Assembly (NCBI GenBank): GCA_018652595.1
Contig: JABIBU010000013.1
Location: 93,043 to 157,042 of the forward strand
From: Candidatus Magasanikiibacteriota bacterium
GTDB taxonomy: Bacteria; Patescibacteriota; Patescibacteriia; Magasanikbacterales; UBA922
Length of the DNA stretch: 64,000 nucleotides
Direction: 5' to 3'
In this document: in pieces, positions 1 to 64,000 of the stretch
Position numbering within the stretch: position 1 is the first letter of the stretch
Layout of the letters: every line of letters starts with the position of its first letter
Notes under the pieces: generated by a model
Seen by the model: only the letters and a program-made list of their open reading frames with translations
What the model was told of the DNA's origin: nothing
The model's database searches: none
Made by a program: the position numbers and the translations under genes

Positions 1-104
1 TCGACAAGTGCTTAAGTGTTTGCGCGCCCAAGTTATCCACAGCATACCAGCTGTTACCAAACAATTCTGAAATTTGTGTAGATTTGTGTTAAGATTCGTG
101 GGCA

Positions 105-133
105 TTGACAAATTCAAATTAACCTGCTATAAT
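105..133 (+). promoter_or_regulatory. Consensus sigma70 promoter TTGACA-N17-TATAAT upstream of rny, with a long leader
   Basis: TTGACA at 105-110 and TATAAT at 128-133 with a 17-nt spacer, read directly. rny starts 260 nt downstream, so either a long 5' UTR or a small leader ORF (235-342) lies between. Confidence 0.45.
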
Positions 134-393
134 GTATTTACACTTTAATCATTAAGGTGATGAAATCGATATTATTTTAGTAGAGAAGGAATACGAGAAA
201 AAACTGTTTTATCGAACAAGAAATATAAATAATTATGCTGAAATTAGCTAAATTATCACTTCTTCAAGAATACAATTACTCTCTTCAATCTGACTATTCA
301 GATTCTTTTGAGCTAGGCAAAAATTCTTTGCTTTTAGCTTAATTCTTCTCACAATATTAGTATCATTCTCATCACGTATGGGAAATTTTTTAT

Positions 394-1926
394 ATGCAAG
401 ACTTACTAATATTAGCAATTGCTGGTGGTGGCCTAGGTATCTTTGTGGGTATCCCTCTGGGTTATTTTTTGCGCAAGCAACTAGCCCAAGGTCAAGCCAA
501 TTCAGTAGAAGCTAAGGCCGAAAAGATGATGTCTGAGGCCAAAAACAAAGAGCAAGAGATCTTACTAAAATCCAAAGAAAAGGCCATCAAAATGATTGAT
601 GATGCCAAAAAAGAAGAGACAGACAGACGATCTGAGATGCAAAAAACTCAATCTAGACTCGAACAGCGTGAAAACATGTTTGACAAAAAGTTACTTGAGT
701 TTGAAGATCGCAAAACAAATCTACAAAAAAAAGTAGAAGAAATCCAAACAATCAAACAAAAGATTGATGTCGCAAAAGAAGAAGTTGGAAAAAAACTAGA
801 AGAAGTTTCTGGTTATTCCAAAGATCAAGCTGTGGATGAGCTCTTTCATCGTGTAGAAGAAGAAAGTAGCGAAGACTTGGCCATGCGCATCATGAAGATG
901 GAAAAGACAAACAGTGAAACTTACGAAGAAAAAGCCACGAGAATAGTTTTGGAATCTATCCAAAGATGTGCCACCGATCACTCTAGTGAGACAACTTCCT
1001 CATCTATTCCACTACCAAGTGAAGAGATGAAAGGTAGAATTATTGGAAAAGACGGTCGCAATATCAAGACTATTGAAAAGATGACTGGATGTGAGCTTAT
1101 TATTGATGAGACTCCAGAAATGCTTTTGATCTCTAGCTTCTCCCCTATTCGCAGACGAGTATGTTATCTAGCTTTGGAAAAACTGATCAAAGATGGTCGC
1201 ATACAACCAGCTAGAATTGAAGCATTTATAGAGGAGGCAAAAAAAGAAATAGCAATTGATATCAAAAAAACTGGCGAAGAAACTTTGTACAAACTTGGGT
1301 TCACAGGTATTGAGCCAAAATTAGTTTCCATTGCTGGGAGACTAAAATATCGTACTAGTTATGGTCAAAACATATTAAACCACTCTATCGAAGTCGCCCA
1401 ACTCTCTGGTTTAATCGCCGAAGAACTTGGAGCTGATGTAGCAAAAGCCAAAAAAGCTGGCTTCTTCCACGATATTGGAAAAGCTGTTGACCAAGAAACT
1501 CAAGGCTCTCATCCAGAAATTGGTGGTGTTATTTTGAAAAAATTTGGTTTGGATGAAGATCTCCAAGATGCTGCAATGAACCACCACGAAGATAAACCAG
1601 AAAAACTTATCACTCAGATTGTAAAAGCAGCCGATGCTATCTCTGGTGCCAGAGTCGGTGCTAGACGAGATACTTATGAGCAATATGTTGCTCGCTTGGA
1701 AGAACTAGAAGGAACTGCAAAACAATTTCCTGGTGTTGAAAAAGTTTATGCTATACAAGCTGGTCGTGAAGTTAGAGTATTTGTTAGCCCAGAAGAAATT
1801 GATGATTACAAAGCTTATAACTTAGCCAAAGATATTGCTCGTAAAATTGAAAATGAATTGCAATATCCTGGAGAGATCAAAGTCTGTGTAATTCGCGAAA
1901 GTCGTGTGATTGAATACGCAAAATAA
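394..1926 (+). CDS. rny: Ribonuclease Y (N-terminal TM anchor, coiled coil, KH domain, HD domain)
   Basis: N-terminal hydrophobic segment, a long K/E-rich coiled coil, the KH motif IIGKDGRNIKTIE, and the HD motif FHDIGKA...HHE. The length and domain order are typical of RNase Y. Confidence 0.9.
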   Translation: MQDLLILAIAGGGLGIFVGIPLGYFLRKQLAQGQANSVEAKAEKMMSEAKNKEQEILLKSKEKAIKMIDDAKKEETDRRSEMQKTQSRLEQRENMFDKKLLEFEDRKTNLQKKVEEIQTIKQKIDVAKEEVGKKLEEVSGYSKDQAVDELFHRVEEESSEDLAMRIMKMEKTNSETYEEKATRIVLESIQRCATDHSSETTSSSIPLPSEEMKGRIIGKDGRNIKTIEKMTGCELIIDETPEMLLISSFSPIRRRVCYLALEKLIKDGRIQPARIEAFIEEAKKEIAIDIKKTGEETLYKLGFTGIEPKLVSIAGRLKYRTSYGQNILNHSIEVAQLSGLIAEELGADVAKAKKAGFFHDIGKAVDQETQGSHPEIGGVILKKFGLDEDLQDAAMNHHEDKPEKLITQIVKAADAISGARVGARRDTYEQYVARLEELEGTAKQFPGVEKVYAIQAGREVRVFVSPEEIDDYKAYNLAKDIARKIENELQYPGEIKVCVIRESRVIEYAK

Positions 1927-1940
1927 ACATTTTGAGACTT

Positions 1941-1978
1941 AAAAAAACCCGCTAATACAGCGGGTTTTTGTTTTTTAT
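1941..1978. terminator. Bidirectional rho-independent terminator between the convergent rny and the GC-rich ORF
   Basis: aaaaaaaCCCGCTaatacAGCGGGtttttgtttttt: a 6-bp GC stem flanked by an A-run and a T-run. Confidence 0.6.
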
Positions 1979-2044
1979 AAAAACGAAAAAACTCGACGTC
2001 AGCATAAATGCAAAACGTCGAGCCCTTCCTCCCTCTACACCTCC

Positions 2045-2593
2045 TTACCTCTTCAAGAAACTATCAATCTCAAAGAAGTTCTCTACTAGAATATCGTGTG
2101 AATCCCCAAGAACAACGAAACATTCCACTCCATCAATATGTTGGATTGCCGTTATTGGCTCTCCATCACTGCTGGAGAGTGGAACAAGTCCTCGTAAAAT
2201 CCTCACTGCTTCTTCGGCACCGGAGAACCCCAGCACCTTCCATGGAACAGTCTCGTCGAGACTAATGATCCTCTTCTCTTGAGGATGGCTTGCCTGATCA
2301 ACTACGAAACTAAACAGACAGACCAACACATAAGGATTATCATACCCCAACTTTTCCAAAAGCGCCCTATAAGGCGGGCGTCTCCAGGTCCACTCTCTTC
2401 TCTTGTGCTGATTGAGCCTCCAGGTTACCTCACCAGCAGTCTCAAGTTTAAAGAGTGTGTTCTGAATCTCGTTTGGACTTGCTAGATTGTCCCAACCCCA
2501 ATCTGGATCATTGTGATCCACACACCTCTCGCCTTCTTCTCCCCATTGCTCAGCAAAGAGGAGGATGGATAAAACCAGCTCTCTGATTTCCAT
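2045..2593 (-). CDS. Hypothetical protein with atypically high GC. Start reassigned to the internal Met (MEIREL...) preceded by AGAGGAGA
   Basis: The ORF track gives 2045..2644. The second ATG has a strong SD (agaggagaagtcATG). The segment is much more GC-rich than its neighbours and throws off overlapping spurious plus-strand ORFs. I recognise no family. Confidence 0.4.
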   Translation of the reverse strand: MEIRELVLSILLFAEQWGEEGERCVDHNDPDWGWDNLASPNEIQNTLFKLETAGEVTWRLNQHKRREWTWRRPPYRALLEKLGYDNPYVLVCLFSFVVDQASHPQEKRIISLDETVPWKVLGFSGAEEAVRILRGLVPLSSSDGEPITAIQHIDGVECFVVLGDSHDILVENFFEIDSFLKR

Positions 2594-2756
2594 GACTTCT
2601 CCTCTAAATTGTGGGTTCTGTTTTTTCTCTCTTACATAGAACAAAAGGAGGGAACCCCCTTATTAATATATAGTAAAGCATATTTTAAAAAAAATTTCAA
2701 CCATTATTTTAAATTTTTATTAAGATATGTCTATCCACAGATATTTTTTCGCTCTG

Positions 2757-2785
2757 TTGACGGCTTTTTTAAAAAAAGCTATAAT
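2757..2785 (+). promoter_or_regulatory. Sigma70-type promoter TTGACG-N17-TATAAT for hup
   Basis: TTGACG at 2757-2762, a 17-nt spacer (gcttttttaaaaaaagc), and TATAAT at 2780-2785, about 75 nt upstream of the HU start. Confidence 0.5.
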
Positions 2786-2862
2786 AGCAATATAAATTAA
2801 ATTAACTTTTAACTCTTTCCGTACCCCGACTATGCTCGGGTTCGGAATTATAGGAGAATATT

Positions 2863-3141
2863 ATGAACAAAGCAGAACTAGCCGCTACAATTGCCGACAA
2901 GGTCGGCGTATCAAAAAAAGAAGGAGAGGGAATGGTAGCCGCTTTTGTAGAGACCGTTACCACCACACTAGTATCTGGTGGCGAAGTATCTATTGCTGGT
3001 TTTGGTGCCTTTAGCGCCAAACTAAGAGCCGGTAGAGTTGGTGTTAATCCACAAAACCCAACAGAAAAAATTCAAATCCCTCCAGTGACTGTACCGAAGT
3101 TTAAGGCTGGCAAAGGATTGAAAGATGCTTTGAAGAAATAA
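2863..3141 (+). CDS. hup: HU/IHF-family nucleoid DNA-binding protein
   Basis: The 92-aa product MNKAELA...GFGAF...RAGRVGVNPQNP...IPPVTVPKFKAGK matches the HU fold signature (arm with R-N-P). An RBS (aggagaa) precedes the ATG. Confidence 0.9.
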   Translation: MNKAELAATIADKVGVSKKEGEGMVAAFVETVTTTLVSGGEVSIAGFGAFSAKLRAGRVGVNPQNPTEKIQIPPVTVPKFKAGKGLKDALKK

Positions 3142-3180
3142 CACTGATTTAGACAGATTTTAAAAGATTACACAGATAAA

Positions 3181-3212
3181 AAACCACTCGCTAAATAGCG
3201 AGTGGTTTTTTG
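3181..3212. terminator. Bidirectional rho-independent terminator. It ends hup on the plus strand and the tRNA operon on the minus strand.
   Basis: aaaaCCACTCGCTaaatAGCGAGTGGtttttt. Confidence 0.6.
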
Positions 3213-3214
3213 TG

Positions 3215-3271
3215 TAAGGAGGGAGATTTGCCACCCTCGCGGGTGGTCAGCCTTGGGCTGAAACTCCCGAC
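3215..3271 (-). other. tRNA-Met 3'-half-like fragment (T-arm plus acceptor 3' strand) interrupted by a 30-nt GC-rich double hairpin
   Basis: taaGGAGGGAGATTTG[ccaccctcgcgggtggtcagccttgggctg]AACTCCCGAC matches the 3' end of the downstream tRNA-Met (tcaGGAGGGAGATTTGAACTCCCGACC), except for an insertion within the T-loop. No D or anticodon arm is present upstream. Confidence 0.4.
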
Positions 3272-3318
3272 TTGCTTTGTAAAAAAAATAAGTCCTGTGT
3301 TTTACAGAACTTATTTTG

Positions 3319-3392
3319 TGTCAGGAGGGAGATTTGAACTCCCGACCTTAGGGTTATGAATCCTACGCTCTCACCAACTGAGCTACCCTGAC
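3319..3392 (-). tRNA. tRNA-Met (anticodon CAT; initiator, elongator or Ile-lysidine type not resolved)
   Basis: Manual fold of the reverse complement: acceptor GTCAGGG, D-arm GCTCAGTTGGTGAGAGC, anticodon loop TTCATAA, T-arm GGGAGTTCAAATCTCCC, acceptor 3' TCCTGAC+A. Confidence 0.8.
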
Positions 3393-3429
3393 ATAGAAAA
3401 ATAAATTGTCTAGATGATCCCGACACTCG

Positions 3430-3501
3430 TAGCCCCAAGGGGAATCGAACCCCTGTTTTATGGATGAGAACCATATGTCCTAACCACTAGACGATGGGGC
3501 C
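3430..3501 (-). tRNA. tRNA-Glu (anticodon CTC)
   Basis: The reverse complement GGCCCCATCGTCTAGTGGTTAGGACATATGGTTCTCATCCATAAAACAGGGGTTCGATTCCCCTTGGGGCTA matches canonical tRNA-Glu architecture (GUCCCCU-UC-GUCUAG...). The anticodon loop is TTCTCAT. Confidence 0.75.
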
Positions 3502-3584
3502 AGAAGTCTCGGGACTATCCACTAGACGACCGGACCATTATACAGACAAAATTATACAGGAAATATAATTTTTTGTCAATATTT

Positions 3585-4868
3585 TTATCTTAGCAAAACA
3601 AAAGGTGCACTATATAGTTGTTTTATTGAAACAGGTTCACCCAATGGCAAAAAACCTCGCGGAGACGCTATTAATAATAGATAGTTCCAGACGAAAAAAA
3701 TAAAAATAATACCTAAATAAACTATAGCTTTAACTTTACTTTTATCTACTCTGTCAAACAAATAAGCAAAACCAAATGCAAATATAAACAATGAACCAAT
3801 CATCTTTCGAGCTCCAAAAGCTGAGCCACCCCACCAATCCAACAAACTTGCATTAAGATAAACCTGCACAAACAGCATTATAGACATTGCTGTAACTAAA
3901 AACTTATTTTTTCTAAAGGCCAGAATTAAACCCAACACACCTACCAATAAAAATGGATGCCAACTAAATAGACCATGATAACCAGAAAATAATACGGATA
4001 AAATTTTGGGTTGTAGAAACTGTATAAAACCAGATCCTTGCGGTACTAGAAAAAAAGAACCATATAAAAATTTCCACATTAAAAATTGTGGTAATAAAAT
4101 TAGCAAAACAACAAGAGGAGAGATAAATACCTTACTAGTTATTATTTTTCTTTCTTGTATTTTTTTGAGATAAATTATAGCAGGGAATAGTACAAAAATA
4201 ATATTTTGCCACCTCACTAAGACTGTCAAACCAATGGAAAGACCTAGAAATATTAGTGTTTTGCTGTCTATTTTTTCTTTTTTTAAAAAAACTACAGAAT
4301 ACCAAAAAAGTAAACAGCATGCAAAAAAAGACAGACCATGTGACATCATCGGTTCGTATATAACATAGTGCAAAAGGGGCGAACAAAAAATAACCACTAT
4401 CACCGACAACCAACTAGACAGGCTAGAAAAAAAACTTTGCAGGGCCTTGAATAAAAAGACAGCCCCCAGCAATACATAGAAAATAGAACCAAAACTTAAA
4501 AATAGCTGGTAATAAATACTAAAACCAAGTAAACCAAATTGGGCAAAACCTGAAAAGAAATCTAGTAAAATAGCCGGAATAAAAAATGGGGACAGTAGTA
4601 TGCTCATACCGATAGCAAAAGGATTTCCATGCTTACCAATCGATGTAGTTGCTTGATTGCTTAAATCTGTTCCATAAATACCATCATAACGAATGTATTC
4701 GTTAGTAAAATCAAAATCCCCGTCAAAAGCTAGGGACCTTAGATACATATAATAACCATGGCCATCCCCCGCTATATCCCATTTTGGATTTAAAATAAAA
4801 ATTGAAATTGAAAAAACTAATACTAAAAATAATACTAGAGATAATGAAGAAAATAATTTAAATTTCAT
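3585..4868 (-). CDS. Polytopic integral membrane protein, possibly a GT-C-type glycosyltransferase or mannosyltransferase-like
   Basis: 427 aa with at least 10 hydrophobic helices and an N-terminal periplasmic-loop motif (DGHGYYMY...DGDFDF). No soluble catalytic domain is visible, so function is inferred only from topology. Confidence 0.4.
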   Translation of the reverse strand: MKFKLFSSLSLVLFLVLVFSISIFILNPKWDIAGDGHGYYMYLRSLAFDGDFDFTNEYIRYDGIYGTDLSNQATTSIGKHGNPFAIGMSILLSPFFIPAILLDFFSGFAQFGLLGFSIYYQLFLSFGSIFYVLLGAVFLFKALQSFFSSLSSWLSVIVVIFCSPLLHYVIYEPMMSHGLSFFACCLLFWYSVVFLKKEKIDSKTLIFLGLSIGLTVLVRWQNIIFVLFPAIIYLKKIQERKIITSKVFISPLVVLLILLPQFLMWKFLYGSFFLVPQGSGFIQFLQPKILSVLFSGYHGLFSWHPFLLVGVLGLILAFRKNKFLVTAMSIMLFVQVYLNASLLDWWGGSAFGARKMIGSLFIFAFGFAYLFDRVDKSKVKAIVYLGIIFIFFVWNYLLLIASPRGFLPLGEPVSIKQLYSAPFVLLR

Positions 4869-4910
4869 AAGAAACCAATTATATTTCGTAATTCCTAAAT
4901 TTGTATATTT

Positions 4911-6710
4911 TTATCGACCTGGTGGAACTTGGTAGTATTCCAAAATAAACTTGGCTATATCACCAAAGACTGGTGCGGCAGTGACTGAGGAATATTGCCG
5001 TTCTGGTTTTTCAAACTTTACTATCATGGCAAATTTTGGATCATCTACCGGTCCAAACCCTATAAAAGAGTGGTTAGTGTCTTCGGTATAACCACCTAAC
5101 CCAGAAATCTGAGCCGTTCCAGTCTTTCCAGCTATGTAATAACCATCTACTTTGGCAGACGAAGCTTGCCCCCTATCTATAACATTGACTAGCATACCAG
5201 ACAAAAGCATGGCGCTACGACTATCTAAGACTTTTCTTATTTCTTGTGGATAAAATCTTTCTATTTTTCCATTTGCATAACGCAATTCTTCCACCACATA
5301 TGGTTTCATCAAATTTCCTCCATTAGCGATCGCGCCAAATGCTGATACCATTTGCAAGGGGGTGGCTGTAAGACCCTGGCCAAAGGAAGCTGTGGCTGTA
5401 TAACAATCTACACTATCACCCTTATTTTGACTAAGGGAATCAATCGTGCCAGAAGCTTCGCTATCTAATTCAATACCAGTCTTTACACCAAAACCAAAAT
5501 CTTCTACATATTTTTTAAATTTTTTCTTACCCAAAACATTTACCACTTCTACCATTCCAGTATTAATAGAATTTTCCAAAACACCGGTCATGGTCTGATC
5601 TTCATAAATTTTGCTACCAGCGTTCTCTATCAATTTGGTACAACCACCATCAACTTTTCCACTATCATAAAAATAAGTATCTGGAGTAATTAAATTTTCA
5701 TTCAAAGCCGCTGCCATAGCAATTGGCTTAAAAACAGATCCCGGCTCATATGGAGTAAAGATACTGTCATTATTATAAATAATAACAGAATCAACCTGAT
5801 TATACTGATTTGGATCAAAATCTGGAGATCCACAGATAGCCCTTATTTTGCCCGTATTAGGCTCCATTATTACAAGTGAGGCCGATGTCGCCCCAAACCC
5901 CTCTCTCGCTTCTGAGAGCCTCTTACAAGCCTTGAATTGCAGGGTACGATCGATGGTGAGAAGCATGTCCAACCCATCTTCAGCTGCTTCAAAATTCCAG
6001 CCAGCCAAAGGAATCCTACCGCCACCAACACTTTTGGACCCCTCAAAAAATCCACCCTTTCCTGCTAGCTCTTTTTGCCAATAACCCTCTATGCCATAAT
6101 GACCAATACTATCACCATCCTTGTCTTTACCAAGGAAGCCAATAACATGAGCAGCTAGATTTTCTTCTGGATAAAAACGTAGTGGGTGACGCGAAAAAGC
6201 AATACCGAGTAAATCAAGTTCTTTTAATCTATCAACAATACTTTCATCTACTTTATTCTCAATTGGCTCATATGGATCATCGCGTTTATTTATCCTCAAA
6301 TAAACGTCAAACTTTTTTTCATCATCATAATTAAATATTTCAGCCAATTTACTAGCAACATTCTCAGCCTCTTCATCTGTTTTTATTACACGAGTATCAG
6401 CATAGACAATGAAATAATCTCTGTTCATTGCCAAAGGATATTCCTCACCGGTTCTAGAATCTTGCACATACACCTGGCCGCGAACTGGAAAAAGATTTCT
6501 ATAAACCTCTCTAGATCCAGCCGCCAAAGCAACATAAAAACTATGTTGAAAAATCATCAAAATTACAAGACGTACTACAATTATAGAGGAGACAACAAAA
6601 AAAAATCCTAAAATAAATCTGAGTCTGGGGTCCCCTGACTCCTTCTTATTAGCTTTGAAGCCGAGATTGTCACGTGATTTTACTCTAATTTTTTGCATAA
6701 AGAAATACAA
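4911..6710 (-). CDS. Class B penicillin-binding protein (PBP2/FtsI-type peptidoglycan D,D-transpeptidase)
   Basis: N-terminal TM segment, SVFK (SxxK), SIN (SxN) and KTGTA (KTG) active-site motifs in canonical order and spacing. Confidence 0.85.
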   Translation of the reverse strand: MYFFMQKIRVKSRDNLGFKANKKESGDPRLRFILGFFFVVSSIIVVRLVILMIFQHSFYVALAAGSREVYRNLFPVRGQVYVQDSRTGEEYPLAMNRDYFIVYADTRVIKTDEEAENVASKLAEIFNYDDEKKFDVYLRINKRDDPYEPIENKVDESIVDRLKELDLLGIAFSRHPLRFYPEENLAAHVIGFLGKDKDGDSIGHYGIEGYWQKELAGKGGFFEGSKSVGGGRIPLAGWNFEAAEDGLDMLLTIDRTLQFKACKRLSEAREGFGATSASLVIMEPNTGKIRAICGSPDFDPNQYNQVDSVIIYNNDSIFTPYEPGSVFKPIAMAAALNENLITPDTYFYDSGKVDGGCTKLIENAGSKIYEDQTMTGVLENSINTGMVEVVNVLGKKKFKKYVEDFGFGVKTGIELDSEASGTIDSLSQNKGDSVDCYTATASFGQGLTATPLQMVSAFGAIANGGNLMKPYVVEELRYANGKIERFYPQEIRKVLDSRSAMLLSGMLVNVIDRGQASSAKVDGYYIAGKTGTAQISGLGGYTEDTNHSFIGFGPVDDPKFAMIVKFEKPERQYSSVTAAPVFGDIAKFILEYYQVPPGR

Positions 6711-6713
6711 ATA

Positions 6714-7748
6714 TCAAATTCGTTTCTGTCTACCTGTCCTCTTCTCAACCATGCCCTCGTCAATCAAATCTTCTTTAACTAGTTGTTTCAAAGAATTTTC
6801 CAAAGTAGACATGCCATCTTTCATACCAGTCTGAATAGAACTTGGAATCTGAGCAATATTGTTTTCACGAATCAAATTAGAGATAGCCGGCGTATTAACT
6901 AAAATTTCACGAGCAGCCACTCGTTTGCCATCTTTTGTTGGTATTAATTGCTGAGACACCACACCTCGCAATACTGCTGACAATTGAATCAAAATCTGTT
7001 TTTGTTTTGCGCCATCAAACACATCTACTATTCTCTCAATAGCTTCGGCAGCACTAGAGGTGTGCAATGTAGAAAATACCAGGTGACCAGTCTCAGCAGC
7101 TGTCAAAACAGTAGCAATAGTCTCCGGGTCACGCATCTCACCAACCAAAATCACATTTGGGTCCTGACGCAAAACATGTTTTAGGGCAGCAGCAAAAGAC
7201 TTTGTATCAGTTCCCACTTCTCGCTGTTCTATCATGCTTTCTTTATCCTCAAATAAAAATTCTATTGGATCCTCTATTGTTATTATATGAGCTTTTCTGG
7301 TTTTATTAATTTCTTCTATCATCGAAGCCAGTGTGGTAGATTTGCCATGACCAGTTGGACCTACCACCAAAACCAAACCATTGAGTAAATTCGTAAAATC
7401 ATTCAAAATTGACTCGAAACGTAAATCTTCTGGACTAGGTATGTCATGTGGAATAAGACGAGCTGCCATACCAATTTTTTCTTGCTGTTGATGCAAGTTA
7501 ACACGAAAACGCATATCTTTGTCTTGATAACCAAAATCAAGTTCTAATTCTTCTTGATACTTCTTTTTTTGCTCAGCACTAAGTAGACTTAATAAGCCGG
7601 TTTCTAGTTCTTTTTCTGGTAAATCTTTGTCTTCTATATCTACTAGATTACCATCTACACGCAATGTTGGTCTCTCCCCTGACACCAGATGCAAATCTGA
7701 GGCTCCTTTTCCAATTGCTAAGTCAAAGTATGATTTTATACTCTTCAT
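6714..7748 (-). CDS. pilT: Type IV pilus retraction ATPase PilT
   Basis: Walker A GPTGHGKSTT, Asp box, His box FSTLHTSSAAEAIERI, and length 344 aa, all typical of PilT/PilU. Confidence 0.85.
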   Translation of the reverse strand: MKSIKSYFDLAIGKGASDLHLVSGERPTLRVDGNLVDIEDKDLPEKELETGLLSLLSAEQKKKYQEELELDFGYQDKDMRFRVNLHQQQEKIGMAARLIPHDIPSPEDLRFESILNDFTNLLNGLVLVVGPTGHGKSTTLASMIEEINKTRKAHIITIEDPIEFLFEDKESMIEQREVGTDTKSFAAALKHVLRQDPNVILVGEMRDPETIATVLTAAETGHLVFSTLHTSSAAEAIERIVDVFDGAKQKQILIQLSAVLRGVVSQQLIPTKDGKRVAAREILVNTPAISNLIRENNIAQIPSSIQTGMKDGMSTLENSLKQLVKEDLIDEGMVEKRTGRQKRI

Positions 7749-7822
7749 AATAAAAATACTTAAAATGCCAAAAAAGCTATAGACACTTAAAAGGCTTACT
7801 AATACACTTATTTTAACATAAT

Positions 7823-7851
7823 AAAAACCAAGCTACAATGCTTGGTTTTCT
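7823..7851. terminator. Rho-independent terminator hairpin
   Basis: aaaaACCAAGCtacaatGCTTGGTtttc, downstream of the minus-strand gene 7882..8199. Confidence 0.5.
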
Positions 7852-7881
7852 GCATATTCCAAAAGTTCCGTACTTTATGTC

Positions 7882-8199
7882 TTATTTCTCCATCTCACCT
7901 TTTAAATTCTTATATTGAGCACTGACGACCTTAACGACCATTTTTTTCACATTTTCAGCTAATCCATTTTCAACAGCATATTTATTAACCGACTCACGAA
8001 CCAATTTTACATATTGATTCTTATTTAAGTTTTTGTACTCCTTGGACACCAAAACTTTTTCTTTTAGCCCCACATAAACTTCAGCAGCATGATCGAGCAT
8101 CTGCTCACGCATATCCCTTCCTTTTTGTGTTGTGTTGAGCCAGACTAAACCAGCACCCAGTAAACCACCTAGGCACAGACCTTTTTTAAATTTTCCCAT
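7882..8199 (-). CDS. Small membrane-anchored protein, YtxH/DUF948-like
   Basis: 105 aa: an N-terminal Gly-rich hydrophobic segment (GLCLGGLLGAGLVW) followed by a K/E-rich helical region. Weak family assignment. Confidence 0.35.
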   Translation of the reverse strand: MGKFKKGLCLGGLLGAGLVWLNTTQKGRDMREQMLDHAAEVYVGLKEKVLVSKEYKNLNKNQYVKLVRESVNKYAVENGLAENVKKMVVKVVSAQYKNLKGEMEK

Positions 8200-8270
8200 A
8201 TAAATAAATTAAGATTAAAGACTAAAAATTAAAGATTGTTTATAGTATACCAAACAAAACCACAAAACAA

Positions 8271-8298
8271 AAGGCCATCCACAAGGATGACCTTTTAA
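8271..8298. terminator. Rho-independent terminator (imperfect stem) after the dsbA-like gene
   Basis: aaaAGGCCATCCacaaGGATGACCTtttaa. Confidence 0.4.
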
Positions 8299-8316
8299 TT
8301 CATTTAAATTAGTCTG

Positions 8317-9078
8317 CTATTTCAATCCCAACTGAGTTGCAGCTTTTTTGAAGTTTGTTACACTCATAGTTCCGGCCTCTGATAAAACAAACAGTTCATC
8401 ATGCATTTCAAAAGCTTTTCCTTGTTCTTTTGCACACTCAAATGCTTCTGCTGCTTTTTGAGCCTGTTGATGAAAAGATAGTGGGAAATGACGGAAAGTA
8501 AATCTAACATCATCACCATAATTGGCCAAAACCTGCTCAACAGTTGGTACAAAACGAGCACAGTATGGACATTCAAAATCAGAAAACTCCACAATTGTAA
8601 TAGGAGCATCTTTTTCTCCTCTCCAAACAACATCTTTTAGCTCAGGCATATCTACCTTTGTTAGATTGCCAGCATCATCTTTCATAAATTCAAAATCTGG
8701 TTCTTCTCCTGCAAGCAGAGCATCAATCACTTGCTTTGCCATATCATATGGTAAGGCACCGCTCATAAGATAACCGTTTACAAAAGTAGCTGGAGTACCA
8801 CGAACACCCAGACTAGAACCCAATTGCATATCAGCATTTACTGCGCTAGCATACTTATCAGTATCTAGACACTCACTAAATTTTTTCGGACCATCAACAT
8901 CTTCTGAGCCAGTTTTACCACTAGACTTGTCAGAATCAATTGCACCACCATTTAGCATTATACCCAAAAGGATAAAAAAACCAATGGCACATAGTACCAA
9001 AAAACCAGCAACCAAACCAAACCCGAAAGCTTGTTTACCACCCATATTACCGAGTGGATTTGAACTCTTATTTTCCAT
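8317..9078 (-). CDS. Membrane-anchored DsbA-family thiol:disulfide oxidoreductase
   Basis: N-terminal TM segment plus a thioredoxin-fold CxxC motif (FECPYCARF) and a downstream cis-Pro region. Confidence 0.8.
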   Translation of the reverse strand: MENKSSNPLGNMGGKQAFGFGLVAGFLVLCAIGFFILLGIMLNGGAIDSDKSSGKTGSEDVDGPKKFSECLDTDKYASAVNADMQLGSSLGVRGTPATFVNGYLMSGALPYDMAKQVIDALLAGEEPDFEFMKDDAGNLTKVDMPELKDVVWRGEKDAPITIVEFSDFECPYCARFVPTVEQVLANYGDDVRFTFRHFPLSFHQQAQKAAEAFECAKEQGKAFEMHDELFVLSEAGTMSVTNFKKAATQLGLK

Positions 9079-9129
9079 ATGTAATTTATTAAATATGATT
9101 TATTTCGTCTGTATATACTATCATCTAGC

Positions 9130-10329
9130 TCATTTTTTGGCAAGCTGTTGATAAATAGTATCTAAATTTTTTGTAATTTTAGTCCAATTATACTTGTTTT
9201 TGGCAACTATTCTAACCTCGCGGGCAAACTGATCCCTATCCACATCTTGAGCAAAATAATTGTAAATTGCCTCAGTCAAATCATCTGTATTATTTGGACG
9301 AACCAACACCCCACCATCTCTAGCCACAGACCTAACACCAGGTAAATCACTGGCCACCACTGGGACACCACTGGCCATAGATTCCAAAAGCACCATACCA
9401 AAAGCCTCGGCTTGGCTTACCGATGGCAATACAAATAAATCAGCCAAATTATAAAACTCAGGCAATTCTTCATTAGTGACCTTTCCAACAAACTTTACCA
9501 GACCAGACAATCCAGAAACTTTGGTCTGCATCTCAAAATCAGCACGCAAATCACCATCACCTACCAAAATACACTGAACCGGCGTTTCATTCTTTTTTAA
9601 TTTCGAAAGCGCCCTGAGTAATACTGGGACACCTTTGAAATGATGGGCCATATCCATTCCACCAACAAATAAAACTGTTGGCAACTCACTAGATAATTCT
9701 ATTTTTTCAAATAAATCTTTTGGTTTTTCTCTTGGTGCAAATCTATCCAAATCCACACCAAAAGGAAGCTCATGCCATTTTTCTGGATTGGCACGATAGA
9801 CTGCAACCGCATCACTACTTTCTATATAATCAAAGGAGCTAACCATAATGGCATCTGCTGAATTTAAAATTTTTGGCATCCAGAATTTGGAATAATACTT
9901 AAAAATCAAACCTTTCCAACCGGGTCCGCGCGTGTCCATATGATAAGTAATAACCAAAGGCTTGTCTGGATTTTTTAATTTCCATTTTCTAACAAGATTG
10001 GCAGTACCAAAAAAAGGATAGTGCAAGTGTACCAAATCAAACCCATCCAACTCTCTGCCAATTTGTGGTAAACGAGCAGCATTACCATATTGTATACTTG
10101 GCTTTAAACGTCGACCATAGTCTTGCATCTCTTCCTGCTTTTCAATATGCTCACCAACTTCTATGTCTTCTCTTCTTTCTTCAAACTTTTTTTCTTCATG
10201 GTAGTACAGTGGCGTAATGACCTCTACATCGTGCCCCAAGTCTGATAAATGACTGATTGTTTGAAACACAACATTGCCCATACCTCCGTAGTATGGTGGA
10301 TAAGTACAAACTATGTGGGCTATTTTCAT
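9130..10329 (-). CDS. GT4-family glycosyltransferase (GT-B fold). Start moved to MKIAHIV... to avoid overlap with the upstream small ORF.
   Basis: C-terminal GT4 signature EAFGMVLLESMASGVPVVASDLPG. The ORF-track start (10404) overlaps the neighbouring gene by 60 nt. Confidence 0.75.
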   Translation of the reverse strand: MKIAHIVCTYPPYYGGMGNVVFQTISHLSDLGHDVEVITPLYYHEEKKFEERREDIEVGEHIEKQEEMQDYGRRLKPSIQYGNAARLPQIGRELDGFDLVHLHYPFFGTANLVRKWKLKNPDKPLVITYHMDTRGPGWKGLIFKYYSKFWMPKILNSADAIMVSSFDYIESSDAVAVYRANPEKWHELPFGVDLDRFAPREKPKDLFEKIELSSELPTVLFVGGMDMAHHFKGVPVLLRALSKLKKNETPVQCILVGDGDLRADFEMQTKVSGLSGLVKFVGKVTNEELPEFYNLADLFVLPSVSQAEAFGMVLLESMASGVPVVASDLPGVRSVARDGGVLVRPNNTDDLTEAIYNYFAQDVDRDQFAREVRIVAKNKYNWTKITKNLDTIYQQLAKK

Positions 10330-10342
10330 AAAATCAGCTCTA

Positions 10343-10669
10343 TTAAACACTATCCAAACTATCTTTTCTAACCACTTTAGTAATATCTCGCCCAATTGAC
10401 TCAATCTTTACATGCAATCGAAACAAAATAAAAAATATTATTGCCAGAGATACGTATAGTACTAGATCTGTTCCACGGCCAATACCTAAATAATTAGCCA
10501 ACTTTACAGTACTCTCAGGCCACCAAACAAAGATTGAGGCTAGTAACCAAAATACCACCCAAAAAATCGTACCTTTTGGGCCGAGTAAACTTTCCTTTTT
10601 CTTTTTTAAAACAGAAACTATCGCAAACAATGCGAAAGCTGTAAATAAAGTTTGGAATAATATAAGCAT
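10343..10669 (-). CDS. Small membrane protein (DUF2304-like) coupled to the polyprenol-phosphate GT2
   Basis: 108 aa with 3 TM helices. Its position immediately downstream of a DPM1-like GT2 is the usual GT2-DUF2304 pairing. Confidence 0.5.
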   Translation of the reverse strand: MLILFQTLFTAFALFAIVSVLKKKKESLLGPKGTIFWVVFWLLASIFVWWPESTVKLANYLGIGRGTDLVLYVSLAIIFFILFRLHVKIESIGRDITKVVRKDSLDSV

Positions 10670-10701
10670 AAATCAAGTCTTAAGTTATAAGTTTTAAATT
10701 A

Positions 10702-11361
10702 TTATCTCAAAAACTTCCCAAATACCAAATCTTTCACAACACCCAAACCATGTATCAATCCACCGCCATATTCATGGTACACTACTCGAACAGGATACTC
10801 AACATATTTTAAATCAAGCTTCTTGGCTTTGGCTGGAATCTCGGTAGCATGAGCCATTCTATCTTGTTCTATTTTTATCTGCTCTAGCGCTTTTCTATTT
10901 AAGATTCTAAAGCCATTGTGAATATCTGTCAAATTAACCCCACCAAATAATTTATTAAATAACCTAGCTGGTGGGAATAAAATATATTTTTTGAGCCAAG
11001 GAATTTTTGTTCTATCATCCAAAAATCTGGAACCAAACAATATATCAGAATTGGTTTTCTTTAGCTCTTCTAAAGCTGGTACAATATCACCCACATCAAA
11101 TTGCCCGTCACCATCAAAATGTAGTACATAATCAGCATTGTTTTTTAAGGCATAATCATGACCAGTTTGCAAAGCTGCCCCCTGACCACGATTTATTTTG
11201 TGTTGCAATACAGTGGCACCAGCCTTACTTGCATTTTCAATAGTTTTATCTTCTGAATTATCATCCACTACTACAACCTTATCAGTATGACCAAAAAGGC
11301 TCTGGACGACAGAGCCAATATTATTTTCTTCATTATATGCCGGAACTATCACTACAAACAT
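10702..11361 (-). CDS. GT2 polyprenol-monophosphate glycosyltransferase (DPM1/GtrB-like)
   Basis: VVIVPAYNEENNI...VVVVDDNSEDKT...DGDGQ: a GT-A fold with the DxD region, about 220 aa. Confidence 0.8.
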   Translation of the reverse strand: MFVVIVPAYNEENNIGSVVQSLFGHTDKVVVVDDNSEDKTIENASKAGATVLQHKINRGQGAALQTGHDYALKNNADYVLHFDGDGQFDVGDIVPALEELKKTNSDILFGSRFLDDRTKIPWLKKYILFPPARLFNKLFGGVNLTDIHNGFRILNRKALEQIKIEQDRMAHATEIPAKAKKLDLKYVEYPVRVVYHEYGGGLIHGLGVVKDLVFGKFLR

Positions 11362-11376
11362 ATTTATTATTCACTA

Positions 11377-12393
11377 TTAACCCCCCAACATCTCTTTATT
11401 AGCTATTGTATAATCAATTGTCTTTTTCAAACCATCTTCCAAAAGGATCAAAGGAATCCACCCCAAATCTTCTTTTGCGCGTGTCAAATTTGGTATTCCT
11501 TTTGGTGTCAAAAATACCAGAGGATCCTCTGTGACGACTTGTGAAGATGAGTCTGTCATCTCAATTATCTTGCGGGCCACATCGCCTATCTTTATAGGCC
11601 TATCGTGACCCAAATTCACCAAAGACATTTCTGGTCCAGTCCTCATAAGTCGCACAATACCATCCACCATATCAGTAACATAACAAAGAGACTGTTCCAT
11701 ATCCTCAGTTCCATAAATCACCAAATCCTTGCCCTCAAGAGCGGCAATAATAAAATCCGGAATCAAAAAACCGTCACGCAATTTCATACGAGGCCCAAAA
11801 GTAGTAAATACACGCGCAATTTTTGCGTCTAAACCATAAACTTGACGGTATGTCTCAACACAGGTCTCTGCAAAACGCTTTCCCTCGTCATAACACCCTC
11901 GTGGAGACAGATGATTTACTATCCCCTCATCCTCTTCTTTAAAAACACTGTGCCCCTCTCTAGGTGGTCCATAAATAACTGAACTGGAAGCAAAAACATA
12001 CTTTGCCTTGTGTTTTACTGCAAGATCCAAAGTAGAGATCATTCCATTGGAATTTGCCCACAGAGAATTTAGTTTTAATTTTTCAAAATTCTTTGGGCTA
12101 GTTGGGCAAGCGAGGTGATAAATTTCTTGAATACCTTGAAATTTTACTTTAAATTTTGCCAACTCTTCAAAATCGTCCAGATCTATCTTTTTATTTGTAT
12201 CATATTTTATAAATTCAAAATCAGGATATTGTAAAAGATGTTCAATATTATTAATTTTGGAATTGGACAAATCATCCATGCAAATTACTTTGGCCTCTTT
12301 CAAAAGACGCTCACATAAATGTGAACCCAAAAATCCAGCCCCACCAGTAACAAGCACATTCTTTTTTTCAAAAATTGGTGTTTCTCCTATCAT
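11377..12393 (-). CDS. NAD-dependent epimerase/dehydratase, UDP-glucuronate decarboxylase (UXS)-like
   Basis: GxxGxxG (VTGGAGFLGSHL), YxxxK, and TTFGPRMKLRDGFLIPDFI, which resembles the UXS NTYGPRM...GRVVSNFI block. Confidence 0.65.
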   Translation of the reverse strand: MIGETPIFEKKNVLVTGGAGFLGSHLCERLLKEAKVICMDDLSNSKINNIEHLLQYPDFEFIKYDTNKKIDLDDFEELAKFKVKFQGIQEIYHLACPTSPKNFEKLKLNSLWANSNGMISTLDLAVKHKAKYVFASSSVIYGPPREGHSVFKEEDEGIVNHLSPRGCYDEGKRFAETCVETYRQVYGLDAKIARVFTTFGPRMKLRDGFLIPDFIIAALEGKDLVIYGTEDMEQSLCYVTDMVDGIVRLMRTGPEMSLVNLGHDRPIKIGDVARKIIEMTDSSSQVVTEDPLVFLTPKGIPNLTRAKEDLGWIPLILLEDGLKKTIDYTIANKEMLGG

Positions 12394-12452
12394 ATTTTTA
12401 TGTTATCTTTTTATATATTAAATTATACCACATTGCTAATATGTCAACAATT

Positions 12453-14426
12453 TTAATAAGTTAACAATTCAAGATTTACATGACCCAAGCCTTCAAAAGG
12501 TTCCCACTCTGCTATTTTTTTTGCTCTATATGTCCAAACTCGCATCGGCTGATCACCTTTTTTTGCATAGACTGCTACATCGTCTTTGTTGTCTCCGTCA
12601 TAGTCTATAATATCTATATCTAGAGCCCCTATATAATTTAAATTATAAGGTGAAAACTTACGCTTCAGTTTACCATTGCTCTCCAAAAATAACAAAAATG
12701 CTGATTCTTTTTCTCCACCAGTCAAAACAAACTCATCGTCACCATCATTGTCTACGTCCCCAACAGTAATATCACCCCTATCATTAAAATATTTTATTTC
12801 TACACTCTTCAACAAACTTCCATTACCACGATATTTTTCTAATTTTAGGGAATTACTTTTGTAGTACACCACCACGTCATATTTTCCAGCGCTTCTTTTG
12901 TATAAATCTAGCGAAACACCTTTGTGGTTTTTTTCTAGATCAACTTTTTTCAGTAATTTTCCTTCCAGATTGTAAACCTGAAATAAATTCTTTGATTTAT
13001 TTTTTGGGGCAATAATTATCTCTTTATTACTATCACCATAAACATCTCCGACCACAATACTTTGCCCACCCTCAGCAGAGACTCTAAAACCACCAATCTG
13101 ATCACCTAATTTATTTTTTGTCAAAATTTCTATCTGACCCTCTACAAATGAATCTCTCGCTACTACAAATAAGTCAGCACCTGACTTTTTATAAACCGCC
13201 ACATCATAAATATCTTTCAAAAATAACTTATCATCCGAAAAACCGCGGTTATCTATCTTTTGATCCCAACTAGATCCAGTGTCTGTATTGAATGAAAGAA
13301 TGTGATTAAATTTAGAACCACCATTCAAAAAACCAGCAGCATACTTAACAGCCTCATTTGCTTGCACAAAACCAGCACCAAAAAGTTGAGCATAACCCTC
13401 AACATCATCATTTGGAGTACGGTGTACTGTGCTAATCAAGGCTTCCATGATCTCTATTGGATTCCAACTAGGTTGCAGACTCTTTACCAATGCCGCTACC
13501 CCACTTATAATTGGTGCTGCGAAAGAAGTTCCATTCCAACCACCCATATAACGATCTTTCAATCCATTGGTAGGTGAAAACCTAACCGTAGTAGAAATAT
13601 TGGCTCCAGGAGCAGTTATATCTATACAGTCTGATCCCGTATTAGAGAAGGATGTTAAATGGTGTTTTTCATTGGTAGCACTGACTCCAAATACTGTCTG
13701 GATATCACTACCAGAATCAAAGCATATTGGATAAAGAGAGTTGTCACCATTTAGAGAATATGAATTATTTCCAGCGGCCGCGACCACTAGTACATTCTTT
13801 TCGTAGGCATAATCAACCGCATCTTTCATTTCTTCTGTATAGTACCCAACCATGCTGATATTTATTATATCTGCTCCATTGTCTACTGCATAGCGAATTG
13901 CCTCATCCATAGTATCTAGGCTTCCAGAGCCAAGATTGCCCAAAACTTTTATATTCATTAGCTTGACTCTCCAATTTATCCCAACTCCATCTTTTTTGTT
14001 ATCTCCCCTAGCCCCTATCAGTCCCGCCACCATAGTACCGTGACTAAAAATCTGTTTAGATATTTCAGACTCATCCAAATTATCTACTTTCGGCCTAGGA
14101 TCATTATTATCATCAGCAAAATTCCAACCATAGACATCATCTATATATCCGTTATCGTCATCATCTAGACCGTTATTTTTTATCTCATCATTATTTATCC
14201 ACAAATTATCGCGCAAATCAGGATGAAAACTGTCAAAACCATTGTCAATTATGGCGACTATCACTTCGTCTGATCCAACAGTATAGTCCCAAGCTTCATA
14301 AAGGCCAATATCCTTATAGGCCCACTGATATACAAAAGGATCGTTTGGTTCTAGAGCCAAACAAAAACTAGGCATTAAAAAAATGCTTATTACCAAAAAT
14401 GATATTGATTTGTAATATTTAAACAT
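12453..14426 (-). CDS. Secreted subtilisin-like serine protease (S8) with C-terminal FG-GAP/VCBS-like repeats
   Basis: Signal peptide, catalytic triad motifs VAIIDNGFD / HGTMVAG / GTSFAAPIISG, and C-terminal VGDVDNDGDDE repeats. Confidence 0.85.
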   Translation of the reverse strand: MFKYYKSISFLVISIFLMPSFCLALEPNDPFVYQWAYKDIGLYEAWDYTVGSDEVIVAIIDNGFDSFHPDLRDNLWINNDEIKNNGLDDDDNGYIDDVYGWNFADDNNDPRPKVDNLDESEISKQIFSHGTMVAGLIGARGDNKKDGVGINWRVKLMNIKVLGNLGSGSLDTMDEAIRYAVDNGADIINISMVGYYTEEMKDAVDYAYEKNVLVVAAAGNNSYSLNGDNSLYPICFDSGSDIQTVFGVSATNEKHHLTSFSNTGSDCIDITAPGANISTTVRFSPTNGLKDRYMGGWNGTSFAAPIISGVAALVKSLQPSWNPIEIMEALISTVHRTPNDDVEGYAQLFGAGFVQANEAVKYAAGFLNGGSKFNHILSFNTDTGSSWDQKIDNRGFSDDKLFLKDIYDVAVYKKSGADLFVVARDSFVEGQIEILTKNKLGDQIGGFRVSAEGGQSIVVGDVYGDSNKEIIIAPKNKSKNLFQVYNLEGKLLKKVDLEKNHKGVSLDLYKRSAGKYDVVVYYKSNSLKLEKYRGNGSLLKSVEIKYFNDRGDITVGDVDNDGDDEFVLTGGEKESAFLLFLESNGKLKRKFSPYNLNYIGALDIDIIDYDGDNKDDVAVYAKKGDQPMRVWTYRAKKIAEWEPFEGLGHVNLELLTY

Positions 14427-14433
14427 TTTAAAA

Positions 14434-15960
14434 TTATAAATTACTTAGATTTCCTTCTTTACTTACGCGCTGTGGAATAGATATTTTCTGGTCTCCCATG
14501 CTTACATTACCTGAATTACTAAAAGGTACAGTAATTGGTGATTTAACAATAAACTTAGCTTGGAAGTTATTAGATTTAAAACGCTTATCACTAGACTTAC
14601 TAGACACATAACGATAGGATCCTTCGTGATCACGATAGTAATATTTGTTATTTTTTCTAACTAGCGTACCTTTGGCATATTCATAAGTACCAGCACCTGC
14701 CTCAGTTATTGCACTTACCCCAACTGGTGAAAAACCACTGACCACTTCCACCCCGTCTTTAAAGCCATCATTATCACTATCATCGTCTACCGGATCAGAA
14801 AACCAATAAAAAATTTCTTCATAATCGGACAAACCATCAGAATCCGTATCTTTATTGTGATCACTAGAACCATATACATCTTCTGTGCTATCCTCTACTC
14901 CATCTTTATCGCTATCAGTATAATCTTCGTCTTCACCTAATAAATAGTGTGGATAATTGACTTTATAATAACTTTTTAAGACTAGATCTAACTCTAAAAT
15001 TCTGTTTGACCAATTTACCCCATAAATAAGACTGGCTTCTGCCTCTGAACGCAATAGTCTCAATTGGCAACCAGGTTCCACTGCATATACATGTGGCAAA
15101 CTTTTAAATTTTACCAACCAGGTACCCTGCCTCACACAAACAGGAGACCCAACTTTATATTGACTTAATTTTGAATTACTAACATATTGTATTTTGTCAA
15201 AATTTTCATGCCAAGAATGATAGATAGCACCATTGAAAAATGGATGGATCCTTCCATCATATCCCAAATAATAAACGGTGCTTACCTGCCCTTTGAGCAA
15301 GGTACCCTCTGAGATATAATAACCTGGCTGTTCATATCTAATTTCTTTTTTTATTGTTTTTGTCTCACCTCTGATATCCTTAAATTGAACAAATACTTCC
15401 TTGTCGCCAGTTTCTGCAGTTAAAATCCAGGCAGCAGTATCTTCTATCCACAACCAACTAGAATCTGAAAAATCGTTTGAATTGCTTATTCTAATTTTTT
15501 CTACTCCAGGTGACCAATCTAAATTTAATTGTATATAACGAGAATCAACAATCCCGTCACTCTCTTCGTCATCACCACCATCATCAACAATTTCGAAATC
15601 AACGGACATATTAATTGGTGAAGATAATAGTATATAATCCCGATAAATACCGGAAATATCGTTATCCTTGGTTTTAAATCGAACATATACAGTCTGATAC
15701 CCGCTACCATATTCCAAATACCATACTTTAGAAGTTTTGAAGGACTCCCAATTGGAACCGGAAAAATCAGCTATATTCGATATTCTCATCTCCTTAACAT
15801 TTTCTGGTCCTTTTAGGTATAGGTTTACTTTTCTAGCCTGAGTAGAAAGACTGCCTTTGTTAATTCGAACATATGGCTCTTCTACTGCCAAAACCCGAAA
15901 AACACCGCCAAAAACACAGGTAAATAAAATTAAGCAAAGAAAGACTTGATTTTTCTTCAT
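14434..15960 (-). CDS. Secreted protein with TSP3/dockerin-like acidic Ca-binding repeats
   Basis: Signal peptide and repeated DxDxDGxxD motifs (DSDGLSDYEE, DSDNDGFKDG). Confidence 0.45.
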   Translation of the reverse strand: MKKNQVFLCLILFTCVFGGVFRVLAVEEPYVRINKGSLSTQARKVNLYLKGPENVKEMRISNIADFSGSNWESFKTSKVWYLEYGSGYQTVYVRFKTKDNDISGIYRDYILLSSPINMSVDFEIVDDGGDDEESDGIVDSRYIQLNLDWSPGVEKIRISNSNDFSDSSWLWIEDTAAWILTAETGDKEVFVQFKDIRGETKTIKKEIRYEQPGYYISEGTLLKGQVSTVYYLGYDGRIHPFFNGAIYHSWHENFDKIQYVSNSKLSQYKVGSPVCVRQGTWLVKFKSLPHVYAVEPGCQLRLLRSEAEASLIYGVNWSNRILELDLVLKSYYKVNYPHYLLGEDEDYTDSDKDGVEDSTEDVYGSSDHNKDTDSDGLSDYEEIFYWFSDPVDDDSDNDGFKDGVEVVSGFSPVGVSAITEAGAGTYEYAKGTLVRKNNKYYYRDHEGSYRYVSSKSSDKRFKSNNFQAKFIVKSPITVPFSNSGNVSMGDQKISIPQRVSKEGNLSNL

Positions 15961-16023
15961 ATATATGCTAATATTAAATTGTTTTATGGTATAATTATAC
16001 CAAAAGTAACCACAAAATACAAT

Positions 16024-17412
16024 ATGAAAATTGTCTATAGGATAAAGCAGTTGATGTTAGGAAGTGGAGACTTCCTTGCTTTTGTTGTCGCATTTTGGCT
16101 AAGTCTAACAATTAGAAATTGGCAAATACCAAACTGGGAGAGACTTGAAGCTCATTTGAGCCTATTCTTCTTCCTTTTCTTGGTTTGGATAGTGGTCAAC
16201 TTTATTAATGGACTTTATGATTTGGGAAAGCTAAAAAATAAAGAAATTACTCGTCATTTTATAGAAGCCGGATTGATTTCACTAGTCTTAAGCTTTGTAC
16301 TCTCTTATATAATTCCGCACAAAGGTATCGAACCAAAAACAATTCTGATTTTGAATATTCTATTCGGATATATTCTTAGCTGGTCATGGCGACTAATCTA
16401 CAACAAATATATTGGACTAAAACGACTTAATAGCAATGTAATGTTTATTGGTTTCAATGAAGAAGCCAAGGAGCTTGTAGATATTTTACAAAATAATTTA
16501 GAGACTGGCTATAAAATTGCATGTCTAATTGATCCAGAAAACAAAGTGAAGTCTGTTGACTACCCATTTTTTGATGTTTATCACAATCTGAAGGCTATCC
16601 GACCAGCAGTGACTAATCATAGTATAGATCTGGTTGTAATTGCACCACACCTAAACAAACAAAAAGATACTTTGGGTGAAGTCTATGAGCTACTATTTTG
16701 GGGCACACAAATTTATGACATGCCAAATTTTTATGAAACAATCACTGGACGCATTACACCTTCTGTTTTTTCAGAAGGATGGTTTTTGGAAAACTTAAAA
16801 AATAAATATCACCCTATTTATGAAAAACTAAAAGCAGTTGTTGACGTAATAATCGGAATTATTATTGGCTTAATTACCATACTACTATTACCACTAATTG
16901 CTTTGGGCATAAAAACAAGCTCACCAGGTCCGATTTTCTACAAACAAAAAAGAATTGGCCAAGGAGGAGTAATATTTTCTCTTTATAAATTTCGCTCCAT
17001 GTATGCCCTAACAGATGACGGCGGAGCTGAGACAGGAGGGGCGCAATTTGCCATAAAAGATGACAAACGGGTAACTAGAGTAGGAAAATTTTTGAGAAAA
17101 TCTAGATTGGACGAAATACCTCAATTTATAAATCTTCTGAAACGTGATATCACCTTAATTGGGCCCAGACCAGAAAGACCTGAAATAGTGAAGCAACTAG
17201 AAAGCCAAATGCCATTTTACTCTCTTCGTCACATGGTAAAACCAGGACTAACTGGTTGGGCAGTGATTAACCAGCACTACACTGATACCTTAGAAAAATC
17301 TCTACAAAAAATCCAATATGACTTGTACTACATAAAAAATCAAGGCTTTCTGCTTGATTTATCAATACTGCTTAGAACAGTCAATGTTATTTTGAGAATG
17401 ATGGGACAATAG
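16024..17412 (+). CDS. Initiating polyprenyl-phosphate hexose-1-phosphate transferase (WbaP/WcaJ family bacterial sugar transferase)
   Basis: N-terminal TM helices plus a C-terminal bacterial sugar transferase domain (SPGPIFYKQKRIG..G..F.LYKFRSM...DEIPQFINLLKRDITLIGPRPERPE). Start set at MKIVYRIK (16024), because the track start overlaps the divergent gene. Confidence 0.85.
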   Translation: MKIVYRIKQLMLGSGDFLAFVVAFWLSLTIRNWQIPNWERLEAHLSLFFFLFLVWIVVNFINGLYDLGKLKNKEITRHFIEAGLISLVLSFVLSYIIPHKGIEPKTILILNILFGYILSWSWRLIYNKYIGLKRLNSNVMFIGFNEEAKELVDILQNNLETGYKIACLIDPENKVKSVDYPFFDVYHNLKAIRPAVTNHSIDLVVIAPHLNKQKDTLGEVYELLFWGTQIYDMPNFYETITGRITPSVFSEGWFLENLKNKYHPIYEKLKAVVDVIIGIIIGLITILLLPLIALGIKTSSPGPIFYKQKRIGQGGVIFSLYKFRSMYALTDDGGAETGGAQFAIKDDKRVTRVGKFLRKSRLDEIPQFINLLKRDITLIGPRPERPEIVKQLESQMPFYSLRHMVKPGLTGWAVINQHYTDTLEKSLQKIQYDLYYIKNQGFLLDLSILLRTVNVILRMMGQ

Positions 17413-17462
17413 TCACTGGATCACCCTATTACCAAATCACTTAATCACATCGATAATTAATA

Positions 17463-17484
17463 AAACTGCCGACTTGGCAGTTTT
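17463..17484. terminator. Bidirectional terminator hairpin between convergent genes
   Basis: aaaACTGCCgactTGGCAGTttta. Confidence 0.55.
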
Positions 17485-17507
17485 ATTGTGATAGGGTGAT
17501 AAGGTGA

Positions 17508-18413
17508 TTAAGTGATATTCCATTCTTCTTTCAGATTTTTAATTCCCTCTTCAAGCCCTATCGTCGGTCCCCAATCTAGTAGTTTTTTTGCTTTAGTATT
17601 GTCAGCCTCTATAAATTTCATCTCACCTGGTCTTTCATCAACATTTACAGATTCACCACCAATCAATTCTGCTATTTCATTTACACTGGTTTGCACTCCT
17701 GAACCAATATTTACTCCCCTACCATCGCTGATATCTGACTGCCAAGCTTTGATATTAGCTTCTACCACATCACTAACGTAAACATAGTCTCTAGTTTGTT
17801 TTCCGTCACCAACAATTGTTAATTTCTCTCCTCTTTTCTTTTGTCCTAAAAATATTGGAACTACCATTGGATATGAACCAGTATCCAATTTACGAGGACC
17901 GAACACATTAAAATACCTTAGGCACACCGCGTCAAGATCAAATAGCTGGTGGAATAAACGACAATAATTCTCCCCCATTAATTTGTGAAGTGCATATGGG
18001 TTCATTGGATCTGTAGAATGTTTTTCTGTGATTGGTAATTTTTCTTGATCACCATAAATAGCACAAGAAGAAGAAAAAATTACCTTCTTAACATTTGACT
18101 CTTTGGCAGCTAGCAAAATATTTAAAGTGCCTGTTACATTAATCTCATGAGTACTTATTGGATCTTCAATTGAAGTTTGCAACCTAGGATCAGCGGCTAG
18201 ATGAAAGACAACCTCTACATCTTTAAATAATTTCTTAATTTTTTCTAGATTACGTATGTCTGCTTTGTAAAATTTTGATTGTTTATTAATAAATTCCTTT
18301 TTGCCGAGCATCAAATTATCTATGACTATAACATCATGACCTAATTCTATTAATTTGTCTACCAAATGTGAGCCAATAAAACCAGCCCCACCTGTTACCA
18401 AACATTTTGACAT
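17508..18413 (-). CDS. NAD-dependent nucleotide-sugar epimerase (GalE/UDP-hexose 4-epimerase-like)
   Basis: CLVTGGAGFIGSHLVDKL, a YxxxK motif, and 301 aa. Confidence 0.75.
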   Translation of the reverse strand: MSKCLVTGGAGFIGSHLVDKLIELGHDVIVIDNLMLGKKEFINKQSKFYKADIRNLEKIKKLFKDVEVVFHLAADPRLQTSIEDPISTHEINVTGTLNILLAAKESNVKKVIFSSSCAIYGDQEKLPITEKHSTDPMNPYALHKLMGENYCRLFHQLFDLDAVCLRYFNVFGPRKLDTGSYPMVVPIFLGQKKRGEKLTIVGDGKQTRDYVYVSDVVEANIKAWQSDISDGRGVNIGSGVQTSVNEIAELIGGESVNVDERPGEMKFIEADNTKAKKLLDWGPTIGLEEGIKNLKEEWNIT

Positions 18414-18426
18414 ATATTTATTTTAA

Positions 18427-19818
18427 TTATTTTTTAGCTTTTAAAAATGGAGAACCCACAGCAACAATATTAAATCCGGCATTTTGCAAATCTTCATAGC
18501 GATGCTGAAGCATGCGACGACCATCCATTATAAGTGGTTTTTTATTCCCAACCCTTTCAAGAATAAGATCACCGAGGGATTTAAACTGTGGCCAATCAGT
18601 AGCAATAATAACAACATCGCAATCTGATAGAGCCTCTAATTCGCTATCTTTATATTTAATTGTTTTAGATTCTGGAAAAACTTGCTTGAAGTATTCCATC
18701 GCAGCTGGATCAAAAATACTAACTTCACTAATACCATTATCATTTAAAAAATGCATGATGTCAATACTTGGTGAGTTGCGAATGTCATTTGTATCGCGCT
18801 TGAAGGCAACACCGAGTAAAGCAACCTTCTTATCCTTCCAATTGAAATTAGCTTCATTTTTTGCTCTGCTAATAAATAATTCCAACTGTCTTTTGTTTCC
18901 CTGATATATTTCATTCACCAATGAAGCATCTGTGCCTGAAGTTTGTAACTGGTGAGACAGCGATCTAATGTCTTTTACCAGGCAACTACCACCAGCATAT
19001 AGACTGTCAAAAAATCCCCAATTACCTATCCTCTTGTCTGTAACCAAGACATTTCGGATATTTTCAAATTTTAAATCTTCAAAAGTTTCACAAGTTCTAC
19101 CTATTACATCATAACAGGCAATTAGCTTGTAAGCTAAATAAAAATTAGCCAATAACTTGCTCGCTGCTGCCTCTTTTGGATTGATCTCGATATAACTTAC
19201 TGTTGGAGAATTATAAAATCTCTCATAAACCTCTCGCATAATTTTAAAATCCTCTTCTTTCCAAGCACCGACGACAACTCTATCAGGTTTTAGGGAGCCT
19301 TGCACAGCCTTTCCTTCTACCAAAAATTCTGGATTAGAAACTACACCATAATTTTTAACCCCGGCCTTATCCATTATCTCTTGGGTCTTGTCTACCATAT
19401 CAATCGGCACAGTGCTTTTATTAACTATGACAATATATTTATCCTGCTTTTTTTTATTTCTATTTAGCAATGCTTGAGATAATTTATCAGCAGCATCAAA
19501 ATAATAGTTCAAATTACTCTCGCCGGTTTCACCAATCTCTGGGGTTGGCAGACACATAAAAATAGCACCACATACATCCAAAAAACTCTCAACTTTTTTA
19601 TAATCGGCAGTAAATTCAATACGTTCTTTGTTACGCACAAGAAGATCTCCCAGACCTTCTTCAAAAAGACAAGACTCTATCGTGCCCCGATCACCGGAGG
19701 AAAGCATTTTAATTTTTTTCTCATCTATATCATAAACAAGGACATTGTGTCCAGAAGAGGCTGAGATAGCCGCTGAGCAGGCTCCCACGAAGCCCGAACC
19801 TATATATAGTATGTTCAT
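18427..19818 (-). CDS. Nucleotide-sugar dehydrogenase (UDP-glucose 6-dehydrogenase family)
   Basis: N-terminal NAD-binding IGSGFVGA, a central catalytic Cys region (GGSCLVKD), and a C-terminal UDP-binding domain. 463 aa. Confidence 0.8.
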   Translation of the reverse strand: MNILYIGSGFVGACSAAISASSGHNVLVYDIDEKKIKMLSSGDRGTIESCLFEEGLGDLLVRNKERIEFTADYKKVESFLDVCGAIFMCLPTPEIGETGESNLNYYFDAADKLSQALLNRNKKKQDKYIVIVNKSTVPIDMVDKTQEIMDKAGVKNYGVVSNPEFLVEGKAVQGSLKPDRVVVGAWKEEDFKIMREVYERFYNSPTVSYIEINPKEAAASKLLANFYLAYKLIACYDVIGRTCETFEDLKFENIRNVLVTDKRIGNWGFFDSLYAGGSCLVKDIRSLSHQLQTSGTDASLVNEIYQGNKRQLELFISRAKNEANFNWKDKKVALLGVAFKRDTNDIRNSPSIDIMHFLNDNGISEVSIFDPAAMEYFKQVFPESKTIKYKDSELEALSDCDVVIIATDWPQFKSLGDLILERVGNKKPLIMDGRRMLQHRYEDLQNAGFNIVAVGSPFLKAKK

Positions 19819-19822
19819 ATCA

Positions 19823-20950
19823 TTATTTGCATATAACCTTATTATACAATTCTTCTGTTTTTTTTAACATTTTATCTATTGAAAATTCACTTAAAACCTT
19901 TTCTATAGAGACAGCTCCCATTTTTTCTCTCAATCTTTTATCAATAATTAATTTTTCCAAAGATTCCTTTAATTCTTCAGCAGAATTATTTTTTAATAAA
20001 AATCCATTTATACCATCTTCTATAATTTCTCCAACTCCCCCCACATCTGAGGCAACTACGGGCAAACCAAAACTCATTGCCTCTAAAATTGTCATTGGTA
20101 GCCCCTCATACTTGGAGACTAGAACAAATACATCCGATTCATTCACCATATCAAAAACCTGATCCCTAGACAAGCTTCCTAATAAATTTACATTTTTAAC
20201 TTTATTTTGTACTATAAATTTTTCTAATTCAATTTTCTTTGGACCACCACCTATTATAATTATCTCTGACTTTTCTTTCAGTTCATTGGATAATTCCTCG
20301 TAAGCTTTTACTAAAATAATAGGGTCTTTAGGCTCTGCTAATCTGCCAACAAAAACAATCTTAATTTTTTCATTGACTTTAGACTTTTTACTTTTCAGAG
20401 AATACTGATGCCCTGTGGGTATGACTTTTGACTTAATTCCATTATATATAATTTCAAACTTTTCTTTTTTTGCTATCTTATTTTTTATTCCCAATTTTCT
20501 AACAAATTCTGAGACAGTAATTATTTTAACAGAGTACTTAGATACAAATTTTTCAGCAAGAATTGCAATTTGCTTTTGCAAAAAAGGTACCCCAATATTA
20601 AAACCCCAACCGTGGGCAGTGAATATAGTTGGAATTTTATTTCTAGTAGTCAAACGCCCAATAAAACCAGCTCCAGAACTATGGCAGTGTACGATGTCCG
20701 GATTAAATTCTTTTACAATGTTTTTTACCAATTTTATAGCTTTGAAAACCTTGAAAGGATTTATACTATTAGAAAAATATTTGTTTGAGACAAATTTGAT
20801 ATTCAAATCTTTAGACTGATCCTCCAGCCAGCCCCCAGGAAACGACATTAAAACCACTTCATTTTTCTTACCAAAATACTTACACAATTCATAAACATGT
20901 GATTGTGCCCCACCAGCCTCTGATTTTGTTATTAAGTACAAAATTTTCAT
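19823..20950 (-). CDS. GT4-family glycosyltransferase
   Basis: EGLPMTILEAMSFGLPVVASDVGGV motif in a GT-B C-terminal domain. Confidence 0.8.
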   Translation of the reverse strand: MKILYLITKSEAGGAQSHVYELCKYFGKKNEVVLMSFPGGWLEDQSKDLNIKFVSNKYFSNSINPFKVFKAIKLVKNIVKEFNPDIVHCHSSGAGFIGRLTTRNKIPTIFTAHGWGFNIGVPFLQKQIAILAEKFVSKYSVKIITVSEFVRKLGIKNKIAKKEKFEIIYNGIKSKVIPTGHQYSLKSKKSKVNEKIKIVFVGRLAEPKDPIILVKAYEELSNELKEKSEIIIIGGGPKKIELEKFIVQNKVKNVNLLGSLSRDQVFDMVNESDVFVLVSKYEGLPMTILEAMSFGLPVVASDVGGVGEIIEDGINGFLLKNNSAEELKESLEKLIIDKRLREKMGAVSIEKVLSEFSIDKMLKKTEELYNKVICK

Positions 20951-21747
20951 CTCTTAGAAATTTTTAAATAATTAATTAATCTCGACAATTTTAAAAAAAC
21001 TAAAAATCCTTTTACTCTCCATTTTAAAACACCCAAAATATAATTGGGGTATTCCTTTTTATATTTTTTAATTAAAATAATATTAGCCCTTATTTGTTTC
21101 AAATTATTTTTTTGAGTTACACCTTCTTGATTAAGCAAATAGCCAGTACTATATTCTGGAATATTGGCTAATTTGTGTTTTTTACCCATTTTCAACCACA
21201 GAGCATAATCCTCCACATATTCTTGGCTTTCATTATAATTACCACATTCATTGGCGACACTCTTTCTAAATAAAACACTGGAATGAACAAAACAATTTTT
21301 TAATAATATTTTTTGTTTAATTTTTTCAAAATCCGTGTCATGAGTAATTTTAAAAAGTTCAACTACTTTTTCATTATACACTTTTGCCCAAGTCCCAACC
21401 AAGGCATAGTCTGTATTATTGTCTAGAAAATCAACTTGTTTTTTTAATTTTTCTTTATCTATCCACCAGTCATCACTATCAATTCTAGCAATATACTCGC
21501 CCTGTGCCAAATTAATGCCCTTATTCAAATTGAAGAGGAGTCCTTTATTTTCTTCATTTTTTATATAAATAATTCTGCCATCATCAAAGCCTTTTACAAT
21601 CTCTTCTGTGTTATCCTGTGAACTATCATCAATTATAATAAACTCAAAGTTATCATAACTTTGCGACAACACGCTCTTAATTGCCTTTCCTATGTATCCA
21701 GAATCATTATAGGTGGACATTACTATAGACACTTTTTTTTTCATCAT
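20947..21747 (-). CDS. GT2-family glycosyltransferase
   Basis: VSIVMSTYNDSGYI...IIIDDSSQDNT...DSDDWW (GT-A DxD). Confidence 0.8.
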   Translation of the reverse strand: MMKKKVSIVMSTYNDSGYIGKAIKSVLSQSYDNFEFIIIDDSSQDNTEEIVKGFDDGRIIYIKNEENKGLLFNLNKGINLAQGEYIARIDSDDWWIDKEKLKKQVDFLDNNTDYALVGTWAKVYNEKVVELFKITHDTDFEKIKQKILLKNCFVHSSVLFRKSVANECGNYNESQEYVEDYALWLKMGKKHKLANIPEYSTGYLLNQEGVTQKNNLKQIRANIILIKKYKKEYPNYILGVLKWRVKGFLVFLKLSRLINYLKISKR

Positions 21748-22595
21748 ATTCTAATCCAATCAGAAGGTATTAAATCTTTTGTATCAATTTTTGAAGCTAC
21801 CAACCAACGACTTGGTGCTATCACAATTTTTTCATTATTTTTGTTTAGCCATGCTGACCACCAACTAAATGTACTATTAGCAATTATCTGATGTTTACAC
21901 AAACTCATAAGCAACAATTCCTCAACAGCACCCAGTGTTGGACGAGAAACAAAAACCATAGGGACATCAAACTTAAAATTTTCCTTAGCCCATTGAATGT
22001 CATCAGAGAAAATAAATAATTTTATGTTGGAGTGTTTTTTATTTATTTCTGCTATAGCCTTTCTATAATAATCTACAGAACAGAGACCGTTCCAATCTTT
22101 GCAGGAAGTAACATAGTCTCCCCTACGCACATGAATTGCCACAGACTGCTCAGATTCTTCAATCTCTTTTTTTAGACCCTCAGCCTCAACACCGTAACCA
22201 TTTTTTAAAACAAAATCATTGAGCAATTTTTCTCTAATAGGGTTAAGGTACTTATAGCTCTGAAAATATCCATCCAATAAAATATCTTTCCGCCTCTTTA
22301 GCAGGTGAGGATGGAATGTGAAAAAATAATTCCTATTAAAACGCCCGTTAATTCTCTCCAATATTTTTCTAATTGGGTTTGGTTTTACACTAGACACTTC
22401 TGACACATTTGCCTTATCAAATACAATATTGAATGCACCTATTTCAATCTCTCTTGGTGTCTCCCCTTTTCTCACCTCATCAAACCAAGAGAAGTCAAAT
22501 TTTAATTTATCCTGCCAATCCAAAGACAAGCGCCTACCAAGAGCATATTGAAACATTTGATTTCCCAAACCAGCCTTAACCTTTACTACAATCAT
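21744..22595 (-). CDS. Alpha-1,2-fucosyltransferase (GT11)
   Basis: GT11 motifs GLGNQMFQYALGRRL and HVRRGDY, with length about 283 aa. Confidence 0.85.
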   Translation of the reverse strand: MIVVKVKAGLGNQMFQYALGRRLSLDWQDKLKFDFSWFDEVRKGETPREIEIGAFNIVFDKANVSEVSSVKPNPIRKILERINGRFNRNYFFTFHPHLLKRRKDILLDGYFQSYKYLNPIREKLLNDFVLKNGYGVEAEGLKKEIEESEQSVAIHVRRGDYVTSCKDWNGLCSVDYYRKAIAEINKKHSNIKLFIFSDDIQWAKENFKFDVPMVFVSRPTLGAVEELLLMSLCKHQIIANSTFSWWSAWLNKNNEKIVIAPSRWLVASKIDTKDLIPSDWIRI

Positions 22596-22604
22596 AAGAG
22601 ATAG

Positions 22605-24752
22605 CTAAGATTTATTCTTTGCCTGTTCATCTACCCACTGATAAGTCTTTCTTATGCCTTCTACGAGCGGTTGCGATGGTTTCCATCCCATTTTTTCTTC
22701 AAATAAAGTATTATCAGAATTTCTTCCTCTTACTCCTTGTGGCCCATCAATATGTTTGATACTTAATTTTTTTCCAGCAATTTCTGCGGTCATATCTGCC
22801 AACTGATTAATTGTTACCATTTCTTCAGATCCAATATTTACTGGCTCTTTAAAGTCTGAATCCATCAAACGTCTAACAGCCTCTAAACATTCATCTATAT
22901 ACAGAAATGATCTTGTTTGTTTTCCATCTCCCCACATCTCTATTTCACCACCATCAGGCACCTCTGATACTTTTCTACAAAAAGCAGCAGGCGCTTTCTC
23001 CCTGCCACCTTTCCAAGTTCCTTCTGGTCCAAATATATTGTGAAATCTTGCAATTCTCACATTTAAACCATAATTTTTTGCACAAGCCAAATAAAATCTT
23101 TCGCTGAACAGTTTTTCCCAGCCATATTCGCTATCAGGTTGCGCTGGATAAGCAGTATCCTCACCACATTTTGGGTTGTCTGGGTCCTCTTGGTTAAATT
23201 CTGGATACATACAAGCAGAAGAAGAATAAAATATCTTACCAACTTTCATATCACTTGCTCTTTTGGCAATATTTAAATTAATCAATGCCGAATTATGCAT
23301 AATATCTGCATCATTGTCCCCAACAAAAACAAAACCAGCACCCCCCATATCAGCTGCCAATTGATAGACTTCGTCGAAAGGCTTATCTAAAACCTGCTCA
23401 CACACCTTAGGATCTCTCAAGTCACCCACAACAAAATCATCTGCTTGTGTCTTTGCAAATTCATGCTGTTTTAAATCAACCCCCCTGACCCAATACCCCT
23501 CTTTTTTCAATCTTTTAACCAAATGCCCACCTATAAACCCACCTGCCCCACAAACCAACGCTGTTTTAGTTTTGTCCATATGAAGTAAATTAATTTTAAA
23601 TTTAGATAATTTTCTTATTATTTTTTTATAATTTAGTTTTATTTTGGCCGATAACTCATATGGCCAGTTCCTATTCATACATGGTTTTTCAACCAAAATA
23701 AAATATATTGCACTTATAACCAAAATAGGTACTATTAGAATTATAGTTTGGAGTAAAATATTTAATTCATAGTTAGATGATATATTCCAAAAAACAGTTG
23801 TGTTACCGAAGCCTGAAATAACAACTGTATGAAATAGATAGATAGTGTAGCACATTCCACCTATCGTCGTAAATAGCTTATTACTAAATATACGACGCCA
23901 AATTGATGAGGTCAATACTATATAAATAAAAACAAATAATAGTGTAACAAATACTAATTTGTTAAAAAGTGGTACTATGTCAATAATATACAAAACAGAA
24001 AATGACAACATACCGACAAATAAGGCTAACTTGTCATTTAGTTGATATTTTTCTTCTGTAATATAAAGATCTGCAATCAAAAAACCTACTAAAAAATAAA
24101 AGAGGTAGTTATAAAGTGAAATATGTTGGGATACTAGAAATACATTAACAATTGGAATACCTAGTATAGCCACAATCAACAACAGTCTACGCTTAAACTT
24201 GTCGATATAAAACACGCTTGCCAAAATCGGAGCTACCAAATAAAACTGAACTTCTACCTCCAATGTCCAAGTTATATTTCCAATCATTGGTTGAATTTCA
24301 AGCCAAGCAAAATTTTGTAAATAAGCCAAATTAAAAAACAAACCATTCACCAAATCACCCAATGGATAAACCCCCTTAATTACATGTAAAGTAAAAAAAA
24401 TTAATAATGCTATAAAATATGGTGGCTCCAATCTGGATAGTCGGCGGTAATAATAACTTTTCAAATTGGGTTTTTTTCCATCTGCCAAAAAATACTTTAC
24501 GAAGGGTAATGCTAAAATAAAACCACTAATAATGAAAAAAATTTCAACTCCTTTAAAACCATTATTAAACAGATCATACAAAACATTTTCGTAATTGTAT
24601 ACAGAATGTGTTTTTGCAACAAAAAACAATTGGATATGATAAAGTATAACCACCATAACTGCCAAAAAACGAAGACCATCTATTTCTGGAATAAAATTCC
24701 CAGATGACGTTTTTCTCTTTAATTTATTGTATAAATAAAGTTTTAGATTCAT
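22605..24752 (-). CDS. In-frame fusion (or read-through pair) of an acyltransferase-3 family membrane O-acyltransferase with an NAD-dependent sugar epimerase/dehydratase
   Basis: The N-terminal ~390 aa carry about 10 TM helices typical of acyltransferase_3. The C-terminal ~320 aa have GAGGFIGGHL and YxxxK. An internal Met (MDKTKTALVCGAGG) sits at the junction but no stop separates the two halves. Confidence 0.6.
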   Translation of the reverse strand: MNLKLYLYNKLKRKTSSGNFIPEIDGLRFLAVMVVILYHIQLFFVAKTHSVYNYENVLYDLFNNGFKGVEIFFIISGFILALPFVKYFLADGKKPNLKSYYYRRLSRLEPPYFIALLIFFTLHVIKGVYPLGDLVNGLFFNLAYLQNFAWLEIQPMIGNITWTLEVEVQFYLVAPILASVFYIDKFKRRLLLIVAILGIPIVNVFLVSQHISLYNYLFYFLVGFLIADLYITEEKYQLNDKLALFVGMLSFSVLYIIDIVPLFNKLVFVTLLFVFIYIVLTSSIWRRIFSNKLFTTIGGMCYTIYLFHTVVISGFGNTTVFWNISSNYELNILLQTIILIVPILVISAIYFILVEKPCMNRNWPYELSAKIKLNYKKIIRKLSKFKINLLHMDKTKTALVCGAGGFIGGHLVKRLKKEGYWVRGVDLKQHEFAKTQADDFVVGDLRDPKVCEQVLDKPFDEVYQLAADMGGAGFVFVGDNDADIMHNSALINLNIAKRASDMKVGKIFYSSSACMYPEFNQEDPDNPKCGEDTAYPAQPDSEYGWEKLFSERFYLACAKNYGLNVRIARFHNIFGPEGTWKGGREKAPAAFCRKVSEVPDGGEIEMWGDGKQTRSFLYIDECLEAVRRLMDSDFKEPVNIGSEEMVTINQLADMTAEIAGKKLSIKHIDGPQGVRGRNSDNTLFEEKMGWKPSQPLVEGIRKTYQWVDEQAKNKS

Positions 24753-24762
24753 TACATCTTGA

Positions 24763-25689
24763 TTATCTGACTAATTCTAAAAAATTTTCTGCAATAACCC
24801 TGTTTGAAAAATTTATTTTTGCGTACTTTCTAGGAGAAAATGTATTAGATTCACTTAAAAAGACATTCCATTTATTTACAAAATCATCAAAATCTTTAAA
24901 AAACAGGCCAGATTGCTCATTTAAATAAGGTGCGCCTATCTTATTATCTTCCCAATAATTACCGCCGTAGGACCAGTATCCCCTATTCCATACTATTGTC
25001 GGCACATCTTTCATCCAAGCCTCGCACAAGGCTATACCCTGACTTTCTGACTCTGACAAGCATATCATAACCTTAGCACTGTCCAAAAGTTTTAAGTATT
25101 TTTTATGGGTATAAAAACCGTACTTTATAACTTCGCAAGGAGTATTATTTTTATCAAAAAAATCAACAATCTTTTTAGATAGATCCTGATCATCGTTTTT
25201 CTTATACAATAATATTTTATTCTTCTTCTGATTGATCAATGGATATACATCCACACCAACAGCCCAAACTATAATCTTGTCCTTTATGCCTGGCTTTATG
25301 CTAACCCAGAAATCCTTGACCCACTTAGATGGGGCTATAACAATATCAATGCTTGTATCACAAATAACACTATTCTTTTCATCAGGAGAAACCACCATCA
25401 CCGGACCTACAATTAATTTCTTGATCTTCTTATTCTTTTTTGCATCTATTGCCCATTTGAGTGCTTCATAACTAGCATTTACATATACAATATCATCTTC
25501 GTGTATATCACCAACATTTATATTATATTTATACTTATAACCAATCTCACGGAACCCCTTCATAAGGCTATCCGTTACGAGGTCTTGGCCTCTTTTTTGC
25601 CCCAACAAAAATTTGACAAATAATTTGAAACTTTTCATTGAGTCATTCCAATTGTAGACTGGTGATTTTGTCAAAATTACTAAGGACAT
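24763..25689 (-). CDS. Hypothetical protein, possibly a GT-B-like glycosyltransferase
   Basis: ESQGIALCEAWMKDVPTIV resembles the GT1/GT4 E-x7-E region. Otherwise unrecognised. Confidence 0.35.
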   Translation of the reverse strand: MSLVILTKSPVYNWNDSMKSFKLFVKFLLGQKRGQDLVTDSLMKGFREIGYKYKYNINVGDIHEDDIVYVNASYEALKWAIDAKKNKKIKKLIVGPVMVVSPDEKNSVICDTSIDIVIAPSKWVKDFWVSIKPGIKDKIIVWAVGVDVYPLINQKKNKILLYKKNDDQDLSKKIVDFFDKNNTPCEVIKYGFYTHKKYLKLLDSAKVMICLSESESQGIALCEAWMKDVPTIVWNRGYWSYGGNYWEDNKIGAPYLNEQSGLFFKDFDDFVNKWNVFLSESNTFSPRKYAKINFSNRVIAENFLELVR

Positions 25690-25706
25690 AAAATAATTTA
25701 TTTACT

Positions 25707-26759
25707 TTAAATATTTTTTCTAAAATATTTAATTTTTAAATTTTCTAATAACTTTATTTTTTTGAATGGTTTATAAAAGAAAGCAAATATTTTTCTTATA
25801 CCAAGGGTCACGATTGCATACTTTGCCACAACCCTTTCATTCTTCTCTAGATTTAGCAATTTTACAGGATTAATAGTACTCCTCTTGGCAAAAGACAGCT
25901 TCTGATCAAATATTTGTCTCAAAAAAACTTCAAAACCCTGATTAACCCTATCAAAGCTGTAATTTTCAGCCATAATTGGCTCATTGACAATTTGTAAGTA
26001 CAAATCATCATTTTCATCTATATCCTTTATTCTTTCGACAACTTCATCAAAACTGCCGTAATCATGGCAATTGATGATTCTACTTTTATTAAACTCACGG
26101 CCTATTTCAGGATTACCCCAATAAATAGGTATGGTATTCGCCACCAAAGATGTGACAATTTTTTCTGTTGTATAGCCCAAGCGAGAAGAATTTTCAAATG
26201 CAATTGAAAACTTATGTTTCAATTCAAATTCTAATTTGTTACCTACCCTACCTCCAATATTATTTAGATAACCTCCACCAGCATTAACTTTTTTGTAACT
26301 ACTAAGTTTATCAAAAAATATTTTACGCGTAGTGTCTGCTAAATAATTTGAGTACACAAAACTACAAAAATCTGACTTGCCAACCAAGTCATCTTTTGTA
26401 TACACTATTGGTTTATTAAAATCAAAACCACCGGCCATCTCCTTTTCACCCTCATTATAAAAAGTAGCCATCATGTAGACAGGAAACCTATAGTATCTAT
26501 CCTCAAAATTCATATAATCACAGCCTATCGCATAATCACACAAATTAAAATTTGGGGAAATATTTTCTCCAGTATAAAATATTTTTACACAATCATACTC
26601 TAGATGTTCGTAAGTCGACTCATGATAAAATAAATAGTCTGGGTCTTCTGAAAACTCAACATCGTAATACTTTTCTAATATCTTTAGAACTAGAAAACCA
26701 AAATGTGTAGCCTCACTTTTATCATCAAAATCACAGATTTTAATTTTAATTTTTTTCAT
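25707..26759 (-). CDS. Alpha-1,3(/4)-fucosyltransferase (GT10)
   Basis: GT10 motifs FCSFVYSN...R and IAFENSSRLGYTTEKI (FxxxFENSxxxxYxTEK), with length 350 aa. Confidence 0.75.
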   Translation of the reverse strand: MKKIKIKICDFDDKSEATHFGFLVLKILEKYYDVEFSEDPDYLFYHESTYEHLEYDCVKIFYTGENISPNFNLCDYAIGCDYMNFEDRYYRFPVYMMATFYNEGEKEMAGGFDFNKPIVYTKDDLVGKSDFCSFVYSNYLADTTRKIFFDKLSSYKKVNAGGGYLNNIGGRVGNKLEFELKHKFSIAFENSSRLGYTTEKIVTSLVANTIPIYWGNPEIGREFNKSRIINCHDYGSFDEVVERIKDIDENDDLYLQIVNEPIMAENYSFDRVNQGFEVFLRQIFDQKLSFAKRSTINPVKLLNLEKNERVVAKYAIVTLGIRKIFAFFYKPFKKIKLLENLKIKYFRKNI

Positions 26760-26775
26760 AGTATTTTATATAAAT

Positions 26776-29517
26776 TTATTTTACCTTATAAAGATGCAGC
26801 CCACTTCCGCTATTACTTAGCTCTGTATATTTTTCTTCTATTATTTTTTTAATCCTGATATCAAAAATATTATAATATTCCAAAGGACTTTCTACAAAAA
26901 TCTTAGTATCATTTTCATTTTCCAACAAATCAATTATCAAATTCATCTCACCAGAGAAAGGGATATCGGCAATAGAGGTTGTATCCACTATAGAGCGTGT
27001 ATTACTTTCGGCGTAATAAACGCCCTGATTAGGAGAACTCAGTATAAATATACTTTCTTTCTCATATGTATTTTCTTTTATAAAGTTAATATTTTCAAAA
27101 TAAGCAGACTCCTTTACACCAAACGATGAAACACCCGAACTAACAAAATTAAAATATTTATTTATATTAAAAAATAAACTAAATGGCGCCGAAAGAAGAA
27201 CGTAAAAAATACAAATAAACAGAATTGCTTCCCCATAGTTACCCCGCCCATGCTCCTTGATTCTATGCCACAGTACATCTGCAAAAATTACAAGTAGTAT
27301 CAATGCTGGGTATGATGTTCTAAACAAAGTAGTGTCGCTGGACTGCCCTTCGTAATAACTAAAAAGCCCAACACCTAGAATAGACAAAAATAATATTATC
27401 CTTTCAATATAGTTCGCATTCTTTAGAACAAATGATCTTACAGAGATTAAAATTCCAATCAAATATATTAAAATAACTACACTCCACATATGTGGTGGTG
27501 GTATCATTTTAATCATTAAATAACCTGACAAGAATATCTTTTGATACTGTAATAAAAAAGAAACACTAGGTAATTGCCCACTATTCAAATAGGTGACAAA
27601 AATGAAATAACCAGTGACCAAAAATAAAGCGACAGATCCCACCACAAAGTGTTTTAGCATCTTCACAATCTTAACTTTCCATATACTATCTTTTACTAAC
27701 TCATTATAAAACAAGACTGCCAGCCATGATAAAAACACCACAACACCAACATCAAAATTCCACAAAATACCGATAGAAAAAAATAAGAAAGAAATATAGT
27801 ACAAAAATCTACTATTATTTTTAAAGTAACTTACCACCAAAAATATACTTAGACAAGGAAATACATATCTAATAGGCCAATATTGAAAGTAATATTCTGG
27901 TACAGCCCTAGTAGCCAATAAGGAATAAAAAATTGTACTAAAAAATCCCAAAAATAATAGTAGTTTATTTTTTATTATTTTATACATTGAGCCAAATAAA
28001 AAGAATACTGATATAACCATTAAAAAAGCCATGACCACAGAAAATTTTAAAACACTCAAACCAACAACCTTGAATATGGGTGCTAAAAAGAATGCGTATA
28101 GACCATAAAAACTAGCTAGATTAACCAAGAGACTCTTACCTGCCATAACTTGACTAACTGGATATAAAACAGGATCAAATGTATAAGCATCAAAATAGTT
28201 TGTCAGATTAAAGACATTCATGAAAAAAACTAAAGTAAAAATAAAAAAAACTAAGATAAATAGGGTATTTTTTATTCCTTTTGAGAGATTATCATTTGCA
28301 AAAAACACCAAAAGAAACAAAGGAAATAATATTAAATTAAAAAGGTACTTACCAACTCCACTAAAATAGAAACTATCCTGTATGTAATAAAAACCAGTCA
28401 TAGCCAAACCAAGATAGACCACTGAAAAAATAAAGAAAATACTGACCCCAACCACTCTTGGGTAATATTTTTCTACAAACTCTTCTGTTCTAGATACTTT
28501 TTTATTAAATAAAGCATAAAAGAACCACAAAACAAAAGGAGAGGTTATGCTACTTAAAATAAATTGCAATCTTTCGACCGGTTTTGGTCTAAAATTTTTA
28601 TAAAAATAATCCAAATAATCACCGGAAAGCCCATTCAAAATTTCAGATATATCTGGTTTATAAAAATAATACACAAAATAATTTAAAATAAATAATAAAC
28701 CAACTGTGGAAACAATAGTGATAGAAAAAACAATAAACTGTCTTTTATATGAACTAGGTCTATTAGTAGGGCAATCTATTTGCCCATTACCCAAATATAA
28801 AAACATGACCCTCAAAATCAACCCGAATATAAAAAATATTGAAATCAAAATTAATGCAGATACAAATGGTTTAATAAGTATCTTATCATCGCCACTCCAA
28901 TTTATTAGGCTTCCAAAAAAACTCTTATAAATTGGTATTTTTGATCTGCCCAAACTAACCTCCTCAGGAGCTTCCAATACCAGAAAGCTATCATAATCTT
29001 CGACCTGCAACTCTGATTTAATTAAAGATTTATCAAAAACATGCCAATCTTTTTTTATTTGTTCTCCGCTAAAATGAAAAGGTTTATCACCAATCCATAT
29101 ATCCAAATTGGCCAAAACAGAAAGATCGTCTTCATTGAGACCAAGCAAAATCTTTTTCATAAAAACACCATCTACTGTCCATCTCTTATCTAGATTTTGA
29201 TTGGGTCTTATATATGTATAATTACCAGACCTAGCCAGTTGCATATATCTTTTTAAAGAATCTATCTCTTTACCTTGTACATCAGTCGCCTCAATCCTTA
29301 CTGGCTCAATTATTTGCCGACTACCAACCACAGAGATCATCTGACCAGCAAAAAATACCAAAAAAAATAAAATAAGTAATAAAACTCCCACTTTATACTC
29401 TTTTTTAAAAACCTTAAAAATAGAATCTGCAAATGATCTATTATAAATTATTTTCTTGAATTTTTCCAAATCAAATAGGTCTTTTTTCATAGTATATAAC
29501 ACATCTCTATTTACCAA
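26776..29517 (-). CDS. Very large polytopic membrane protein (more than 20 TM). Candidate glycan polymerase or GT-C glycosyltransferase.
   Basis: 913 aa, almost entirely hydrophobic helices, with a soluble C-terminal domain. The alternative start MKKDLF (29490) avoids the 11-nt overlap. Confidence 0.45.
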   Translation of the reverse strand: MVNRDVLYTMKKDLFDLEKFKKIIYNRSFADSIFKVFKKEYKVGVLLLILFFLVFFAGQMISVVGSRQIIEPVRIEATDVQGKEIDSLKRYMQLARSGNYTYIRPNQNLDKRWTVDGVFMKKILLGLNEDDLSVLANLDIWIGDKPFHFSGEQIKKDWHVFDKSLIKSELQVEDYDSFLVLEAPEEVSLGRSKIPIYKSFFGSLINWSGDDKILIKPFVSALILISIFFIFGLILRVMFLYLGNGQIDCPTNRPSSYKRQFIVFSITIVSTVGLLFILNYFVYYFYKPDISEILNGLSGDYLDYFYKNFRPKPVERLQFILSSITSPFVLWFFYALFNKKVSRTEEFVEKYYPRVVGVSIFFIFSVVYLGLAMTGFYYIQDSFYFSGVGKYLFNLILFPLFLLVFFANDNLSKGIKNTLFILVFFIFTLVFFMNVFNLTNYFDAYTFDPVLYPVSQVMAGKSLLVNLASFYGLYAFFLAPIFKVVGLSVLKFSVVMAFLMVISVFFLFGSMYKIIKNKLLLFLGFFSTIFYSLLATRAVPEYYFQYWPIRYVFPCLSIFLVVSYFKNNSRFLYYISFLFFSIGILWNFDVGVVVFLSWLAVLFYNELVKDSIWKVKIVKMLKHFVVGSVALFLVTGYFIFVTYLNSGQLPSVSFLLQYQKIFLSGYLMIKMIPPPHMWSVVILIYLIGILISVRSFVLKNANYIERIILFLSILGVGLFSYYEGQSSDTTLFRTSYPALILLVIFADVLWHRIKEHGRGNYGEAILFICIFYVLLSAPFSLFFNINKYFNFVSSGVSSFGVKESAYFENINFIKENTYEKESIFILSSPNQGVYYAESNTRSIVDTTSIADIPFSGEMNLIIDLLENENDTKIFVESPLEYYNIFDIRIKKIIEEKYTELSNSGSGLHLYKVK

Positions 29518-30208
29518 ATCTTAATTTTAAAATTGTAATAACATAAGTTATAGCAAATAAAAATAAATTTCTCTTTGTCTTACCAAATTCTCTTTTTTTA
29601 AATGTGTATGGCAATTCAAGAAATTTTATACTTTTATTTTTTTTCTTCAACTTAAACATTATCTCCTCTACAATATCAAAGTTATTGCAATTTAGAGACA
29701 AGTCTTTTAGTTGGTCTGATCTATACAATTTAAAACTGTTAGAAACATCTTTGCATTTCAAATTTAATATTGATGAATATAAAATATTAATAGCAAGGCT
29801 CATCAAAATCAAAATTTTGCTATTTTCAGTATTACCACCCTTTACATAACGGGAAGCAATAACAACATCAGCGTCGTTTCTATGAGAATAGAGTTTCTTT
29901 ATAAATTCAGGTGAATGCGAACCATCTGCATCCATAAAGACAAAAAATTCTCCTGTTGCATTTTTTATACCAGTCCTTATCGCGTCTCCATAATTATTTC
30001 CATTATCTCTATTTAGATAGACTACAGAATTATCTAAGCAGATATCTTTTGTGTCATCCATTGCGCGCAATGTATCCACAACTATAATCTCATAATTTAT
30101 ATTTAGTTGATTCAACCCATCTTTTATTTTGGGTAATATAACAGATAAATTTTCTGCTTCTTGATAAGCTGGTAGGACTACACTAAGTTTTATTATTTTA
30201 TTTTCCAT
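29507..30208 (-). CDS. GT2 polyprenol-phosphate glycosyltransferase (GtrB/DPM1-like)
   Basis: LSVVLPAYQEAENL...VVDT...FMDADGSHSP. Confidence 0.8.
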   Translation of the reverse strand: MENKIIKLSVVLPAYQEAENLSVILPKIKDGLNQLNINYEIIVVDTLRAMDDTKDICLDNSVVYLNRDNGNNYGDAIRTGIKNATGEFFVFMDADGSHSPEFIKKLYSHRNDADVVIASRYVKGGNTENSKILILMSLAINILYSSILNLKCKDVSNSFKLYRSDQLKDLSLNCNNFDIVEEIMFKLKKKNKSIKFLELPYTFKKREFGKTKRNLFLFAITYVITILKLRFGK

Positions 30209-30216
30209 AAACTATT

Positions 30217-31245
30217 TTAAAATATCTTATTATCTGTTATCCATTTTAGCATACTTCTTATTCCTTCCTTTTTGCCAACTTTTGGTTTCCACCCTAAAAA
30301 TCTTTCTATCTTACTAATGTCAGCGATAAAGACCTTTTGATCACTCTCTCTTGGTGGTAAATTTGTATATTTTAATTTTACCCCCAACTCTTCTTCCAAA
30401 ATATCAAAAAGCTCTAACAACGATAGACTATTTTCAACTCCCCCACCAATATTAAATACTTGCCCCTTAATCTTTTCAATATTTTTTGCAGCCAAAAAAT
30501 AAAGATCCACCATATCATCTGCATGCAAAACATCTCTAACCTGCTTACCATTACCAGATATTGTAAAAGGCTCTCTTTGTGGATTTTCTTTTGTGGAAAC
30601 TGCCTGTGCACAAAACCAACCTATCCAGCCCTGATCTTTACTTGAAAATTGACGAGATCCATACATTGAAGAATGTCTCATAACTGCAGTTTTTATACCA
30701 AATACTTTATTATAATCTAAAATATACTGATCAGCAGAACCTTTTGAGCATCCATAAGGAGATGCGAAGGATAATCCAATATTTTCATCAAAACCATCAG
30801 AAAAATCTAAGGACTTATATCTCCTTTCTTCTTCTACAAAATTAATATGTTCCAAGTCACCATAGACCTTGTTGGTTGAAGAATATATAACTGCTGTACT
30901 AGAGCTATGCTTTCTTATTGCCTCAAGTAAATTTAAAGTGCCTAATGCGTTTGTATTAAAATCTAATAGTGGATCTTCTATTGAAGATGTCATTGCAACT
31001 TGTCCGGCAAAATGAAATACTACATCTGGCCTCTCATCAATTATTACTCTCTCTATTTCACCATACTTACTAATATCACCCTGAACAAAAGTAAAATCAC
31101 CCAATGTATTTAACCATTCTAAATTTTTTTCTGACCCAAATCTAGATAAATTATCAAAAATAATTAATTCGTCACCTTTTTGTAAAATTTCTTTTGATAG
31201 GTTTGACCCCAAAAAACCACAGCCTCCGGTTATTAAATACTTCAT
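30217..31245 (-). CDS. CDP-paratose 2-epimerase (tyvelose epimerase RfbE)-like SDR
   Basis: MKYLITGGCGFLGSNL...HFAGQVAMT...IYSSTNKVYGDLE...SPYGCSKGSADQY...HSSMYG.RQF...DQGWIGWF...FTISGNGKQVRDVLH tracks Salmonella RfbE block by block (recalled, not searched). Confidence 0.7.
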   Translation of the reverse strand: MKYLITGGCGFLGSNLSKEILQKGDELIIFDNLSRFGSEKNLEWLNTLGDFTFVQGDISKYGEIERVIIDERPDVVFHFAGQVAMTSSIEDPLLDFNTNALGTLNLLEAIRKHSSSTAVIYSSTNKVYGDLEHINFVEEERRYKSLDFSDGFDENIGLSFASPYGCSKGSADQYILDYNKVFGIKTAVMRHSSMYGSRQFSSKDQGWIGWFCAQAVSTKENPQREPFTISGNGKQVRDVLHADDMVDLYFLAAKNIEKIKGQVFNIGGGVENSLSLLELFDILEEELGVKLKYTNLPPRESDQKVFIADISKIERFLGWKPKVGKKEGIRSMLKWITDNKIF

Positions 31246-31251
31246 AACTTT

Positions 31252-32148
31252 TTATATTATACTTTTTAACTCAAAATCAAGTGTTTTTTTTATCCCATCT
31301 TCCAAAGAAGTTCCGCACTCCCAACCAAATTTCTTAATTGCGCTTGTGTCTGCTATGCACTCCATTACTTCGTGTTTTCTATATGGCAATGCTCCAAAAT
31401 TCAAAACTGTTTTATTAAGAGGTAATAATTCTTTCATCATTTCCACAAGCTTTCTAATTGTAACAGCCTTATTACTTCCAATTTCAAAATAATAAAAATC
31501 AGAACTAAAACTATCTAAGTTCTCCAAAATTGTCATAAAGGCATTCACCACATCATCTACGAACACAAAGTCTCTTTTTTGCTCGCCCTTAGTCAAATCT
31601 ATATTATCTACACCTTCTACAAGCTTACGAAGTATGTTTGAGACAAATTTAGTACTATCGTCTCCGGGACCATAAAAATGTTCTAATGCAATATTGATGC
31701 ACACTAAGTCATTTTTATAACTAGTTAGCCAATCCTTAAATTGCCTTTTTGATAAGGAGTAATTATTTATTCTTTTATCAAGGATAGTATCTGTGTTTAT
31801 AAAATATGTTACACCATTTTCTCTTCCAAGCTCCAGCAAGCTCAACGGCAACAATAAATTGGCCTCGAGTGTGTGTATTGGATCTCTACCCTTTCTTCCA
31901 TAGTCAGTTGCACAATGTAAAATAATATCTATTTTATTTTCTTCAAAAATCTTTCTCAATTTTGTCTCGTCTGTATTATAAGTCTTTATTTTATCTATAT
32001 ATTCATCAATTCTAAACGTATTTGAAAAAGATCTCTTCAAAACTATAATAGAATACCCCTTATAAATTAATTTTTTTAAGATACTACTACCAAGATATCC
32101 AGTAGCCCCCGTCAATAAAATTACTTTTTTATCTTTTTCCATATACAA
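31252..32148 (-). CDS. CDP-3,6-dideoxyhexose synthase-like SDR (RfbS/RfbJ-like 4-ketoreductase)
   Basis: LLTGATGYLGSSI, LEHFYGPGDDSTKF and TKGEQKRDFVFVDDVVNAFMTILEN resemble CDP-abequose/paratose synthases (recalled). 298 aa. Confidence 0.55.
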   Translation of the reverse strand: MYMEKDKKVILLTGATGYLGSSILKKLIYKGYSIIVLKRSFSNTFRIDEYIDKIKTYNTDETKLRKIFEENKIDIILHCATDYGRKGRDPIHTLEANLLLPLSLLELGRENGVTYFINTDTILDKRINNYSLSKRQFKDWLTSYKNDLVCINIALEHFYGPGDDSTKFVSNILRKLVEGVDNIDLTKGEQKRDFVFVDDVVNAFMTILENLDSFSSDFYYFEIGSNKAVTIRKLVEMMKELLPLNKTVLNFGALPYRKHEVMECIADTSAIKKFGWECGTSLEDGIKKTLDFELKSII

Positions 32149-32153
32149 ATATA

Positions 32154-33089
32154 TTACTCAATATGTGCTATAACCTGACTTATATATTTCTCGTCACAAC
32201 AATCTTCCGGATCTCTTTCGTTTATTTCATTAAAATACTTATGTGAGACCTTTATTTGCTTGTCTGCCTTTCTCAAAAACATTTCGTACTCCATGTCTAT
32301 ATGACCGATATCTACAACACGATAACCCAGCAAGAACAAATCATAAGCCAAGACTTTTGCCGTTGGCCCAAGAGAAAGTAATATGAGTTTATCCTTATCT
32401 ATTTTCAAGGCTTCATTTTTTATTTTTTCGTATTTATCATAAGCACTTTCAGGTGGACATAAGATCCTTTGCAAAGACTTTACACTATCAAACATATCAT
32501 TGCCAACACCCAAACGACTTTTTGAACCTTCAACAAGCACTACATCTTTATTCGCCCAAATAGAAAATAATTTTTTAAAAACATATGCAGAGTTTGACCT
32601 ATCAACGTATGCCAAATAAGGACGGGTCATATTGGTATCACCATATTTTTTTTTGTAAGACAGTAGTTTTTTCCACACATGCCCATGTCTATACAAGTGA
32701 TGCATATTAAACCAATATGCGTAACTCTTGAATCCATTCAATTTTTCCCAAATACCTGGAATACATATTAATAGACCATCTCTGTTGCTTTTCAAAATTA
32801 GTTCTAATTTTCTAGACAATTCTTCATTTGTTTTCTGAAAAGCAAGCGTCAAATTATCTATTAAAGAAATTTCTCCATCCCCAAACCTAATTACAGACAT
32901 ATTTTTTTCTACTACCAAATCTACAGTCTCTGGAATAGAGAGCACATCTGGACGTTTTCGTTTTTTTCTTAAATAGACATTGAATACGTACAATACAAAT
33001 GCAATGACAGGGCCTATCTTTTGTCTAATGCCAAGTGGTGTAAAATCTCTCAATTTTTGAATAAAATTTTGTATTAATGATTTTTTCAT
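32154..33089 (-). CDS. GT-D-fold glycosyltransferase (DUF1792 family)
   Basis: RFGDGE motif near the N-terminus and the overall size match the DUF1792/GT-D family. Confidence 0.5.
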   Translation of the reverse strand: MKKSLIQNFIQKLRDFTPLGIRQKIGPVIAFVLYVFNVYLRKKRKRPDVLSIPETVDLVVEKNMSVIRFGDGEISLIDNLTLAFQKTNEELSRKLELILKSNRDGLLICIPGIWEKLNGFKSYAYWFNMHHLYRHGHVWKKLLSYKKKYGDTNMTRPYLAYVDRSNSAYVFKKLFSIWANKDVVLVEGSKSRLGVGNDMFDSVKSLQRILCPPESAYDKYEKIKNEALKIDKDKLILLSLGPTAKVLAYDLFLLGYRVVDIGHIDMEYEMFLRKADKQIKVSHKYFNEINERDPEDCCDEKYISQVIAHIE

Positions 33090-33101
33090 AATATATTTGA
33101 T

Positions 33102-33941
33102 TTAAGAATCAAAATCTTTTAACAGATCTTCTTTTGACAGACTATACTTTTCTTCTATGCTTTCTAAAGTAATGTTATTTTCAAGCTCAAAGAGTCTGGC
33201 ATACGCCATCAATCTAAAAAATGCGTAACTCAGTATAATTATTATACCAAGCCTACCACTTCTCCAGCCTCTCTTTCCATAAATCCAAATATAACGCAAC
33301 ATAGCAGCGAGCATTCGAATAATGCTAAATTTTTTTTCTAAAAGATATTTTTCAGCTGCCTCAGCTTCAGCATATCGCAAATGTCCAATCACAAATTTAT
33401 TTATACTATATGTACTAAAATGCTTCAATGCATATTTTTCTTTATTTGGAAGCTTGAGTTTTTGATCTTTTGAGCCCAAAAACTGTCCCATTCCATGAAT
33501 GTAATTCTCTTTATAATTTATGAAATCTTTATGAAACAAAAATGGTGAATATGCTTTTTGTATATAGTTATCTGTATTACCCCACAAATATGTATATAGA
33601 GGTACGAGTACATATTTATATTTATCTTGCATAGAAATCTCAATCATTTTTTCCACCAAACTTTTTGGAGCAATATTATCAACATACCCCCAATAAATCC
33701 AATCAGTATTCAGATTTGATTTTAAAAAATCAAAATTTTCCTGTGTTTCAACCTGAGGCTTTTTGCTTGGCGGCCTCGAGAGAAATCTAGCCCCAAGCGA
33801 TTCAGCGATCTCTTGTGTTTTATCAGTACTACCGCCATCCATCAATATTACCTCACCACACTTAATAAAATTCCTAATAGCATAGGAAATTCTTTTTTCC
33901 TCGTTATAAGTAAACAAAACAAATGTAATATTATTATTCAT
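33102..33941 (-). CDS. GT2-like glycosyltransferase with a C-terminal membrane segment
   Basis: ITFVLFTYNEEKRI...LMDGGSTDKT N-terminal GT-A half, with a hydrophobic C-terminus. Confidence 0.5.
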   Translation of the reverse strand: MNNNITFVLFTYNEEKRISYAIRNFIKCGEVILMDGGSTDKTQEIAESLGARFLSRPPSKKPQVETQENFDFLKSNLNTDWIYWGYVDNIAPKSLVEKMIEISMQDKYKYVLVPLYTYLWGNTDNYIQKAYSPFLFHKDFINYKENYIHGMGQFLGSKDQKLKLPNKEKYALKHFSTYSINKFVIGHLRYAEAEAAEKYLLEKKFSIIRMLAAMLRYIWIYGKRGWRSGRLGIIIILSYAFFRLMAYARLFELENNITLESIEEKYSLSKEDLLKDFDS

Positions 33942-33943
33942 AT

Positions 33944-34855
33944 TTATAATTTTCCAAATAACCTCTTTATAAAATCACGAACATTCTGACTTCTAAATAA
34001 GTACTTTCTCAAAACACTAATGATCCAGGTTTTAAATAAATTAATTACTTGCTTTATTTTTAAGATCCATTTAGAATATTTTAACTCGTATGTATCGAGG
34101 ATCCACATTTGCAATTTGGATGTAGACTCTGCGCGCTTCGATAAAGTTTCTAATCCAGGAAAAACATCCCAGCGAATATTGGCAGCACGAACCTTAATTA
34201 GAGGCTTTGAAATAATTGCAAAACGCCTACCTTTCATAGCAGACAACAAAATATACACATGCACGGCATTAGAACCCACATGTTCAGTTTTGTTTTTCAA
34301 AGATTTCCAAAATTCTCTTTTAAATAATTGCATAGAAAGCCCGCAAAATTGACCGACTAGATCATTTTTTTTCATCTCTGATACGCGATCATCTACTAAT
34401 TTATAATATTGATTTGATTCAATAATAAAATTAGGCTGTGACACAGAGGGCTTACTTAGCGAATTATTATAACCCAGACAATTAACTATACAATAATCAA
34501 ACTTATCCAATTTTAACTCCTCTAGCATGTGCTCTAGTGCGCCCTCAAACAAAGCATCGTCATCTCCCAAAAACCAAACAAAGTCACCTTTTGCTTTTTC
34601 TACAACATTTATTATATTCCGATCTACTCTTATATTCTCTGAATTTCTATAATAAAAAATATTTGAATAATCCCTTTGAAATTCATTTACAATTTTTTCA
34701 GTATTGTCCGTGCTTGCATTATCTGATATTACAATCTCAACACTCTCTCGTACGACAGAATCTTCGAACTGCAAAACAATGCTATTTAGACATTGTCTCA
34801 AGCATTCATCGCGATTATAAGTCGGTATACATATACTGATAATAGGATTGTTCAT
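33944..34855 (-). CDS. GT2-family glycosyltransferase
   Basis: ISICIPTYNRDECL...ISDNASTDNT...DDD. Confidence 0.75.
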   Translation of the reverse strand: MNNPIISICIPTYNRDECLRQCLNSIVLQFEDSVVRESVEIVISDNASTDNTEKIVNEFQRDYSNIFYYRNSENIRVDRNIINVVEKAKGDFVWFLGDDDALFEGALEHMLEELKLDKFDYCIVNCLGYNNSLSKPSVSQPNFIIESNQYYKLVDDRVSEMKKNDLVGQFCGLSMQLFKREFWKSLKNKTEHVGSNAVHVYILLSAMKGRRFAIISKPLIKVRAANIRWDVFPGLETLSKRAESTSKLQMWILDTYELKYSKWILKIKQVINLFKTWIISVLRKYLFRSQNVRDFIKRLFGKL

Positions 34856-34883
34856 TTTATTTAAAGATTAAAATTAAAAATCT

Positions 34884-35894
34884 CTATGCTTTATCTTTCC
34901 TTATCTTGTCTATTAGTACTTGAACTTTATGCCCCTCCACAAATGAGGGTAATATTTGTTCCTTGTTATTACACCCTACAACAAATCTAGTTGCTATTTT
35001 TCTAACAGTATCAACTCTTTCATCTTCTTCGTTATCTATTTTAACTTTTTTATCCTCCACAAGGATCCTTTTTGATTCTTCTTTGGTATAAATATTTATA
35101 GTAAAATTTTCAGTTACACTATTTTTGTTTTCCAAAATAATTTTACCTTTTTCACATTCAAATATTAGTTGGTGCCTATTTAAGCCTGCATTGCTTGCAT
35201 TAATATGAGCACTACCATCAACTCCATTTTTAAATTTTATAATTATATCTAGGCCAGATTCTCCTCCATTGGCACTGCCATCTGAATAAGAGAAAGAGCT
35301 CTTTACATCTAGTATTTCACCGGCATAATATTCCAAATAATAGAGCGAATGAGAAAAATAAAAAGACAGCGCACCTCCACCCTCATTTATATCTGTCTTC
35401 CATGAAGAAATGCCGTTTTTTATATCATAACTCAAAAAATCCCAATTCACAGAAACATGCTTTAACTTTCCGTAAGTATCCTGATCTAGCATTTTTTTTA
35501 CTTCTTGCCATGCCTTTATTTCCGGAAAAATAAAATCGACTGCATGCACGATACCATTCTTTTCTGCCAGATCCAGAAGTTCTTTTGTTTGCTCTTGATT
35601 TAAAGCAAGTGGTTTTTCAGCAAATATATTTATTTTCTTTTTTATTGCAACCCTTGCTATTTCATACTGAGTTCTTGGTCTAACTGCAATTGCCAAAGCA
35701 TCTAGGTCTTCGTTTTTCAGCATATCTTTCCAATCTGTATAAACATTATCCAAATTTATGCTTTTGCAGTATTTCAATAAACGATCTGTTTTCTTTCCAC
35801 AAATAGAAACCACATGACAATCATTTATATCACTGAATGCAGGAAGCAGTCCATAAAGACCAAATCCTGAACCAATTATACCTACTTTTAACAT
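34884..35894 (-). CDS. Gfo/Idh/MocA-family NAD(P)-dependent oxidoreductase
   Basis: N-terminal Rossmann motif KVGIIGSGFG and a length of 336 aa. This family is common in sugar 3-oxidation and amination steps. Confidence 0.65.
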   Translation of the reverse strand: MLKVGIIGSGFGLYGLLPAFSDINDCHVVSICGKKTDRLLKYCKSINLDNVYTDWKDMLKNEDLDALAIAVRPRTQYEIARVAIKKKINIFAEKPLALNQEQTKELLDLAEKNGIVHAVDFIFPEIKAWQEVKKMLDQDTYGKLKHVSVNWDFLSYDIKNGISSWKTDINEGGGALSFYFSHSLYYLEYYAGEILDVKSSFSYSDGSANGGESGLDIIIKFKNGVDGSAHINASNAGLNRHQLIFECEKGKIILENKNSVTENFTINIYTKEESKRILVEDKKVKIDNEEDERVDTVRKIATRFVVGCNNKEQILPSFVEGHKVQVLIDKIRKDKA

Positions 35895-35903
35895 AAATTA
35901 ATA

Positions 35904-37184
35904 TTATACATCTTCATTTTTTACTATTTCAAAGTCTGGCAATGGTATTACAAAATCGGACTTCAACCCCCTTGCCTTCAATTGTTCCATTATTGGCTTG
36001 GCATAATGCCAAGCCAAAATAATAACATAGTCAGGCTGTTCATCGATAAGGATCTGATTGTTAACCACAGGAATATGCTTGCCCGGCAAATATTTGCCCA
36101 ATTTGAGCGATGCTGGCTGTTCTGCTAAGTATGGTAGTAATTCTGTGCCTACTCCATAATAATTTAATAGAGTTGAACACCTGCCAGGACATGAATTTCC
36201 CACTATACTCTTCCCTTCCCTATTGGTGCTGATCAAAAAATCCATAAACTTTAGACGGGCCATCTTTACTCGATCTGCAAATTTCTGAAATGTTTCTAGT
36301 TTTCCAAGACCTGATGCATCTTCTAAAGCAAGCAAATCAGTCACCGCTTGGCTCACAGGCCTCCCCTTTCCTTTGGTAACATGAACACGAATATTTCCAC
36401 CATATCTATCGCCTCTTTCTACATCAGTCACAGTAAAGTCGTATTGATCAAACAGAGCCACAAGAGCACGCAATGAATAGGTGCGCAGATGTTCGTGGTA
36501 GACTGTATCAAACTGCCCACCTTCAACCACATTCAAAAGATAGTGGGTCTCAGAGACAAAAACCCCATCTTCTTTTAAGAGTGTATATGCACCCATAATA
36601 ACCTCTCCCAAGGTCTGCATATGTGCAAATGTATTTGTAGTCACAATGACAGACGCTTCTCCATGCTTTTCCTTAATCATTTCGGCGGTCTTAATATCAA
36701 AGAAAGATTGAACTGTCTCAATACCCCTTTCATTTGCAAACTTTGCAATATTTGTAGGTTCGACACCAATAGTTTTAATACCAGTACCCTCAAAACCACT
36801 GAGCAAAGTCCCATCATTTGCACCGACATCAACCACTAAATCACCCTCTTGAAGATTATATTTATTGATAAGTGATTCGGCAATCTTTACTTGGTATTCC
36901 ACCAATTCTTTTGTCACACCACTCTTGTATGGATAGTCTGGATGATAGACCTCTTTACCATCGACACAGTAATCTATCTGAGCGTCAGTACAATTTTCAC
37001 ACCAAATCATACGAAGTGGAAAAGTTTTTTCTGGCTGATCAAGCATTTCTTTTGTCAAAAGTGTGTCACATAAAGGCTGATGCCCAAGATCAAGTATGGT
37101 GTGCAATTTATCTGAATTACAAACTTGACACCTGCTAATGTGCCCAGTTTTTATATCGTGATGTTCTGGATAGTTTAGACTCAT
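35904..37184 (-). CDS. NDP-hexose C-methyltransferase (Zn ribbon + class I SAM MTase + C-methyltransferase C-terminal domain)
   Basis: CQVCNS...CENC zinc ribbon, the SAM motif VVDVGANDGTLL, and a C-terminal domain as in TylCIII-type sugar 3-C-methyltransferases. Confidence 0.7.
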   Translation of the reverse strand: MSLNYPEHHDIKTGHISRCQVCNSDKLHTILDLGHQPLCDTLLTKEMLDQPEKTFPLRMIWCENCTDAQIDYCVDGKEVYHPDYPYKSGVTKELVEYQVKIAESLINKYNLQEGDLVVDVGANDGTLLSGFEGTGIKTIGVEPTNIAKFANERGIETVQSFFDIKTAEMIKEKHGEASVIVTTNTFAHMQTLGEVIMGAYTLLKEDGVFVSETHYLLNVVEGGQFDTVYHEHLRTYSLRALVALFDQYDFTVTDVERGDRYGGNIRVHVTKGKGRPVSQAVTDLLALEDASGLGKLETFQKFADRVKMARLKFMDFLISTNREGKSIVGNSCPGRCSTLLNYYGVGTELLPYLAEQPASLKLGKYLPGKHIPVVNNQILIDEQPDYVIILAWHYAKPIMEQLKARGLKSDFVIPLPDFEIVKNEDV

Positions 37185-37231
37185 AAAATTAATATTAAAT
37201 TAAGTTAAATTATTTTTTATTATTTAAGTTT

Positions 37232-38542
37232 TCAAGTTTTATTCATATTTTTTATAAATTCATTAAATTCATTTACTATATAATTCAGCATATCCTTGGA
37301 CAACCCAGGATGAACACCGATCCAAAAAGTATTAGTCATTACAAGATCAGTATTAACAAGATTATCTACAATCCTATATTTAATATTCTTTTCCACAAAA
37401 TAAGGTTGTTTTATAACGTTGCCGGCAAATAGAAGCCGTGTACCAATTTTCTTTTCATTTAAATGTTTTATTAAATCATCCCGTGTAAAACCCGCATCAT
37501 CTTTCACTGTCAAAAGAAAACCAAACCAACTAGACTCAGCCTTATCCGACCAACTAGGAAGAATAAAATAGTCTTCGTGTTTTTTTAATTTCTCATAAAG
37601 ATAGTCAAAATTGTCTCTTCTCTTTTGTATAAAATCCTCCAGTTTATCCAATTGTGCAACACCTAGAGCAGCCTGTATATCGGTCACCTTCAAATTATAA
37701 CCCATCTCAGAATAAATATATTTATGATCATACCCAAGAGGTAAATTGCCAAGCTTCCAAGAAAAACGTCTTTTACATGTATCATCCATACCTGTTCTAC
37801 ACCAGCAATCCCTACCCCAATCACGAATTGATTTAATTATGCGATATAGCAAAGCATCATCTGTAAACACAGCTCCACCCTCCCCCATAGTAATATGGTG
37901 TGCGGGATAAAAACTACATGTAGCCACATGTCCAAATGTACCTGTTTTTTTACCATCATACACAGAACCTAGAGCATCACAATTGTCTTCTACAAACCAA
38001 AGACCATGCTCTTCGCACAACTCGGCTATCTTATCCAACTCGCAAGGATTTCCCAAAGTATGTGCCAAAAAAATTGCTCGTGTTTTTGGGCCAATTGCTT
38101 TTTTTAATTTCTCTATATTTATATTGTATGTACCCAAATCAACATCTACAAAAACAGGAACCAAACCATTTTGAACTATAGGATTCACTGTTGTTGGAAA
38201 TCCTGCCGCAACACTAATAACCTCATCACCTGGTTTCAGTCTCCTATCCTTTAGCTTTGCAGACATCAGGGCAGAAAAAGCAACTAAATTTGCAGATGAA
38301 CCTGAATTAACTATAGCTGTAAACTTTACCCCCAACCACTCACTAAGCCTTTTTTCAAATAAATCTGAAAATCTTCCCTCTGTCCACCACCCGTCCAAAA
38401 CTGCTTCGGTCATATTTAATATTTCCTTCTCATCAAATGTTTTACCAGAGACAGGAATAAAAGATTCTCCTGGTACAAATTCTTTGGGAGAAAATCTTTC
38501 TTTGTATTCTTCTCCCAATAATTTTTTTAAGTTATCATTCAT
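37232..38542 (-). CDS. rfbH: CDP-4-dehydro-6-deoxyglucose 3-dehydrase E1 (RfbH/DdhC; PMP-dependent, DegT family)
   Basis: 436 aa. LKPGDEVISVAAGFPTTVNP, SFYPAHHITMGEGGAVFT and RDWGRDCWC...YDHKY..EMGYNLK are near-identical in pattern to Salmonella RfbH (recalled). Confidence 0.8.
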   Translation of the reverse strand: MNDNLKKLLGEEYKERFSPKEFVPGESFIPVSGKTFDEKEILNMTEAVLDGWWTEGRFSDLFEKRLSEWLGVKFTAIVNSGSSANLVAFSALMSAKLKDRRLKPGDEVISVAAGFPTTVNPIVQNGLVPVFVDVDLGTYNINIEKLKKAIGPKTRAIFLAHTLGNPCELDKIAELCEEHGLWFVEDNCDALGSVYDGKKTGTFGHVATCSFYPAHHITMGEGGAVFTDDALLYRIIKSIRDWGRDCWCRTGMDDTCKRRFSWKLGNLPLGYDHKYIYSEMGYNLKVTDIQAALGVAQLDKLEDFIQKRRDNFDYLYEKLKKHEDYFILPSWSDKAESSWFGFLLTVKDDAGFTRDDLIKHLNEKKIGTRLLFAGNVIKQPYFVEKNIKYRIVDNLVNTDLVMTNTFWIGVHPGLSKDMLNYIVNEFNEFIKNMNKT

Positions 38543-39425
38543 ACAAAAAATCTTTTTTATTTAATTTATTTAAAATAGTTTTATAATATTTTATCAACTC
38601 TAGCAATGATTGGTCTAGTTCAGTATATTCTATATTTTTTAGCTCTGATTTTAATCTTGAGATATCACATGTATACTCTTTATTCAAGTCAGGTTTATTA
38701 ATTTTTATATCTTTTTCCTCATCTAAAACATATAAAATTCTATGAACTATTGACGACAGAGACACTCTCTCCCCCCTGCCTATATTATAAAATTTGTGCT
38801 TTGTCTTTTCATTTTCAATAAAATATCCTAAAATTTTTACAAAATCATTCACATACAAATAGTCGAAATAAGTGTCTTGATTCATTGTTACAGGAAGACC
38901 TAGCAATACTTTGCAGATAATATTTGAAATAAATCTAGTTTTATAATCTTCATATTTCCCATAAACCCCAAACAATCTCAGGTGGGTAATGAAGCTAGCT
39001 TCCTCACAGTATTTTGCACATACATATTTATAAAAACCATATGGATCTTCTGGTACAGATTTATCAAAATCAGATTCTCTTATATTTTTTAATTCTTGTT
39101 GTTTATTATATTCTGCACCAGAACCTAAGAAAATCATCCTCTTGTACATTTTTTTTGCCCTAACTAGATTGAAAAACATTTTTAAATTATCCAATACAAT
39201 ACCTGGATTATCTTTCTCATTTCTAGCAACGCCCACTGCTGCTGCATGAATTACAATATCTACTTTTTCTTTTTTTAAAAAATTATAAACCAAGCTAGTG
39301 TCTAATAAATTTAATTCTTTACTATTTGGTGCCAGTATTTCGTACTTATCTCCCAATAGCTCAACTATATTTCTACCAAAAAAACCACTACCACCGGTTA
39401 AAAGAATTTTAATTTTCTTTTTCAT
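38535..39425 (-). CDS. NAD(P)-dependent sugar epimerase/reductase (SDR)
   Basis: ILLTGGSGFFGRNIV, YxxxK (YKYVCAKY), and 296 aa. Confidence 0.6.
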   Translation of the reverse strand: MKKKIKILLTGGSGFFGRNIVELLGDKYEILAPNSKELNLLDTSLVYNFLKKEKVDIVIHAAAVGVARNEKDNPGIVLDNLKMFFNLVRAKKMYKRMIFLGSGAEYNKQQELKNIRESDFDKSVPEDPYGFYKYVCAKYCEEASFITHLRLFGVYGKYEDYKTRFISNIICKVLLGLPVTMNQDTYFDYLYVNDFVKILGYFIENEKTKHKFYNIGRGERVSLSSIVHRILYVLDEEKDIKINKPDLNKEYTCDISRLKSELKNIEYTELDQSLLELIKYYKTILNKLNKKDFLYE

Positions 39426-40335
39426 ATATTTCCTTTATTATACCGACCACATTAGAGGTGGATAGACCAGACACACCTCTTAAATAATCTTGTCTGCCTA
39501 TTAATTTTGGGTACTCGTCATTAATTCCAATTCTTTTAAAACTGCATTTTTTATCAGATTCAGCAATAACCTCGGACACTGCACTACCCAGACCTCCTAT
39601 GTAGCTGTGTTCTTCAAGGGTGATAATAATTTTTCTATTGGAAATTAAATTCTCTATCAAGTCTACATCCAGTGGTTTTAAGGTGTGAAAACTAATTACT
39701 TCTACGTCAATCTTATCATTTTTAAGCAATTGGGCGGCTTCTAGAGCAATTTCTGTAATAGAACCTGTGGACAATATACTAACTTCTTTACCTTCTCGTA
39801 AAATACGCCCCTTACCAAAACTAATTTCTTTATTTTTTGAACTTAAATTTTCTTCACCACCCCTATTCAATCTAATAAAAAAAGGGCCTTTGTTTTTAAT
39901 AATATATTCTATTAATTTTTCTGCCTCCAAAGGATCTGCTGGAGATATAATTTTCATATTTGGCAAAACACGCATCACTGCTATATCCTCAATAGAATGA
40001 TGTGTGGCACCCAAAGTGCCGTAAGCAAAACCAGCACCAACCCCCACAACCGTTACATCCAAATTTTGATAACAAATATCAACTCGTATTTGTTCCAAAC
40101 AGCGCATAGTCACAAAAGGCATTATTGAATAAATAAAAACTTTTTTACCCTGCAAGGCTAATCCAGCGGCAACACCAACCATATTTTGCTCAGAAATACC
40201 GACATTAAAGACCTGCTCTGGTAATTCATTTTGAAAATCTTCTATAACTGAAAAACCCAAATCTGCCGTTAAAAAAATAATATTTTTATTCTTCCTGGCA
40301 GCCTCATGAATTGTATTTATAACCGTATTTCTCAT
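39409..40335 (-). CDS. Transketolase, C-terminal (pyrimidine-binding + C-terminal domain) subunit
   Basis: About 308 aa matching the C-terminal half of split transketolases (IFLTADLG...GISEQNMVGVAAG...GATHHSIEDIA). Confidence 0.8.
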   Translation of the reverse strand: MRNTVINTIHEAARKNKNIIFLTADLGFSVIEDFQNELPEQVFNVGISEQNMVGVAAGLALQGKKVFIYSIMPFVTMRCLEQIRVDICYQNLDVTVVGVGAGFAYGTLGATHHSIEDIAVMRVLPNMKIISPADPLEAEKLIEYIIKNKGPFFIRLNRGGEENLSSKNKEISFGKGRILREGKEVSILSTGSITEIALEAAQLLKNDKIDVEVISFHTLKPLDVDLIENLISNRKIIITLEEHSYIGGLGSAVSEVIAESDKKCSFKRIGINDEYPKLIGRQDYLRGVSGLSTSNVVGIIKEIYEKEN

Positions 40336-41144
40336 ATTTTTTCTAATTCACTAATTGCCATTTTATACTCTTCTTCATTAGGGCTTTTGTAATGCCACTT
40401 GATCTTATCCTCCATAAAGGATACACCTTTACCTTTCACAGTATTGGCAATTAAGACTGAGGGCTTTTCTCCCTTTTTTTGAGAAAAAGAAGTTAATTGA
40501 GTATCTAGCGCATTTAAATCATGCCCATCAACTTCTTTTACATCCCAACCAAAAGACTCCCATTTTTTAGCCATTTCATTCATATTAATAATATTATCAG
40601 TTTTTCCCAAACCCTGTTGCTTGTTAACATCTACGATTAAAATAATATTTTTAAGTTTAAACTGGCTACAAAACATAGCAGCCTCCCAAACTGAACCCTC
40701 ATTACACTCTCCATCACCCAAAATACAATAAAATTTTCTATTATTATATCTATTTGCCAAGGCCATACCAGCTGTCATGGATAAACCATGCCCCAAAGAA
40801 CCAGCAGTAGCCTCTACTCCAGATAGGCAATCTTTTATTACATGCCCAGCTATTTTTGAACCATTTTCACAAAAACCTTCCAAATTACTTATAGGAAAAA
40901 ACCCCCTCAAAGCCAAGGTGGAATACAGTGCTGCAGCAGCGTGCCCCTTACTCAATACAAAAATATCCCTATCTTCAAAATTTGGTTTTGATGGTTTGAT
41001 ATTCATTACTTGAAAATATAAGACAGTCAGTATGTCAATAATACTAAAACACGAACCAATATGAGAACTCTTCGACTTATAAATCATCTCTAATACCTGT
41101 CGTCTAATCTCCGAAGTCTTAATTTTTAATTCTTTTTTATTCAT
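40332..41144 (-). CDS. Transketolase, N-terminal ThDP-binding subunit
   Basis: GHAAAALYS...GSLGHGLS...LGDGECNEG (ThDP motif GDG-x-N). Start set at MNKKEL to avoid a 58-nt overlap with the upstream gene. Confidence 0.8.
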   Translation of the reverse strand: MNKKELKIKTSEIRRQVLEMIYKSKSSHIGSCFSIIDILTVLYFQVMNIKPSKPNFEDRDIFVLSKGHAAAALYSTLALRGFFPISNLEGFCENGSKIAGHVIKDCLSGVEATAGSLGHGLSMTAGMALANRYNNRKFYCILGDGECNEGSVWEAAMFCSQFKLKNIILIVDVNKQQGLGKTDNIINMNEMAKKWESFGWDVKEVDGHDLNALDTQLTSFSQKKGEKPSVLIANTVKGKGVSFMEDKIKWHYKSPNEEEYKMAISELEKI

Positions 41145-42102
41145 GTCCAAAATATTTTTTATACCAATTATAGGTCTCTTTAATACTATCTTCAAAGCTA
41201 CTCTTTGCTTTCCAATTTAAAACTTTTTCTGCTTTATCATAATTTAAACTTTGAGCTGGAATCTCATTTGTTTGATTATTTACTATTTTATAATCAATTT
41301 TTTCTTCCAAAACCGCCCCCATCTTCTCAATCAAATCTAATACAGAAAAATTATAACCGGAACTAAAATTGAAAGCTTCGCCTTTTGATTTGTCTATTTG
41401 TTCAGCAAGTTGAATATAGCCATCTACCACATCCTTTACATAAACATAATCGCGAACAAAAGTACCATCGCTTCTTAATTCCAAAGTACTCTTATCTAAA
41501 ACAGACTTCACAACCCCTGGTATAATACGATTCATATTCAAATCTCCAGGACCATAGATATTCCCGAACCTACTAACTGTTACGGGTAAATCGTAAGTAT
41601 TGTGATATGCCAAAGAAATCAAATCAGCACAAGACTTTGAAACATCGTATGGATGGTCACCGCCCATAGCATTTTCTTCTGTGGCATCTGTACAATCCTT
41701 GCCATATGCTTTGTCACTAGAAGCAACCACCAATGCCTTAACTCTGGGAGACATTTTGACTGCCTCTAGAATATTTACTGTACCCATTACATTGGTACTA
41801 ATAGCTTCATAAGGATTGATCACTGCGGTTGGCACTATAGCTTGGGCGCCTATATGAAATACATAATCAATTTCATATTTTGTTACTACATTCATAATTC
41901 TTTCTTTATCATTCAAGTCACCGTATGCACAAACAACACTCTCATCCAATTTGTTCATATAAAAATATGAACTAGGGTCCTTACTACGAACCAGACAAAC
42001 TATTTTATAAGGTTTCAATTTCAAAAGCTCTTCCACCAAGTGAGAGCCAACCAAACCAGTCGCTCCTGTTATCAAAATATTTTTTCCTGTTAGATTTGAC
42101 AT
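41137..42102 (-). CDS. CDP-glucose 4,6-dehydratase-like SDR (RfbG/DdhB-like)
   Basis: ILITGATGLVGSHL, STNVMGTVNILEA and SSDKAYG resemble RfbG blocks (STNVMGT, SDKCYDN). Confidence 0.65.
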   Translation of the reverse strand: MSNLTGKNILITGATGLVGSHLVEELLKLKPYKIVCLVRSKDPSSYFYMNKLDESVVCAYGDLNDKERIMNVVTKYEIDYVFHIGAQAIVPTAVINPYEAISTNVMGTVNILEAVKMSPRVKALVVASSDKAYGKDCTDATEENAMGGDHPYDVSKSCADLISLAYHNTYDLPVTVSRFGNIYGPGDLNMNRIIPGVVKSVLDKSTLELRSDGTFVRDYVYVKDVVDGYIQLAEQIDKSKGEAFNFSSGYNFSVLDLIEKMGAVLEEKIDYKIVNNQTNEIPAQSLNYDKAEKVLNWKAKSSFEDSIKETYNWYKKYFGHE

Positions 42103-42117
42103 AAAAAAATTATTATA

Positions 42118-42906
42118 TTAATTCCAAACTTTCCAAAAAGGATTTTTTGCCCAAAGTTCGTTCATCTCCTCGACCTCTTTATAATTGTCCATGCATTTCC
42201 ATCTTCCTGGACTATTATAAACCATGACCTGACCATCTTTGGCGAGTTTTGAGAAAACACTTTCAATCATACTATCATCTTCGATAAAATCAAAGATATC
42301 TCTTCTAAATACCATAAACCCCCCATTAATAAGATCCTTTGCGCCTTCATTTTCATCCTCTGTAGTGACATTGTGTTGTGCAAAGTTAATCACTTTACTA
42401 TCAGCATCAATATTTAAAAAACCAAAACGAGTAGCCGGCTTCACTCCAGTAATGGTCGCCACAAGACCGTGCTCTTTGTGAAATTCAACAAGTTTAGAAA
42501 TATCTATATCAGCAACACCATCACCATAAGTAACCATAAAATGCTCGTCATTGCCTATATATTTTTTCAGACGCTTGATACGCTCACCTGTTAAACTTTT
42601 TAAACCTGTCTCTGCGAGAGTAACATTAAAATCATCGCAATGATTATTATGCATTACCATATCACCTGTCTTGGTGTTTAGGGTAAAATCATTAACAAAG
42701 GTACGCTCATGTAAGAAATAATCTTTTATCAGATCACCCTTATACCCCAAGGCCAATATAAAATCATTGAAACCATAGTGAGCATATATTTTCATAATAT
42801 GCCACAATATTGGCTTGCCACCTACCGATACCAATGGTTTTGGCTTAAACTCTGTCTCCTCCTTCATACGTGTGCCTGTTCCCCCACACAAAATTATTGT
42901 TTTCAT
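42118..42906 (-). CDS. rfbF: Glucose-1-phosphate cytidylyltransferase (RfbF/DdhA)
   Basis: MKTIILCGGTGTRMKEE...KPKPLVSVGGKPILWHIMKIY...TYGDGVADIDI...INGGFMVF parallels Salmonella RfbF throughout (recalled). Confidence 0.8.
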   Translation of the reverse strand: MKTIILCGGTGTRMKEETEFKPKPLVSVGGKPILWHIMKIYAHYGFNDFILALGYKGDLIKDYFLHERTFVNDFTLNTKTGDMVMHNNHCDDFNVTLAETGLKSLTGERIKRLKKYIGNDEHFMVTYGDGVADIDISKLVEFHKEHGLVATITGVKPATRFGFLNIDADSKVINFAQHNVTTEDENEGAKDLINGGFMVFRRDIFDFIEDDSMIESVFSKLAKDGQVMVYNSPGRWKCMDNYKEVEEMNELWAKNPFWKVWN

Positions 42907-42922
42907 ATGTTAAATATTATAT

Positions 42923-43792
42923 TTATTTTTTTAAAATTATATCCCACTGATCTTTGCCTAGAATAATCTGACCCAGTAAGAGACTTTTTATTAGACGGAA
43001 TAGTCTTTTTTTCTCTGACCAGTCAAACTTTTTTATTAAACTAATAATATTTTCATTTCCTGCTCTCACTGCTTTTTTATTTAAAATTTTTAAGCCACTT
43101 TTTTCACAAATATAATCAATTGATCCTGAAGAAAAGAAATTTAAATGACCAAATGGCAATACCATGCCCCATTTACCTTTCATCATCCTGGCTTTCAAAC
43201 AATCTTTATTAGGAAAATTTAAATATATGATTGCATCCTCGTTCGCTACTTTACTTACTTTTTTTATCATAGACTTTGGATCAGCAACGTGCTCTAAAAC
43301 ATCCCCAAAAACTATAATATCAAACCTAACACCCACTGGTAAATCATTTACATCTTGGACAACTTTCAATTTTTCACTTTTTCCCCACCATCCTGGCTCA
43401 ACACCATATGACATATCCGCCCTTTCAGAAAAATACTTCAACAAATTTCCACTTCCACATCCTATTTCTAAATAATTAAACTCGGTTTTATCAATACACC
43501 TAGTCAGTCTTGAGAAAATTTTCTCAGCATAAATATTATCAGGAGATGTCCCACTATAACCAGGTGGATAAACTACAAATCCAGAACCCTCTCCATACCA
43601 CTTCGATAATACTTCTTGTCTTGGCATAGGATCAATCCACCAATGACTACAGATACTACACTCACGTAAACTTACCTTGTCATCGCAATTTTTATTTATA
43701 ATTTGTACATAATTATCAATAATTTTTGATTTACCAGAACAAACTGTACAATCTACTTGGGCTATTAACCAACTATTATCTATCTTGTCCAT
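42923..43792 (-). CDS. Class I SAM-dependent methyltransferase with an N-terminal Cys-rich zinc ribbon
   Basis: CTVCSG...CSICSHWW followed by LEIGCGSGNLL and DIIVFGDVLEH. Confidence 0.65.
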   Translation of the reverse strand: MDKIDNSWLIAQVDCTVCSGKSKIIDNYVQIINKNCDDKVSLRECSICSHWWIDPMPRQEVLSKWYGEGSGFVVYPPGYSGTSPDNIYAEKIFSRLTRCIDKTEFNYLEIGCGSGNLLKYFSERADMSYGVEPGWWGKSEKLKVVQDVNDLPVGVRFDIIVFGDVLEHVADPKSMIKKVSKVANEDAIIYLNFPNKDCLKARMMKGKWGMVLPFGHLNFFSSGSIDYICEKSGLKILNKKAVRAGNENIISLIKKFDWSEKKRLFRLIKSLLLGQIILGKDQWDIILKK

Positions 43793-43842
43793 ATTAATTT
43801 TTTTAAAATAAAAATATATATTTATTTACACAATGTCAATAA

Positions 43843-44685
43843 TTATTTTATATAATCAATTAAGGCTTCTTGCCAATTGCGTAATACTGGCACATTTATT
43901 TCTTTCAATCTTTTGTTTTCCAAAATAGAATTTTGTGGTCTTTTTATTTTTGTCCCACTCTCACTTGTCTTTATTGGAATAGGAGCAGATTCAATCTTAG
44001 AAAATTCTAATATTTTATTTGCAAATTCATACCAGGAACAATGCCCACTATTCGTTATGTGATAAACTCCAGGCTCAGCATCTAATACTATCAATTCATT
44101 TATTTTTTTTGCTAGATCATTTGTATATGTTGGAGAGCCAATCTGATCTTCCACTACTCTAATTTCTTCTTTTTCTCTGGCTTTCAAAATCATTGTCTTT
44201 ACAAAATTTTTCTCACTATTATCTTTATTATTACCAAAGAGCCAGCTCGTACGTATAATTAAATTATTTTCATTTGCCAACTGCACCATATATTCTCCAG
44301 ATAGTTTTGATGCACCATATACATTTAGGGGTCTTGGGCAATCTATTTCGGAAAAACTATTTTGGTCTCCACCAAACACATAGTCAGTACTTATGTGTAC
44401 AATTTTTGCTCCAAAATCATTAGATACTTTTGCAAGAAGATACGGCCCGAAAGCATTAACCCTATAAGCATCCTCTATACATTCTTCTGCTTGTTCCACC
44501 TTATTATATGCGGCACAATTTATCACAATATTAGGATTATATTTACCAAACACTTCTAGTATAGCGTCTTTATTTGTAATATCCAAACCGATCCTATCCA
44601 ATGCAATATAGTCTACTCCCAATCCAGAAAACAGCTGTTGCAATGCATTTCCAAGTTGTCCATTAGACCCAGTAATCAATATCAT
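43843..44685 (-). CDS. rmlD: dTDP-4-dehydrorhamnose reductase
   Basis: MILITGSNGQLG, VINCAAY, HISTDYVFGG and NVYGASKLSGE match the RmlD pattern. Confidence 0.8.
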   Translation of the reverse strand: MILITGSNGQLGNALQQLFSGLGVDYIALDRIGLDITNKDAILEVFGKYNPNIVINCAAYNKVEQAEECIEDAYRVNAFGPYLLAKVSNDFGAKIVHISTDYVFGGDQNSFSEIDCPRPLNVYGASKLSGEYMVQLANENNLIIRTSWLFGNNKDNSEKNFVKTMILKAREKEEIRVVEDQIGSPTYTNDLAKKINELIVLDAEPGVYHITNSGHCSWYEFANKILEFSKIESAPIPIKTSESGTKIKRPQNSILENKRLKEINVPVLRNWQEALIDYIK

Positions 44686-44697
44686 ATTGCAAAAACT

Positions 44698-47007
44698 CTA
44701 ATAATAATCTGCTCTCTGTTGACGATCATAATGTTTAATAAACTCTTCTTTATTTTTTACATCTTTCCACCATGCTTCATTGTTAATATACCACTCTACA
44801 GTATGTTTCATAGCATCTTCGAAATTATGCTGAGACGACCAGCCGAGATTCTGACTTAATTTTGTAGAATCTGGAGCATAACGCAAATCTGCACCAGGAC
44901 GATCATTTGTGTGCTCTACACACTCAGATAGCTCCTTCTCCAATGCCAACATATCTCTAATTGATCCTAAAATTTCAAGATTAGTTTTTGGTGTACCACT
45001 CACATTATATATATGCCCATCCTCTCCTTTGTGTATTACAATATCAATAGCGTTACAAAAATCATTAACATATATCCATGATCGTATATGCATGCCATCA
45101 CCATGGACAGGAATTTTTTTATCTTCAATCAAATTTGAAATTGCAAGTGGAATCAATTTTTCTGGATATTGATATGGACCAAAATTATTTGACCCTCTTA
45201 TAATTAGAGCGGGTAATCCATGACTACGAATATAAGACCTAACAACCAGATCTGCACTAGCTTTAGAGGCGGCATAAGGATTGGATGGATTTGGAGAAGA
45301 CATTTCTGTAGAATGCCCCTCTGGTATATCTCCATAAACCTCATCTGTTGATATCTGCAAAAAACGTGGTATACCGTGTATACGACACTCTTCTACCAAC
45401 ATATGGGTTCCAACAATATTAGTATTTATAAAATCATAAGATGAACACAGTGAACGATCAACATGGGACTCCGCAGCAAAATTTACAACTACATCAAACT
45501 TATTATTGCTAAAAAGATTATCTAGAAAAACCTTATCACAAATATTACCATGAATAAAATTGTATCTTTTATTTTCCTTGGTTTTTCCCAACTCTATTTC
45601 TGTTATGTCTAACAAATTATTTTGATTTCCAGAATAAGTAAGTAAGTCTAGATTAAATAATTCATAATCTTCATACTTATTATAAAGATGGCGTATAAAA
45701 TTTGAGCCGATAAAACCAGAACCACCGCAAATCAATATCTTTTTCCTGTCACCCTTGGGAACACTTTTTAATTTACTATTGCTAGAAATTACTTCACCAC
45801 TTGGCAAGATAAAAGAACCGCCCGCCTCTAAAAAATCTTTCTCTTTTTCAAGAATAACTTCCAGGTAATTCCAGGCTAACAATAAAAAATAATCTGGTAA
45901 ATTTTGATGTGCAGAAACACTATCGATAGTTGGGATGTGCATACCAGGAGTAAATAATCCCTGTTTGGCTTGTAAATCCTCCAAAGCATAGTTTAGTACG
46001 CTATCATCTAAACCACAGTAATTTAGCATGGTATTCCCCTTTGCAGGTGCCCCATAAGCAGCTATTTTTTTACCGGAATTTTTCAAATCAGTCAAGAGTC
46101 CAACTAATTTTTGTTTTTGTGCCTTAACCTTTTGTGCCAACACACTATATGCGCTTATAGAATTCAAGCCCAACTCTAATTCTCTGTCAATCCATTTTTG
46201 TACACTATTACTAACACTATGTTTGCCAGCACGCCCCACAAACAAGCGCAAGGATCTTCCTTGTACTTTGTGAACCTCCACATCAAAAATTTCAAATCCA
46301 TACTGTTCAAAAAGTTTTTTCAATGGGCGAACCGCCAAAAATGATAAATGCTCATGATAAATAGTATCGTATGTCAAATTTTCAAACATATCAATCAAAT
46401 AAGGGGCCTCCATAACAAATACTCCGTCTTCATCGAGTAATTTATCAATACCTTTTACTAGATCGTGGTGATCATCTATATGTGCGACCACATTATTAGC
46501 CATTATTATTTTGGCTTTCCCGTGTTTTTCTGCAATATTTGCACCCACCACTTCTGAAAAGTAATCTACGATTGTTTCTACCCCCACCCTATCTGCAACT
46601 TTCACTACATTTTCAGCTGGGTCTACTCCCAAGGCTCTATAACCCAGATCTTTAAAAAATTTTAATAATATACCATCATTACTTGCTATTTCTACAACAA
46701 AATTTCCAGGTTCCAAAAAACGCTCTACAACATCTTCGGCATATACCTGAAAATGATTTGATAGCTTGGGCATTCCAGAAGAAAAATAAATATAATCAGC
46801 AAACATCTCTTCCTTATTCACAACATCCAAAAGCTGTGCGAGATTACACTCATGACAAAAATATGCAGCAAGTGGATACTTTTTTTCATTTGAAAAATCA
46901 GATTTATTTTTCAAAAAAGAATTGGCAAGGGGCTGATCGCCCAAATCCAAAAATTTTGTTAATTCTTCACTCTTACAAATTCTACATTTTGTATTATGTT
47001 TATGCAT
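44698..47007 (-). CDS. Bifunctional fusion of a sugar C-methyltransferase (N-terminal) and dTDP-glucose 4,6-dehydratase RmlB (C-terminal)
   Basis: N-terminal CRICKS...CHECN zinc ribbon plus a SAM MTase and C-MT C-terminal domain. The C-terminal ~330 aa carry ILICGGSGFIGSNFI, YAASKASAD and DGMHIRSWIYVNDF (RmlB). There is no internal start codon at the junction. Confidence 0.75.
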   Translation of the reverse strand: MHKHNTKCRICKSEELTKFLDLGDQPLANSFLKNKSDFSNEKKYPLAAYFCHECNLAQLLDVVNKEEMFADYIYFSSGMPKLSNHFQVYAEDVVERFLEPGNFVVEIASNDGILLKFFKDLGYRALGVDPAENVVKVADRVGVETIVDYFSEVVGANIAEKHGKAKIIMANNVVAHIDDHHDLVKGIDKLLDEDGVFVMEAPYLIDMFENLTYDTIYHEHLSFLAVRPLKKLFEQYGFEIFDVEVHKVQGRSLRLFVGRAGKHSVSNSVQKWIDRELELGLNSISAYSVLAQKVKAQKQKLVGLLTDLKNSGKKIAAYGAPAKGNTMLNYCGLDDSVLNYALEDLQAKQGLFTPGMHIPTIDSVSAHQNLPDYFLLLAWNYLEVILEKEKDFLEAGGSFILPSGEVISSNSKLKSVPKGDRKKILICGGSGFIGSNFIRHLYNKYEDYELFNLDLLTYSGNQNNLLDITEIELGKTKENKRYNFIHGNICDKVFLDNLFSNNKFDVVVNFAAESHVDRSLCSSYDFINTNIVGTHMLVEECRIHGIPRFLQISTDEVYGDIPEGHSTEMSSPNPSNPYAASKASADLVVRSYIRSHGLPALIIRGSNNFGPYQYPEKLIPLAISNLIEDKKIPVHGDGMHIRSWIYVNDFCNAIDIVIHKGEDGHIYNVSGTPKTNLEILGSIRDMLALEKELSECVEHTNDRPGADLRYAPDSTKLSQNLGWSSQHNFEDAMKHTVEWYINNEAWWKDVKNKEEFIKHYDRQQRADYY

Positions 47008-47013
47008 ATTTCA

Positions 47014-47652
47014 TTAGACTACGTTATAAATAAAATTCTCTGACCTAATATCTTTTGACCAATCCTGCAAAGATAGCCCATGCTTATCTCTATTGCCCAT
47101 TAAATAATCTTTACTTATAAATTCATCGAACTCTTTCTTTAGGTCTTTATCACATAGTGCCCAATCAATTCCTTTTGACAATGGGGAAATGCCTGCCTCA
47201 CCCTCTGGGTTATAATCTCCAGAAAAAAAGTATTCTATTGTACTATCCTCCAAAAAAAAGCTACCGTGTGCAATACCAGGTGGCAACCAAAGCCACTCAC
47301 CATAGTCCGAGCTACCATCAAATGGCATATCATATAGAATGATCTTCCCCTCTGTAGGAGAACCTTTTCTTATGTCTAGCATTATATCTACCATATGACC
47401 GGACACAGTTCTAATCAATTTTCCAAGAGCTGGCTCCCACTGAAAATGAAGCCCCTTAAGCACGCCTGCTTTTGAAAAATTCTCATTAAACTGAACAAAA
47501 TCAACATCTTTTAAAAACCCTAATTCTTTATTTTTTTTAATATCACTTTTTCTTAATATTTCAGAAAAATAACCCCGCTCATCCGCAAATCTTCCAAATC
47601 GGATCACTTGTACACCCGGTAATTCTAATTGTTTTACCTCAATTAATTTCAT
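47014..47652 (-). CDS. rmlC: dTDP-4-dehydrorhamnose 3,5-epimerase-like cupin (RmlC family)
   Basis: FADERGYFSE, KGLHFQ and KLIRTVSGHMVDIMLDIRKGSPTEGK parallel the RmlC blocks. Confidence 0.7.
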   Translation of the reverse strand: MKLIEVKQLELPGVQVIRFGRFADERGYFSEILRKSDIKKNKELGFLKDVDFVQFNENFSKAGVLKGLHFQWEPALGKLIRTVSGHMVDIMLDIRKGSPTEGKIILYDMPFDGSSDYGEWLWLPPGIAHGSFFLEDSTIEYFFSGDYNPEGEAGISPLSKGIDWALCDKDLKKEFDEFISKDYLMGNRDKHGLSLQDWSKDIRSENFIYNVV

Positions 47653-47656
47653 ATGC

Positions 47657-48547
47657 TTATTTGAGCACTCTTTTTATACCCCTGTACAGTTTGCCCGCAG
47701 ACTTTCTTGAATAACTATATGCAACATTGAATGGTAGCAAAAGTGTAAGGAAAAACGAAGGCTTTTCTTTTGTGTTATACGGAGGCTTGTAGATCAAATC
47801 AGAACTATCTAAATTTGATAGTTCATAAAACATTGGTGTCTCCATCCCCTCTTTGACAACCAGGCTTTTTCCATCTTGGCTTTTTGAATATTTTTTATCA
47901 AAAAACTCATTATTAACTGCGGAATATTTTCCAACACCTCCATCTGTTTTTTCTGATATATTTGCCCATCCAGCATTTTCTTGGGGTGCAACATAGTTAA
48001 CTATCCCATGACAGACAAATTCGGGAACATCTTTTCCTTTTGCCAAAATACGATTTATATAATCGCCATCTTCCTGCCCAGTACCCAACAGTCTCTCCTC
48101 AAACCAGCCAACCTCTTTCATAAAACTCTTTGAAATTAAGAAGTGGCTCCAACTCTTATTAATTATAAAAAATGAACTATTGTTTTCTAAAACTTTTTCA
48201 AATTGTTTTCTAAATAATAAATTCAAGCTAACATCATCATTGATAATCAAGGATCTTTTTGCAAAAGACATCATTGCGATCCAATTAAAGCATTTTGCGA
48301 GAGACTGATGCTTCTCATTTGTAATATAATGAACATTGGGAAATTTGTTCAAAAAAGCTGTAACCTGCTTTAGATAATTGATCTGCAACGCCTCGTCATG
48401 ATGGCCATTGATAATACAGATGATTTCTTTGTCAGGAAAAACCTCAACCAACTGATTAATTAGAGGTATAAAAAATTCTTCAAATCTCGCTACATAGGTA
48501 ACAACCCCAATAGAATATTCAAGATTTATCTTTTTTTTATTACTCAT
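47657..48547 (-). CDS. Hypothetical protein, possible divergent glycosyltransferase
   Basis: No recognised motif except a DxD-like LGTGQEDGDY. Its placement inside a glycan operon suggests a glycosyltransferase. Confidence 0.3.
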   Translation of the reverse strand: MSNKKKINLEYSIGVVTYVARFEEFFIPLINQLVEVFPDKEIICIINGHHDEALQINYLKQVTAFLNKFPNVHYITNEKHQSLAKCFNWIAMMSFAKRSLIINDDVSLNLLFRKQFEKVLENNSSFFIINKSWSHFLISKSFMKEVGWFEERLLGTGQEDGDYINRILAKGKDVPEFVCHGIVNYVAPQENAGWANISEKTDGGVGKYSAVNNEFFDKKYSKSQDGKSLVVKEGMETPMFYELSNLDSSDLIYKPPYNTKEKPSFFLTLLLPFNVAYSYSRKSAGKLYRGIKRVLK

Positions 48548-50082
48548 ACTCTAAATTTAATTGCCTTATTAAAAAAAGTTTTGAACAGTTCCAATTCATC
48601 TCTTTCAAAAAATCCAAAAAGTCTAAATAGACCAAAGAATGCGACAATACTAACCCCACCCAAAATAATAACGGAAAATAAATTAGTTATATAAGGAGTC
48701 AAAATTAGTGAGGATAGTAGATATATTATTATAGCAACAAAGACTATTTTAGAAATATTAGTTGTATAAAAATGAATAATCTTTTTTGTCGAAAAACCGA
48801 GCATTTTTCTTTCTACATAGAATAAAATAAATGGGATCGGCAACACGCCGATAAGATATGCAATTGAAGCGCCCACCGCCTTATACGATGGAACCAGCAA
48901 AAACATAGAGACGATATTTAATATCGCCATTGACATGGTACTAATAGCTATAAATTTTAATCTTCTTGTCCCACTTAGATAAAAATGCATAAAAACATTT
49001 ATTGAAAATAAAAAATATGTGACAGTGAGGATATACATTGGGATTGTAGCATTGTCTGCAAACTCTTGTCCCAACCAATACTTTAGCAACCAATAGCCGT
49101 ATACGAAGACTAGTGTGGCCAAAGAAGCAGAGATCAGTAATATAATCTTTATATACCTATGAAAAATATTTTTAATCTTTTCACTGTCCTGCAAAAAGCT
49201 AATATTGGAAAAAACTGGGAATAATGATGTAGACAAACTAAAGCTTGTTGCCTGGATCTTTTCTGGGATCATCTGTGCCGAAGCATAGTATGATACATAC
49301 ACTGGGCCCCAAAAAGCACTCATTACAAATTTATCAAACTGTGTAAGAATATTATTCATTATATTACTTACAGAAACCCAGAAACCATCTTTCATCAAAC
49401 CTTTGAAAATACTTGGTGAAAAAAATAAGACAAACTTTAGATCTGGCAATAATTTCTTCCATATATATACATAGGCCACGAACAAAAACATGGATGATAA
49501 TGCCTGTAGAATAACTAGAGACATTATACCGTACCCAGTGTAAACAGCTACGATACTAGATATTTGTAAAAAAGTTATACTTATCAGGTGCGCCTTGGTC
49601 ATAATTCCAACCCTCTGTAGAGCATAAGGAATTTGAATTAACGGACTAACTATCATCTTAAAAAAGAATGCAAACCCCAAAAACATGAAAGTTACTTTAT
49701 ACGAGTAAACAAAACCATCTGGAATCTTGAGAACCCCCCTAAAGAAATCTGGCAACAACAGTAGTAAAAAAAATACCAAACACCCAATAAATAAATATAA
49801 AATAAATGTAGAACTAAACACCTTGGACAGCTCCTCATTATTTCTTGAGTCTGGATTTTCAGAAAGTTTTTTTACAAAAGTATAATTAAAACCAAAATCC
49901 AATAAAGAAAATAAGGCTAGACTGGCATTTAAGAGGACATAAAATCCATATTTTGAAGGACCCAACCGACTTATCAAAATCGGCATAACAACAAAAGCCA
50001 AAGCCATTGGCCAGATAAAACCAATGAAGCTATAGGCAGAATTTTTTATTGTTCTATTTGCCAATTCACTCATAATTACCAA
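48544..50082 (-). CDS. wzx: Wzx-type oligosaccharide flippase (MOP superfamily polysaccharide biosynthesis protein)
   Basis: 512 aa, about 14 TM, with an N-terminal region typical of Wzx/RfbX. Confidence 0.7.
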   Translation of the reverse strand: MVIMSELANRTIKNSAYSFIGFIWPMALAFVVMPILISRLGPSKYGFYVLLNASLALFSLLDFGFNYTFVKKLSENPDSRNNEELSKVFSSTFILYLFIGCLVFFLLLLLPDFFRGVLKIPDGFVYSYKVTFMFLGFAFFFKMIVSPLIQIPYALQRVGIMTKAHLISITFLQISSIVAVYTGYGIMSLVILQALSSMFLFVAYVYIWKKLLPDLKFVLFFSPSIFKGLMKDGFWVSVSNIMNNILTQFDKFVMSAFWGPVYVSYYASAQMIPEKIQATSFSLSTSLFPVFSNISFLQDSEKIKNIFHRYIKIILLISASLATLVFVYGYWLLKYWLGQEFADNATIPMYILTVTYFLFSINVFMHFYLSGTRRLKFIAISTMSMAILNIVSMFLLVPSYKAVGASIAYLIGVLPIPFILFYVERKMLGFSTKKIIHFYTTNISKIVFVAIIIYLLSSLILTPYITNLFSVIILGGVSIVAFFGLFRLFGFFERDELELFKTFFNKAIKFRV

Positions 50083-50321
50083 TCTTTAGTTTTATCTATA
50101 GTTTTAATTTTTACTTTTTGATATAAATTTGTTGCCTTTTTATCAACCTCTGGAGAGACTATACGCAACAATTCATGCCCTAAAATCCTATATTGTTTGC
50201 CAACTTTATTGGCTCTAAGAAGCCCCTTCTTTAGAAGACGTTTCATGGTGCTATTACTGACTTTTAGCAATTTTTCAGCTTCGGCAGTTGTATACACCTC
50301 ATTTGGGTTGATTTCTCCCAT
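50076..50321 (-). CDS. Small HTH DNA-binding protein (excisionase/MerR-like HTH_17 family), first gene of the wzx operon
   Basis: 81 aa. YTTAEAEKLLKVSNSTMKRLLKKGLL is a helix-turn-helix. Confidence 0.6.
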   Translation of the reverse strand: MGEINPNEVYTTAEAEKLLKVSNSTMKRLLKKGLLRANKVGKQYRILGHELLRIVSPEVDKKATNLYQKVKIKTIDKTKDW

Positions 50322-50349
50322 ATTTTAGCAGAAAATGAATAATAATACA

Positions 50350-50379
50350 AGTATAGCATGTGGTGTCATTGGGTGTCAA
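50350..50379 (-). promoter_or_regulatory. Sigma70 promoter TTGACA-N18-TATACT (minus strand) for the HTH_17-wzx operon. Its -35 is embedded in a triple direct repeat.
   Basis: Minus-strand TTGACA = plus 50374-50379 and TATACT = plus 50350-50355, with an 18-nt spacer. Located about 30 nt upstream of the HTH ATG. Confidence 0.5.
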
Positions 50380-50388
50380 ACGGTGTCA
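50362..50388. repeat. Three tandem 10-bp-phased direct repeats GGTGTCA (minus: TGACACC) overlapping the -35
   Basis: tGGTGTCAttgGGTGTCAaacGGTGTCAtcc. Confidence 0.7.
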
Positions 50389-50450
50389 TCCTAAGTTATC
50401 CACAAAATATCACTTTTGTCAAGCTTTTTCACCTTTTTACGCATAAAATC

Positions 50451-50477
50451 AAAAAATCACCTAATTGGTGATTTTTA
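50451..50477. terminator. Rho-independent terminator downstream of fcl
   Basis: AAAATCACCtaattGGTGATTTTt. Confidence 0.55.
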
Positions 50478-50493
50478 TATAAATAATGTTGTT

Positions 50494-51444
50494 TTATTGA
50501 TTTTTGAACCACTCATAACTCAATTTTACCCCCTCTTCCAGGTCAATCTTGTGTTTCCAGCCCAAATCATGCATTTTACCCATATCCAAGAGCTTGCGGG
50601 GAGTTCCATCTGGCTTGGAAGTATCCCAGACAATCTCACCCTCAAACCCAACTACTTTTTTGACTATTTCTGTCAATTCCTTGATGCTCACATCCTCCCC
50701 CACACCCAAATTCATGAAAATCTCTCCTTTTTCATTCTGGGCCTCATTTGGATCAAAATTATTCATAATAAATACAGATCCACCAGCCATATCATCCACA
50801 TAGAGAAATTCGCGTTTTGGACTGCCTGTACCCCAAGCTATGACTTCCTTATCCCCTTTTTCTTTGGCCTCATGGAACTTTCGGACTAATGCTGGCAATA
50901 CATGAGAGGTTTCTAAATCAAAATTGTCCCCCGGACCATAAAGGTTTGTTGGCATTACTGCAATAAAATTTGTTCCGTACTGTCGATTGTAGCTCTGGCA
51001 CATCTTAATACCAGCAATTTTGGCCAAAGCATACGGTTCGTTTGTCGGCTCGAGCAATCCAGTGAGCAGATACTCTTCTTTCATTGGCTGTGGGCACATC
51101 TTGGGATATATACAAGAAGAACCCAAAAATAATAGCTTCTTGATGCCGTTCAAATATGCTTGATGGATAATATTATTTTGAATCTGCAAATTTTCATAAA
51201 TAAATTGTGCCGGATAGGTATTATTAGCCATTATTCCACCAACCTTGGCAGCTGCCAAAAACACATACTCGGGTTTTTCTGCAATGAAAAAATCAGTAAC
51301 AGCCTTTTGATCTAATAAATCCAACTCTGTGTGAGTTTTTACAACTAGATTAGTGTATCCATCTGATTCTAATTTGCGAACAACAGCAGAACCAACCAAA
51401 CCTCGATGGCCTGCAATATATATTTTTGCATTTTTATCCATCAT
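50494..51444 (-). CDS. fcl: GDP-L-fucose synthase (GDP-4-keto-6-deoxymannose 3,5-epimerase/4-reductase)
   Basis: [38 protein letters not shown] and [12 protein letters not shown] are near-identical in pattern to E. coli Fcl. Confidence 0.9.
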
Positions 51445-51448
51445 AATT

Positions 51449-52339
51449 TTAACTATTAACTGTCTTTTTGAGATATTCCTCTGAATCTTGGTCTAATTTG
51501 GGATCTATTAGACTCTGCAAGTGATCACAAATTAATCTAGCGACCTCTTCTTGATATTGTGCATATGTCTTTACCTCGACCAAACCGTCATCTACACTCT
51601 CGCAATCACCCACTTCAACCACTTCTCCGGCATCATCAAAACCCAAACCCTCTTTATACAAAAAAGGATAGCGCTCTTTAAATTTACCAGCTTCCATCCT
51701 CTCACCTGTTGTTACAAATTTTGTATCTCCTTTTGTACCAGGTAGAGGTGAAGATGTCATATCATCTGCCAAATGAACTATCATATCTTCGATACTTCTA
51801 TCTGGATTCAAAACTAACTCTCCATCTTCATCTAAGCTAATGAAATCTTCTAGACTCCCATGACCTGTTTCTTTGCCAGATGCTTCTACATAGCTCAATA
51901 AATCTTCTGAAATCCCCTGATCTTTCAATAAACTCTGCATGGTCTCGTAAGCCTCTTTATCATAAACACCCTCAGATTGATGCGAGCCTCTAGCTTTTTT
52001 TCTAAAAATTTCAAAGCGCTTATTAGCATCGTGTATTAAAGATCTTTCTGTAATATTTCTATACATTTCATCATCAATGGCCCCTGAACTCAATAATTTC
52101 TCAGCTATTTTATTTGCACAAATTCCGACGGATATACAATGTTCCCCCACATTACGAAAATCTTCAGCGTCTGGTTCATTATCTTTGTATGGATTGGGAA
52201 CTGCTTCAGTTTTATCTGGATGCACTCCGCCAACCTCCAAAACCTTGAAAGCCTGTGGAAATTCTTTTGTAAATTCTACTTTTGCCTCTGCATATCTCTG
52301 TTCCCAAGGTTTAAATTTTCCTGTGTCATGTGTGCTCAT
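51449..52339 (-). CDS. Hypothetical HD-domain-like protein, atypically GC-rich, inserted between fcl and gmd
   Basis: Candidate HD motifs [15 protein letters not shown] and VHLADDM. GC content is clearly above the surroundings, with spurious overlapping plus-strand ORFs. Confidence 0.4.
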
Positions 52340-52367
52340 ATTATAAAATACTATATTTTATTAATTT

Positions 52368-53420
52368 TTATACTAAATAATCCTTTGATACGAGACCCAT
52401 CTCTTCAAACTCAGCCTCTACCATTAATTTTACAAGCTCTTCAAATTTTACTTTCGGCTCCCAACCCAAAGTGTTTTTTGCCTTAGTAGCATCGCCAAGC
52501 AGTTTCTCAACTTCTGCTGGACGAAAATACTTCTCATCAATTTCGATCAGAACCTTCCCAGTCTTTAGATCTACACCTTTTTCATCTACACCACTCCCCT
52601 TCCATTCTATCTCATATCCAAGAAGTCGTGCACTGTGTTCTACAAACTCACGAACAGTATGTGTCTCACCAGTAGCCACAACATAGTCATCTGGCTTTTC
52701 TTGCTGGAGCATTAGCCACATGGCCTCTACATAATCTTTTGCATAGCCCCAATCACGCTTGGCATCTAGATTTCCCAAATATAATTTATCTTGCTTTCCT
52801 AGTTTAATCTTGGCAAATGCATTGGTAATTTTTTTTGTTACAAAGGTACCACCACGACGAGGAGATTCATGATTGAATAATAATCCATTGCAAATAAACA
52901 TGTCATAACTCTCGCGATAGTTTATACAGATATTATGCGCAAAAACTTTGGCGCAAGCATACGGACTACGCGGATAAAATGGTGTAGTCTCTTTTTGTGG
53001 AGTCTCAAAGACCTTACCAAACATCTCAGAAGATCCTGCCTGATAAAATTTTACATCAACACCTTTATCTTTTATTGCATCTATTAGCCTAAGAGTACCA
53101 AGGCCATCAGCATTACAAGTATACTCAGGTATTTCAAAACTTACTTTCACATGGCTCTGGGCACCAAGATTATAAATCTCATCTGGTTTTATTTTATCCA
53201 AAACACGACTGATATTACTAGAATCTGTAAGATCTCCGTAATGCAAAAACATTTTTACATTTTTTTCATGTGGATCTCTATATATATGATCAATTCTATC
53301 AGTATTAAAGCTACTAGAGCGACGAATAATACCGTGAACCTCATACCCCTTTTTTAATAAAAATTCTGCCAAATAAGAACCATCTTGACCAGTAATACCC
53401 GTAATTAGTGCTTTCTTCAT
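52368..53420 (-). CDS. gmd: GDP-mannose 4,6-dehydratase
   Basis: [22 protein letters not shown], YxxxK, and conserved GMD blocks over 350 aa. Confidence 0.9.
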
Positions 53421-53436
53421 AAAAACATATTAAATA

Positions 53437-55461
53437 TTATTCACTCTGCAAAATAGAATCCACTACACCACTGCCCTTTGCATCAAAAACAATACCATCG
53501 TCCATTGCCTCTTGTAAAATTTCTTTTGCCTTTTCAACGTCTCCCATCTGCTTATAAAGCAAAGCCATTCTCCACCAACCCTCACCAATTCGCGGGTCAT
53601 TGTCAATACTGTCTTGTAATATTTTAACAGCCTCATCATTTTTATTTAGTTGGGACTTTAGTGATGCCAATGTATATTGAAGCTGTTGGCGTTTTGGTGA
53701 AAGAACCAAAGCATCTTCCAAATACTGCTCTGCCTCAAACAAAAGATCTGGGCTCTGCTCTAGTTGGGCTCCTAGCGTGTTGATAAATGCTAATTCAATA
53801 TTAATTCTAATATCCATTGGATGTAATTCTAAGTTTTTTTGCAACTCAGAATGCATCAACTCAAACAATCTAAAAGCCTCTAACCCCTTATTATTTTGGG
53901 ATAGTTTGGGAATTATATTGCCTGATATACGAGCAACATCTTTTCTAATGTCATCTATGTGTGGTGAGGGTGTGCTAGTAGCATGATTATATACTTCTGA
54001 TATATCTTGCCCTGTGTTTAGTACCCTTATGACATTGAGGGCTGCTATGTTTGCTCTAGCTGGGTTTATATTTGTAGAAAACACCATCAACAAAACTACC
54101 AGGCTCACAATAGTAGTCAGACCAACAGAAATATTTTTAGATGTCTTTTTCTCTGCACGTACATCCAAATTATTTGTATGTCTCGATATTAGTGCCAAAA
54201 AGAAAAAGAAATACAAATACGAAGTTGGGTTATCAAAAACAGTAACCAGACTTACCAGGTGTGCGATTAAAAACGCAGAGCCAACAGCAACAATATGTGG
54301 ATCTAAATTATCTTTTTTACGACTTCTCCATAGCATAATAAAAGCTACGACGAAAACCCCAAGATAAGTCACAATACCAACTCCACCCTGCACAGCTAGT
54401 GTATTCATTACTACACTATGAGCGTTATCAAACCAAGTTTCACCCCATCCGTGTTCCAAAAATTCTGCCCTATAGTACTTATTAAAGGCGTAATAATAAT
54501 TATTGGGCCCCCAACCAAATACTGGTCTTTCTTTCCAAGCATCCACAGCAATACCCCAAGCCATAATACGAGTGTTGGCTGTACCACCAGAGATCTGTGT
54601 ATTTACCAAACGACCAACTGCTGGAATATTTTTTACAAAATCAGTCTGTCTAAAATTGAATAGCAGGGCTAAAACAATAACACCTAGAATTATCAAAATA
54701 CCCAATCCTTGTCTAATTTTTTTGTGCTCTCTAAGGCTAATAATATATGAAACTGCCAAAACACCCAATCCTGCAACTAGCCCCAAAAAAGCACCACGAG
54801 TACCACCACCAAAAATACCCCAAAAACCAAGCAAGCCACCTACCACAGCATACCAAAACCATAGATTGGTCTTTTTTATTTTTTCTTTTATGGCCAATAA
54901 ATAACCAACAAACAACAAGAATAAACCATAACCACTAAAATATATTGCATTGCCCAATGTAGAAGATACACGAGATACCTTGCCCTGATTCACAACCAAA
55001 TCATGATTGACATATGTCTGCAAAAAACCTATAAACATCACGATTCCACCAGCAAACAAAAAGGCCCGAAGTAGCCATTTCCAGTCTTCCCACTCTCGAA
55101 CTACAGATGTAGCAATAAAATAATAAACTACATAATGAAAAATAGTAAAAAGCCCCAACATCCTCTCATGATTATCCCAAAGACTGTGATACCAATCCAC
55201 ACCAGCAAAAGTAGAAATAGCAAAACTAATAAAAAATAGACCTACCACAGTATTTATAGGCGTTAGTCTAATCCTATACCTAGCCCAATTACTAGCCAAA
55301 AGCAAAATATACGCCCCAAGCATGAGCATTACAAAGCTCCTAAACCAGACAATCTTCGGTACTATAAAAGGAAAAATGTAACTATCTGGTATAACAATCA
55401 AAGGCACGAAAAAGGTTGCGCAGATCAATATTTTAATTATGTATTCTAATTTTTTTTGCAT
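53437..55461 (-). CDS. O-antigen ligase-family (Wzy_C) membrane protein with a C-terminal TPR domain. Candidate O-oligosaccharyltransferase.
   Basis: About 12 TM with a large periplasmic loop in the N-terminal ~430 aa. The C-terminal ~230 aa carry TPR-like repeats (ALLYKQMGDVEKAKEIL...). Confidence 0.65.
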   Translation of the reverse strand: MQKKLEYIIKILICATFFVPLIVIPDSYIFPFIVPKIVWFRSFVMLMLGAYILLLASNWARYRIRLTPINTVVGLFFISFAISTFAGVDWYHSLWDNHERMLGLFTIFHYVVYYFIATSVVREWEDWKWLLRAFLFAGGIVMFIGFLQTYVNHDLVVNQGKVSRVSSTLGNAIYFSGYGLFLLFVGYLLAIKEKIKKTNLWFWYAVVGGLLGFWGIFGGGTRGAFLGLVAGLGVLAVSYIISLREHKKIRQGLGILIILGVIVLALLFNFRQTDFVKNIPAVGRLVNTQISGGTANTRIMAWGIAVDAWKERPVFGWGPNNYYYAFNKYYRAEFLEHGWGETWFDNAHSVVMNTLAVQGGVGIVTYLGVFVVAFIMLWRSRKKDNLDPHIVAVGSAFLIAHLVSLVTVFDNPTSYLYFFFFLALISRHTNNLDVRAEKKTSKNISVGLTTIVSLVVLLMVFSTNINPARANIAALNVIRVLNTGQDISEVYNHATSTPSPHIDDIRKDVARISGNIIPKLSQNNKGLEAFRLFELMHSELQKNLELHPMDIRINIELAFINTLGAQLEQSPDLLFEAEQYLEDALVLSPKRQQLQYTLASLKSQLNKNDEAVKILQDSIDNDPRIGEGWWRMALLYKQMGDVEKAKEILQEAMDDGIVFDAKGSGVVDSILQSE

Positions 55462-55573
55462 ACTAAAAAGCCTAAAATGCCTTAAAAGCTGAAAAAGCTG
55501 AGAAGGCTTATAAAAATAATATACTAATTATAGCCTTTTTAAAAATTTTTGGCAATAGTACGCAAGACAAACC

Positions 55574-55606
55574 AAAACCCCCCCGACTAGGTCGGGAGGG
55601 TTTTGT
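55574..55606. terminator. Bidirectional rho-independent terminator downstream of the giant surface-protein gene
   Basis: aaaaCCCCCCGACtagGTCGGGAGGGtttt. Confidence 0.6.
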
Positions 55607-55654
55607 ATTCTGAGTATAAAATTTATACTAGAAAATTAGAACACTAAACAACTA

Positions 55655-58600
55655 TTAGTTGTTTGTTGGGGCTGATATCTTTGTACCGCCAATACTTGTA
55701 GTATCTAGTAATAGATAATCGAAGTTACTAGCTGTAGCATAAACAGTATCATAACCATCAAACCAATCAATATTGTTGTTTGCATCAGCAGCTCCACCCT
55801 TTAGATCATCCAATCCAACCTGAATCCAGTTGGTAATATTTGATGTTGGGCTTAAGCTGTTAATGTTAGCGTTTAGAGCAAAGTAAGCTGTTGTTCCGGC
55901 ATCGATGAAAGCGTCGTTTCCAAGAGTGGATGTAACGCTAGTCATTGTCCAGTCACCAGCAATATCTGCTGTAGTTGCGCCAGTACTACTTCCTGTTACA
56001 GTCAAATTAACTGCACCATTTGCACCACCAATTCTCTCGATAGTAGCACCACTAATAGAAGTAGATGCAAACTTTGTCATATCGAACAAGAAATTGTCAA
56101 TACCTAATTTTAGAGCATTGCCATTGGCGTCAGTATTACTACCAGCTTCAACAGTAATGGCCACGATACCTACAGTAGTACTACCAGTACCTGCAATAGT
56201 TGAGGCAACTGTCTTACCACCATAAGAACTAACTAATTCTACATTGCTGATCTTTGTACCAGATATATAGAAAATAGTTGTACTTGCTGTACCGGTAAGA
56301 TCGGCTTCTTCACCAAAAGTACCATTGACATCAAGATCGAATACTATATCACCTGCGGCAATAGCGGCAGCAGAGCTAGAATAATAAGCTAACTCATCAC
56401 CAGATTCTACACCTTGAGCAGTCAAATGACCACTAGAAGTAACAATTCCAAACTGTACTAGGTCTTGTGAGTCTGCAGTAGCAGCACCAGCATTACCCAT
56501 TTCGTTTGTGGCCACATAGATATACCAATCATGTGTACCCATTGTCACTGTTTCATTGATATTATCAAAGAAAGCAAGCTGACTATTAACAGTAGTACAA
56601 CCAATTAGGTTTTCAGCAACAGCAGACATAGCAGAATACAGACATACTGATTCTACTGAGTCTTCGTCACCTGCGCTACTATTTGTCAACTTAAGATCTT
56701 TTACCATGATATCCTCAAAATCAGCTCTCATACGCAATTTACCAACCCAAGCATCTGAACCTGCCATCAACACTCTATCTTTGTCGAAGCTAGTATCAGC
56801 ATTACGCATTTGAACATATAGAATACCCTTTGAATTCAATGTTAGAATACGAGTAGTATCCAACTCATTACCAGCACTATCAAGAGCTGTGCCAGCTGAA
56901 TTGACAACACTAGCATCGTCATTATCTACATCTTTTGCTGTCAAACCGTCCATACGGATATGAACTATATTGGCAGTAGTACTTACAGTACTAGCGACGC
57001 TACCTTTCACAACAAAGGTGGCTTTGTCACCAGATGCGACAGTAAAGTCTAGGGTGTCAAAATCCAAATCATCAGCAGTCATTCCTGAGTTAGTGATGTT
57101 TTGTTGTAATTCATATTCACCAGCATCGCTAACCAAGTAAAAGCCCATATCAGACCAATTTGTAATAGCAAATAAATTGGTAGTAGTAGCTTCGAATTGT
57201 GCGCGTTCTATTCTAACATCACCAGCAGTAGCATCCATTGTACCTTGGAATAAGATTACGCTACTATCATTTACTACTGCATTACCAGTATTCATTGGAG
57301 TAGCTTTTACAGTCAAAGTAGGTTTTCTTACAGTAATCAACTTACCAGTAACAGTACCTACAGAGAAATTGCTAACAGAGTCTCCTGCAGGAACAGTCTC
57401 AGCTGTAATATTTGCAGTATTGACGCTTAGCTTGTAGCTATCATCTTCACCAGCAGTAGTACTAGCTGGGATATCACCACGAACAAGCAAAGTGATTGAT
57501 TCGCCGGCTGAAAGATAAATTTCATCAGTATAAACCCAATCTTCAGTTACAGCGTCAGTATCTACTCCGCTAGCAGTAGTACCAGAATAAGCAGCGCCAG
57601 AAACAACGTCTACCAATTCTAGATCGTCTACAGCTATTACAAAAGTACCAGTATCGGCACCGTCTGTTTCGTCAACATCTACTTGAATAGATGTAATCTT
57701 GATATCTGTAGAACCAGAGCTAAGTGTAAGACGACCGAATTCTACATCAGTAGAATCATCAGCAGTTTCTAGAGCAACACTAGTTAGACCTACATTAAGC
57801 TCTGCACCAGCGATGGTAATAATATTACCTTCAGTGGCTGCATCATAGTTATCATCTGTAACAGTAAGTCTTGTGTTGTATGTATCACCAATTACATTCA
57901 AATCAGTTGTTGAGTCCAACACAAATTCAACTGTATTGGCAGCACCATTCACAATATCACCTTTTACAGTGAAAGTTTCATTCTTACTCTTAGAAATTGG
58001 AAATGCTTCATCCAAAACAAAAGTAATCTTGTCACTTACCATTGAAACAGGACCAGCCAATAAATCAGCGCCTTGATAAAGATAGATATTAGCTAAATTA
58101 TCATCAGCAGCGTTATTAGTCGCAGCCTTATTCTTCAATGTAATAGCGTTAAACATTGAATTTTCTACTGAATTTACAGCCAATTTGAACTTTGTCAAAG
58201 CGACATCAGTAGTACCAATATTCTTGCTTCCAGTAGTACCAACACCTGTAATAGTAACTCCACCAGTAGTTACAGAGACACCTGTCATCTGATTACCATA
58301 TAGAGGAGTACCACCTACATCACCGTCGTTTCCTAGACCCAAGTCTAGAATACCAATGGAGTTATAAGTTCCAGCTGTAAGTAAGTTAACAACGACAGTC
58401 AATTCCTTTGAAGTACCTGCTGTGATTGTCCAACCACCAGAGATATTATAAGTCATATAACCATCTGAGTGCCATGATGTTCTAGTACTACCAAGTTTTG
58501 TAGCACCATCATACAATGTAACAGATGTAAAGTCACCAGTAGCACCAAGACCGGTACGACCAATCTTTACAGAATTAACTACAGCATCATTGTCGTCACT

Positions 58601-59455
58601 AGCACGTAATATAGCCTTTAAGAAGACTACATTGTCAGTAGCTACAACAACATTACCTGCGTCAGGTGTGTTGGCTGATAGACTTACAGTCACATCACCA
58701 CCAACAACAGCTGGAGTTTCTGTATCATCATCAGCATCATCCCCTGCACTAGCAGTAATCTGACCTGGATCCTCTACTAGAGAGCCGGTAGTAACAGTTT
58801 CAGCACCCATTTCTAAGCTATCAAACGCAGCTTGAGAAACAGTATACAATACACCATTATAATCGCCATCTACCTCGTATGTCATGCCGTCTACAACAGA
58901 GTATACTTTTTCACCATCAACGGTGACAACCATACCATTTTGTAAAGTAACGTCAAGTGTTTCGGCTCCAGTAGTATAGTTAGCCCAATGAAAAGCGTGC
59001 ACATCTCTTACCATTGAAGCCCAAGCATCTCCGAAAAGACCTTTTGCAACTGCCTCGCTAGTAATTTTTGTACGCATATTACCTGGAAGAACAGCAAAGA
59101 CAGATGGACCGTCAATACGTTTTACTAGGTAAGAACCAGGGCGATAGTTTACGCCAGCTGGATCACCTTGTGGATATAACTCATTACAGGCAGCTGAAAT
59201 TTCTTCAACACCTGAATAATCTACAAACCAAGTTTTGTATACTTCCGCATTTGGGAAGTACATACTTTCCATATCTGCATTCAAGATGTACACAGCTGTA
59301 CCAGCACTTGTTTTGTACAAGTCACCAGCTTCTAGCTCTGGACATGCATCTTCTGCTACAGCAACCATAGGAACCAAGGCAGCAAGGCCAACGCTCCATA
59401 CAATTGTCATAGCGACAACAGACACGGTAAAGAATTTTTTTGCAATTTTTACCAT
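55655..59455 (-). CDS. Giant secreted surface protein (S-layer-like or adhesin-like), Thr/Ser/Gly/Val/Asp-rich
   Basis: 1266 aa. N-terminal signal peptide (MVKIAKKFFTVSVVAMTIVWSVGLAALVPMVAVA), no TM, low-complexity beta-rich repeats, and higher GC than neighbours. Confidence 0.65.
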   Translation of the reverse strand: MVKIAKKFFTVSVVAMTIVWSVGLAALVPMVAVAEDACPELEAGDLYKTSAGTAVYILNADMESMYFPNAEVYKTWFVDYSGVEEISAACNELYPQGDPAGVNYRPGSYLVKRIDGPSVFAVLPGNMRTKITSEAVAKGLFGDAWASMVRDVHAFHWANYTTGAETLDVTLQNGMVVTVDGEKVYSVVDGMTYEVDGDYNGVLYTVSQAAFDSLEMGAETVTTGSLVEDPGQITASAGDDADDDTETPAVVGGDVTVSLSANTPDAGNVVVATDNVVFLKAILRASDDNDAVVNSVKIGRTGLGATGDFTSVTLYDGATKLGSTRTSWHSDGYMTYNISGGWTITAGTSKELTVVVNLLTAGTYNSIGILDLGLGNDGDVGGTPLYGNQMTGVSVTTGGVTITGVGTTGSKNIGTTDVALTKFKLAVNSVENSMFNAITLKNKAATNNAADDNLANIYLYQGADLLAGPVSMVSDKITFVLDEAFPISKSKNETFTVKGDIVNGAANTVEFVLDSTTDLNVIGDTYNTRLTVTDDNYDAATEGNIITIAGAELNVGLTSVALETADDSTDVEFGRLTLSSGSTDIKITSIQVDVDETDGADTGTFVIAVDDLELVDVVSGAAYSGTTASGVDTDAVTEDWVYTDEIYLSAGESITLLVRGDIPASTTAGEDDSYKLSVNTANITAETVPAGDSVSNFSVGTVTGKLITVRKPTLTVKATPMNTGNAVVNDSSVILFQGTMDATAGDVRIERAQFEATTTNLFAITNWSDMGFYLVSDAGEYELQQNITNSGMTADDLDFDTLDFTVASGDKATFVVKGSVASTVSTTANIVHIRMDGLTAKDVDNDDASVVNSAGTALDSAGNELDTTRILTLNSKGILYVQMRNADTSFDKDRVLMAGSDAWVGKLRMRADFEDIMVKDLKLTNSSAGDEDSVESVCLYSAMSAVAENLIGCTTVNSQLAFFDNINETVTMGTHDWYIYVATNEMGNAGAATADSQDLVQFGIVTSSGHLTAQGVESGDELAYYSSSAAAIAAGDIVFDLDVNGTFGEEADLTGTASTTIFYISGTKISNVELVSSYGGKTVASTIAGTGSTTVGIVAITVEAGSNTDANGNALKLGIDNFLFDMTKFASTSISGATIERIGGANGAVNLTVTGSSTGATTADIAGDWTMTSVTSTLGNDAFIDAGTTAYFALNANINSLSPTSNITNWIQVGLDDLKGGAADANNNIDWFDGYDTVYATASNFDYLLLDTTSIGGTKISAPTNN

Positions 59456-59790
59456 ATTAATAGATATCCTAACTTATTTTAGGGCGCGATCCACTTTAAA
59501 GTAGACGTCTCCAAAATAAGCGAGTTTGTCGTTCTCCTAATCGAAGTAACGACTATTACATCCGACGACCGTCAGGCCTCAACCTTTGGTCAGATGGTTC
59601 TCCCCTTTCGCTGAAGCTACAGGGGATAAATCCCCCTTTCTTTTGCTAATTAGCAAAATTAGGGAGAAAAGATGCCTCCCCTCGACGTAACGTCGAGGTT
59701 ACTGTATGGCACGGGTCCTTCTAGCCAAACAAGTGCTACAAGGACCTAGCCGTACAGTATTTTAAAGGGCGATTAATAAACTCTTCTTTT
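59456..59790 (-). promoter_or_regulatory. About 335-nt GC-rich, highly structured 5' leader of the surface-protein gene
   Basis: Multiple perfect palindromes and hairpins (CCTCGACGttaCGTCGAGG, TTTTGCTAATTAGCAAAA, GGGGGATTTATCCCC, CTTATTTT...AAAATAAG). No ORF. Confidence 0.45.
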
Positions 59791-61203
59791 TTATTCAATA
59801 TTATTCTCTACCCAGCCCGAGACTGCCTGCCCACCAGATTGGAGGGGCCCGCCTTGGGTGGAAAAAACCTCTTCTACAATATCTGTACTAGTAGAATTTT
59901 CTACATTGGAATCAGCATTATGATCTACAACTTCTTCCTGCTCTACATCTAAAACATTCTCAACATCTATATCGCCCACAACATCTACAACACCTTCTTC
60001 TAATAAAATCTTTGTCTCTTTTGAGATTTCATCTATAGCTTTTTTTACTTCGTTTACTTCTTGTCCTGTTTGCTCTGTAGTATCTGACGCTTGTCTTACT
60101 CTTTCTAGAGCTTCTGATATTTGATTATTATCAACCAAATCCCTCATTTCTTCTAAGTCTTTTACAACCTCTTCTGTGTCATCAGTCTTTTTTACAACAC
60201 TGTCTACTGCAGTCTCTACATCTGCCAATTGAACACTACTAGTGGAAACAATATTTTCGACAACTGGTGCGGTACTAGTTGGCATACTAGTCTCGTCAAT
60301 CTCATCTTCTTTTTTTTCTTCCAGCTCATCCAATACGACCTTCATTTCTTCCAAATCTTTTACTACCCCATCTGTCTCCGTCTTTAGATCTCCCACATCC
60401 TCCAAAATACTATCTATCTGATCCTTTATTAAACCTTGCAAATCCTCGTCTGAAACTTCTACACCCTCTCCCTTTACCTGAACCACAGCTTCTACTGCCG
60501 AAATATTGGCCTCATTTACTTTTTTCTTTGTAGCAGACATATCTAGACCCTCTTCAGACGATTTTTCAGCATCTCTCAAATCATCCTTTATTTCCTTGGT
60601 CTTTTCTGCTACCACCTTACTAGCTTCTACTACTTTTTCTGGTTGATTTTCTGTGACTTTTTTCAACTTATCATTAGCAGAATCAATTGACTTTTCTAGG
60701 TGCTCTATAGCTATGCCTACATTTTTAGAAGTTTCTTCTTTGGATATTTCTTCGTCTTTTTTTTCTACTATTTTTTTCACTTCTTTTGCGCGACGAGTGG
60801 CAAATTCTAGATGTAACTCTGCTTCTTTTTGGTCCGAAGAAGTCATAGATGCTACAATTTGTTGTGTTTTTTCGGTAGCCATCTTTACTCCATAGCCTAT
60901 ATCTCCTGGCAAGGAATTGGCCGTAGCTCCCACACTAGCTATCCATCCACTAGTTGCGACTGCTCCGATGAGCAAGAACACAAGCACTGGACGAACAACT
61001 GAATAAACCATCTGACCCGGCACAATGACATTAATCATGTCCCAAATATATGTAAAAGAAAATGTATTTTTTTCATTAGTAGTGCTATTGCCAATTTGGC
61101 ACATCATCTTTTCTTTGTTTTCCAAAACCCAAGAACGATCGGGGTTAATCCGACTGTTAGTATTTTTTAGTTTCTTCAATTGTTCTTTGGTGTTGTGGTA
61201 CAT
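59791..61203 (-). CDS. Putative anti-sigma factor: single-pass membrane protein with a long acidic coiled-coil extracytoplasmic domain (DUF5667-like)
   Basis: It lies immediately downstream of the ECF sigma gene. About 70 aa of cytoplasmic N-terminus, one TM (PVLVFLLIGAVATSGWIASV), then a D/E/K-rich helical domain. Confidence 0.5.
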   Translation of the reverse strand: MYHNTKEQLKKLKNTNSRINPDRSWVLENKEKMMCQIGNSTTNEKNTFSFTYIWDMINVIVPGQMVYSVVRPVLVFLLIGAVATSGWIASVGATANSLPGDIGYGVKMATEKTQQIVASMTSSDQKEAELHLEFATRRAKEVKKIVEKKDEEISKEETSKNVGIAIEHLEKSIDSANDKLKKVTENQPEKVVEASKVVAEKTKEIKDDLRDAEKSSEEGLDMSATKKKVNEANISAVEAVVQVKGEGVEVSDEDLQGLIKDQIDSILEDVGDLKTETDGVVKDLEEMKVVLDELEEKKEDEIDETSMPTSTAPVVENIVSTSSVQLADVETAVDSVVKKTDDTEEVVKDLEEMRDLVDNNQISEALERVRQASDTTEQTGQEVNEVKKAIDEISKETKILLEEGVVDVVGDIDVENVLDVEQEEVVDHNADSNVENSTSTDIVEEVFSTQGGPLQSGGQAVSGWVENNIE

Positions 61204-61211
61204 AACTATGA

Positions 61212-61760
61212 TTAGTCTTGTTCCAAAAGCTCTTGAAGTTTTTTAGTTGCACGATGCAAGGTCACTCTTACATTAGTTTTTGATTTGTCTAGTATTGAAG
61301 ATATTTCTGAAGTTGTCAGCTCTTCTACAAAACGCAGTAGTATCACTTCCTGATATTCCTGCTTCATTCTTTTTACAACTATCATTATTTTTTCCACCTC
61401 AATATCTATTTCAACTTTTTCATAATTTTTATCATCAGCCAGCAAGACTACTGAATCAAGTGAACACTCTTGCCTTTTTGCTCTCTGGCGATAAAAATCA
61501 ATTATTGAATTTCGAGCTATTCTATAAATTAATCCTGTAAAGCTTCCTATTTCTTTTTTTCTATTTTCAATTAAATAGTTCCAAACTTTCAAAAAAACAT
61601 CACTCGTAATATCTTCGGTCTCTTCCTTATTATTAATTTTAAAGAAAACAAACCGATAAATTTTTTCTACATACAAATTATAAAGCTCACCAAAAGCAGC
61701 AGAATCTTTCTTTGTTCTAATCTTAAATAGTAATGCTTTTTCTTCCATTTTTAGCTTCAT
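61212..61760 (-). CDS. ECF-type RNA polymerase sigma-70 factor (sigma-24 family)
   Basis: Region 2 (FGELYNLYVEKIYRFV...DVFLKVW) and a region 4 HTH (LTTSEISSILDKSKTNVRVTLHRATKKL). 182 aa. Confidence 0.85.
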   Translation of the reverse strand: MKLKMEEKALLFKIRTKKDSAAFGELYNLYVEKIYRFVFFKINNKEETEDITSDVFLKVWNYLIENRKKEIGSFTGLIYRIARNSIIDFYRQRAKRQECSLDSVVLLADDKNYEKVEIDIEVEKIMIVVKRMKQEYQEVILLRFVEELTTSEISSILDKSKTNVRVTLHRATKKLQELLEQD

Positions 61761-62047
61761 AGTAGAAGACGTGAAAGTTAGTAAAGTGTTACACTTGGAC
61801 TATCTAGGCAAATTACGATGTAAACGTAATCAAAATAAGCCACCCGTTACGGTGAGCCCTAAATACTGTACGAGATGCATTATAGCACAACTTAGCACAA
61901 AAAAGCAAGATTGGGACCCTAAACTGGGGATAAGTAGGCTTAGGTATAATAGGTATTAGGTGTGTAGATTTTACTTTTCATTTTAAACGATACTGATTAT
62001 TTTTTATCTAAAACTTTATGCTTTCCCCCTTTCTACTTTATACTCAA

Positions 62048-62134
62048 TTGTATACACTACTCTATACATTTTTAAATTAAACGCTATTTTTTGCCTAATT
62101 CTAAATAAGTATTTTTGTATACACTACTCTATAC
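62048..62134. repeat. Two copies of a 20-bp direct repeat TTGTATACACTACTCTATAC, 67 bp apart, in a 610-bp AT-rich divergent promoter region. A related TGTATA...TATACA palindrome lies at 62219-62240.
   Basis: Exact 20/20 match read directly at 62048-62067 and 62115-62134. Both copies are followed by a T-run and TAA. Confidence 0.7.
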
Positions 62135-62369
62135 TTTTTAATATATTTCTTATAAAAATATTGTTTTTCTACCCAAAGATACTTAAAACTTGACATATTT
62201 TCACAAAAATGTTAAAATTTGTATAGACAAACATATACAAATGCAAGTTAAAAGACAATAGTAGAATGAATTACTTTAAAAAATACGCAAGGGTTAAATA
62301 ATCCAATGTATTACATCTTCGAAAGATCCCTCCTCGTCGTTCCTCCTCATTCGGGATTTTACTAAAAAT

Positions 62370-62699
62370 ATGGTTGATTCAACTATACAAAAACCAGATA
62401 CTAGTGAAAAAGAGATAGTAAGAGTTTCTATTTCAGAGGCCGGCCGTCTTTTTGGTGTAAATCCACAGACAATCAGGCGTGCTATCCAAGCTGAAGAAAT
62501 CACTTACATAATAGTGGCTGGTAGGTATAAGATAAACTTTGAGAGTCTAGTAAAATGGTCACAAGCCAAAACAACTGTGAAAAATAAAAGCGATCAAAGA
62601 GGAATCGGACAATATGTGGATAGATGGAAGATAAAGAACAAGCTATACTCTCCGAGTAAAAAAACGATTAAATCTAAAAATAAAGACTCTGCTGAATAG
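62370..62699 (+). CDS. Small HTH DNA-binding protein (excisionase-like HTH_17 family)
   Basis: ISEAGRLFGVNPQTIRRAIQAEEI helix-turn-helix. 109 aa with a basic C-terminal tail. Confidence 0.55.
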   Translation: MVDSTIQKPDTSEKEIVRVSISEAGRLFGVNPQTIRRAIQAEEITYIIVAGRYKINFESLVKWSQAKTTVKNKSDQRGIGQYVDRWKIKNKLYSPSKKTIKSKNKDSAE

Positions 62700-62873
62700 G
62701 CAGGGTCTTTTTGACTATCTATAATCTTAGAACACCGCTTCTCCTTGACAGGGAGAAGGACAGCCTGCCCGCCAGTGCCAGGCATGGCAGGCGGGGATGA
62801 GGTTATGGGTGAGTGTTGGAGTAAAGACATAAGTTTTATATACTACGTAGCTTCTATGAGACCTCGCCCCTAA

Positions 62874-62918
62874 CCCCTCTCCTTATAAAGGAGGGGGGGG
62901 ATACTTTCTTTTCTTCCC
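62874..62918 (+). terminator. GC-rich hairpin plus T-rich tract downstream of the HTH gene
   Basis: CCCCTCTCCTTataaAGGAGGGGGGgg followed by atactttcttttcttcc. Confidence 0.4.
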
Positions 62919-62970
62919 TAAACTTGAATAAAATAGTATAATACATATAATATTACTTCGATTAAACAGT

Positions 62971-64000
62971 ATGCAATTTGTAGAAGAACATCTAACCCGA
63001 CACCATCTGCTCAACAAACCCCACAGATGGTTTTTGGCATTCTTATCCTCCCCTATCCACTTTGCCGAGATGCACTATAAGAAAAAGTATCATCTCAATT
63101 TTAAGCATGCAAAAAAACTGTTTATCTTTGATATGGTTTTGGTCTTTTCCATTCTTATTTTGGCAAGCTCATCTATTTCTTGGTACTATTACAATCCAGA
63201 TGTAGTTGACCAAATTGACTTATCAATAGCACCATCCTCAGACCGTATTATTAGTGGTGACTATATTACTTATGAAATCAAGTACAAAAACAATAGCGAC
63301 AAAAAATTGACTAACGCATCCCTGCTTATAAACTTACCAAAAGGTCTGATTGTGGATAAAATTGAACCAAACGAAATCTACCAAAAAGAAAATCACAGCT
63401 TTGACTTGAAAGAACTATCAAAAAACGAGGCGGGTGAGATAAAAATATCTGGCTGGTACTACGATACACCGCACCAAGAGACCCACATTACGACCGAACT
63501 CATATACAACCAAGAAGATAGAAAAACCCAAGAAATTAAGCTGGTAAACCTAATTCAAATTCATCGTGGCTCTATCTTGCAAGGAGTTTTAAATATCTCC
63601 AATTCCTCTCTTGCTCAAGGCAGTATACCTTTGAAAATTAGCTTGAAAAATACTGGCAAACAAAAATTAGAAAAACTAGTTTTACCACTCAACTTACCCG
63701 CTGGATTGCAAATTTTAAATCCTACCAGCAAAGATGGAATAGTAGAAAATTTGACATGGAAGATTGACCAACTTACTCCAGACGAAGAAGTGGTATTGGA
63801 TGCAGTAGTTCAGACCAATCTAAATCCTAATACCTATAGTATTGATCTTGAACTAACTCCCAAAATAACGATTAATAATGTATTGATAGACCAGGAGAGT
63901 CTAAGCCACAAATTAAACATTGTTCATCCAGAATTAAAATTAAATGCCCTATGGCAGGAAGGTATCGGCTCTATTTCTCCTGGCGATAAGAAAATACTGG
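62971..64000 (+). CDS. Membrane-anchored protein with DUF11/CARDB-like repeat domains (partial; continues beyond the window)
   Basis: Manual translation from ATG 62971 stays open to the window end. It has an N-terminal TM (LFIFDMVLVFSILILA) and repeats of the form Y.T.EI.YKNNSDKKLTNASLLINLPKGL / ...LKNTGKQKLEKLVLPLNLPAGL (DUF11-like ...N.G...L.LP.GL). It is absent from the ORF track because it runs off the end. Confidence 0.5.
   Translation, partial: MQFVEEHLTRHHLLNKPHRWFLAFLSSPIHFAEMHYKKKYHLNFKHAKKLFIFDMVLVFSILILASSSISWYYYNPDVVDQIDLSIAPSSDRIISGDYITYEIKYKNNSDKKLTNASLLINLPKGLIVDKIEPNEIYQKENHSFDLKELSKNEAGEIKISGWYYDTPHQETHITTELIYNQEDRKTQEIKLVNLIQIHRGSILQGVLNISNSSLAQGSIPLKISLKNTGKQKLEKLVLPLNLPAGLQILNPTSKDGIVENLTWKIDQLTPDEEVVLDAVVQTNLNPNTYSIDLELTPKITINNVLIDQESLSHKLNIVHPELKLNALWQEGIGSISPGDKKIL

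Follow-up and report, generated by a model that had tools for sequence, protein, structure and literature searches.

Background

Why should two intact tRNA genes lie between pieces of further tRNA genes, one of them broken open by a GC-rich double hairpin? The question is raised by a 64-kb stretch of DNA from a Candidatus Magasanikbacteria (CPR) genome (the whole stretch analyzed here, henceforth the window), for which a preliminary description had reported a tRNA-Glu/tRNA-Met pair with odd tRNA pieces at its flanks. The pair and its pieces are real, as judged with ARAGORN, Rfam and alignments compared with 2000 shuffles. From the sequence comparisons presented below, we consider it probable that the pieces are the debris of small selfish cassettes, each composed of a GIY-YIG gene and a double hairpin, that live in the tRNA genes of CPR bacteria. 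The window would hold only a relic of such a cassette, and the interest lies in the system behind the scar.

Results

The tRNA-Glu/tRNA-Met operon

Both ARAGORN and Rfam call tRNA-Met(CAT) at 3318/3319-3392 and tRNA-Glu(CTC) at 3429/3430-3501, each on the minus strand. The two genes are intact (tRNA-Met, 3319-3392, 67.6 bits and tRNA-Glu, 3430-3501, 65.5 bits against Rfam RF00005), and neither program finds a further tRNA in the 64-kb window. A perfect sigma-70 promoter, TTGACA-17-TATAAT (12/12), stands at 3551-3579 on the minus strand and also occurs at the equivalent place in the alignment with locus L095, from the closest relative. Its position puts the predicted transcript start a few bases upstream of a 5' tRNA-Glu-like fragment. 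Directly 3' of tRNA-Met, a fold of 141 nt contains a terminator-like hairpin followed by T8 (3281-3314, minus strand). This hairpin is part of the inserted segment and not of the old gene; its layout recurs in the related locus L096, where CAAAA, a hairpin and a T-run follow copy 2 of tRNA-Met. A bidirectional terminator at 3178-3211, recognized from sequence and fold, is common to hup on the plus strand and to the original tRNA operon on the minus strand.

A Pfam scan of the eight ORFs within ~5 kb returned RNase Y, HU, PBP2, T2SSE ATPase, YtxH and DsbA, and left two ORFs without a hit. The ORF at 2045-2593, previously called foreign-looking, has a counterpart with 76% identity in the corresponding syntenic position of a relative. 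This is similar to the value for the neighboring membrane-protein gene (77%), and the ORF must therefore be regarded as resident. Genome GC is 35%. Thirteen further contigs of the same species carry the entire intergenic region without a difference, and two more, which represent a single record, differ by one base; this excludes an assembly artefact. The window's proteins and the 1-kb region around the tRNA pair are also identical in GCA_018657365.1 and other same-species contigs. Being identical or one base different, these contigs are uninformative for comparison.

A split copy of tRNA-Met and its double hairpin

Downstream of tRNA-Met, on the minus strand, follow GTCGGGAGTT, a run of 31 nt and CAAATCTCCCTCCTtACA, the outer parts of which together correspond to tRNA-Met positions ~46-73 with one mismatch. 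A copy of the Met T arm and 3' acceptor, split by a GC-rich double hairpin with one GNRA loop, had already been described; this is confirmed, with an insert of 31 nt that sits between T55 and C56. None of 2000 shuffles reaches the score of the gapped local alignment of the split copy to tRNA-Met, and the likeness extends into the trailer (ACAcaaaa). Minus-strand positions 3262-3271 form the 5' side of the split T arm (tRNA-Met positions 46-55 in the alignment), and the same 10-mer also precedes a T-loop double hairpin in loci L096/L100. The 3' side aligns at 3206-3230 (minus strand) and completes the T arm before passing into the 3' strand of the acceptor and the native trailer (CAAATCTCCCTCCTtACA + CAAAAAA); the whole sequence 3' of the insert, trailer included, is CAAATCTCCCTCCTtACAcaaaaaa. 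This segment is the stranded 3' end of an old tRNA-Met gene. The last tRNA-Met copy in L095 is likewise followed by CAAAAAAA and the hup-side terminator.

The double hairpin between the two sides, at 3231-3261, consists of TCAGCC-CAA-GGCTGA and CCACCC-GCGA-GGGTGG in the tRNA sense. It is 71% GC, its second hairpin carries a GNRA loop on the tRNA-sense strand, and the 40-nt core around it folds at -20.1 kcal/mol (z = -3.75). The element, with a canonical first hairpin and a 4-nt loop in the second, fits the family consensus TCnnCC-nnn-GGnnGA x2, for which 44 unique 30-nt elements beside GIY-YIG genes were used. It is the sole double hairpin of its kind in the 64 kb, and neither its 30-mer nor the tRNA-Met 3' end has a further copy in the window. 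The two tRNA-Met 3' copies are 47 bp apart with a terminator between them, one copy being split by the 31 nt.

Rfam, applied to 3100-3650 at the gathering threshold and at E up to 10, returned just the two tRNAs and chance-level matches. The check with ARAGORN and Rfam that had been suggested for this region thus gives two intact tRNAs, with the fragments assigned to no RNA family, and neither the 5' Glu-like piece nor the Met 3' copy is called as a complete cloverleaf by ARAGORN or RF00005. A split or permuted tRNA formed from both fragments was considered and rejected, the acceptor strands GGTCCGG and TCCTTAC not being complementary. Tblastn of the nucleases described below gave no significant match to a GIY-YIG gene in the window. 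The split copy is flanked by two terminators and has no promoter of its own, and we therefore expect the scar to be inert in the window.

Remnants around tRNA-Glu

On the other side of the pair, a duplicate of the 5' end and D arm of tRNA-Glu had been claimed. The piece is present, as a diverged Glu-type fragment and not as an exact duplicate: GGTCCGGTCGTCTAGTGGATAG (3515-3536, minus strand) agrees with tRNA-Glu positions 1-22, that is, with the acceptor 5' strand and D arm, at 18/22 bases, a score reached by 1/2000 shuffles. We read this fragment as the remnant of an older tRNA-Glu gene. Its position is that of the 5' half of an interrupted "outer" tRNA-Glu in L095.

The present tRNA-Glu is enclosed by a helix. 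The leader half, TCCCGAGAC (3506-3514, minus strand), pairs with 3419-3427, and an outer pair, GTCTAG at 3522-3527 with CTAGAC at 3408-3413, lengthens the helix. The trailer half (3408-3427, minus strand), identified from the fold and the L095 alignment, is made up of GTGTCGGGA, TCAT and CTAGAC, and its TCATC lines up with the place where, in L095, the 3' half of the interrupted outer tRNA-Glu begins. When 3393-3545 (minus strand) is folded, the structure of minimum energy is a tRNA-Glu cloverleaf capped on this leader/trailer helix.

In L095, a tRNA-Glu almost identical to that of the window is interrupted by 105 nt between C34 and U35. Inserted there is a second, different tRNA-Glu(CTC) placed between the strands of a GC helix, CCCGCCTGC ... 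GGCGGGCAGG, analogous to the helix of the window, and the predicted fold is a cloverleaf borne on the anticodon arm of another cloverleaf. The tRNA-Glu of L096 is clean. Three related genomes thus present tRNA-Glu as clean (L096), as a nested tRNA-in-tRNA (L095) and with a 5' remnant and enclosing helix (window). In the last of these, as we read it, the present gene has overwritten an older tRNA-Glu.

The tRNA-Met site in relatives

L095 (GCA_900089805.1) has the same gene order as the window, and its membrane-protein gene is 77% identical to that at window 3585-4868. Comparison of synteny, also suggested earlier, shows that two related Magasanikbacteria genomes, L095 and L096/L100, carry a GIY-YIG element at the window's tRNA-Met site. 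In L095, the ATG of a 103-aa GIY-YIG ORF (Pfam PF01541, E = 7e-14) lies 2 nt after an intact tRNA-Met. Towards its 3' end, the ORF passes through CTCAGTT and a double hairpin (CCAGCCagaGGCTGG-t-CAGCCtttGGCTG) into a second tRNA-Met copy, which is exact over 58 nt, from position 18 (18-73) to just past the 3' end, and is followed by the old trailer, the terminator and hup. The second relative, L096/L100, has the same arrangement of tRNA-Met, GIY-YIG ORF, double hairpin and partial tRNA-Met copy. Past a terminator, it also contains GTCGGGAGTT, then TCCGCCaaaGGCGGA TCAGCCtatGGCTGA, and a decayed rest of the T arm and acceptor. This T-loop copy is split at T55 as in the window, and in both CAAAA, a hairpin terminator and a short spacer lie ahead of it. 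The T stem that encloses the double hairpin in L096 lacks 4 nt, and the double hairpin is intact.

The tRNA-Met site is therefore found with the scar only (window), the ORF only (L095) or both (L096), and the GIY-YIG ORF beside the conserved tRNA-Met is absent from the window and present, 2 nt after the gene, in L095 and L096. In sequence, the window looks like the L096 state minus the ORF and copy 2, and L095 like the L096 state minus the T-loop copy. Recombination of the direct tRNA-Met repeats in an ancestor resembling L096 could have given rise to both. The T-loop double hairpins of the window and L096 may also stem from separate insertions and not from common descent, since they differ in sequence and in the order of their hairpins.

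Synteny was also followed in species-representative genomes by means of the neighboring 427-aa membrane protein. Where identity falls to ~50%, the surroundings of the tRNA genes are not preserved: tRNA-Glu alone is present in L016, and L017 has an inverted tRNA-Met.

Association of GIY-YIG genes, tRNA genes and double hairpins

Eighty metagenomic loci (296 kb) were fetched by GIY-YIG protein homology alone, starting from an alignment of five close proteins. In 69/80 a tRNA gene on the same strand lies within ~140 nt of the ORF, usually abutting it, and the linked tRNAs include Val, Cys, Lys, Pro, His, Asp, Ile, Ala, Arg, Thr, Leu and Met. A detector set to report adjacent pairs of perfectly paired GC-rich hairpins found 72 double hairpins in the 296 kb, distributed over 58/80 loci; shuffled sequences gave 0-1, 134 kb of CPR control loci gave one, and the 64-kb window one. 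Within 200 nt of the ORF lie 66/72 double hairpins, often at a fixed 9-38 nt before the ATG. Four loci have double hairpins on both sides; examples are L119, L146 and L155.

Fifty-four of the 72 double hairpins could be mapped onto an adjacent tRNA or tRNA fragment. The D loop, after position 16-18, accounts for 21 of the mapped sites, the anticodon loop for 17, the D stem for 9, the T loop for 4 and the place after position 8 for 3. Excision of the double hairpin followed by rescanning restored a complete tRNA in 0/73 cases, so the double hairpin marks a defective copy. The same result disposes of an intron-like insertion in a functional tRNA.

The commonest layout, seen in 32 loci, runs from a 5' tRNA fragment through a double hairpin and a few tRNA bases to the ATG, the ORF and an intact tRNA, and the ORF's stop codon is often within the first bases of that tRNA. 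A mirror layout consists of intact tRNA, ORF, double hairpin and 3' part, and it is the layout of the tRNA-Met loci. Tandem stacks of 5' fragments occur in L101, and fragments of several different tRNA alleles occur in L155; as sequence arrangements, these stacks and mixed-allele fragments point to repeated rounds of invasion. ARAGORN miscalls one tRNA copy in L101. In L105, one double hairpin is nested in the loop of another.

Among the 44 unique 30-nt elements, stem positions vary yet stay complementary, a covariation that is partly built into the sample by the detector's requirement for perfect pairing. In a small sample defined by its flanks, independently of pairing, both hairpins are intact in 10/11 unique inserts of 30-33 nt. 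The consensus of the 44 elements, TCnnCC-ArA-GGnnGA TCnnCC-TyT-GGnnGA, is the same on both strands (dyad). Nuclease clade, hairpin type and insertion site co-vary: clade-C nucleases have TCTSSC-type hairpins in 13/13 cases, mostly in the anticodon loop of tRNA-Cys, and clade-A nucleases have TCNNCC-type hairpins in 34/38, mostly in the D arm.

The GIY-YIG proteins

The GIY-YIG ORFs encode 76-133 aa that are essentially the catalytic domain alone, PF01541 covering residues 7-77 of 103, and the C-terminal tails are read-through into hairpin or tRNA sequence. No separate DNA-binding domain is evident in these proteins of 76-133 aa; for a catalytic domain of 80-105 aa this makes classical sequence-specific homing doubtful. 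A profile search returned 4015 cluster representatives at E <= 0.001, mostly of 80-130 aa, and almost none of the clusters looked up bears a name. The nearest solved structures by sequence are the UPF0213 proteins 1YWL and 1ZG2. Relatives of the nuclease were not found in viral contigs.

Discussion

A selfish cassette as the probable source of the tRNA fragments

Three observations underlie the explanation that we favor: the anatomy of the locus, the presence/absence polymorphism among relatives, and the family-wide association of GIY-YIG gene, double hairpin and tRNA fragment. The window has no GIY-YIG gene, so the link of its scar to a nuclease cassette depends on the relatives and is drawn from their sequences. 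A full cassette would have three parts. Its gene would encode a stand-alone GIY-YIG nuclease of about 80-105 aa; a GC-rich double hairpin of 30 nt with dyad symmetry would be present once or twice; and the target tRNA would be represented by an intact copy, which the cassette brings along or which is regenerated. Such a cassette would land inside its target tRNA gene, mostly in the D, anticodon or T loop. The intact tRNA copy would keep the cell supplied, while the interrupted piece of the old gene would stay behind with the double hairpin at the break.

The tRNA-Glu/tRNA-Met operon would have been invaded in this way, probably more than once. In the window, the old tRNA-Met appears to have been broken between T55 and C56, which would have left, between the new and the old terminator, its 3' end (3206-3230), the double hairpin (3231-3261) and the 10-nt flank (3262-3271). 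The nuclease gene may then have been deleted by recombination across direct repeats of tRNA-Met such as the relatives have, or the window's T-loop insert may never have been more than an ORF-less derivative. The 5' Glu-like piece and the leader/trailer helix would be the equivalent debris of the older, overwritten tRNA-Glu.

As to mechanism, the nuclease is suggested by analogy to recognize either the hairpin, on single-stranded DNA as Ssn nucleases do, or conserved tRNA loops, as SegB does. Guided by the hairpin, it would break DNA at its cognate double hairpin and perhaps at hairpin-forming tRNA arms. Repair would then copy in the cassette together with an intact tRNA and leave the broken resident gene as a fragment, and the scar itself would presumably have no function. 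That the element is dyad-symmetric and that the tRNA stems around it have decayed both suggest that the double hairpin acts as DNA rather than as RNA. If the tRNA were the recognition site, the intact tRNA in a filled locus would stay a target.

In its most general form, which we put forward tentatively and hold to be plausible without counting on it, the proposal is that CPR bacteria harbor widespread selfish cassettes in which a hairpin-directed GIY-YIG nuclease reduced to its catalytic domain is paired with a cognate 30-nt double hairpin. These would insert in tRNA genes, mostly in the D, anticodon and T loops, and overwrite them with a carried or regenerated copy, generating nests and layered graveyards of fragments and moving tRNA alleles between lineages. 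The window would be a nuclease-less end state.

Alternative explanations

The earlier suggestion that the duplicated ends are scars of mobile DNA at tRNA genes holds insofar as relatives carry an element at the exact site. Its specific form, in which they are attL and attR of a since-lost tyrosine-integrase element at the tRNA-Met 3' end and the tRNA-Glu 5' end, does not: the element is a GIY-YIG ORF, the repeats are 47 bp apart and there is no integrase. A direct repeat of the tRNA 3' portion (Met 46-73) with a few trailer bases does fit integration into a tRNA gene. However, there is no integrase among the eight flanking ORFs, the relatives carry the GIY-YIG ORF only, and the DNA that intervenes there is a 0.3-kb ORF and not an integrative island. 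The closely spaced repeats have no third copy in the 64 kb and bracket no kb-sized element, and site-specific excision would leave one copy and not two. Nests of tRNA in tRNA, such as the 5'half-[whole tRNA]-3'half arrangement of L095, cannot come from integrase/att recombination, and the junction holds a double hairpin of conserved form that recurs at many tRNAs beside GIY-YIG genes. We regard the att explanation as largely refuted already and give it very little credence.

A different kind of alternative is that the split T arm with its double hairpin works as RNA, be it a tRNA-derived small RNA, as the preliminary description had allowed, or a stabilizing or processing element at the 3' end of the operon. 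In favor of this, the predicted three-way junction is very stable (-27.4 kcal/mol, z = -3.4) and more so on the plus strand (-34.5), a GNRA loop is present in the tRNA sense, and the acceptor strand has a G-to-T change that lengthens the outer helix. The segment belongs to no Rfam family even at E = 10, and it lies downstream of a strong hairpin with T8, between two terminators and without a promoter of its own. In L096, 4 nt are missing from the T stem around a double hairpin that is itself intact; across the family, the loop sequences vary and the consensus is dyad-symmetric, the same on both strands, pointing to DNA. A functional RNA is accordingly not favored here, and we think it quite unlikely.

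The double hairpin might instead be an autonomous miniature mobile element that inserts in the loop of any DNA hairpin, linked with GIY-YIG genes only because both pile up in dead tRNA fragments. The double hairpin within another's loop in L105, the insertions in three different tRNA loops and in the D stem, and the window copy with no nuclease gene nearby would all suit such an element, which is a possible reading for that ORF-less copy. Taken as a general account it is unlikely, given how rare double hairpins are away from GIY-YIG genes (one in 134 kb of CPR controls, one in the 64-kb window), how closely 66/72 keep to within 200 nt of an ORF, often at the fixed 9-38 nt before the ATG, and how hairpin type co-varies with nuclease clade. 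We retain the GIY-YIG cassette as the probable source of the tRNA pieces in the window.

Significance

If the cassette explanation is correct, a dedicated mini-cassette turns over the tRNA genes of CPR bacteria, which are then more than passive targets of integration. Such turnover would account for the stray tRNA fragments, unusual leaders and GC-rich hairpins of AT-rich CPR genomes. It would also join three subjects that have so far been separate, namely Ssn nucleases guided by hairpins on single strands, homing enzymes that read tRNA loops, and mitochondrial double-hairpin elements, and it would offer many natural nuclease/hairpin pairs of differing specificities. For annotation, pseudo-tRNA pieces and tRNA-in-tRNA nests are to be expected, and they will confuse tRNA finders.

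Relation to known systems

We found no published description of GIY-YIG genes with double hairpins within tRNA fragments, in CPR or other bacteria, which is absence of evidence only, as many subscription papers were outside our reach. Integrase att sites share with the present loci the direct repeats of the tRNA 3' portion and the anticodon-loop and T-loop sublocations; integrase subfamilies prefer the anticodon loop, the T loop or the 3' end. The present loci differ in having no integrase, no island, repeats only 47 bp apart, nested arrangements and a hairpin at the junction.

Mitochondrial double-hairpin elements, reportedly described by Paquin, Laforest & Lang in 2000, resemble the present elements in form. 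In Allomyces, a double-hairpin element lies at the border of a mobile endonuclease ORF with a duplicated atp6 3' end. In the available part of a later account, such elements or GC clusters are short, GC-rich and made of two adjacent hairpins in AT-rich genomes, and they are regarded as potentially mobile, also inside RNA genes (PMC10085805). Two adjacent GC-rich hairpins in an AT-rich genome are found here too. In contrast, the elements of that account, as far as its available part goes, are from fungal mitochondria and occur in tens of dispersed, mostly intergenic copies, with no description there of tRNA-loop targeting or GIY-YIG linkage (PMC10085805). Here there is one copy per 64 kb and one in 134 kb of controls, and 54/72 map on a tRNA fragment.

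Phage T4 SegB is, in the accessible portion of its description, a free-standing GIY-YIG homing endonuclease encoded in a tRNA gene cluster, and it spreads with neighboring tRNA genes, replacing the recipient's tRNA region (PMC2330249). To the extent of that portion, the present loci share a GIY-YIG gene among tRNA genes and, in the window, a break in the T loop. The presence or absence of the ORF at the same site beside a conserved tRNA-Met among relatives also resembles SegB-like homing. SegB is a longer, multi-domain phage protein, whereas the proteins here have nothing beyond the catalytic domain and are encoded on the chromosomes of CPR bacteria. A double hairpin and partial tRNA copies are, again within the portion accessible, not described for SegB (PMC2330249).

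Ssn nucleases are single-domain GIY-YIG proteins whose genes lie between their own hairpin repeats; their substrate is single-stranded DNA, on which they bind the hairpin and cleave immediately upstream (Chenal et al. 2025, PMC11893778). The likeness comprises a small single-domain GIY-YIG protein (~100 aa), found here in the relatives and not in the window, a gene flanked by GC-rich hairpin repeats in an IS-like repeat-gene-repeat layout, and the NTS core TCCCGC-GMAV-GCGGGA, to be compared with TCCCGC-AAA-GCGGGA in some double hairpins. Near-perfect NTS-like inverted pairs occur 200-260 nt upstream of tRNA-linked GIY-YIG genes in L165 and L170. The published SRM pattern, HGTCWY..YYVSBRH..WNVSBRG..RNCYNB, is matched by no double hairpin; it has two matches in the 296 kb, the same number as in shuffles, and both are the NTS-like sequences upstream of the ORF in L165 and L170. 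The present repeat differs from that of Ssn in being two tandem 15-nt hairpins with dyad symmetry and in lying inside tRNA gene fragments, with a gene that usually abuts a tRNA and a partial tRNA duplication in the unit. Copies are few here (one per 64 kb), whereas Ssn repeats number in the hundreds. The known kinds to which the finding stands nearest are Ssn-type nuclease/hairpin cassettes and free-standing homing genes that duplicate part of their target.

Genomic context of the tRNA-Glu/tRNA-Met block

The tRNA-Glu/tRNA-Met block appears from sequence comparison to be a rearrangement hotspot among related genomes: compared with the window (2863-4868), the second related Magasanikbacteria locus (L096:3361-4600) carries the block in the opposite orientation with respect to hup and the PBP2 gene, and it lacks the 427-aa membrane-protein gene. 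At the left end of the window (1-3500), the GC skew flips sign at about 2 kb, and gene orientations converge: RNase Y and hup are encoded on the plus strand, and every gene to the right of 3585 lies on the minus strand. This arrangement, to the left of which the window extends for just 2 kb, could be a replication terminus, or simply a strand switch.

A conserved hypothetical ORF of 182 aa (window:2045-2593, minus strand), for which a Pfam search returned no hit, had been described in the preliminary description as foreign-looking and high in GC. Its GC content is indeed elevated (46% vs. 35% for the window), but the counterpart in L095 (GCA_900089805.1), the closest relative, is syntenic and 76% identical, so the ORF is resident rather than cargo.

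Nested tRNAs and possible signs of repeated invasion

L095 harbors a tRNA within a tRNA (L095:7284-7455). The outer tRNA-Glu(CTC), otherwise intact-looking, carries a 105-nt insert between positions 34 and 35 consisting of a second, different tRNA-Glu(CTC) enclosed by a 10-bp GC helix, one strand on either side, and the predicted fold is one cloverleaf borne on the anticodon arm of another. Near hup (L095:8062-8092), both helix strands occur again in inverted form, making up a hairpin.

In the metagenomic GIY-YIG survey, three loci all suggest repeated rounds of invasion. One has a double hairpin nested inside the loop of another (L105:2753-2813). The next carries tandem repeats of a 76-nt unit that combines leader sequence, a 5' tRNA-Val fragment and a double hairpin (L101:2040-2195). 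In the third, pieces of three or more distinct tRNA-Cys alleles surround a single ORF (L155:980-1480). Such double-hairpin/tRNA debris can give rise to false tRNA calls, as with an ARAGORN "tRNA-Val" whose acceptor stem is made from part of a double hairpin (L101:2540-2613).

Other hairpin motifs

A second double-hairpin type, with 7-bp stems and 4-nt loops and including GTCAT (for example, TGGGGTCATTCGACCCCA CGCCCAGTCGAATGACTGGG), is found within a tRNA-Tyr copy, in its T loop (L137:838-875 and L159:2423-2460). Finally, two CPR-type contigs contain sequences that match the Neisseria NTS/Ssn-related motif almost perfectly (TGTCATTCCCGCGCAGGCGGGAATCCAT and similar; L165:2238-2310 and L170:1464-1530), arranged as inverted pairs 200-260 nt upstream of GIY-YIG genes linked to tRNA-Cys.

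What the first reader, a model, noticed from the sequence alone, without database searches (positions are those of the whole stretch)
9130..59455. About 46-kb surface-glycan island abutting a giant S/T-rich secreted protein: candidate novel S-layer/surface-protein O-glycosylation system
The interval packs four nucleotide-sugar routes: CDP-3,6-dideoxyhexose, dTDP-deoxyhexose, GDP-fucose and UDP-GlcA/Xyl. It also carries more than ten glycosyltransferases (GT2, GT4, GT10, GT11, GT-D), an initiating WbaP-like phosphoglycosyltransferase, a Wzx flippase, and an O-antigen-ligase(Wzy_C)+TPR protein. This parts list matches known S-layer glycosylation (slg) loci (initiating transferase, flippase, WsaB/PglL-like O-OTase with a Wzy_C domain). 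It ends directly at a 1266-aa signal-peptide, Thr/Ser-rich surface protein with its own ECF sigma/anti-sigma pair. No Wzz is evident, and no canonical Wzy beyond the large membrane proteins. Such a complex glycan machine next to a probable S-layer gene in a small low-GC, CPR-like genome would be undescribed.
Basis: partly seen in the sequence, partly recalled or inferred. Interest (0 to 1): 0.85.

Follow-up and report, generated by a model that had tools for sequence, protein, structure and literature searches.

The report
Candidate S-layer glycosylation locus in Magasanikbacteria
A tiny uncultured bacterium (Candidatus Magasanikbacteria, CPR) carries a 46-kb sugar-building gene cluster next to the gene for a large wall-anchored surface protein, laid out like the known surface-layer protein glycosylation loci of Gram-positive bacteria, so it is probably a new example of a known kind of system.

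Summary
Window 9130-55461 holds 11 firm and 2 weak glycosyltransferases, a phosphoglycosyltransferase, a Wzx flippase, and CDP-, dTDP-, GDP-fucose and UDP-GlcA sugar routes. It ends in a 674-aa Wzy_C+TPR membrane protein, beside a 1266-aa secreted protein with an ECF sigma/anti-sigma pair. UDP-xylose synthesis is not shown. The source is a Candidatus Magasanikbacteria (CPR) genome.

The giant protein models as an N-terminal module plus about ten beta-sandwich domains. Distant homologs replace that module with SLH or PG_binding_1 domains, so it is probably a wall anchor.

The layout matches Geobacillus/Paenibacillus S-layer glycosylation loci, where WsfB is also Wzy_C+TPR. The PglL_A motif is absent. 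Neither glycosylation nor a lattice can be shown here. My verdict is a probable S-layer-type O-glycosylation locus, a new member of a known kind, of moderate interest.

The parts
61212..61760 (-). ECF-type sigma factor
   Evidence: Sigma70_r2 and Sigma70_r4_2. It lies upstream of the giant gene in Magasanik- and Falkowbacteria loci.
59791..61203 (-). Putative membrane anti-sigma factor (DUF5667)
   Evidence: PF18915 at 7e-9. One TM segment at about residues 59-93. It always follows the sigma gene in related loci.
55655..59455 (-). 1266-aa secreted, acidic, Thr/Ala/Val/Gly/Asp-rich surface protein; candidate S-layer protein and glycan acceptor
   Evidence: Signal peptide present; no Pfam family. 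118 homologs, all those named by a source being CPR. AF2 pLDDT 87.8: N-terminal alpha/beta domain, disordered linker, then about 10 beta-sandwich domains. Composition.
58751..59347 (-). N-terminal ~200-aa module of the giant protein; candidate cell-envelope anchor
   Evidence: Distant homologs carry 3xSLH or PG_binding_1 in its place. 3088 representative proteins carry it, mostly just after a signal peptide. In other proteins it is fused to many extracellular domains.
55573..55605 (-). Intrinsic terminator after the giant gene
   Evidence: 15-bp stem with 9 GC pairs, followed by a T-rich tail.
55527..55555 (-). Sigma-70-like promoter of the Wzy_C-TPR/glycan operon
   Evidence: TTGCCA-17-TATAAT, 11 of 12 matches.
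53437..55461 (-). Wzy_C + C-terminal TPR membrane protein; candidate O-oligosaccharyltransferase/ligase
50494..53420 (-). GDP-fucose route: Gmd (52368-53420), unknown 296-aa protein (51449-52339), Fcl (50494-51444)
   Evidence: TIGR01472 590 bits; NF047922 497 bits. Gmd is within the flanks of 29 and Fcl of 28 of the 80 related loci.
50076..50321 (-). Small HTH_17 protein inside the operon
   Evidence: Called with PF12728 in the identical locus L001. Conserved in 20 of 80 loci.
48544..50082 (-). Wzx-type flippase
   Evidence: Polysacc_synt and Polysacc_synt_3; multiple predicted TM segments.
43843..48547 (-). dTDP-deoxyhexose route and GT2-like: RmlD, C-methyltransferase::RmlB fusion, RmlC-like, GT2-like
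   Evidence: TIGR01214 295 bits; TIGR01181 388 bits; Methyltransf_13/14; TIGR01221 110 bits.
34884..43792 (-). CDP-sugar route with branching/methylation enzymes: GFO oxidoreductase, C-methyltransferase, RfbH, SDR, split transketolase pair, CDP-Glc 4,6-dehydratase-like, G1P cytidylyltransferase, methyltransferase
   Evidence: RfbH NF011936 697 bits; TIGR02623 274 bits; TIGR02622 200 bits; Transketolase_N/pyr/C.
29507..34855 (-). GT2 (29507-30208), two SDRs, GT-D, two GT2
   Evidence: Pfam.
26776..29517 (-). 913-aa polytopic membrane protein; GtrC-like extracytoplasmic glycosyltransferase candidate, paired with GT2 29507-30208
   Evidence: No Pfam family. 18 homologs, three of them fused to GtrA (PF04138) and one of those also to GT2.
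17508..26759 (-). SDR (UXS/GalE-like), UGDH, GT4, GT2, GT11, acyltransferase_3::SDR, weak GT1-like, GT10 fucosyltransferase
   Evidence: Pfam and NCBIfam.
15946..17412 (+). Initiating polyprenyl-phosphate hexose-1-phosphate transferase (WbaP/WcaJ-like)
   Evidence: Bac_transf 8e-58; TIGR03025 350 bits.
12453..15960 (-). Secreted S8 peptidase+FG-GAP (12453-14426) and a 508-aa secreted protein (14434-15960) that carries the same N-terminal module as the giant protein
   Evidence: Peptidase_S8 1e-50; phmmer 1.7e-10 to the N-terminal module.
9130..12393 (-). Distal end of the island: GT4, DUF2304 small membrane protein, short GT2, SDR
   Evidence: Pfam.

Best explanation
This is a surface-protein (probably S-layer) O-glycosylation locus of a monoderm CPR bacterium. 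It is built like the slg loci of Geobacillus and Paenibacillus.

**Proposed mechanism.**
1. The WbaP-like transferase starts a glycan on a polyprenyl phosphate carrier.
2. About a dozen cytoplasmic glycosyltransferases extend it. They use fucose, glucuronic acid, dTDP-6-deoxy/C-methyl hexoses and CDP-derived 3,6-dideoxy or branched sugars made by the island. O-acylation and methylation are likely.
3. Wzx flips the lipid-linked glycan outward.
4. A GtrB-like GT2 plus the 913-aa GtrC-like protein may add a side sugar outside the membrane.
5. The Wzy_C-TPR protein transfers the glycan en bloc from the carrier to Ser, Thr or Tyr of the neighbouring 1266-aa secreted protein. It has a WaaL-type membrane domain, and both its catalytic loop and its TPR domain face outward. 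The TPR domain would hold the protein substrate.
6. The giant protein is separately transcribed, possibly under the adjacent ECF sigma factor. It attaches to the cell envelope through its N-terminal module.

**Shown:** gene content, folds, topology, synteny and the conservation pattern.
**Inferred:** donor and acceptor identity, en-bloc transfer, S-layer formation and ECF control.
For: 1. All enzyme classes needed are present.
2. The order sigma / DUF5667 / giant protein / Wzy_C-TPR / Gmd is conserved in genomes whose giant proteins are only 46-55% identical, while the downstream glycan genes differ.
3. In a species-level scan, 35 of 50 loci with a full 8-kb upstream flank have the giant homolog upstream on the same strand. 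5 more have a different large secreted S/T-rich protein there.
5. Wzy_C-TPR keeps 46-70% identity across 206 species genomes, whereas Wzx and most GT genes are not shared. That is how an acceptor-specific ligase or OTase behaves, not a repeat-unit-specific Wzy polymerase.
7. The positive-inside rule puts the 80-residue catalytic loop and the TPR domain outside the membrane.
8. The giant protein has a signal peptide, an acidic Thr/Ala/Val/Gly-rich and Cys-poor composition, and beta-sandwich arrays. Homologs carry SLH or PG_binding_1 anchors in place of its N-terminal domain.
9. A strong terminator and then a promoter separate the giant gene from the glycan operon, and GC dips in the island centre. 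Both are described features of slg loci. WsfB is Wzy_C+TPR, and WsaA is a separate TPR protein (PMC2943079).
10. Distant giant homologs that lack a nearby Wzy_C have a small membrane-anchored TPR protein 1-3 genes downstream.
11. CPR cells show a periodic surface layer and no outer membrane (PMC7906910).
Against: - There is no direct evidence that the giant protein is glycosylated or forms a lattice.
- The PglL_A and Wzy_C_2 Pfam motifs are not detected even at E<=10.
- Fold alone cannot separate OTase, WaaL ligase and Wzy polymerase.
- In 10 of 50 related loci the Wzy_C-TPR gene sits among housekeeping genes, with no large secreted protein within 8 kb upstream.
- Wzy_C-TPR is more tightly linked to Gmd/Fcl than to the giant gene.
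- The stand-alone TPR proteins next to distant homologs show only generic TPR similarity to the fused domain.
- Known Gram-positive slg loci use an ABC transporter, whereas this one uses Wzx.
- Foldseek hits of the giant protein are generic Ig-like arrays; an S-layer protein (7ptp) appears only at rank 17.
Confidence: 0.55

Rival explanations
1. The island makes a protein-free cell-wall or capsule-like heteropolysaccharide by a Wzx/Wzy-type route. Wzy_C-TPR would be its polymerase, or a ligase to a non-protein acceptor. The giant protein would be merely a neighbouring surface protein, or would bind this polymer non-covalently through its N-terminal module, as SLH domains bind secondary cell-wall polymers.
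For: - Wzy_C is shared by Wzy polymerases, WaaL ligases and OTases, and only the WaaL fold can be confirmed.
- Wzy_C-TPR is the only Wzy_C protein in the window.
- PGT plus Wzx is the standard Wzy-dependent set.
- Gmd/Fcl linkage to Wzy_C-TPR is stronger than giant-protein linkage.
- 10 of 50 related loci lack any large secreted protein upstream.
- S-layer genes in Bacillus lie next to wall-polymer genes (my own knowledge, not tested here).
Against: - No Wzz/PCP, tyrosine kinase or LCP ligase is in the window.
- Wzy polymerases normally diverge with the repeat unit. This protein stays 46-70% identical across species with different glycan genes.
- The outward-facing TPR domain is a feature of protein-directed transferases such as WsfB (PMC2943079).
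- The N-terminal module is conserved while the glycan genes are hypervariable, which fits poorly with that glycan being its ligand.
- The related locus L007 carries an additional short Wzy_C gene among GT4 genes, which could be the polymerase there.
Confidence: 0.3
2. Wzy_C-TPR is a general O-oligosaccharyltransferase that glycosylates many secreted proteins. Candidates include the many proteins that carry the same N-terminal module. The giant protein would be only the most abundant substrate, as in the Neisseria and Bacteroidota general O-glycosylation systems.
For: - Wzy_C-TPR occurs without the giant gene nearby in some genomes.
- The N-terminal module is shared by thousands of CPR surface proteins, including the 14434-15960 product in this island.
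- General systems with PglL-type enzymes are known (PMC3643930).
Against: Nothing in the data separates a dedicated from a general OTase. The tight adjacency in most close relatives favours a preferred substrate.
Confidence: 0.1
3. The 53437-55461 product is an ordinary WaaL that ligates O-antigen to lipid A-core in a diderm organism with LPS.
For: The top structural match is WaaL, and several sources annotate it as 'O-antigen ligase family'.
Against: - The organism is a Magasanikbacterium.
- CPR cells are reported to lack an outer membrane (PMC7906910).
- No lipid A or core genes are in the window.
- Characterised WaaL lacks an extra TM helix and an outward TPR domain (the 7tpj chain is 403 residues, against 674 here).
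Confidence: 0.02

Closest known systems
S-layer glycosylation (slg) loci of Geobacillus stearothermophilus NRS 2004/3a and Paenibacillus alvei CCM 2051T (WsaB/WsfB O-OTases, WsaP/WsfP initiating transferases)
   Same: - A glycan cluster lies next to a monocistronic S-layer-type gene.
- The initiating enzyme is WbaP-like.
- The candidate OTase is a Wzy_C membrane protein with a C-terminal TPR (WsfB), or has a separate small TPR protein (WsaA).
- rml-type sugar genes are present.
- GC is lowest in the strain-specific centre (PMC2943079; window).
   Different: - Export is by a Wzx flippase instead of a Wzm/Wzt ABC transporter.
- The sugar repertoire is much larger: four nucleotide-sugar routes, C-methyl or branched sugars, and fucosyltransferases.
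- The acceptor protein has no SLH domain but an uncharacterised N-terminal module.
- A conserved ECF sigma/anti-sigma pair lies upstream.
- The host is a CPR bacterium.
- No direct sequence comparison with WsaB or WsfB could be made with the tools.
PglL/PilO-type O-oligosaccharyltransferases of Gram-negative bacteria
   Same: - A Wzy_C domain is present.
- Conserved Arg/Arg/His and P-x2-G-x-G residues sit in the outward loop (PMC3643930).
- The gene is adjacent to, and in the same orientation as, a putative acceptor gene.
- The donor would be a Wzx-flipped lipid-linked glycan.
   Different: - The PglL_A (PF15864) motif is not detected.
- The acceptor is not a pilin.
- The organism is monoderm.
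- There is an extra TM helix and a roughly 200-residue TPR domain.
WaaL O-antigen ligase (Cupriavidus metallidurans, PDB 7tpg/7tpj)
   Different: The host is not expected to have a lipid A-core acceptor. This protein also has a 13th TM helix and an extracytoplasmic TPR domain, and it lies beside a surface-protein gene.
Gtr-type three-component glycan modification systems (GtrA/GtrB/GtrC; CsbB/YfhO in Firmicutes)
   Same: A short GT2 (29507-30208) overlaps a 913-aa polytopic membrane protein. Homologs of that protein are fused to GtrA and GT2 domains.
   Different: The 913-aa protein matches no Pfam model. No separate GtrA is recognised in the window; only a DUF2304 small membrane protein lies next to another short GT2 at 10343-11361.

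Membership tests
slg-type S-layer protein O-glycosylation locus | Wzy_C-domain membrane protein (with TPR, or with a separate TPR partner) as candidate O-OTase within or next to the cluster | tested here: met
   Wzy_C 8e-17 plus TPR_8/TPR_19; WaaL fold; the review describes WsfB/WsaA.
slg-type S-layer protein O-glycosylation locus | WbaP-like initiating polyprenyl-phosphate hexose-1-P transferase | tested here: met
   Bac_transf 8e-58; TIGR03025 350 bits, above cut-off 295.
slg-type S-layer protein O-glycosylation locus | S-layer structural gene nearby, transcribed on its own | tested here: inconclusive
   A terminator and then a promoter separate the giant gene from the operon. That the giant protein is an S-layer protein is inferred, not shown.
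slg-type S-layer protein O-glycosylation locus | Wzm/Wzt ABC transporter for glycan export (in the characterised Geobacillus and Paenibacillus loci) | tested here: not met
   No ABC transporter is in the island; a Wzx flippase is present instead.
slg-type S-layer protein O-glycosylation locus | Glycan covalently O-linked to the S-layer protein | not testable with these tools
   Needs glycoproteomics or heterologous reconstitution.
PglL family O-OTase | PglL_A (PF15864) / PglL_B motifs flanking Wzy_C | tested here: not met
   No PF15864 or PF11846 hit at E<=10.
PglL family O-OTase | Conserved Arg, Arg and His of the Wzy_C region, and the P/G-x-G loop residues | tested here: inconclusive
   R298, H348, G316 and G318 are invariant, and R222 and P313 nearly invariant, in 32 homologs. 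Correspondence to PglL R224/R298/H349/P313/G316/G318 rests on similar numbering and the Wzy_C match, not on an alignment.
WaaL O-antigen ligase | WaaL membrane fold | tested here: met
WaaL O-antigen ligase | Host makes lipid A-core (diderm with LPS) | not testable with these tools
   Only 64 kb is in hand, with no lpx/kdt genes in it. The literature reports CPR cells without an outer membrane.
Wzy O-antigen/capsule polymerase | Sequence co-varies with the repeat unit; usually partnered by a Wzz/PCP chain-length regulator | tested here: not met
   46-70% identity across species with different glycan genes. No Wzz/PCP domain in any window ORF.
Bacterial S-layer protein | Secreted, acidic, Cys-poor protein with a cell-wall anchoring module plus assembly domains | tested here: met
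   Signal peptide; D+E 13% against K+R 4.8%; 4 Cys. N-terminal module swapped for SLH or PG_binding_1 in homologs. Beta-sandwich array.
Bacterial S-layer protein | Forms a 2-D paracrystalline lattice and is a dominant cell protein | not testable with these tools
   Needs cryo-ET, proteomics or in vitro assembly.
Gtr-type glycan modification system | GtrB-like GT2 plus polytopic GtrC-like transferase (plus GtrA flippase) | tested here: inconclusive
   GT2 29507-30208 overlaps the 913-aa gene. Homologs P0240, P0242 and P0249 are fused to GtrA, and P0242 also to GT2. No GtrA was found in the window.

The most novel reading that the evidence does not exclude
The ~1270-aa protein family is the unidentified S-layer protein of Magasanikbacteria and neighbouring CPR lineages. 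It would be held on the cell by a previously unrecognised ~200-residue envelope-anchor module that thousands of CPR surface proteins share. A dedicated, conserved Wzy_C-TPR O-oligosaccharyltransferase would coat it with species-specific, hypervariable glycans. The glycosylated lattice would then be the variable outer face these episymbionts present to hosts and phages.
Probability: 0.35. Interest if true: 0.7.

Novelty: new member of a known kind. Interest (0 to 1): 0.45.

Why it matters
CPR bacteria show periodic surface layers in cryo-EM, but the proteins involved and their modifications are largely uncharacterised. This locus gives three testable things:
- a concrete candidate for the surface-layer protein;
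- a candidate transferase;
- a candidate envelope-anchor module shared by thousands of CPR surface proteins.

If confirmed, it would extend Gram-positive-type S-layer O-glycosylation to a very different, host-dependent lineage. It would also mark the hypervariable glycan island as a likely determinant of host and phage recognition. If the rival holds, it is an ordinary though unusually rich surface-polysaccharide locus.

Tried and rejected
1. **Phase variation at the A8 tract.** The tract lies just after the start codon of the Wzy_C-TPR gene, and gene callers gave 628-674 aa in different assemblies. The DNA of six assemblies is identical there, so the difference is only start-codon choice.
2. 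**Conserved leader or promoter upstream of the giant gene.** The 335-bp GC-rich region does not align with four related loci, and Rfam finds nothing there.
3. **The 913-aa membrane protein as a Wzy polymerase.** Its homologs are fused to GtrA and GT2, so it is more likely GtrC-like.
4. **Sequence search of the Wzy_C domain and the giant protein against PDB.** Only TPR hits or nothing came back.
5. **Homology of the stand-alone TPR proteins next to distant giant homologs to the fused TPR domain.** Only generic TPR similarity was found, with best E-values of 0.001-0.02.
6. **Foldseek of the giant protein.** Hits were generic Ig-like arrays and not diagnostic.
8. **Literature searches.** Searches for CPR/Patescibacteria S-layer glycosylation, Magasanikbacteria S-layer and DUF5667 found no description of this system. 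One preprint states that S-layer proteins were predicted in Patescibacteria, without details accessible here.


Full report
**Observation.** Nearly all genes of the window lie on the minus strand.

- Eleven confident glycosyltransferases: GT4 x2, GT2 x5 and GT11 alongside GT10 and GT-D, with the PGT counted separately. Two weak GT-like ORFs add to these.
- A WbaP/WcaJ-like phosphoglycosyltransferase on the plus strand (15946-17412).
- Wzx (48544-50082).
- A 674-aa Wzy_C+TPR protein (53437-55461).

The sugar routes are as follows.
- CDP: RfbF-like, CDP-glucose dehydratase-like, and RfbH at 697 bits.
- dTDP: a C-methyltransferase::RmlB fusion, RmlC-like, and RmlD.
- GDP-fucose: Gmd at 590 bits and Fcl at 497 bits.
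- UDP-GlcA: UGDH.

Three details differ from the finding.
- No RmlA and no E3 reductase are present.
- The supposed UDP-xylose synthase (17508-18413) is an SDR that scores best as GalE/TviC-like, below all cut-offs.
- The CDP block also holds a split transketolase pair, a C-methyltransferase and a GFO oxidoreductase, which suggests branched or C-methylated deoxysugars.

No ORF has a Wzz, LCP or second Wzy_C domain. GC falls to 0.29-0.32 in the centre of the island, against 0.35-0.41 at its edges.

**Source organism.** The 1266-aa protein is found, identical, on 23 of the contigs read, including Candidatus Magasanikbacteria MAG GCA_018657365.1. Its 118 homologs that carry a source name are all from CPR lineages: Magasanik-, Uhr-, Falkow-, Nealson- and Adlerbacteria. 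Cryo-TEM of CPR cells shows a periodic surface layer and no outer membrane (PMC7906910). An ordinary lipid A-core ligase role for the Wzy_C protein is therefore unlikely.

**The giant protein.**
- It has a Sec-type signal peptide.
- S+T is 20% (T 12.2%, S 8.1%), against about 11% across the window's ORFs. D+E is 13% against K+R 4.8%, and it has only four Cys. This is a typical S-layer-like composition.
- AlphaFold2 with 48 sequences gives pLDDT 87.8. The model has an alpha/beta N-terminal domain (about residues 37-230), a disordered acidic linker, and then about ten beta-sandwich domains.
- Foldseek returns only generic Ig-like arrays. The Haloferax S-layer protein 7ptp is at rank 17, so the fold is compatible with an S-layer protein but not diagnostic.

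Distant homologs are more informative. They keep the beta-rich body but carry three SLH domains or a PG_binding_1 domain in place of the N-terminal domain. That is the pattern expected if the N-terminal domain is a cell-envelope anchor.

An exhaustive HMMER search with this 199-residue domain finds 3088 representative proteins of 195-2178 aa. The domain mostly sits right after a signal peptide and sometimes at the C-terminus. In 55 carriers that are not giant-family proteins, the domain is joined to many extracellular modules: beta-helix, DsbA-type thioredoxin, fn3, PQQ propeller, GH113, peptidase C25, trypsin, CAP, and an archaeal S-layer domain. A second secreted protein inside the island (14434-15960) also carries it. 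No Pfam model covers it.

**The Wzy_C-TPR protein.**
- AlphaFold2 (pLDDT 85, pTM 0.85) gives a 13-helix membrane domain plus a C-terminal TPR solenoid.
- Short K/R-rich loops alternate with K/R-poor ones in the way expected for an N-in topology. This places the 80-residue loop 270-349 and the TPR domain outside the membrane.
- R298, H348, G316 and G318 are invariant, and R222 and P313 nearly invariant, among 32 homologs. They recall the residues listed for PglL and WaaL in PMC3643930. This mapping is by position and Pfam match only.
- The PglL_A and Wzy_C_2 motifs are not detected even at E<=10. I therefore do not file it as a PglL-family member.

**Context.** The order HTH_17 (divergent) / ECF sigma / DUF5667 protein / giant protein / Wzy_C(-TPR) / Gmd recurs in genomes whose giant proteins are 46-55% identical to the window's. 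The genes further downstream differ.
- GCA_021648085.1 has LicD and methyltransferase genes there.
- GCA_040960375.1 has a heptose pathway and GT9.
- GCA_001784435.1 has four extra surface-protein genes inserted between the giant gene and Wzy_C.

A scan of one genome per species finds a Wzy_C-TPR relative in 206 stretches, and 80 loci were kept.
- Of the 50 loci with a full 8-kb upstream flank, 35 have a giant-family ORF upstream on the same strand. It is either adjacent or 1-4.5 kb away.
- Five more loci have a different large secreted S/T-rich protein there.
- Ten have housekeeping neighbours.
- Within the 8-kb flanks, Gmd, Fcl and a small HTH_17 gene are shared by 29, 28 and 20 of the 80 loci. 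Wzx and nearly all other island genes are not shared.

Wzy_C-TPR is thus a conserved gene (46-70% identity) at the edge of a hypervariable glycan region. It is usually next to the giant gene and is more conserved than the giant gene. That pattern fits an enzyme that recognises a conserved acceptor and tolerates many donors, meaning a ligase or OTase. It does not fit a Wzy polymerase, which normally changes with the repeat unit.

In Falkowbacteria, Adlerbacteria and an SLH-type locus, the giant homolog has no Wzy_C neighbour. Instead a small membrane-anchored TPR protein lies 1-3 genes downstream. Its similarity to the fused TPR is only generic, so this is suggestive and no more.

**Transcription signals.** A 15-bp GC-rich hairpin with a T-rich tail follows the giant gene (55605-55573). 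A TTGCCA-17-TATAAT promoter (55555-55527) then precedes Wzy_C-TPR. The giant gene is therefore probably its own transcription unit.

**Comparison with known systems.** The review of S-layer glycosylation (PMC2943079) lists the following features of slg loci:
- a WbaP-like initiating enzyme;
- consecutive GT and sugar genes, with the lowest GC in the strain-specific centre;
- a Wzy_C O-OTase that carries a C-terminal TPR motif (WsfB), or has a separate 168-aa TPR protein beside it (WsaA/WsaB);
- S-layer genes that are transcribed monocistronically and, in Geobacillus, lie next to the cluster.

The window matches all of these except the export step, where it has Wzx instead of Wzm/Wzt. It adds a much richer sugar repertoire, a Gtr-like side-branch module, an ECF sigma/anti-sigma pair and a new anchor module. 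The 913-aa protein in the side-branch module has homologs fused to GtrA and GT2.

**Conclusion.** The best explanation is a surface-protein (probably S-layer) O-glycosylation locus in which Wzy_C-TPR transfers a Wzx-flipped, lipid-linked complex glycan to the adjacent giant protein (confidence about 0.55).
- The main rival is a protein-free wall or capsule polysaccharide with Wzy_C-TPR as polymerase or ligase (about 0.3).
- A general rather than dedicated OTase is about 0.1.
- A classical WaaL is about 0.02.

No paper in the searchable library describes this system in CPR. One preprint says S-layer proteins were predicted in Patescibacteria. I rate it a new member of a known kind and of moderate interest. 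Its main value is that it names concrete, testable candidates for the CPR surface layer, its glycosyltransferase and a widespread anchor module.

Noticed in passing
window 58751-59347 (-); also 14434-15960 (-): A ~200-residue N-terminal domain with no Pfam model occurs in 3088 representative proteins, mostly just after a signal peptide. It is fused to many different extracellular domains. It looks like an uncharacterised CPR cell-envelope anchor module.
   Followed up: partly
window 50076-50321 (-): An 81-aa HTH_17 protein is encoded inside the glycan operon between Fcl and Wzx, overlapping the Wzx start. It is conserved in 20 of 80 related loci. A second, divergent HTH_17 gene lies at 62370-62699 upstream of the sigma factor.
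   Followed up: partly
window 34884-47007 (-): There is a C-methyltransferase::RmlB fusion (44698-47007), a second C-methyltransferase (35904-37184), and a split transketolase pair (39409-41195) next to RfbH. These suggest C-methyl or branched-chain deoxysugars. RmlA and the E3 reductase partner of RfbH are missing from the window.
   Followed up: no
window 26776-30208 (-): A 913-aa polytopic protein has no Pfam match and only 18 homologs. Three homologs are fused to GtrA and one of those also to GT2. With the overlapping short GT2 it probably forms a Gtr-like extracytoplasmic glycosylation module.
   Followed up: partly
window 3585-4868 (-): Just outside the island is a 427-aa polytopic protein with weak PMT_2 (E 0.0018) and LA_3751/LA_3752 putative glycosyltransferase matches. 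It is a possible GT-C enzyme, next to tRNA-Met and tRNA-Glu.
   Followed up: no
L051, L053, L059, L060, L093 (upstream of the Wzy_C-TPR match at about 8001): In five related genomes the Wzy_C-TPR gene follows a different large secreted protein of 997-1296 aa, S/T-rich in most. In four of them (not L093) it has an N-terminal ...YD(T/S)N(V/I)AHPNI... motif. This suggests replacement of the neighbouring surface protein.
   Followed up: no
L012 13794-14477; L013 15817-16380; L014 15588-16283: Small membrane-anchored TPR proteins of 187-231 aa lie 1-3 genes downstream of distant giant-protein homologs that lack a Wzy_C neighbour. This recalls WsaA of Geobacillus.
   Followed up: partly
window 59456-59790 (-): A 335-bp GC-rich, hairpin-rich region lies between the anti-sigma gene and the giant gene. 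It is not conserved in related loci and has no Rfam match. It may hold a terminator plus a long leader.
   Followed up: partly
L017, L018, L027, L029 and many others (record titles): Many contigs that encode this Magasanikbacteria-type locus are titled 'uncultured Gammaproteobacteria bacterium' in the genome collection. This is probably a labelling error in the deposited MAGs.
   Followed up: no
window 12453-14426 (-): A secreted subtilase (mycosin-like, 180 bits) with FG-GAP repeats sits inside the glycan island. The related locus L008 has a GHL15+FG-GAP protein among its GT4 genes.
   Followed up: no

Follow-up and report, generated by a model that had tools for sequence, protein, structure and literature searches.

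The GT10 and GT11 genes described here encode two putatively functional, inverting GT-B transferases of GDP-L-sugars that, with a probability of about 0.6, make the cell's own fucose/L-galactose envelope coat and not a mimic of host Lewis antigens. Both genes lie within one tightly packed operon. The surrounding surface-glycan locus, of Wzx/Wzy type and ~40 kb long, occupies about 15.9–55.5 kb of the 64,000-nucleotide stretch analyzed (the window). Between the two transferase genes lies the coding region of a GDP-mannose 3,5-epimerase (GME); this placement probably speaks for an own coat over Lewis mimicry, and because of it GT11 might transfer L-galactose instead of fucose.

Locus architecture and distribution

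The initial annotation placed a GT11 and a GT10 gene between 21744 and 26759 of the window, in a CPR-like or epibiont-like low-GC genome. Both ORFs were located correctly and are read from the minus strand, with GLGNQMFQYA and HVRRGDY in GT11 and FCSFVYSN and FENSSRLGYTTEK in GT10; a GT-B-like ORF and an acyltransferase-3/epimerase fusion within the same span had gone unmentioned (Table 1). The CPR origin is confirmed by an identical GT10 protein that NCBI names Candidatus Magasanikbacteria, and the contig is part of GCA_018657365.1; the source is a MAG. Consecutive genes from GT2b through SDR17 are spaced by −11 to +17 nt, with a 4-nt overlap between the GT2 gene and the GT11 stop. This GT2, which may build the acceptor, sits downstream of GT11 across nearly all CPR loci. 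The GT-B-like gene is a conserved GT10 neighbor and follows GT10 in 23 of 41 CPR loci. Searches of Pfam and NCBIfam gave no match for the 913-aa membrane protein. Further, unusual sugar pathways in the locus comprise C-methylated, amino, and CDP/dTDP deoxy sugars (by Pfam), and the window also holds a type IV pilus-type ATPase gene at 6714–7748.

Table 1. Features of the surface-glycan locus, in window coordinates
Feature	Coordinates	Strand	Basis
Initiating phosphoglycosyl transferase (Bac_transf)	15946..17412	+	Pfam 8e-58; 84% ortholog in L172
GalE/TviC-like SDR epimerase, conserved core	17508..18413	-	Pfam and NCBIfam, synteny
UDP-glucose/GDP-mannose dehydrogenase family enzyme, conserved core	18427..19818	-	Pfam, synteny
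GT4 glycosyltransferase, conserved core	19823..20950	-	Pfam; orthologs 47–51%, equivalent position
GT2 glycosyltransferase	20947..21747	-	Pfam; conserved partner downstream of GT11
GT11 glycosyltransferase, 283 aa, predicted inverting GDP-L-sugar transferase	21744..22595	-	Pfam, motifs, AF2 model, GME synteny
Acyltransferase-3 membrane domain (aa ~22–349) and GDP-mannose 3,5-epimerase (aa ~390–715)	22605..24752	-	Pfam, 2C59
GT-B-like protein	24763..25689	-	Weak Glycos_transf_1 match, Pfam E=1.4e-5, under cut-off
GT10 glycosyltransferase, 350 aa, FucT_N and GT10 C-terminal domains	25707..26759	-	Pfam
913-aa polytopic membrane protein, directly upstream of GT10	26776..29517	-	Orthologs 50–53% in L093, L169
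Wzx-type flippase	48544..50082	-	Pfam Polysacc_synt / Polysacc_synt_3
GDP-L-fucose synthase (fcl)	50494..51444	-	NF047922, 497.2 bits, E=1.9e-149
GDP-mannose 4,6-dehydratase (gmd)	52368..53420	-	TIGR01472, 589.6 bits (cut-off 415)
Wzy_C (O-antigen ligase/polymerase/oligosaccharyltransferase family) membrane protein, C-terminal TPR repeats	53437..55461	-	Pfam

The GT10/GT11 pairing is a widespread syntenic cassette of the ultra-small Patescibacteria. Homologs of both enzymes at 45–69% identity are abundant in this group, where GT11 lies within 10 kb of GT10 in 29 of 41 species-representative loci, versus 1 of 39 non-CPR loci. The usual order is GT10, GT-B-like, GT11, GT2. Existing sources already call the cassette homologs fucosyltransferases. 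The two genes belong to different parts of the locus: GT11 is in a conserved core (epimerase, GT11, GT2, GT4, dehydrogenase, epimerase), and GT10 is in a variable module of lower GC content. One related locus, L172, retains the core from GME and GT11 through GT2, GT4, UGDH, and SDR to Bac_transf, and the GT10 block is absent from it.

The two transferases and their sugar-nucleotide pathways

GT10: the protein matches PF18025 (FucT_N; 2.5e-28, 98.8 bits, cut-off 27.2) and PF00852 (GT10; 5e-16, 59.3 bits, cut-off 23.9), and it matches the H. pylori α1,3-fucosyltransferase 2NZW at 3e-42. Alignment pairs E65, R145, N190, Y196, E199, and K200 with E95, R195, N240, Y246, E249, and K250 of the H. pylori enzyme (HpFucT), among which we take Arg195, Asn240, Tyr246, and Lys250 to be donor-binding residues. 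Functional roles have been described for Glu95 and Glu249, with Glu95 as the catalytic base (PMC4202792). The catalytic Glu and Arg positions, named in the initial annotation as an example of where the GT10 assignment could fail, are thus kept, and the full HpFucT catalytic and donor-binding set is present; across relatives these residues are invariant except for a conservative D/R replacement in 3 of 22. Like H. pylori FucT/FutA (2NZW, 5ZOI; 44% identity over 205 aligned residues), the window GT10 is a two-domain GT-B enzyme with FucT_N and GT10 C-terminal domains, the catalytic Glu, the Arg/Asn/Tyr/Glu/Lys donor set, and a basic C-terminal tail. Unlike FutA, it is 350 aa long, lacks DDLRINY heptads and a phase-variable homopolymer tract, and belongs to a CPR host and a Wzx/Wzy operon, whereas the H. 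pylori fut genes are scattered in the genome.

GDP-fucose supply: gmd and fcl are both identified by NCBIfam equivalog-level profiles, fcl with a full-length match that scores 3 bits below its cut-off of 500. The genes were expected at 50494–53420 and are found there, although that span includes an unrelated 296-aa ORF (51449–52339) between them. Being in the locus, they make GDP-fucose available to both transferases. Orthologs of the gmd and fcl pair also occur at most 10 kb from GT10 in seven CPR loci (L019, L021, L023, L027, L029, L035, L046) and seven non-CPR loci, mostly at 58–71% identity, with fcl at just 41–42% in L027 and L029. GT10 is predicted, most likely, to add α1,3(/4)-L-fucose.

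GT11: the protein matches PF01531 at E=8e-33 (114.4 bits, cut-off 23.9). In a 20-sequence alignment, the N-terminal and donor-motif residues G9, G11–F15, Y17, H155, R157, R158, and D160 and the C-terminal-motif residues S197, D198, D199, W202, N240, S241, F243, W245, and W246 are invariant; the importance of the HxRRxD donor motif for GT11 is established (PMC4202792). Sequence searches found no solved GT11 structure. In an AF2 model (pLDDT 89.3, pTM 0.89), GT11 has the GT-B fold of the GDP-fucose-dependent transferase superfamily: the top PDB matches (E 8e-7 to 1e-4, TM ~0.5) are all GDP-fucose-dependent GT-B enzymes, namely NodZ, POFUT1, FUT8, and AtFUT1. The linkage is presumed to be α1,2. 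Such labels are family-level guesses, and belonging to GT11 does not settle the linkage, since the GT11 member Hh0072 of Helicobacter hepaticus is an α1,3-fucosyltransferase (PMC4202792). Compared through family motifs alone, the window GT11 resembles WbsJ (E. coli O128), WbwK (O86), WbiQ (O127), and H. pylori FutC in its GT11 Pfam match, in GxGNQxFxYA, HxRRxD, SDD..W, and STFSWW, and in a surface-glycan cluster setting with GT2 as neighbor; in E. coli, the β-Gal acceptor is the product of the corresponding GT2 (PMC4202792). The window GT11 differs from this group in its immediate upstream gene, which encodes a GDP-mannose 3,5-epimerase in place of gmd/fcl, and its donor may differ as well, being possibly GDP-L-galactose.

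GDP-mannose 3,5-epimerase: the closest known systems for the epimerase domain are Arabidopsis GME (2C59) and Methylacidiphilum fumariolicum MfGM35E. The match to 2C59 (3.5e-100, 338.8 bits, 52% identity over 308 residues) compares with 93.6 bits for the next-best SDR family. All six aligned functional residues (Cys145, Lys217, Ser143, Tyr174, Lys178, and Arg306 in Arabidopsis), whose roles are known (PMC6678494), are identical, and the GxxGxxG motif is conserved. The domain is predicted to supply GDP-L-galactose/GDP-L-gulose. Unlike both known enzymes, it carries an N-terminal acyltransferase-3 membrane part of ~390 aa and belongs to a CPR glycan operon. The fusion recurs in L017 and P0241, GME being fused to acyltransferase-3 in just two other clusters among the best 120 matches, and in L093, L167, L168, L170, and L174 the two parts are encoded by neighboring, unfused genes. 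The physiological role of bacterial GMEs has hitherto been a matter of hypothesis (PMC6678494, PMC8787198).

L-fucose or L-galactose as the GT11 sugar

GT11 would add L-fucose or, plausibly, L-galactose. Tentatively, and at somewhat less than even odds, we propose that GT11 and its subclade are natural GDP-L-galactose-dependent α-L-galactosyltransferases, coupled genetically to a GME that is either fused to an O-acyltransferase or next to one, with Asn169 helping to accept the 6-hydroxyl. Should this hold, many Patescibacteria would display (O-acyl-)L-galactose on the cell surface, and, as far as the literature surveyed shows, GT11 would become the first L-galactosyltransferase native to a bacterium, and its partner the first bacterial GME with an assigned physiological role. 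GDP-L-galactose can serve fucosyltransferases as a donor, both in vitro and in Arabidopsis plants with the mur1 mutation; the enzymes concerned include AtFUT1, AtFucTA, mouse FUT8, and the Lewis fucosyltransferases (reviewed in PMC8787198). These enzymes are GDP-fucose-dependent GT-B transferases, and one of them, AtFUT1, was matched structurally by the GT11 model. Their L-galactose transfer is known as a side activity or from a mutant phenotype; in contrast, the conserved coupling of GME and GT11 suggests that L-galactose might be a native donor here.

The proposal competes with a plainer one, which has a real chance of being right though we would not bet on it: both enzymes are fucosyltransferases (α1,2 and α1,3) fed by gmd/fcl, and the GME product goes to the GT-B-like, GT2, or GT4 enzyme. 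Complete family motifs and the presence of gmd/fcl within the locus agree with it, and the glycan would then have two fucose linkages and a separate L-galactose or L-gulose residue. Synteny bears on the choice. Among the 24 informative loci of the GT11 subclade (at least 50% identity), 16 have a GME ortholog (66–86%) on the same strand at most 3 kb upstream of GT11; the adjacent GME is absent from the other 8, which favors the plainer assignment. That assignment also gains from more distant GT11 genes that adjoin gmd/fcl (L099, L108, L110, L114, L122, L124, L133), whereas the fetched flanks of the subclade loci hold no gmd and fcl pair near GT11. GME domains are fused elsewhere to GT2, GT4, and GT26 domains, so GME products are usable by other transferase families, and the window GT2 shares 34% identity with the GT2 domain of one such fusion. 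Yet GT11 is the sole transferase that stays beside GME across two GT11 clades of ~35% identity: in the second, from low-GC freshwater contigs, GME and GT11 form an overlapping gene pair, and orthologs of GT2a, GT4, and the GT-B-like gene are all missing from its loci. Synteny inside one clade is partly inherited and thus not fully independent evidence.

Variation next to the donor motif also bears on the choice. All 21 GME-adjacent enzymes of the two clades have Asn169, just past HxRRxD; among 9 relatives without GME, 5 carry His or Val at this position. In L123, a 78–80% identical sister of the second clade, a gmd-like gene stands where GME would be expected, and this switch coincides with an Asn-to-Val change beside the donor motif, which counts against the plainer assignment. 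Trp168 was also considered as a specificity marker and failed out-of-sample, 3 of 5 Tyr-type enzymes having GME too.

The proposed glycan product and its carrier

In the pathway that we favor, gmd and fcl would convert GDP-mannose to GDP-L-fucose, and the acyltransferase-3-fused epimerase would convert it to GDP-L-galactose with some GDP-L-gulose. Bac_transf would start a lipid-linked repeat unit that GT2 and GT4 enzymes extend. GT10 would most likely decorate this unit with α1,3(/4)-L-fucose and GT11 with α-L-fucose or, plausibly, α-L-galactose, and the fused acyltransferase may O-acylate the L-sugar added by GT11. Wzx would then flip the unit for polymerization or transfer by the Wzy_C/TPR protein, yielding a glycan of the cell's own envelope or glycoproteins. 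Of this picture, the families, catalytic residues, operon structure, and synteny counts are observed; the donors, linkages, acceptor, O-acylation, and final carrier are inferred.

The Lewis X/Y-like host mimicry put forward in the initial annotation, by which the GT10/GT11 pair would act on LacNAc as H. pylori FutA/FutC do, is highly improbable. The pair does belong to the same two CAZy families as in H. pylori, and a β-galactoside acceptor could conceivably come from the GT2 whose gene overlaps the GT11 stop. No window ORF of at least 120 aa, however, gave a Pfam match to a GT25- or GT7-type LacNAc transferase (β1,4-GalT); neither transferase gene contains A/T runs of 8 or longer or C/G runs of 6 or longer, of the kind expected of phase-variation tracts, nor DDLRINY heptad repeats (searched as DDLR). 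With all three features absent, Lewis mimicry is left without support. The locus, moreover, is predicted to make many non-Lewis sugars plus L-galactose, and the cassette is conserved in environmental Patescibacteria, including contigs labeled as Hainich groundwater samples. All Patescibacteria so far cultivated live on microbial hosts, and such hosts are not known to bear Lewis antigens (PMC11623550). What stands of the fucosylation claim is the assignment of the GT11, GT10, gmd, and fcl families, which makes a fucosylated surface glycan reasonable; its Lewis-type extension finds no support.

As for the carrier, the Wzy_C family spans O-antigen ligases, O-oligosaccharyltransferases, and polymerases. 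The Wzy_C/TPR protein might thus be a PglL/PilO-like O-oligosaccharyltransferase that puts a short lipid-linked oligosaccharide, made in place of a polymer, on pilins or an S-layer, a variant that we regard as unlikely but worth weighing. Neither a target protein nor a sequon was found for it, and a separate polymerase might be provided by the 913-aa membrane protein. In its favor are the match to Wzy_C together with the TPR repeats, and the pilus-type ATPase gene in the window; pilin O-glycosylation has been predicted in Saccharibacteria (PMC11623550). If this variant holds, L-fucose/L-galactose caps would decorate surface proteins.

Family membership of the two transferases

The initial annotation had placed a GT10 and a GT11 fucosyltransferase in the window, and both open reading frames and the motifs quoted for them were recovered on translation. 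Each protein is a bona fide member of its family. The GT10 ORF matches the Pfam FucT_N domain (2.5e-28) and the GT10 C-terminal domain (5e-16), both far over the gathering thresholds, and aligns with the H. pylori alpha1,3-fucosyltransferase 2NZW (3e-42; 44% identity over 205 aligned residues). In this alignment, E65, R145, N190, Y196, E199 and K200 of GT10 correspond to E95, R195, N240, Y246, E249 and K250 of the H. pylori enzyme, in which Glu95 has been proposed as catalytic base and Glu249 as stabilizer of the oxonium intermediate (PMC4202792). Across 22 relatives, the catalytic and donor residues are invariant or replaced by a conservative swap. Assignment of GT10 as a fucosyltransferase fits the genomic context of its orthologs, which are adjoined by gmd and fcl orthologs in seven CPR loci (L019, L021, L023, L027, L029, L035, L046) and likewise in seven non-CPR loci.

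The GT11 ORF scores 8e-33 against Pfam GT11, far over the gathering threshold. A 20-sequence alignment revealed four invariant groups: the N-terminal GxGNQMFxY, H155-x-R157-R158-G-D160, S197-D-D..W202 and N240-S-x-F-x-W-W. In WbsJ, the first Arg of HxRRxD is critical (PMC4202792). The quoted motifs of both enzymes thus hold in proper alignments, GT10 against 2NZW and GT11 within its family. No solved GT11 structure was found in the PDB by sequence, using either a single-protein search or the 20-sequence profile, and the fold was assessed instead from an AlphaFold2 model (pLDDT 89.3, pTM 0.89) searched with Foldseek. The best solved matches of the model are NodZ, POFUT1, FUT8 and Arabidopsis FUT1, all GDP-fucose-dependent GT-B enzymes.

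The genes proposed to supply GDP-fucose are also in place: gmd scores over its NCBIfam equivalog cut-off, and fcl falls 3 bits under its own with E=1.9e-149. The ORF between them was considered as a third transferase and rejected, given its acidic composition, its HD-like motifs and the lack of any match in Pfam, NCBIfam or PDB.

Coordinates of the transferases, sugar genes and core genes in the window
Feature	Position	Strand	Remarks
Bac_transf	15946-17412	+	conserved core
SDR17	17508-18413		conserved core
UGDH	18427-19818		conserved core
GT4	19823-20950		conserved core
GT2	20947-21747		conserved core
GT11	21744-22595	-	283 aa
Acyltransferase-3 + GME fusion	22605-24752	-	715 aa; both domains in one ORF; lies between GT11 and GT10
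GT10	25707-26759	-	350 aa
Polytopic membrane protein	26776-29517	-	913 aa; directly upstream of GT10
GT2b	29507-30208		
Unusual deoxy-sugar gene set	35904-47007	-	includes DegT enzyme, nucleotidyltransferase, several SDRs
Stand-alone C-methyltransferase	35904-37184	-	
Split transketolase	39409-41195	-	
C-methyltransferase fused to RmlB-like dehydratase	44698-47007	-	
fcl	50494-51444		
Acidic ORF	51449-52339	-	296 aa; between gmd and fcl; HD-like motifs
gmd	52368-53420		

A glycan locus with a conserved core and a variable block

The CPR-like origin suggested earlier is borne out by the lineage, which belongs to the Patescibacteria/Parcubacteria group, and by an identical GT10 in GenBank from a Candidatus Magasanikbacteria MAG. 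The same locus is carried by a 170-kb contig of GCA_018657365.1 and by several independent assemblies. The region from ~15.9 to 55.5 kb is one glycan locus with nearly all genes on the minus strand. It encodes an initiating Bac_transf enzyme, a Wzx flippase, a Wzy_C/TPR protein and at least nine glycosyltransferases of the GT2, GT4, GT-D fold, GT10 and GT11 types. Besides gmd and fcl, its sugar genes comprise RmlC, RmlD, the RmlB-like dehydratase/C-methyltransferase fusion, a nucleotidyltransferase, a DegT enzyme, the split transketolase, the second C-methyltransferase and a GFO/IDH oxidoreductase. The deoxy-sugar gene set suggests branched or C-methylated sugars. From GT2b to SDR17, the gaps between genes range from -11 to +17 nt, and this stretch is an operon. 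Just upstream of the locus (55655-61760, minus strand) lie a 1266-aa ORF that has no Pfam match, a DUF5667 protein and an ECF-type sigma-70 factor.

Synteny mapping defined a conserved core of GME (GDP-mannose 3,5-epimerase), GT11, GT2, GT4, UGDH and SDR, in some cases with Bac_transf. A close relative, L172, has this core (GME 86%, UGDH 88% and Bac_transf 84%) and is syntenic along the rest of the locus, but lacks a ~12-kb block bearing GT10 (window 24700-37200). The block also carries the 913-aa membrane protein and a GT-D enzyme, has the lowest GC of the window (0.29-0.32) and looks like a variable glycan-island module. The membrane protein has no Pfam or NCBIfam match; its orthologs in two related loci, L093 and L169, are 50-53% identical, and a role as polymerase or as GT-C-like enzyme is conceivable. 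In L167 (1237-2941) and L172 (12264-13676), CPR glycan loci that are otherwise syntenic contain inserted AbiEi/AbiEii-type toxin-antitoxin genes. At the Bac_transf end of the window locus (12453-15960, minus strand) lie a subtilase with FG-GAP repeats and a TSP3-repeat protein, neither of which has an ortholog in L172 by tblastn. By Pfam gene calls, the gene that follows Bac_transf encodes a TSP3-repeat protein in L172 and a subtilase/FG-GAP protein on the P0127 contig.

Homologs of GT10 (55-69% identity) and GT11 (45-69%) are abundant in Patescibacteria MAGs. Among the loci returned by a scan of species-representative genomes, GT11 lay within 10 kb of GT10 in 29 of 41 from Patescibacteria versus one of 39 from gut Firmicutes and Bacteroidales. 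Rather than being peculiar to one genome, the pairing is thus a cassette that recurs in CPR; its usual order is GT10, GT-B-like, GT11, GT2, as in the complete Wolfebacteria genome CP011209 (L008). Public records already name GT10 and close relatives of GT11 as fucosyltransferases or family-10/11 glycosyltransferases. Finding both genes in a CPR genome is ordinary, as these are well-known families in a surface-glycan locus and widespread there.

An acyltransferase-epimerase fusion and the donor of GT11

The ORF between GT11 and GT10, absent from the initial annotation, joins an N-terminal acyltransferase-3 membrane domain to a C-terminal GME half. GME yields GDP-L-galactose, and L-galactose is 6-hydroxy-L-fucose. 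Against Arabidopsis GME (2C59), the epimerase half scores 338.8 bits (E=3.5e-100; 52% identity over 308 residues), versus 93.6 bits for the next-best SDR family. The alignment shows that it keeps the catalytic Cys and Lys, the Ser/Tyr/Lys triad and the supporting Arg, whose roles are described in PMC6678494. Use of GDP-L-Gal by several fucosyltransferases has been seen in vitro as well as in the mur1 mutant of Arabidopsis (PMC8787198); with gmd/fcl and GME both present, the locus thus offers GT10- and GT11-type enzymes two possible donors.

The fusion recurs in L017 (724 aa) and in protein P0241, and acyltransferase and epimerase are neighboring separate genes in L093, L167, L168, L170 and L174, which links the two functions. 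The fused architecture is rare, with only two other fused clusters among the best 120 matches. In L002, an independent assembly, a TAT-to-TAG nonsense change (13180-13340, equivalent to window ~23490) splits the fusion directly past the NAD-binding motif of the epimerase, which is probably inactive as a result. A homopolymer slip was rejected as the cause, since the change is a single substitution; it reflects either variation within the population or an error in sequencing.

L-galactose as the native donor of GT11 was weighed chiefly through gene neighborhoods. Defining the subclade of the window enzyme at 50% identity or more, and fetching flanks of up to 10 kb, gave 24 informative loci; in 16 of them GT11 is preceded, within 3 kb and on the same strand, by a true GME ortholog (66-86% identity), and no fetched flank holds a gmd and fcl pair. 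More distant GT11s (33-42% identity) are often beside gmd/fcl. The coupling appears again in a separate GT11 clade, ~35% identical to both other groups, in which GME and GT11 overlap on low-GC freshwater contigs (GC 27-32%; L142 3279-5125, also L119, L139, L141, L145) that lack orthologs of the other core transferases of the window. On these contigs, the pair is surrounded by genes for GT17, DUF3431, radical-SAM and methyltransferase proteins. In a sister of this clade, L123 (78-80% identical), a gmd-like gene occupies the GME position. Against L-galactose stand the gmd and fcl of the window itself, the third of subclade loci without an adjoining GME, and GME fusions elsewhere to GT2, GT4 and GT26 domains, which indicate that other transferase families can use GME products. 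The window GT2 is 34% identical to one GME-fused GT2 domain and 20% to another, and the window GT4 is 21% identical to a GME-fused GT4, values that are not decisive for orthology. On these grounds L-galactose as a native donor of GT11 is given a probability of about 0.4. Our literature search found nothing relevant on Patescibacteria fucosyltransferases or bacterial L-galactosyltransferases.

A column-wise search of GME-linked versus gmd/fcl-linked GT11s returned a single separating column, in an indel-prone loop. The AlphaFold2 model has its lowest confidence in the loop after HxRRxD (residues 161-170). In a first sample, CKxWN occurred in 9/9 GME-adjacent loci, and Y-types were mostly without GME. 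Trp168 was rejected as a marker of GME coupling by a prospective set of ten further GT11 homologs picked by loop type, in which GME accompanied 3/3 W-N types but also 3/5 Y-N types. Asn169 is found in 16/16 GME-adjacent subclade enzymes and 5/5 of the second clade; of the relatives lacking GME, four have Asn, four have His and L123 has Val. This weaker correlation is post hoc and partly due to shared ancestry, and would serve as a hypothesis for mutagenesis rather than as evidence of specificity.

Likely role of the transferase pair

The GT10/GT11 pair had been likened to the enzymes that build Lewis antigens in H. pylori, with host-glycan mimicry or a fucosylated surface layer as the outcome. 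The genes for GDP-fucose and both families are indeed present, but GT11 membership does not even fix an alpha1,2 linkage (PMC4202792), and no GT25- or GT7-type LacNAc transferase was matched anywhere in the window. The homopolymer tracts and heptad repeats of the fut genes in H. pylori are missing from both genes. Environmental CPR retain the cassette, some of them on contigs whose labels name Hainich groundwater samples, and every cultivated member of the Patescibacteria is an episymbiont of other microbes (PMC11623550). Lewis-antigen mimicry is therefore very improbable. The surface part of the earlier proposal fares better: the two enzymes most likely decorate a surface glycan that the cell assembles for itself by the Wzx/Wzy route, or a protein-linked glycan, to which they would add L-fucose and possibly (O-acyl-)L-galactose.

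Glycosylation in Patescibacteria is still called unexplored (PMC11623550), and a GT10, GT-B-like, GT11, GT2 cassette that recurs across many CPR lineages gives a tangible entry point to the surface chemistry that these episymbionts show to hosts and phages. The coupling of GME, with its fused acyltransferase, to GT11 is a moderately interesting part of the locus, as it makes the idea of a native L-galactosyltransferase specifically and cheaply testable; enzymes of this type are expressly called for in GME reviews, for L-sugar glycoside synthesis (PMC8787198).
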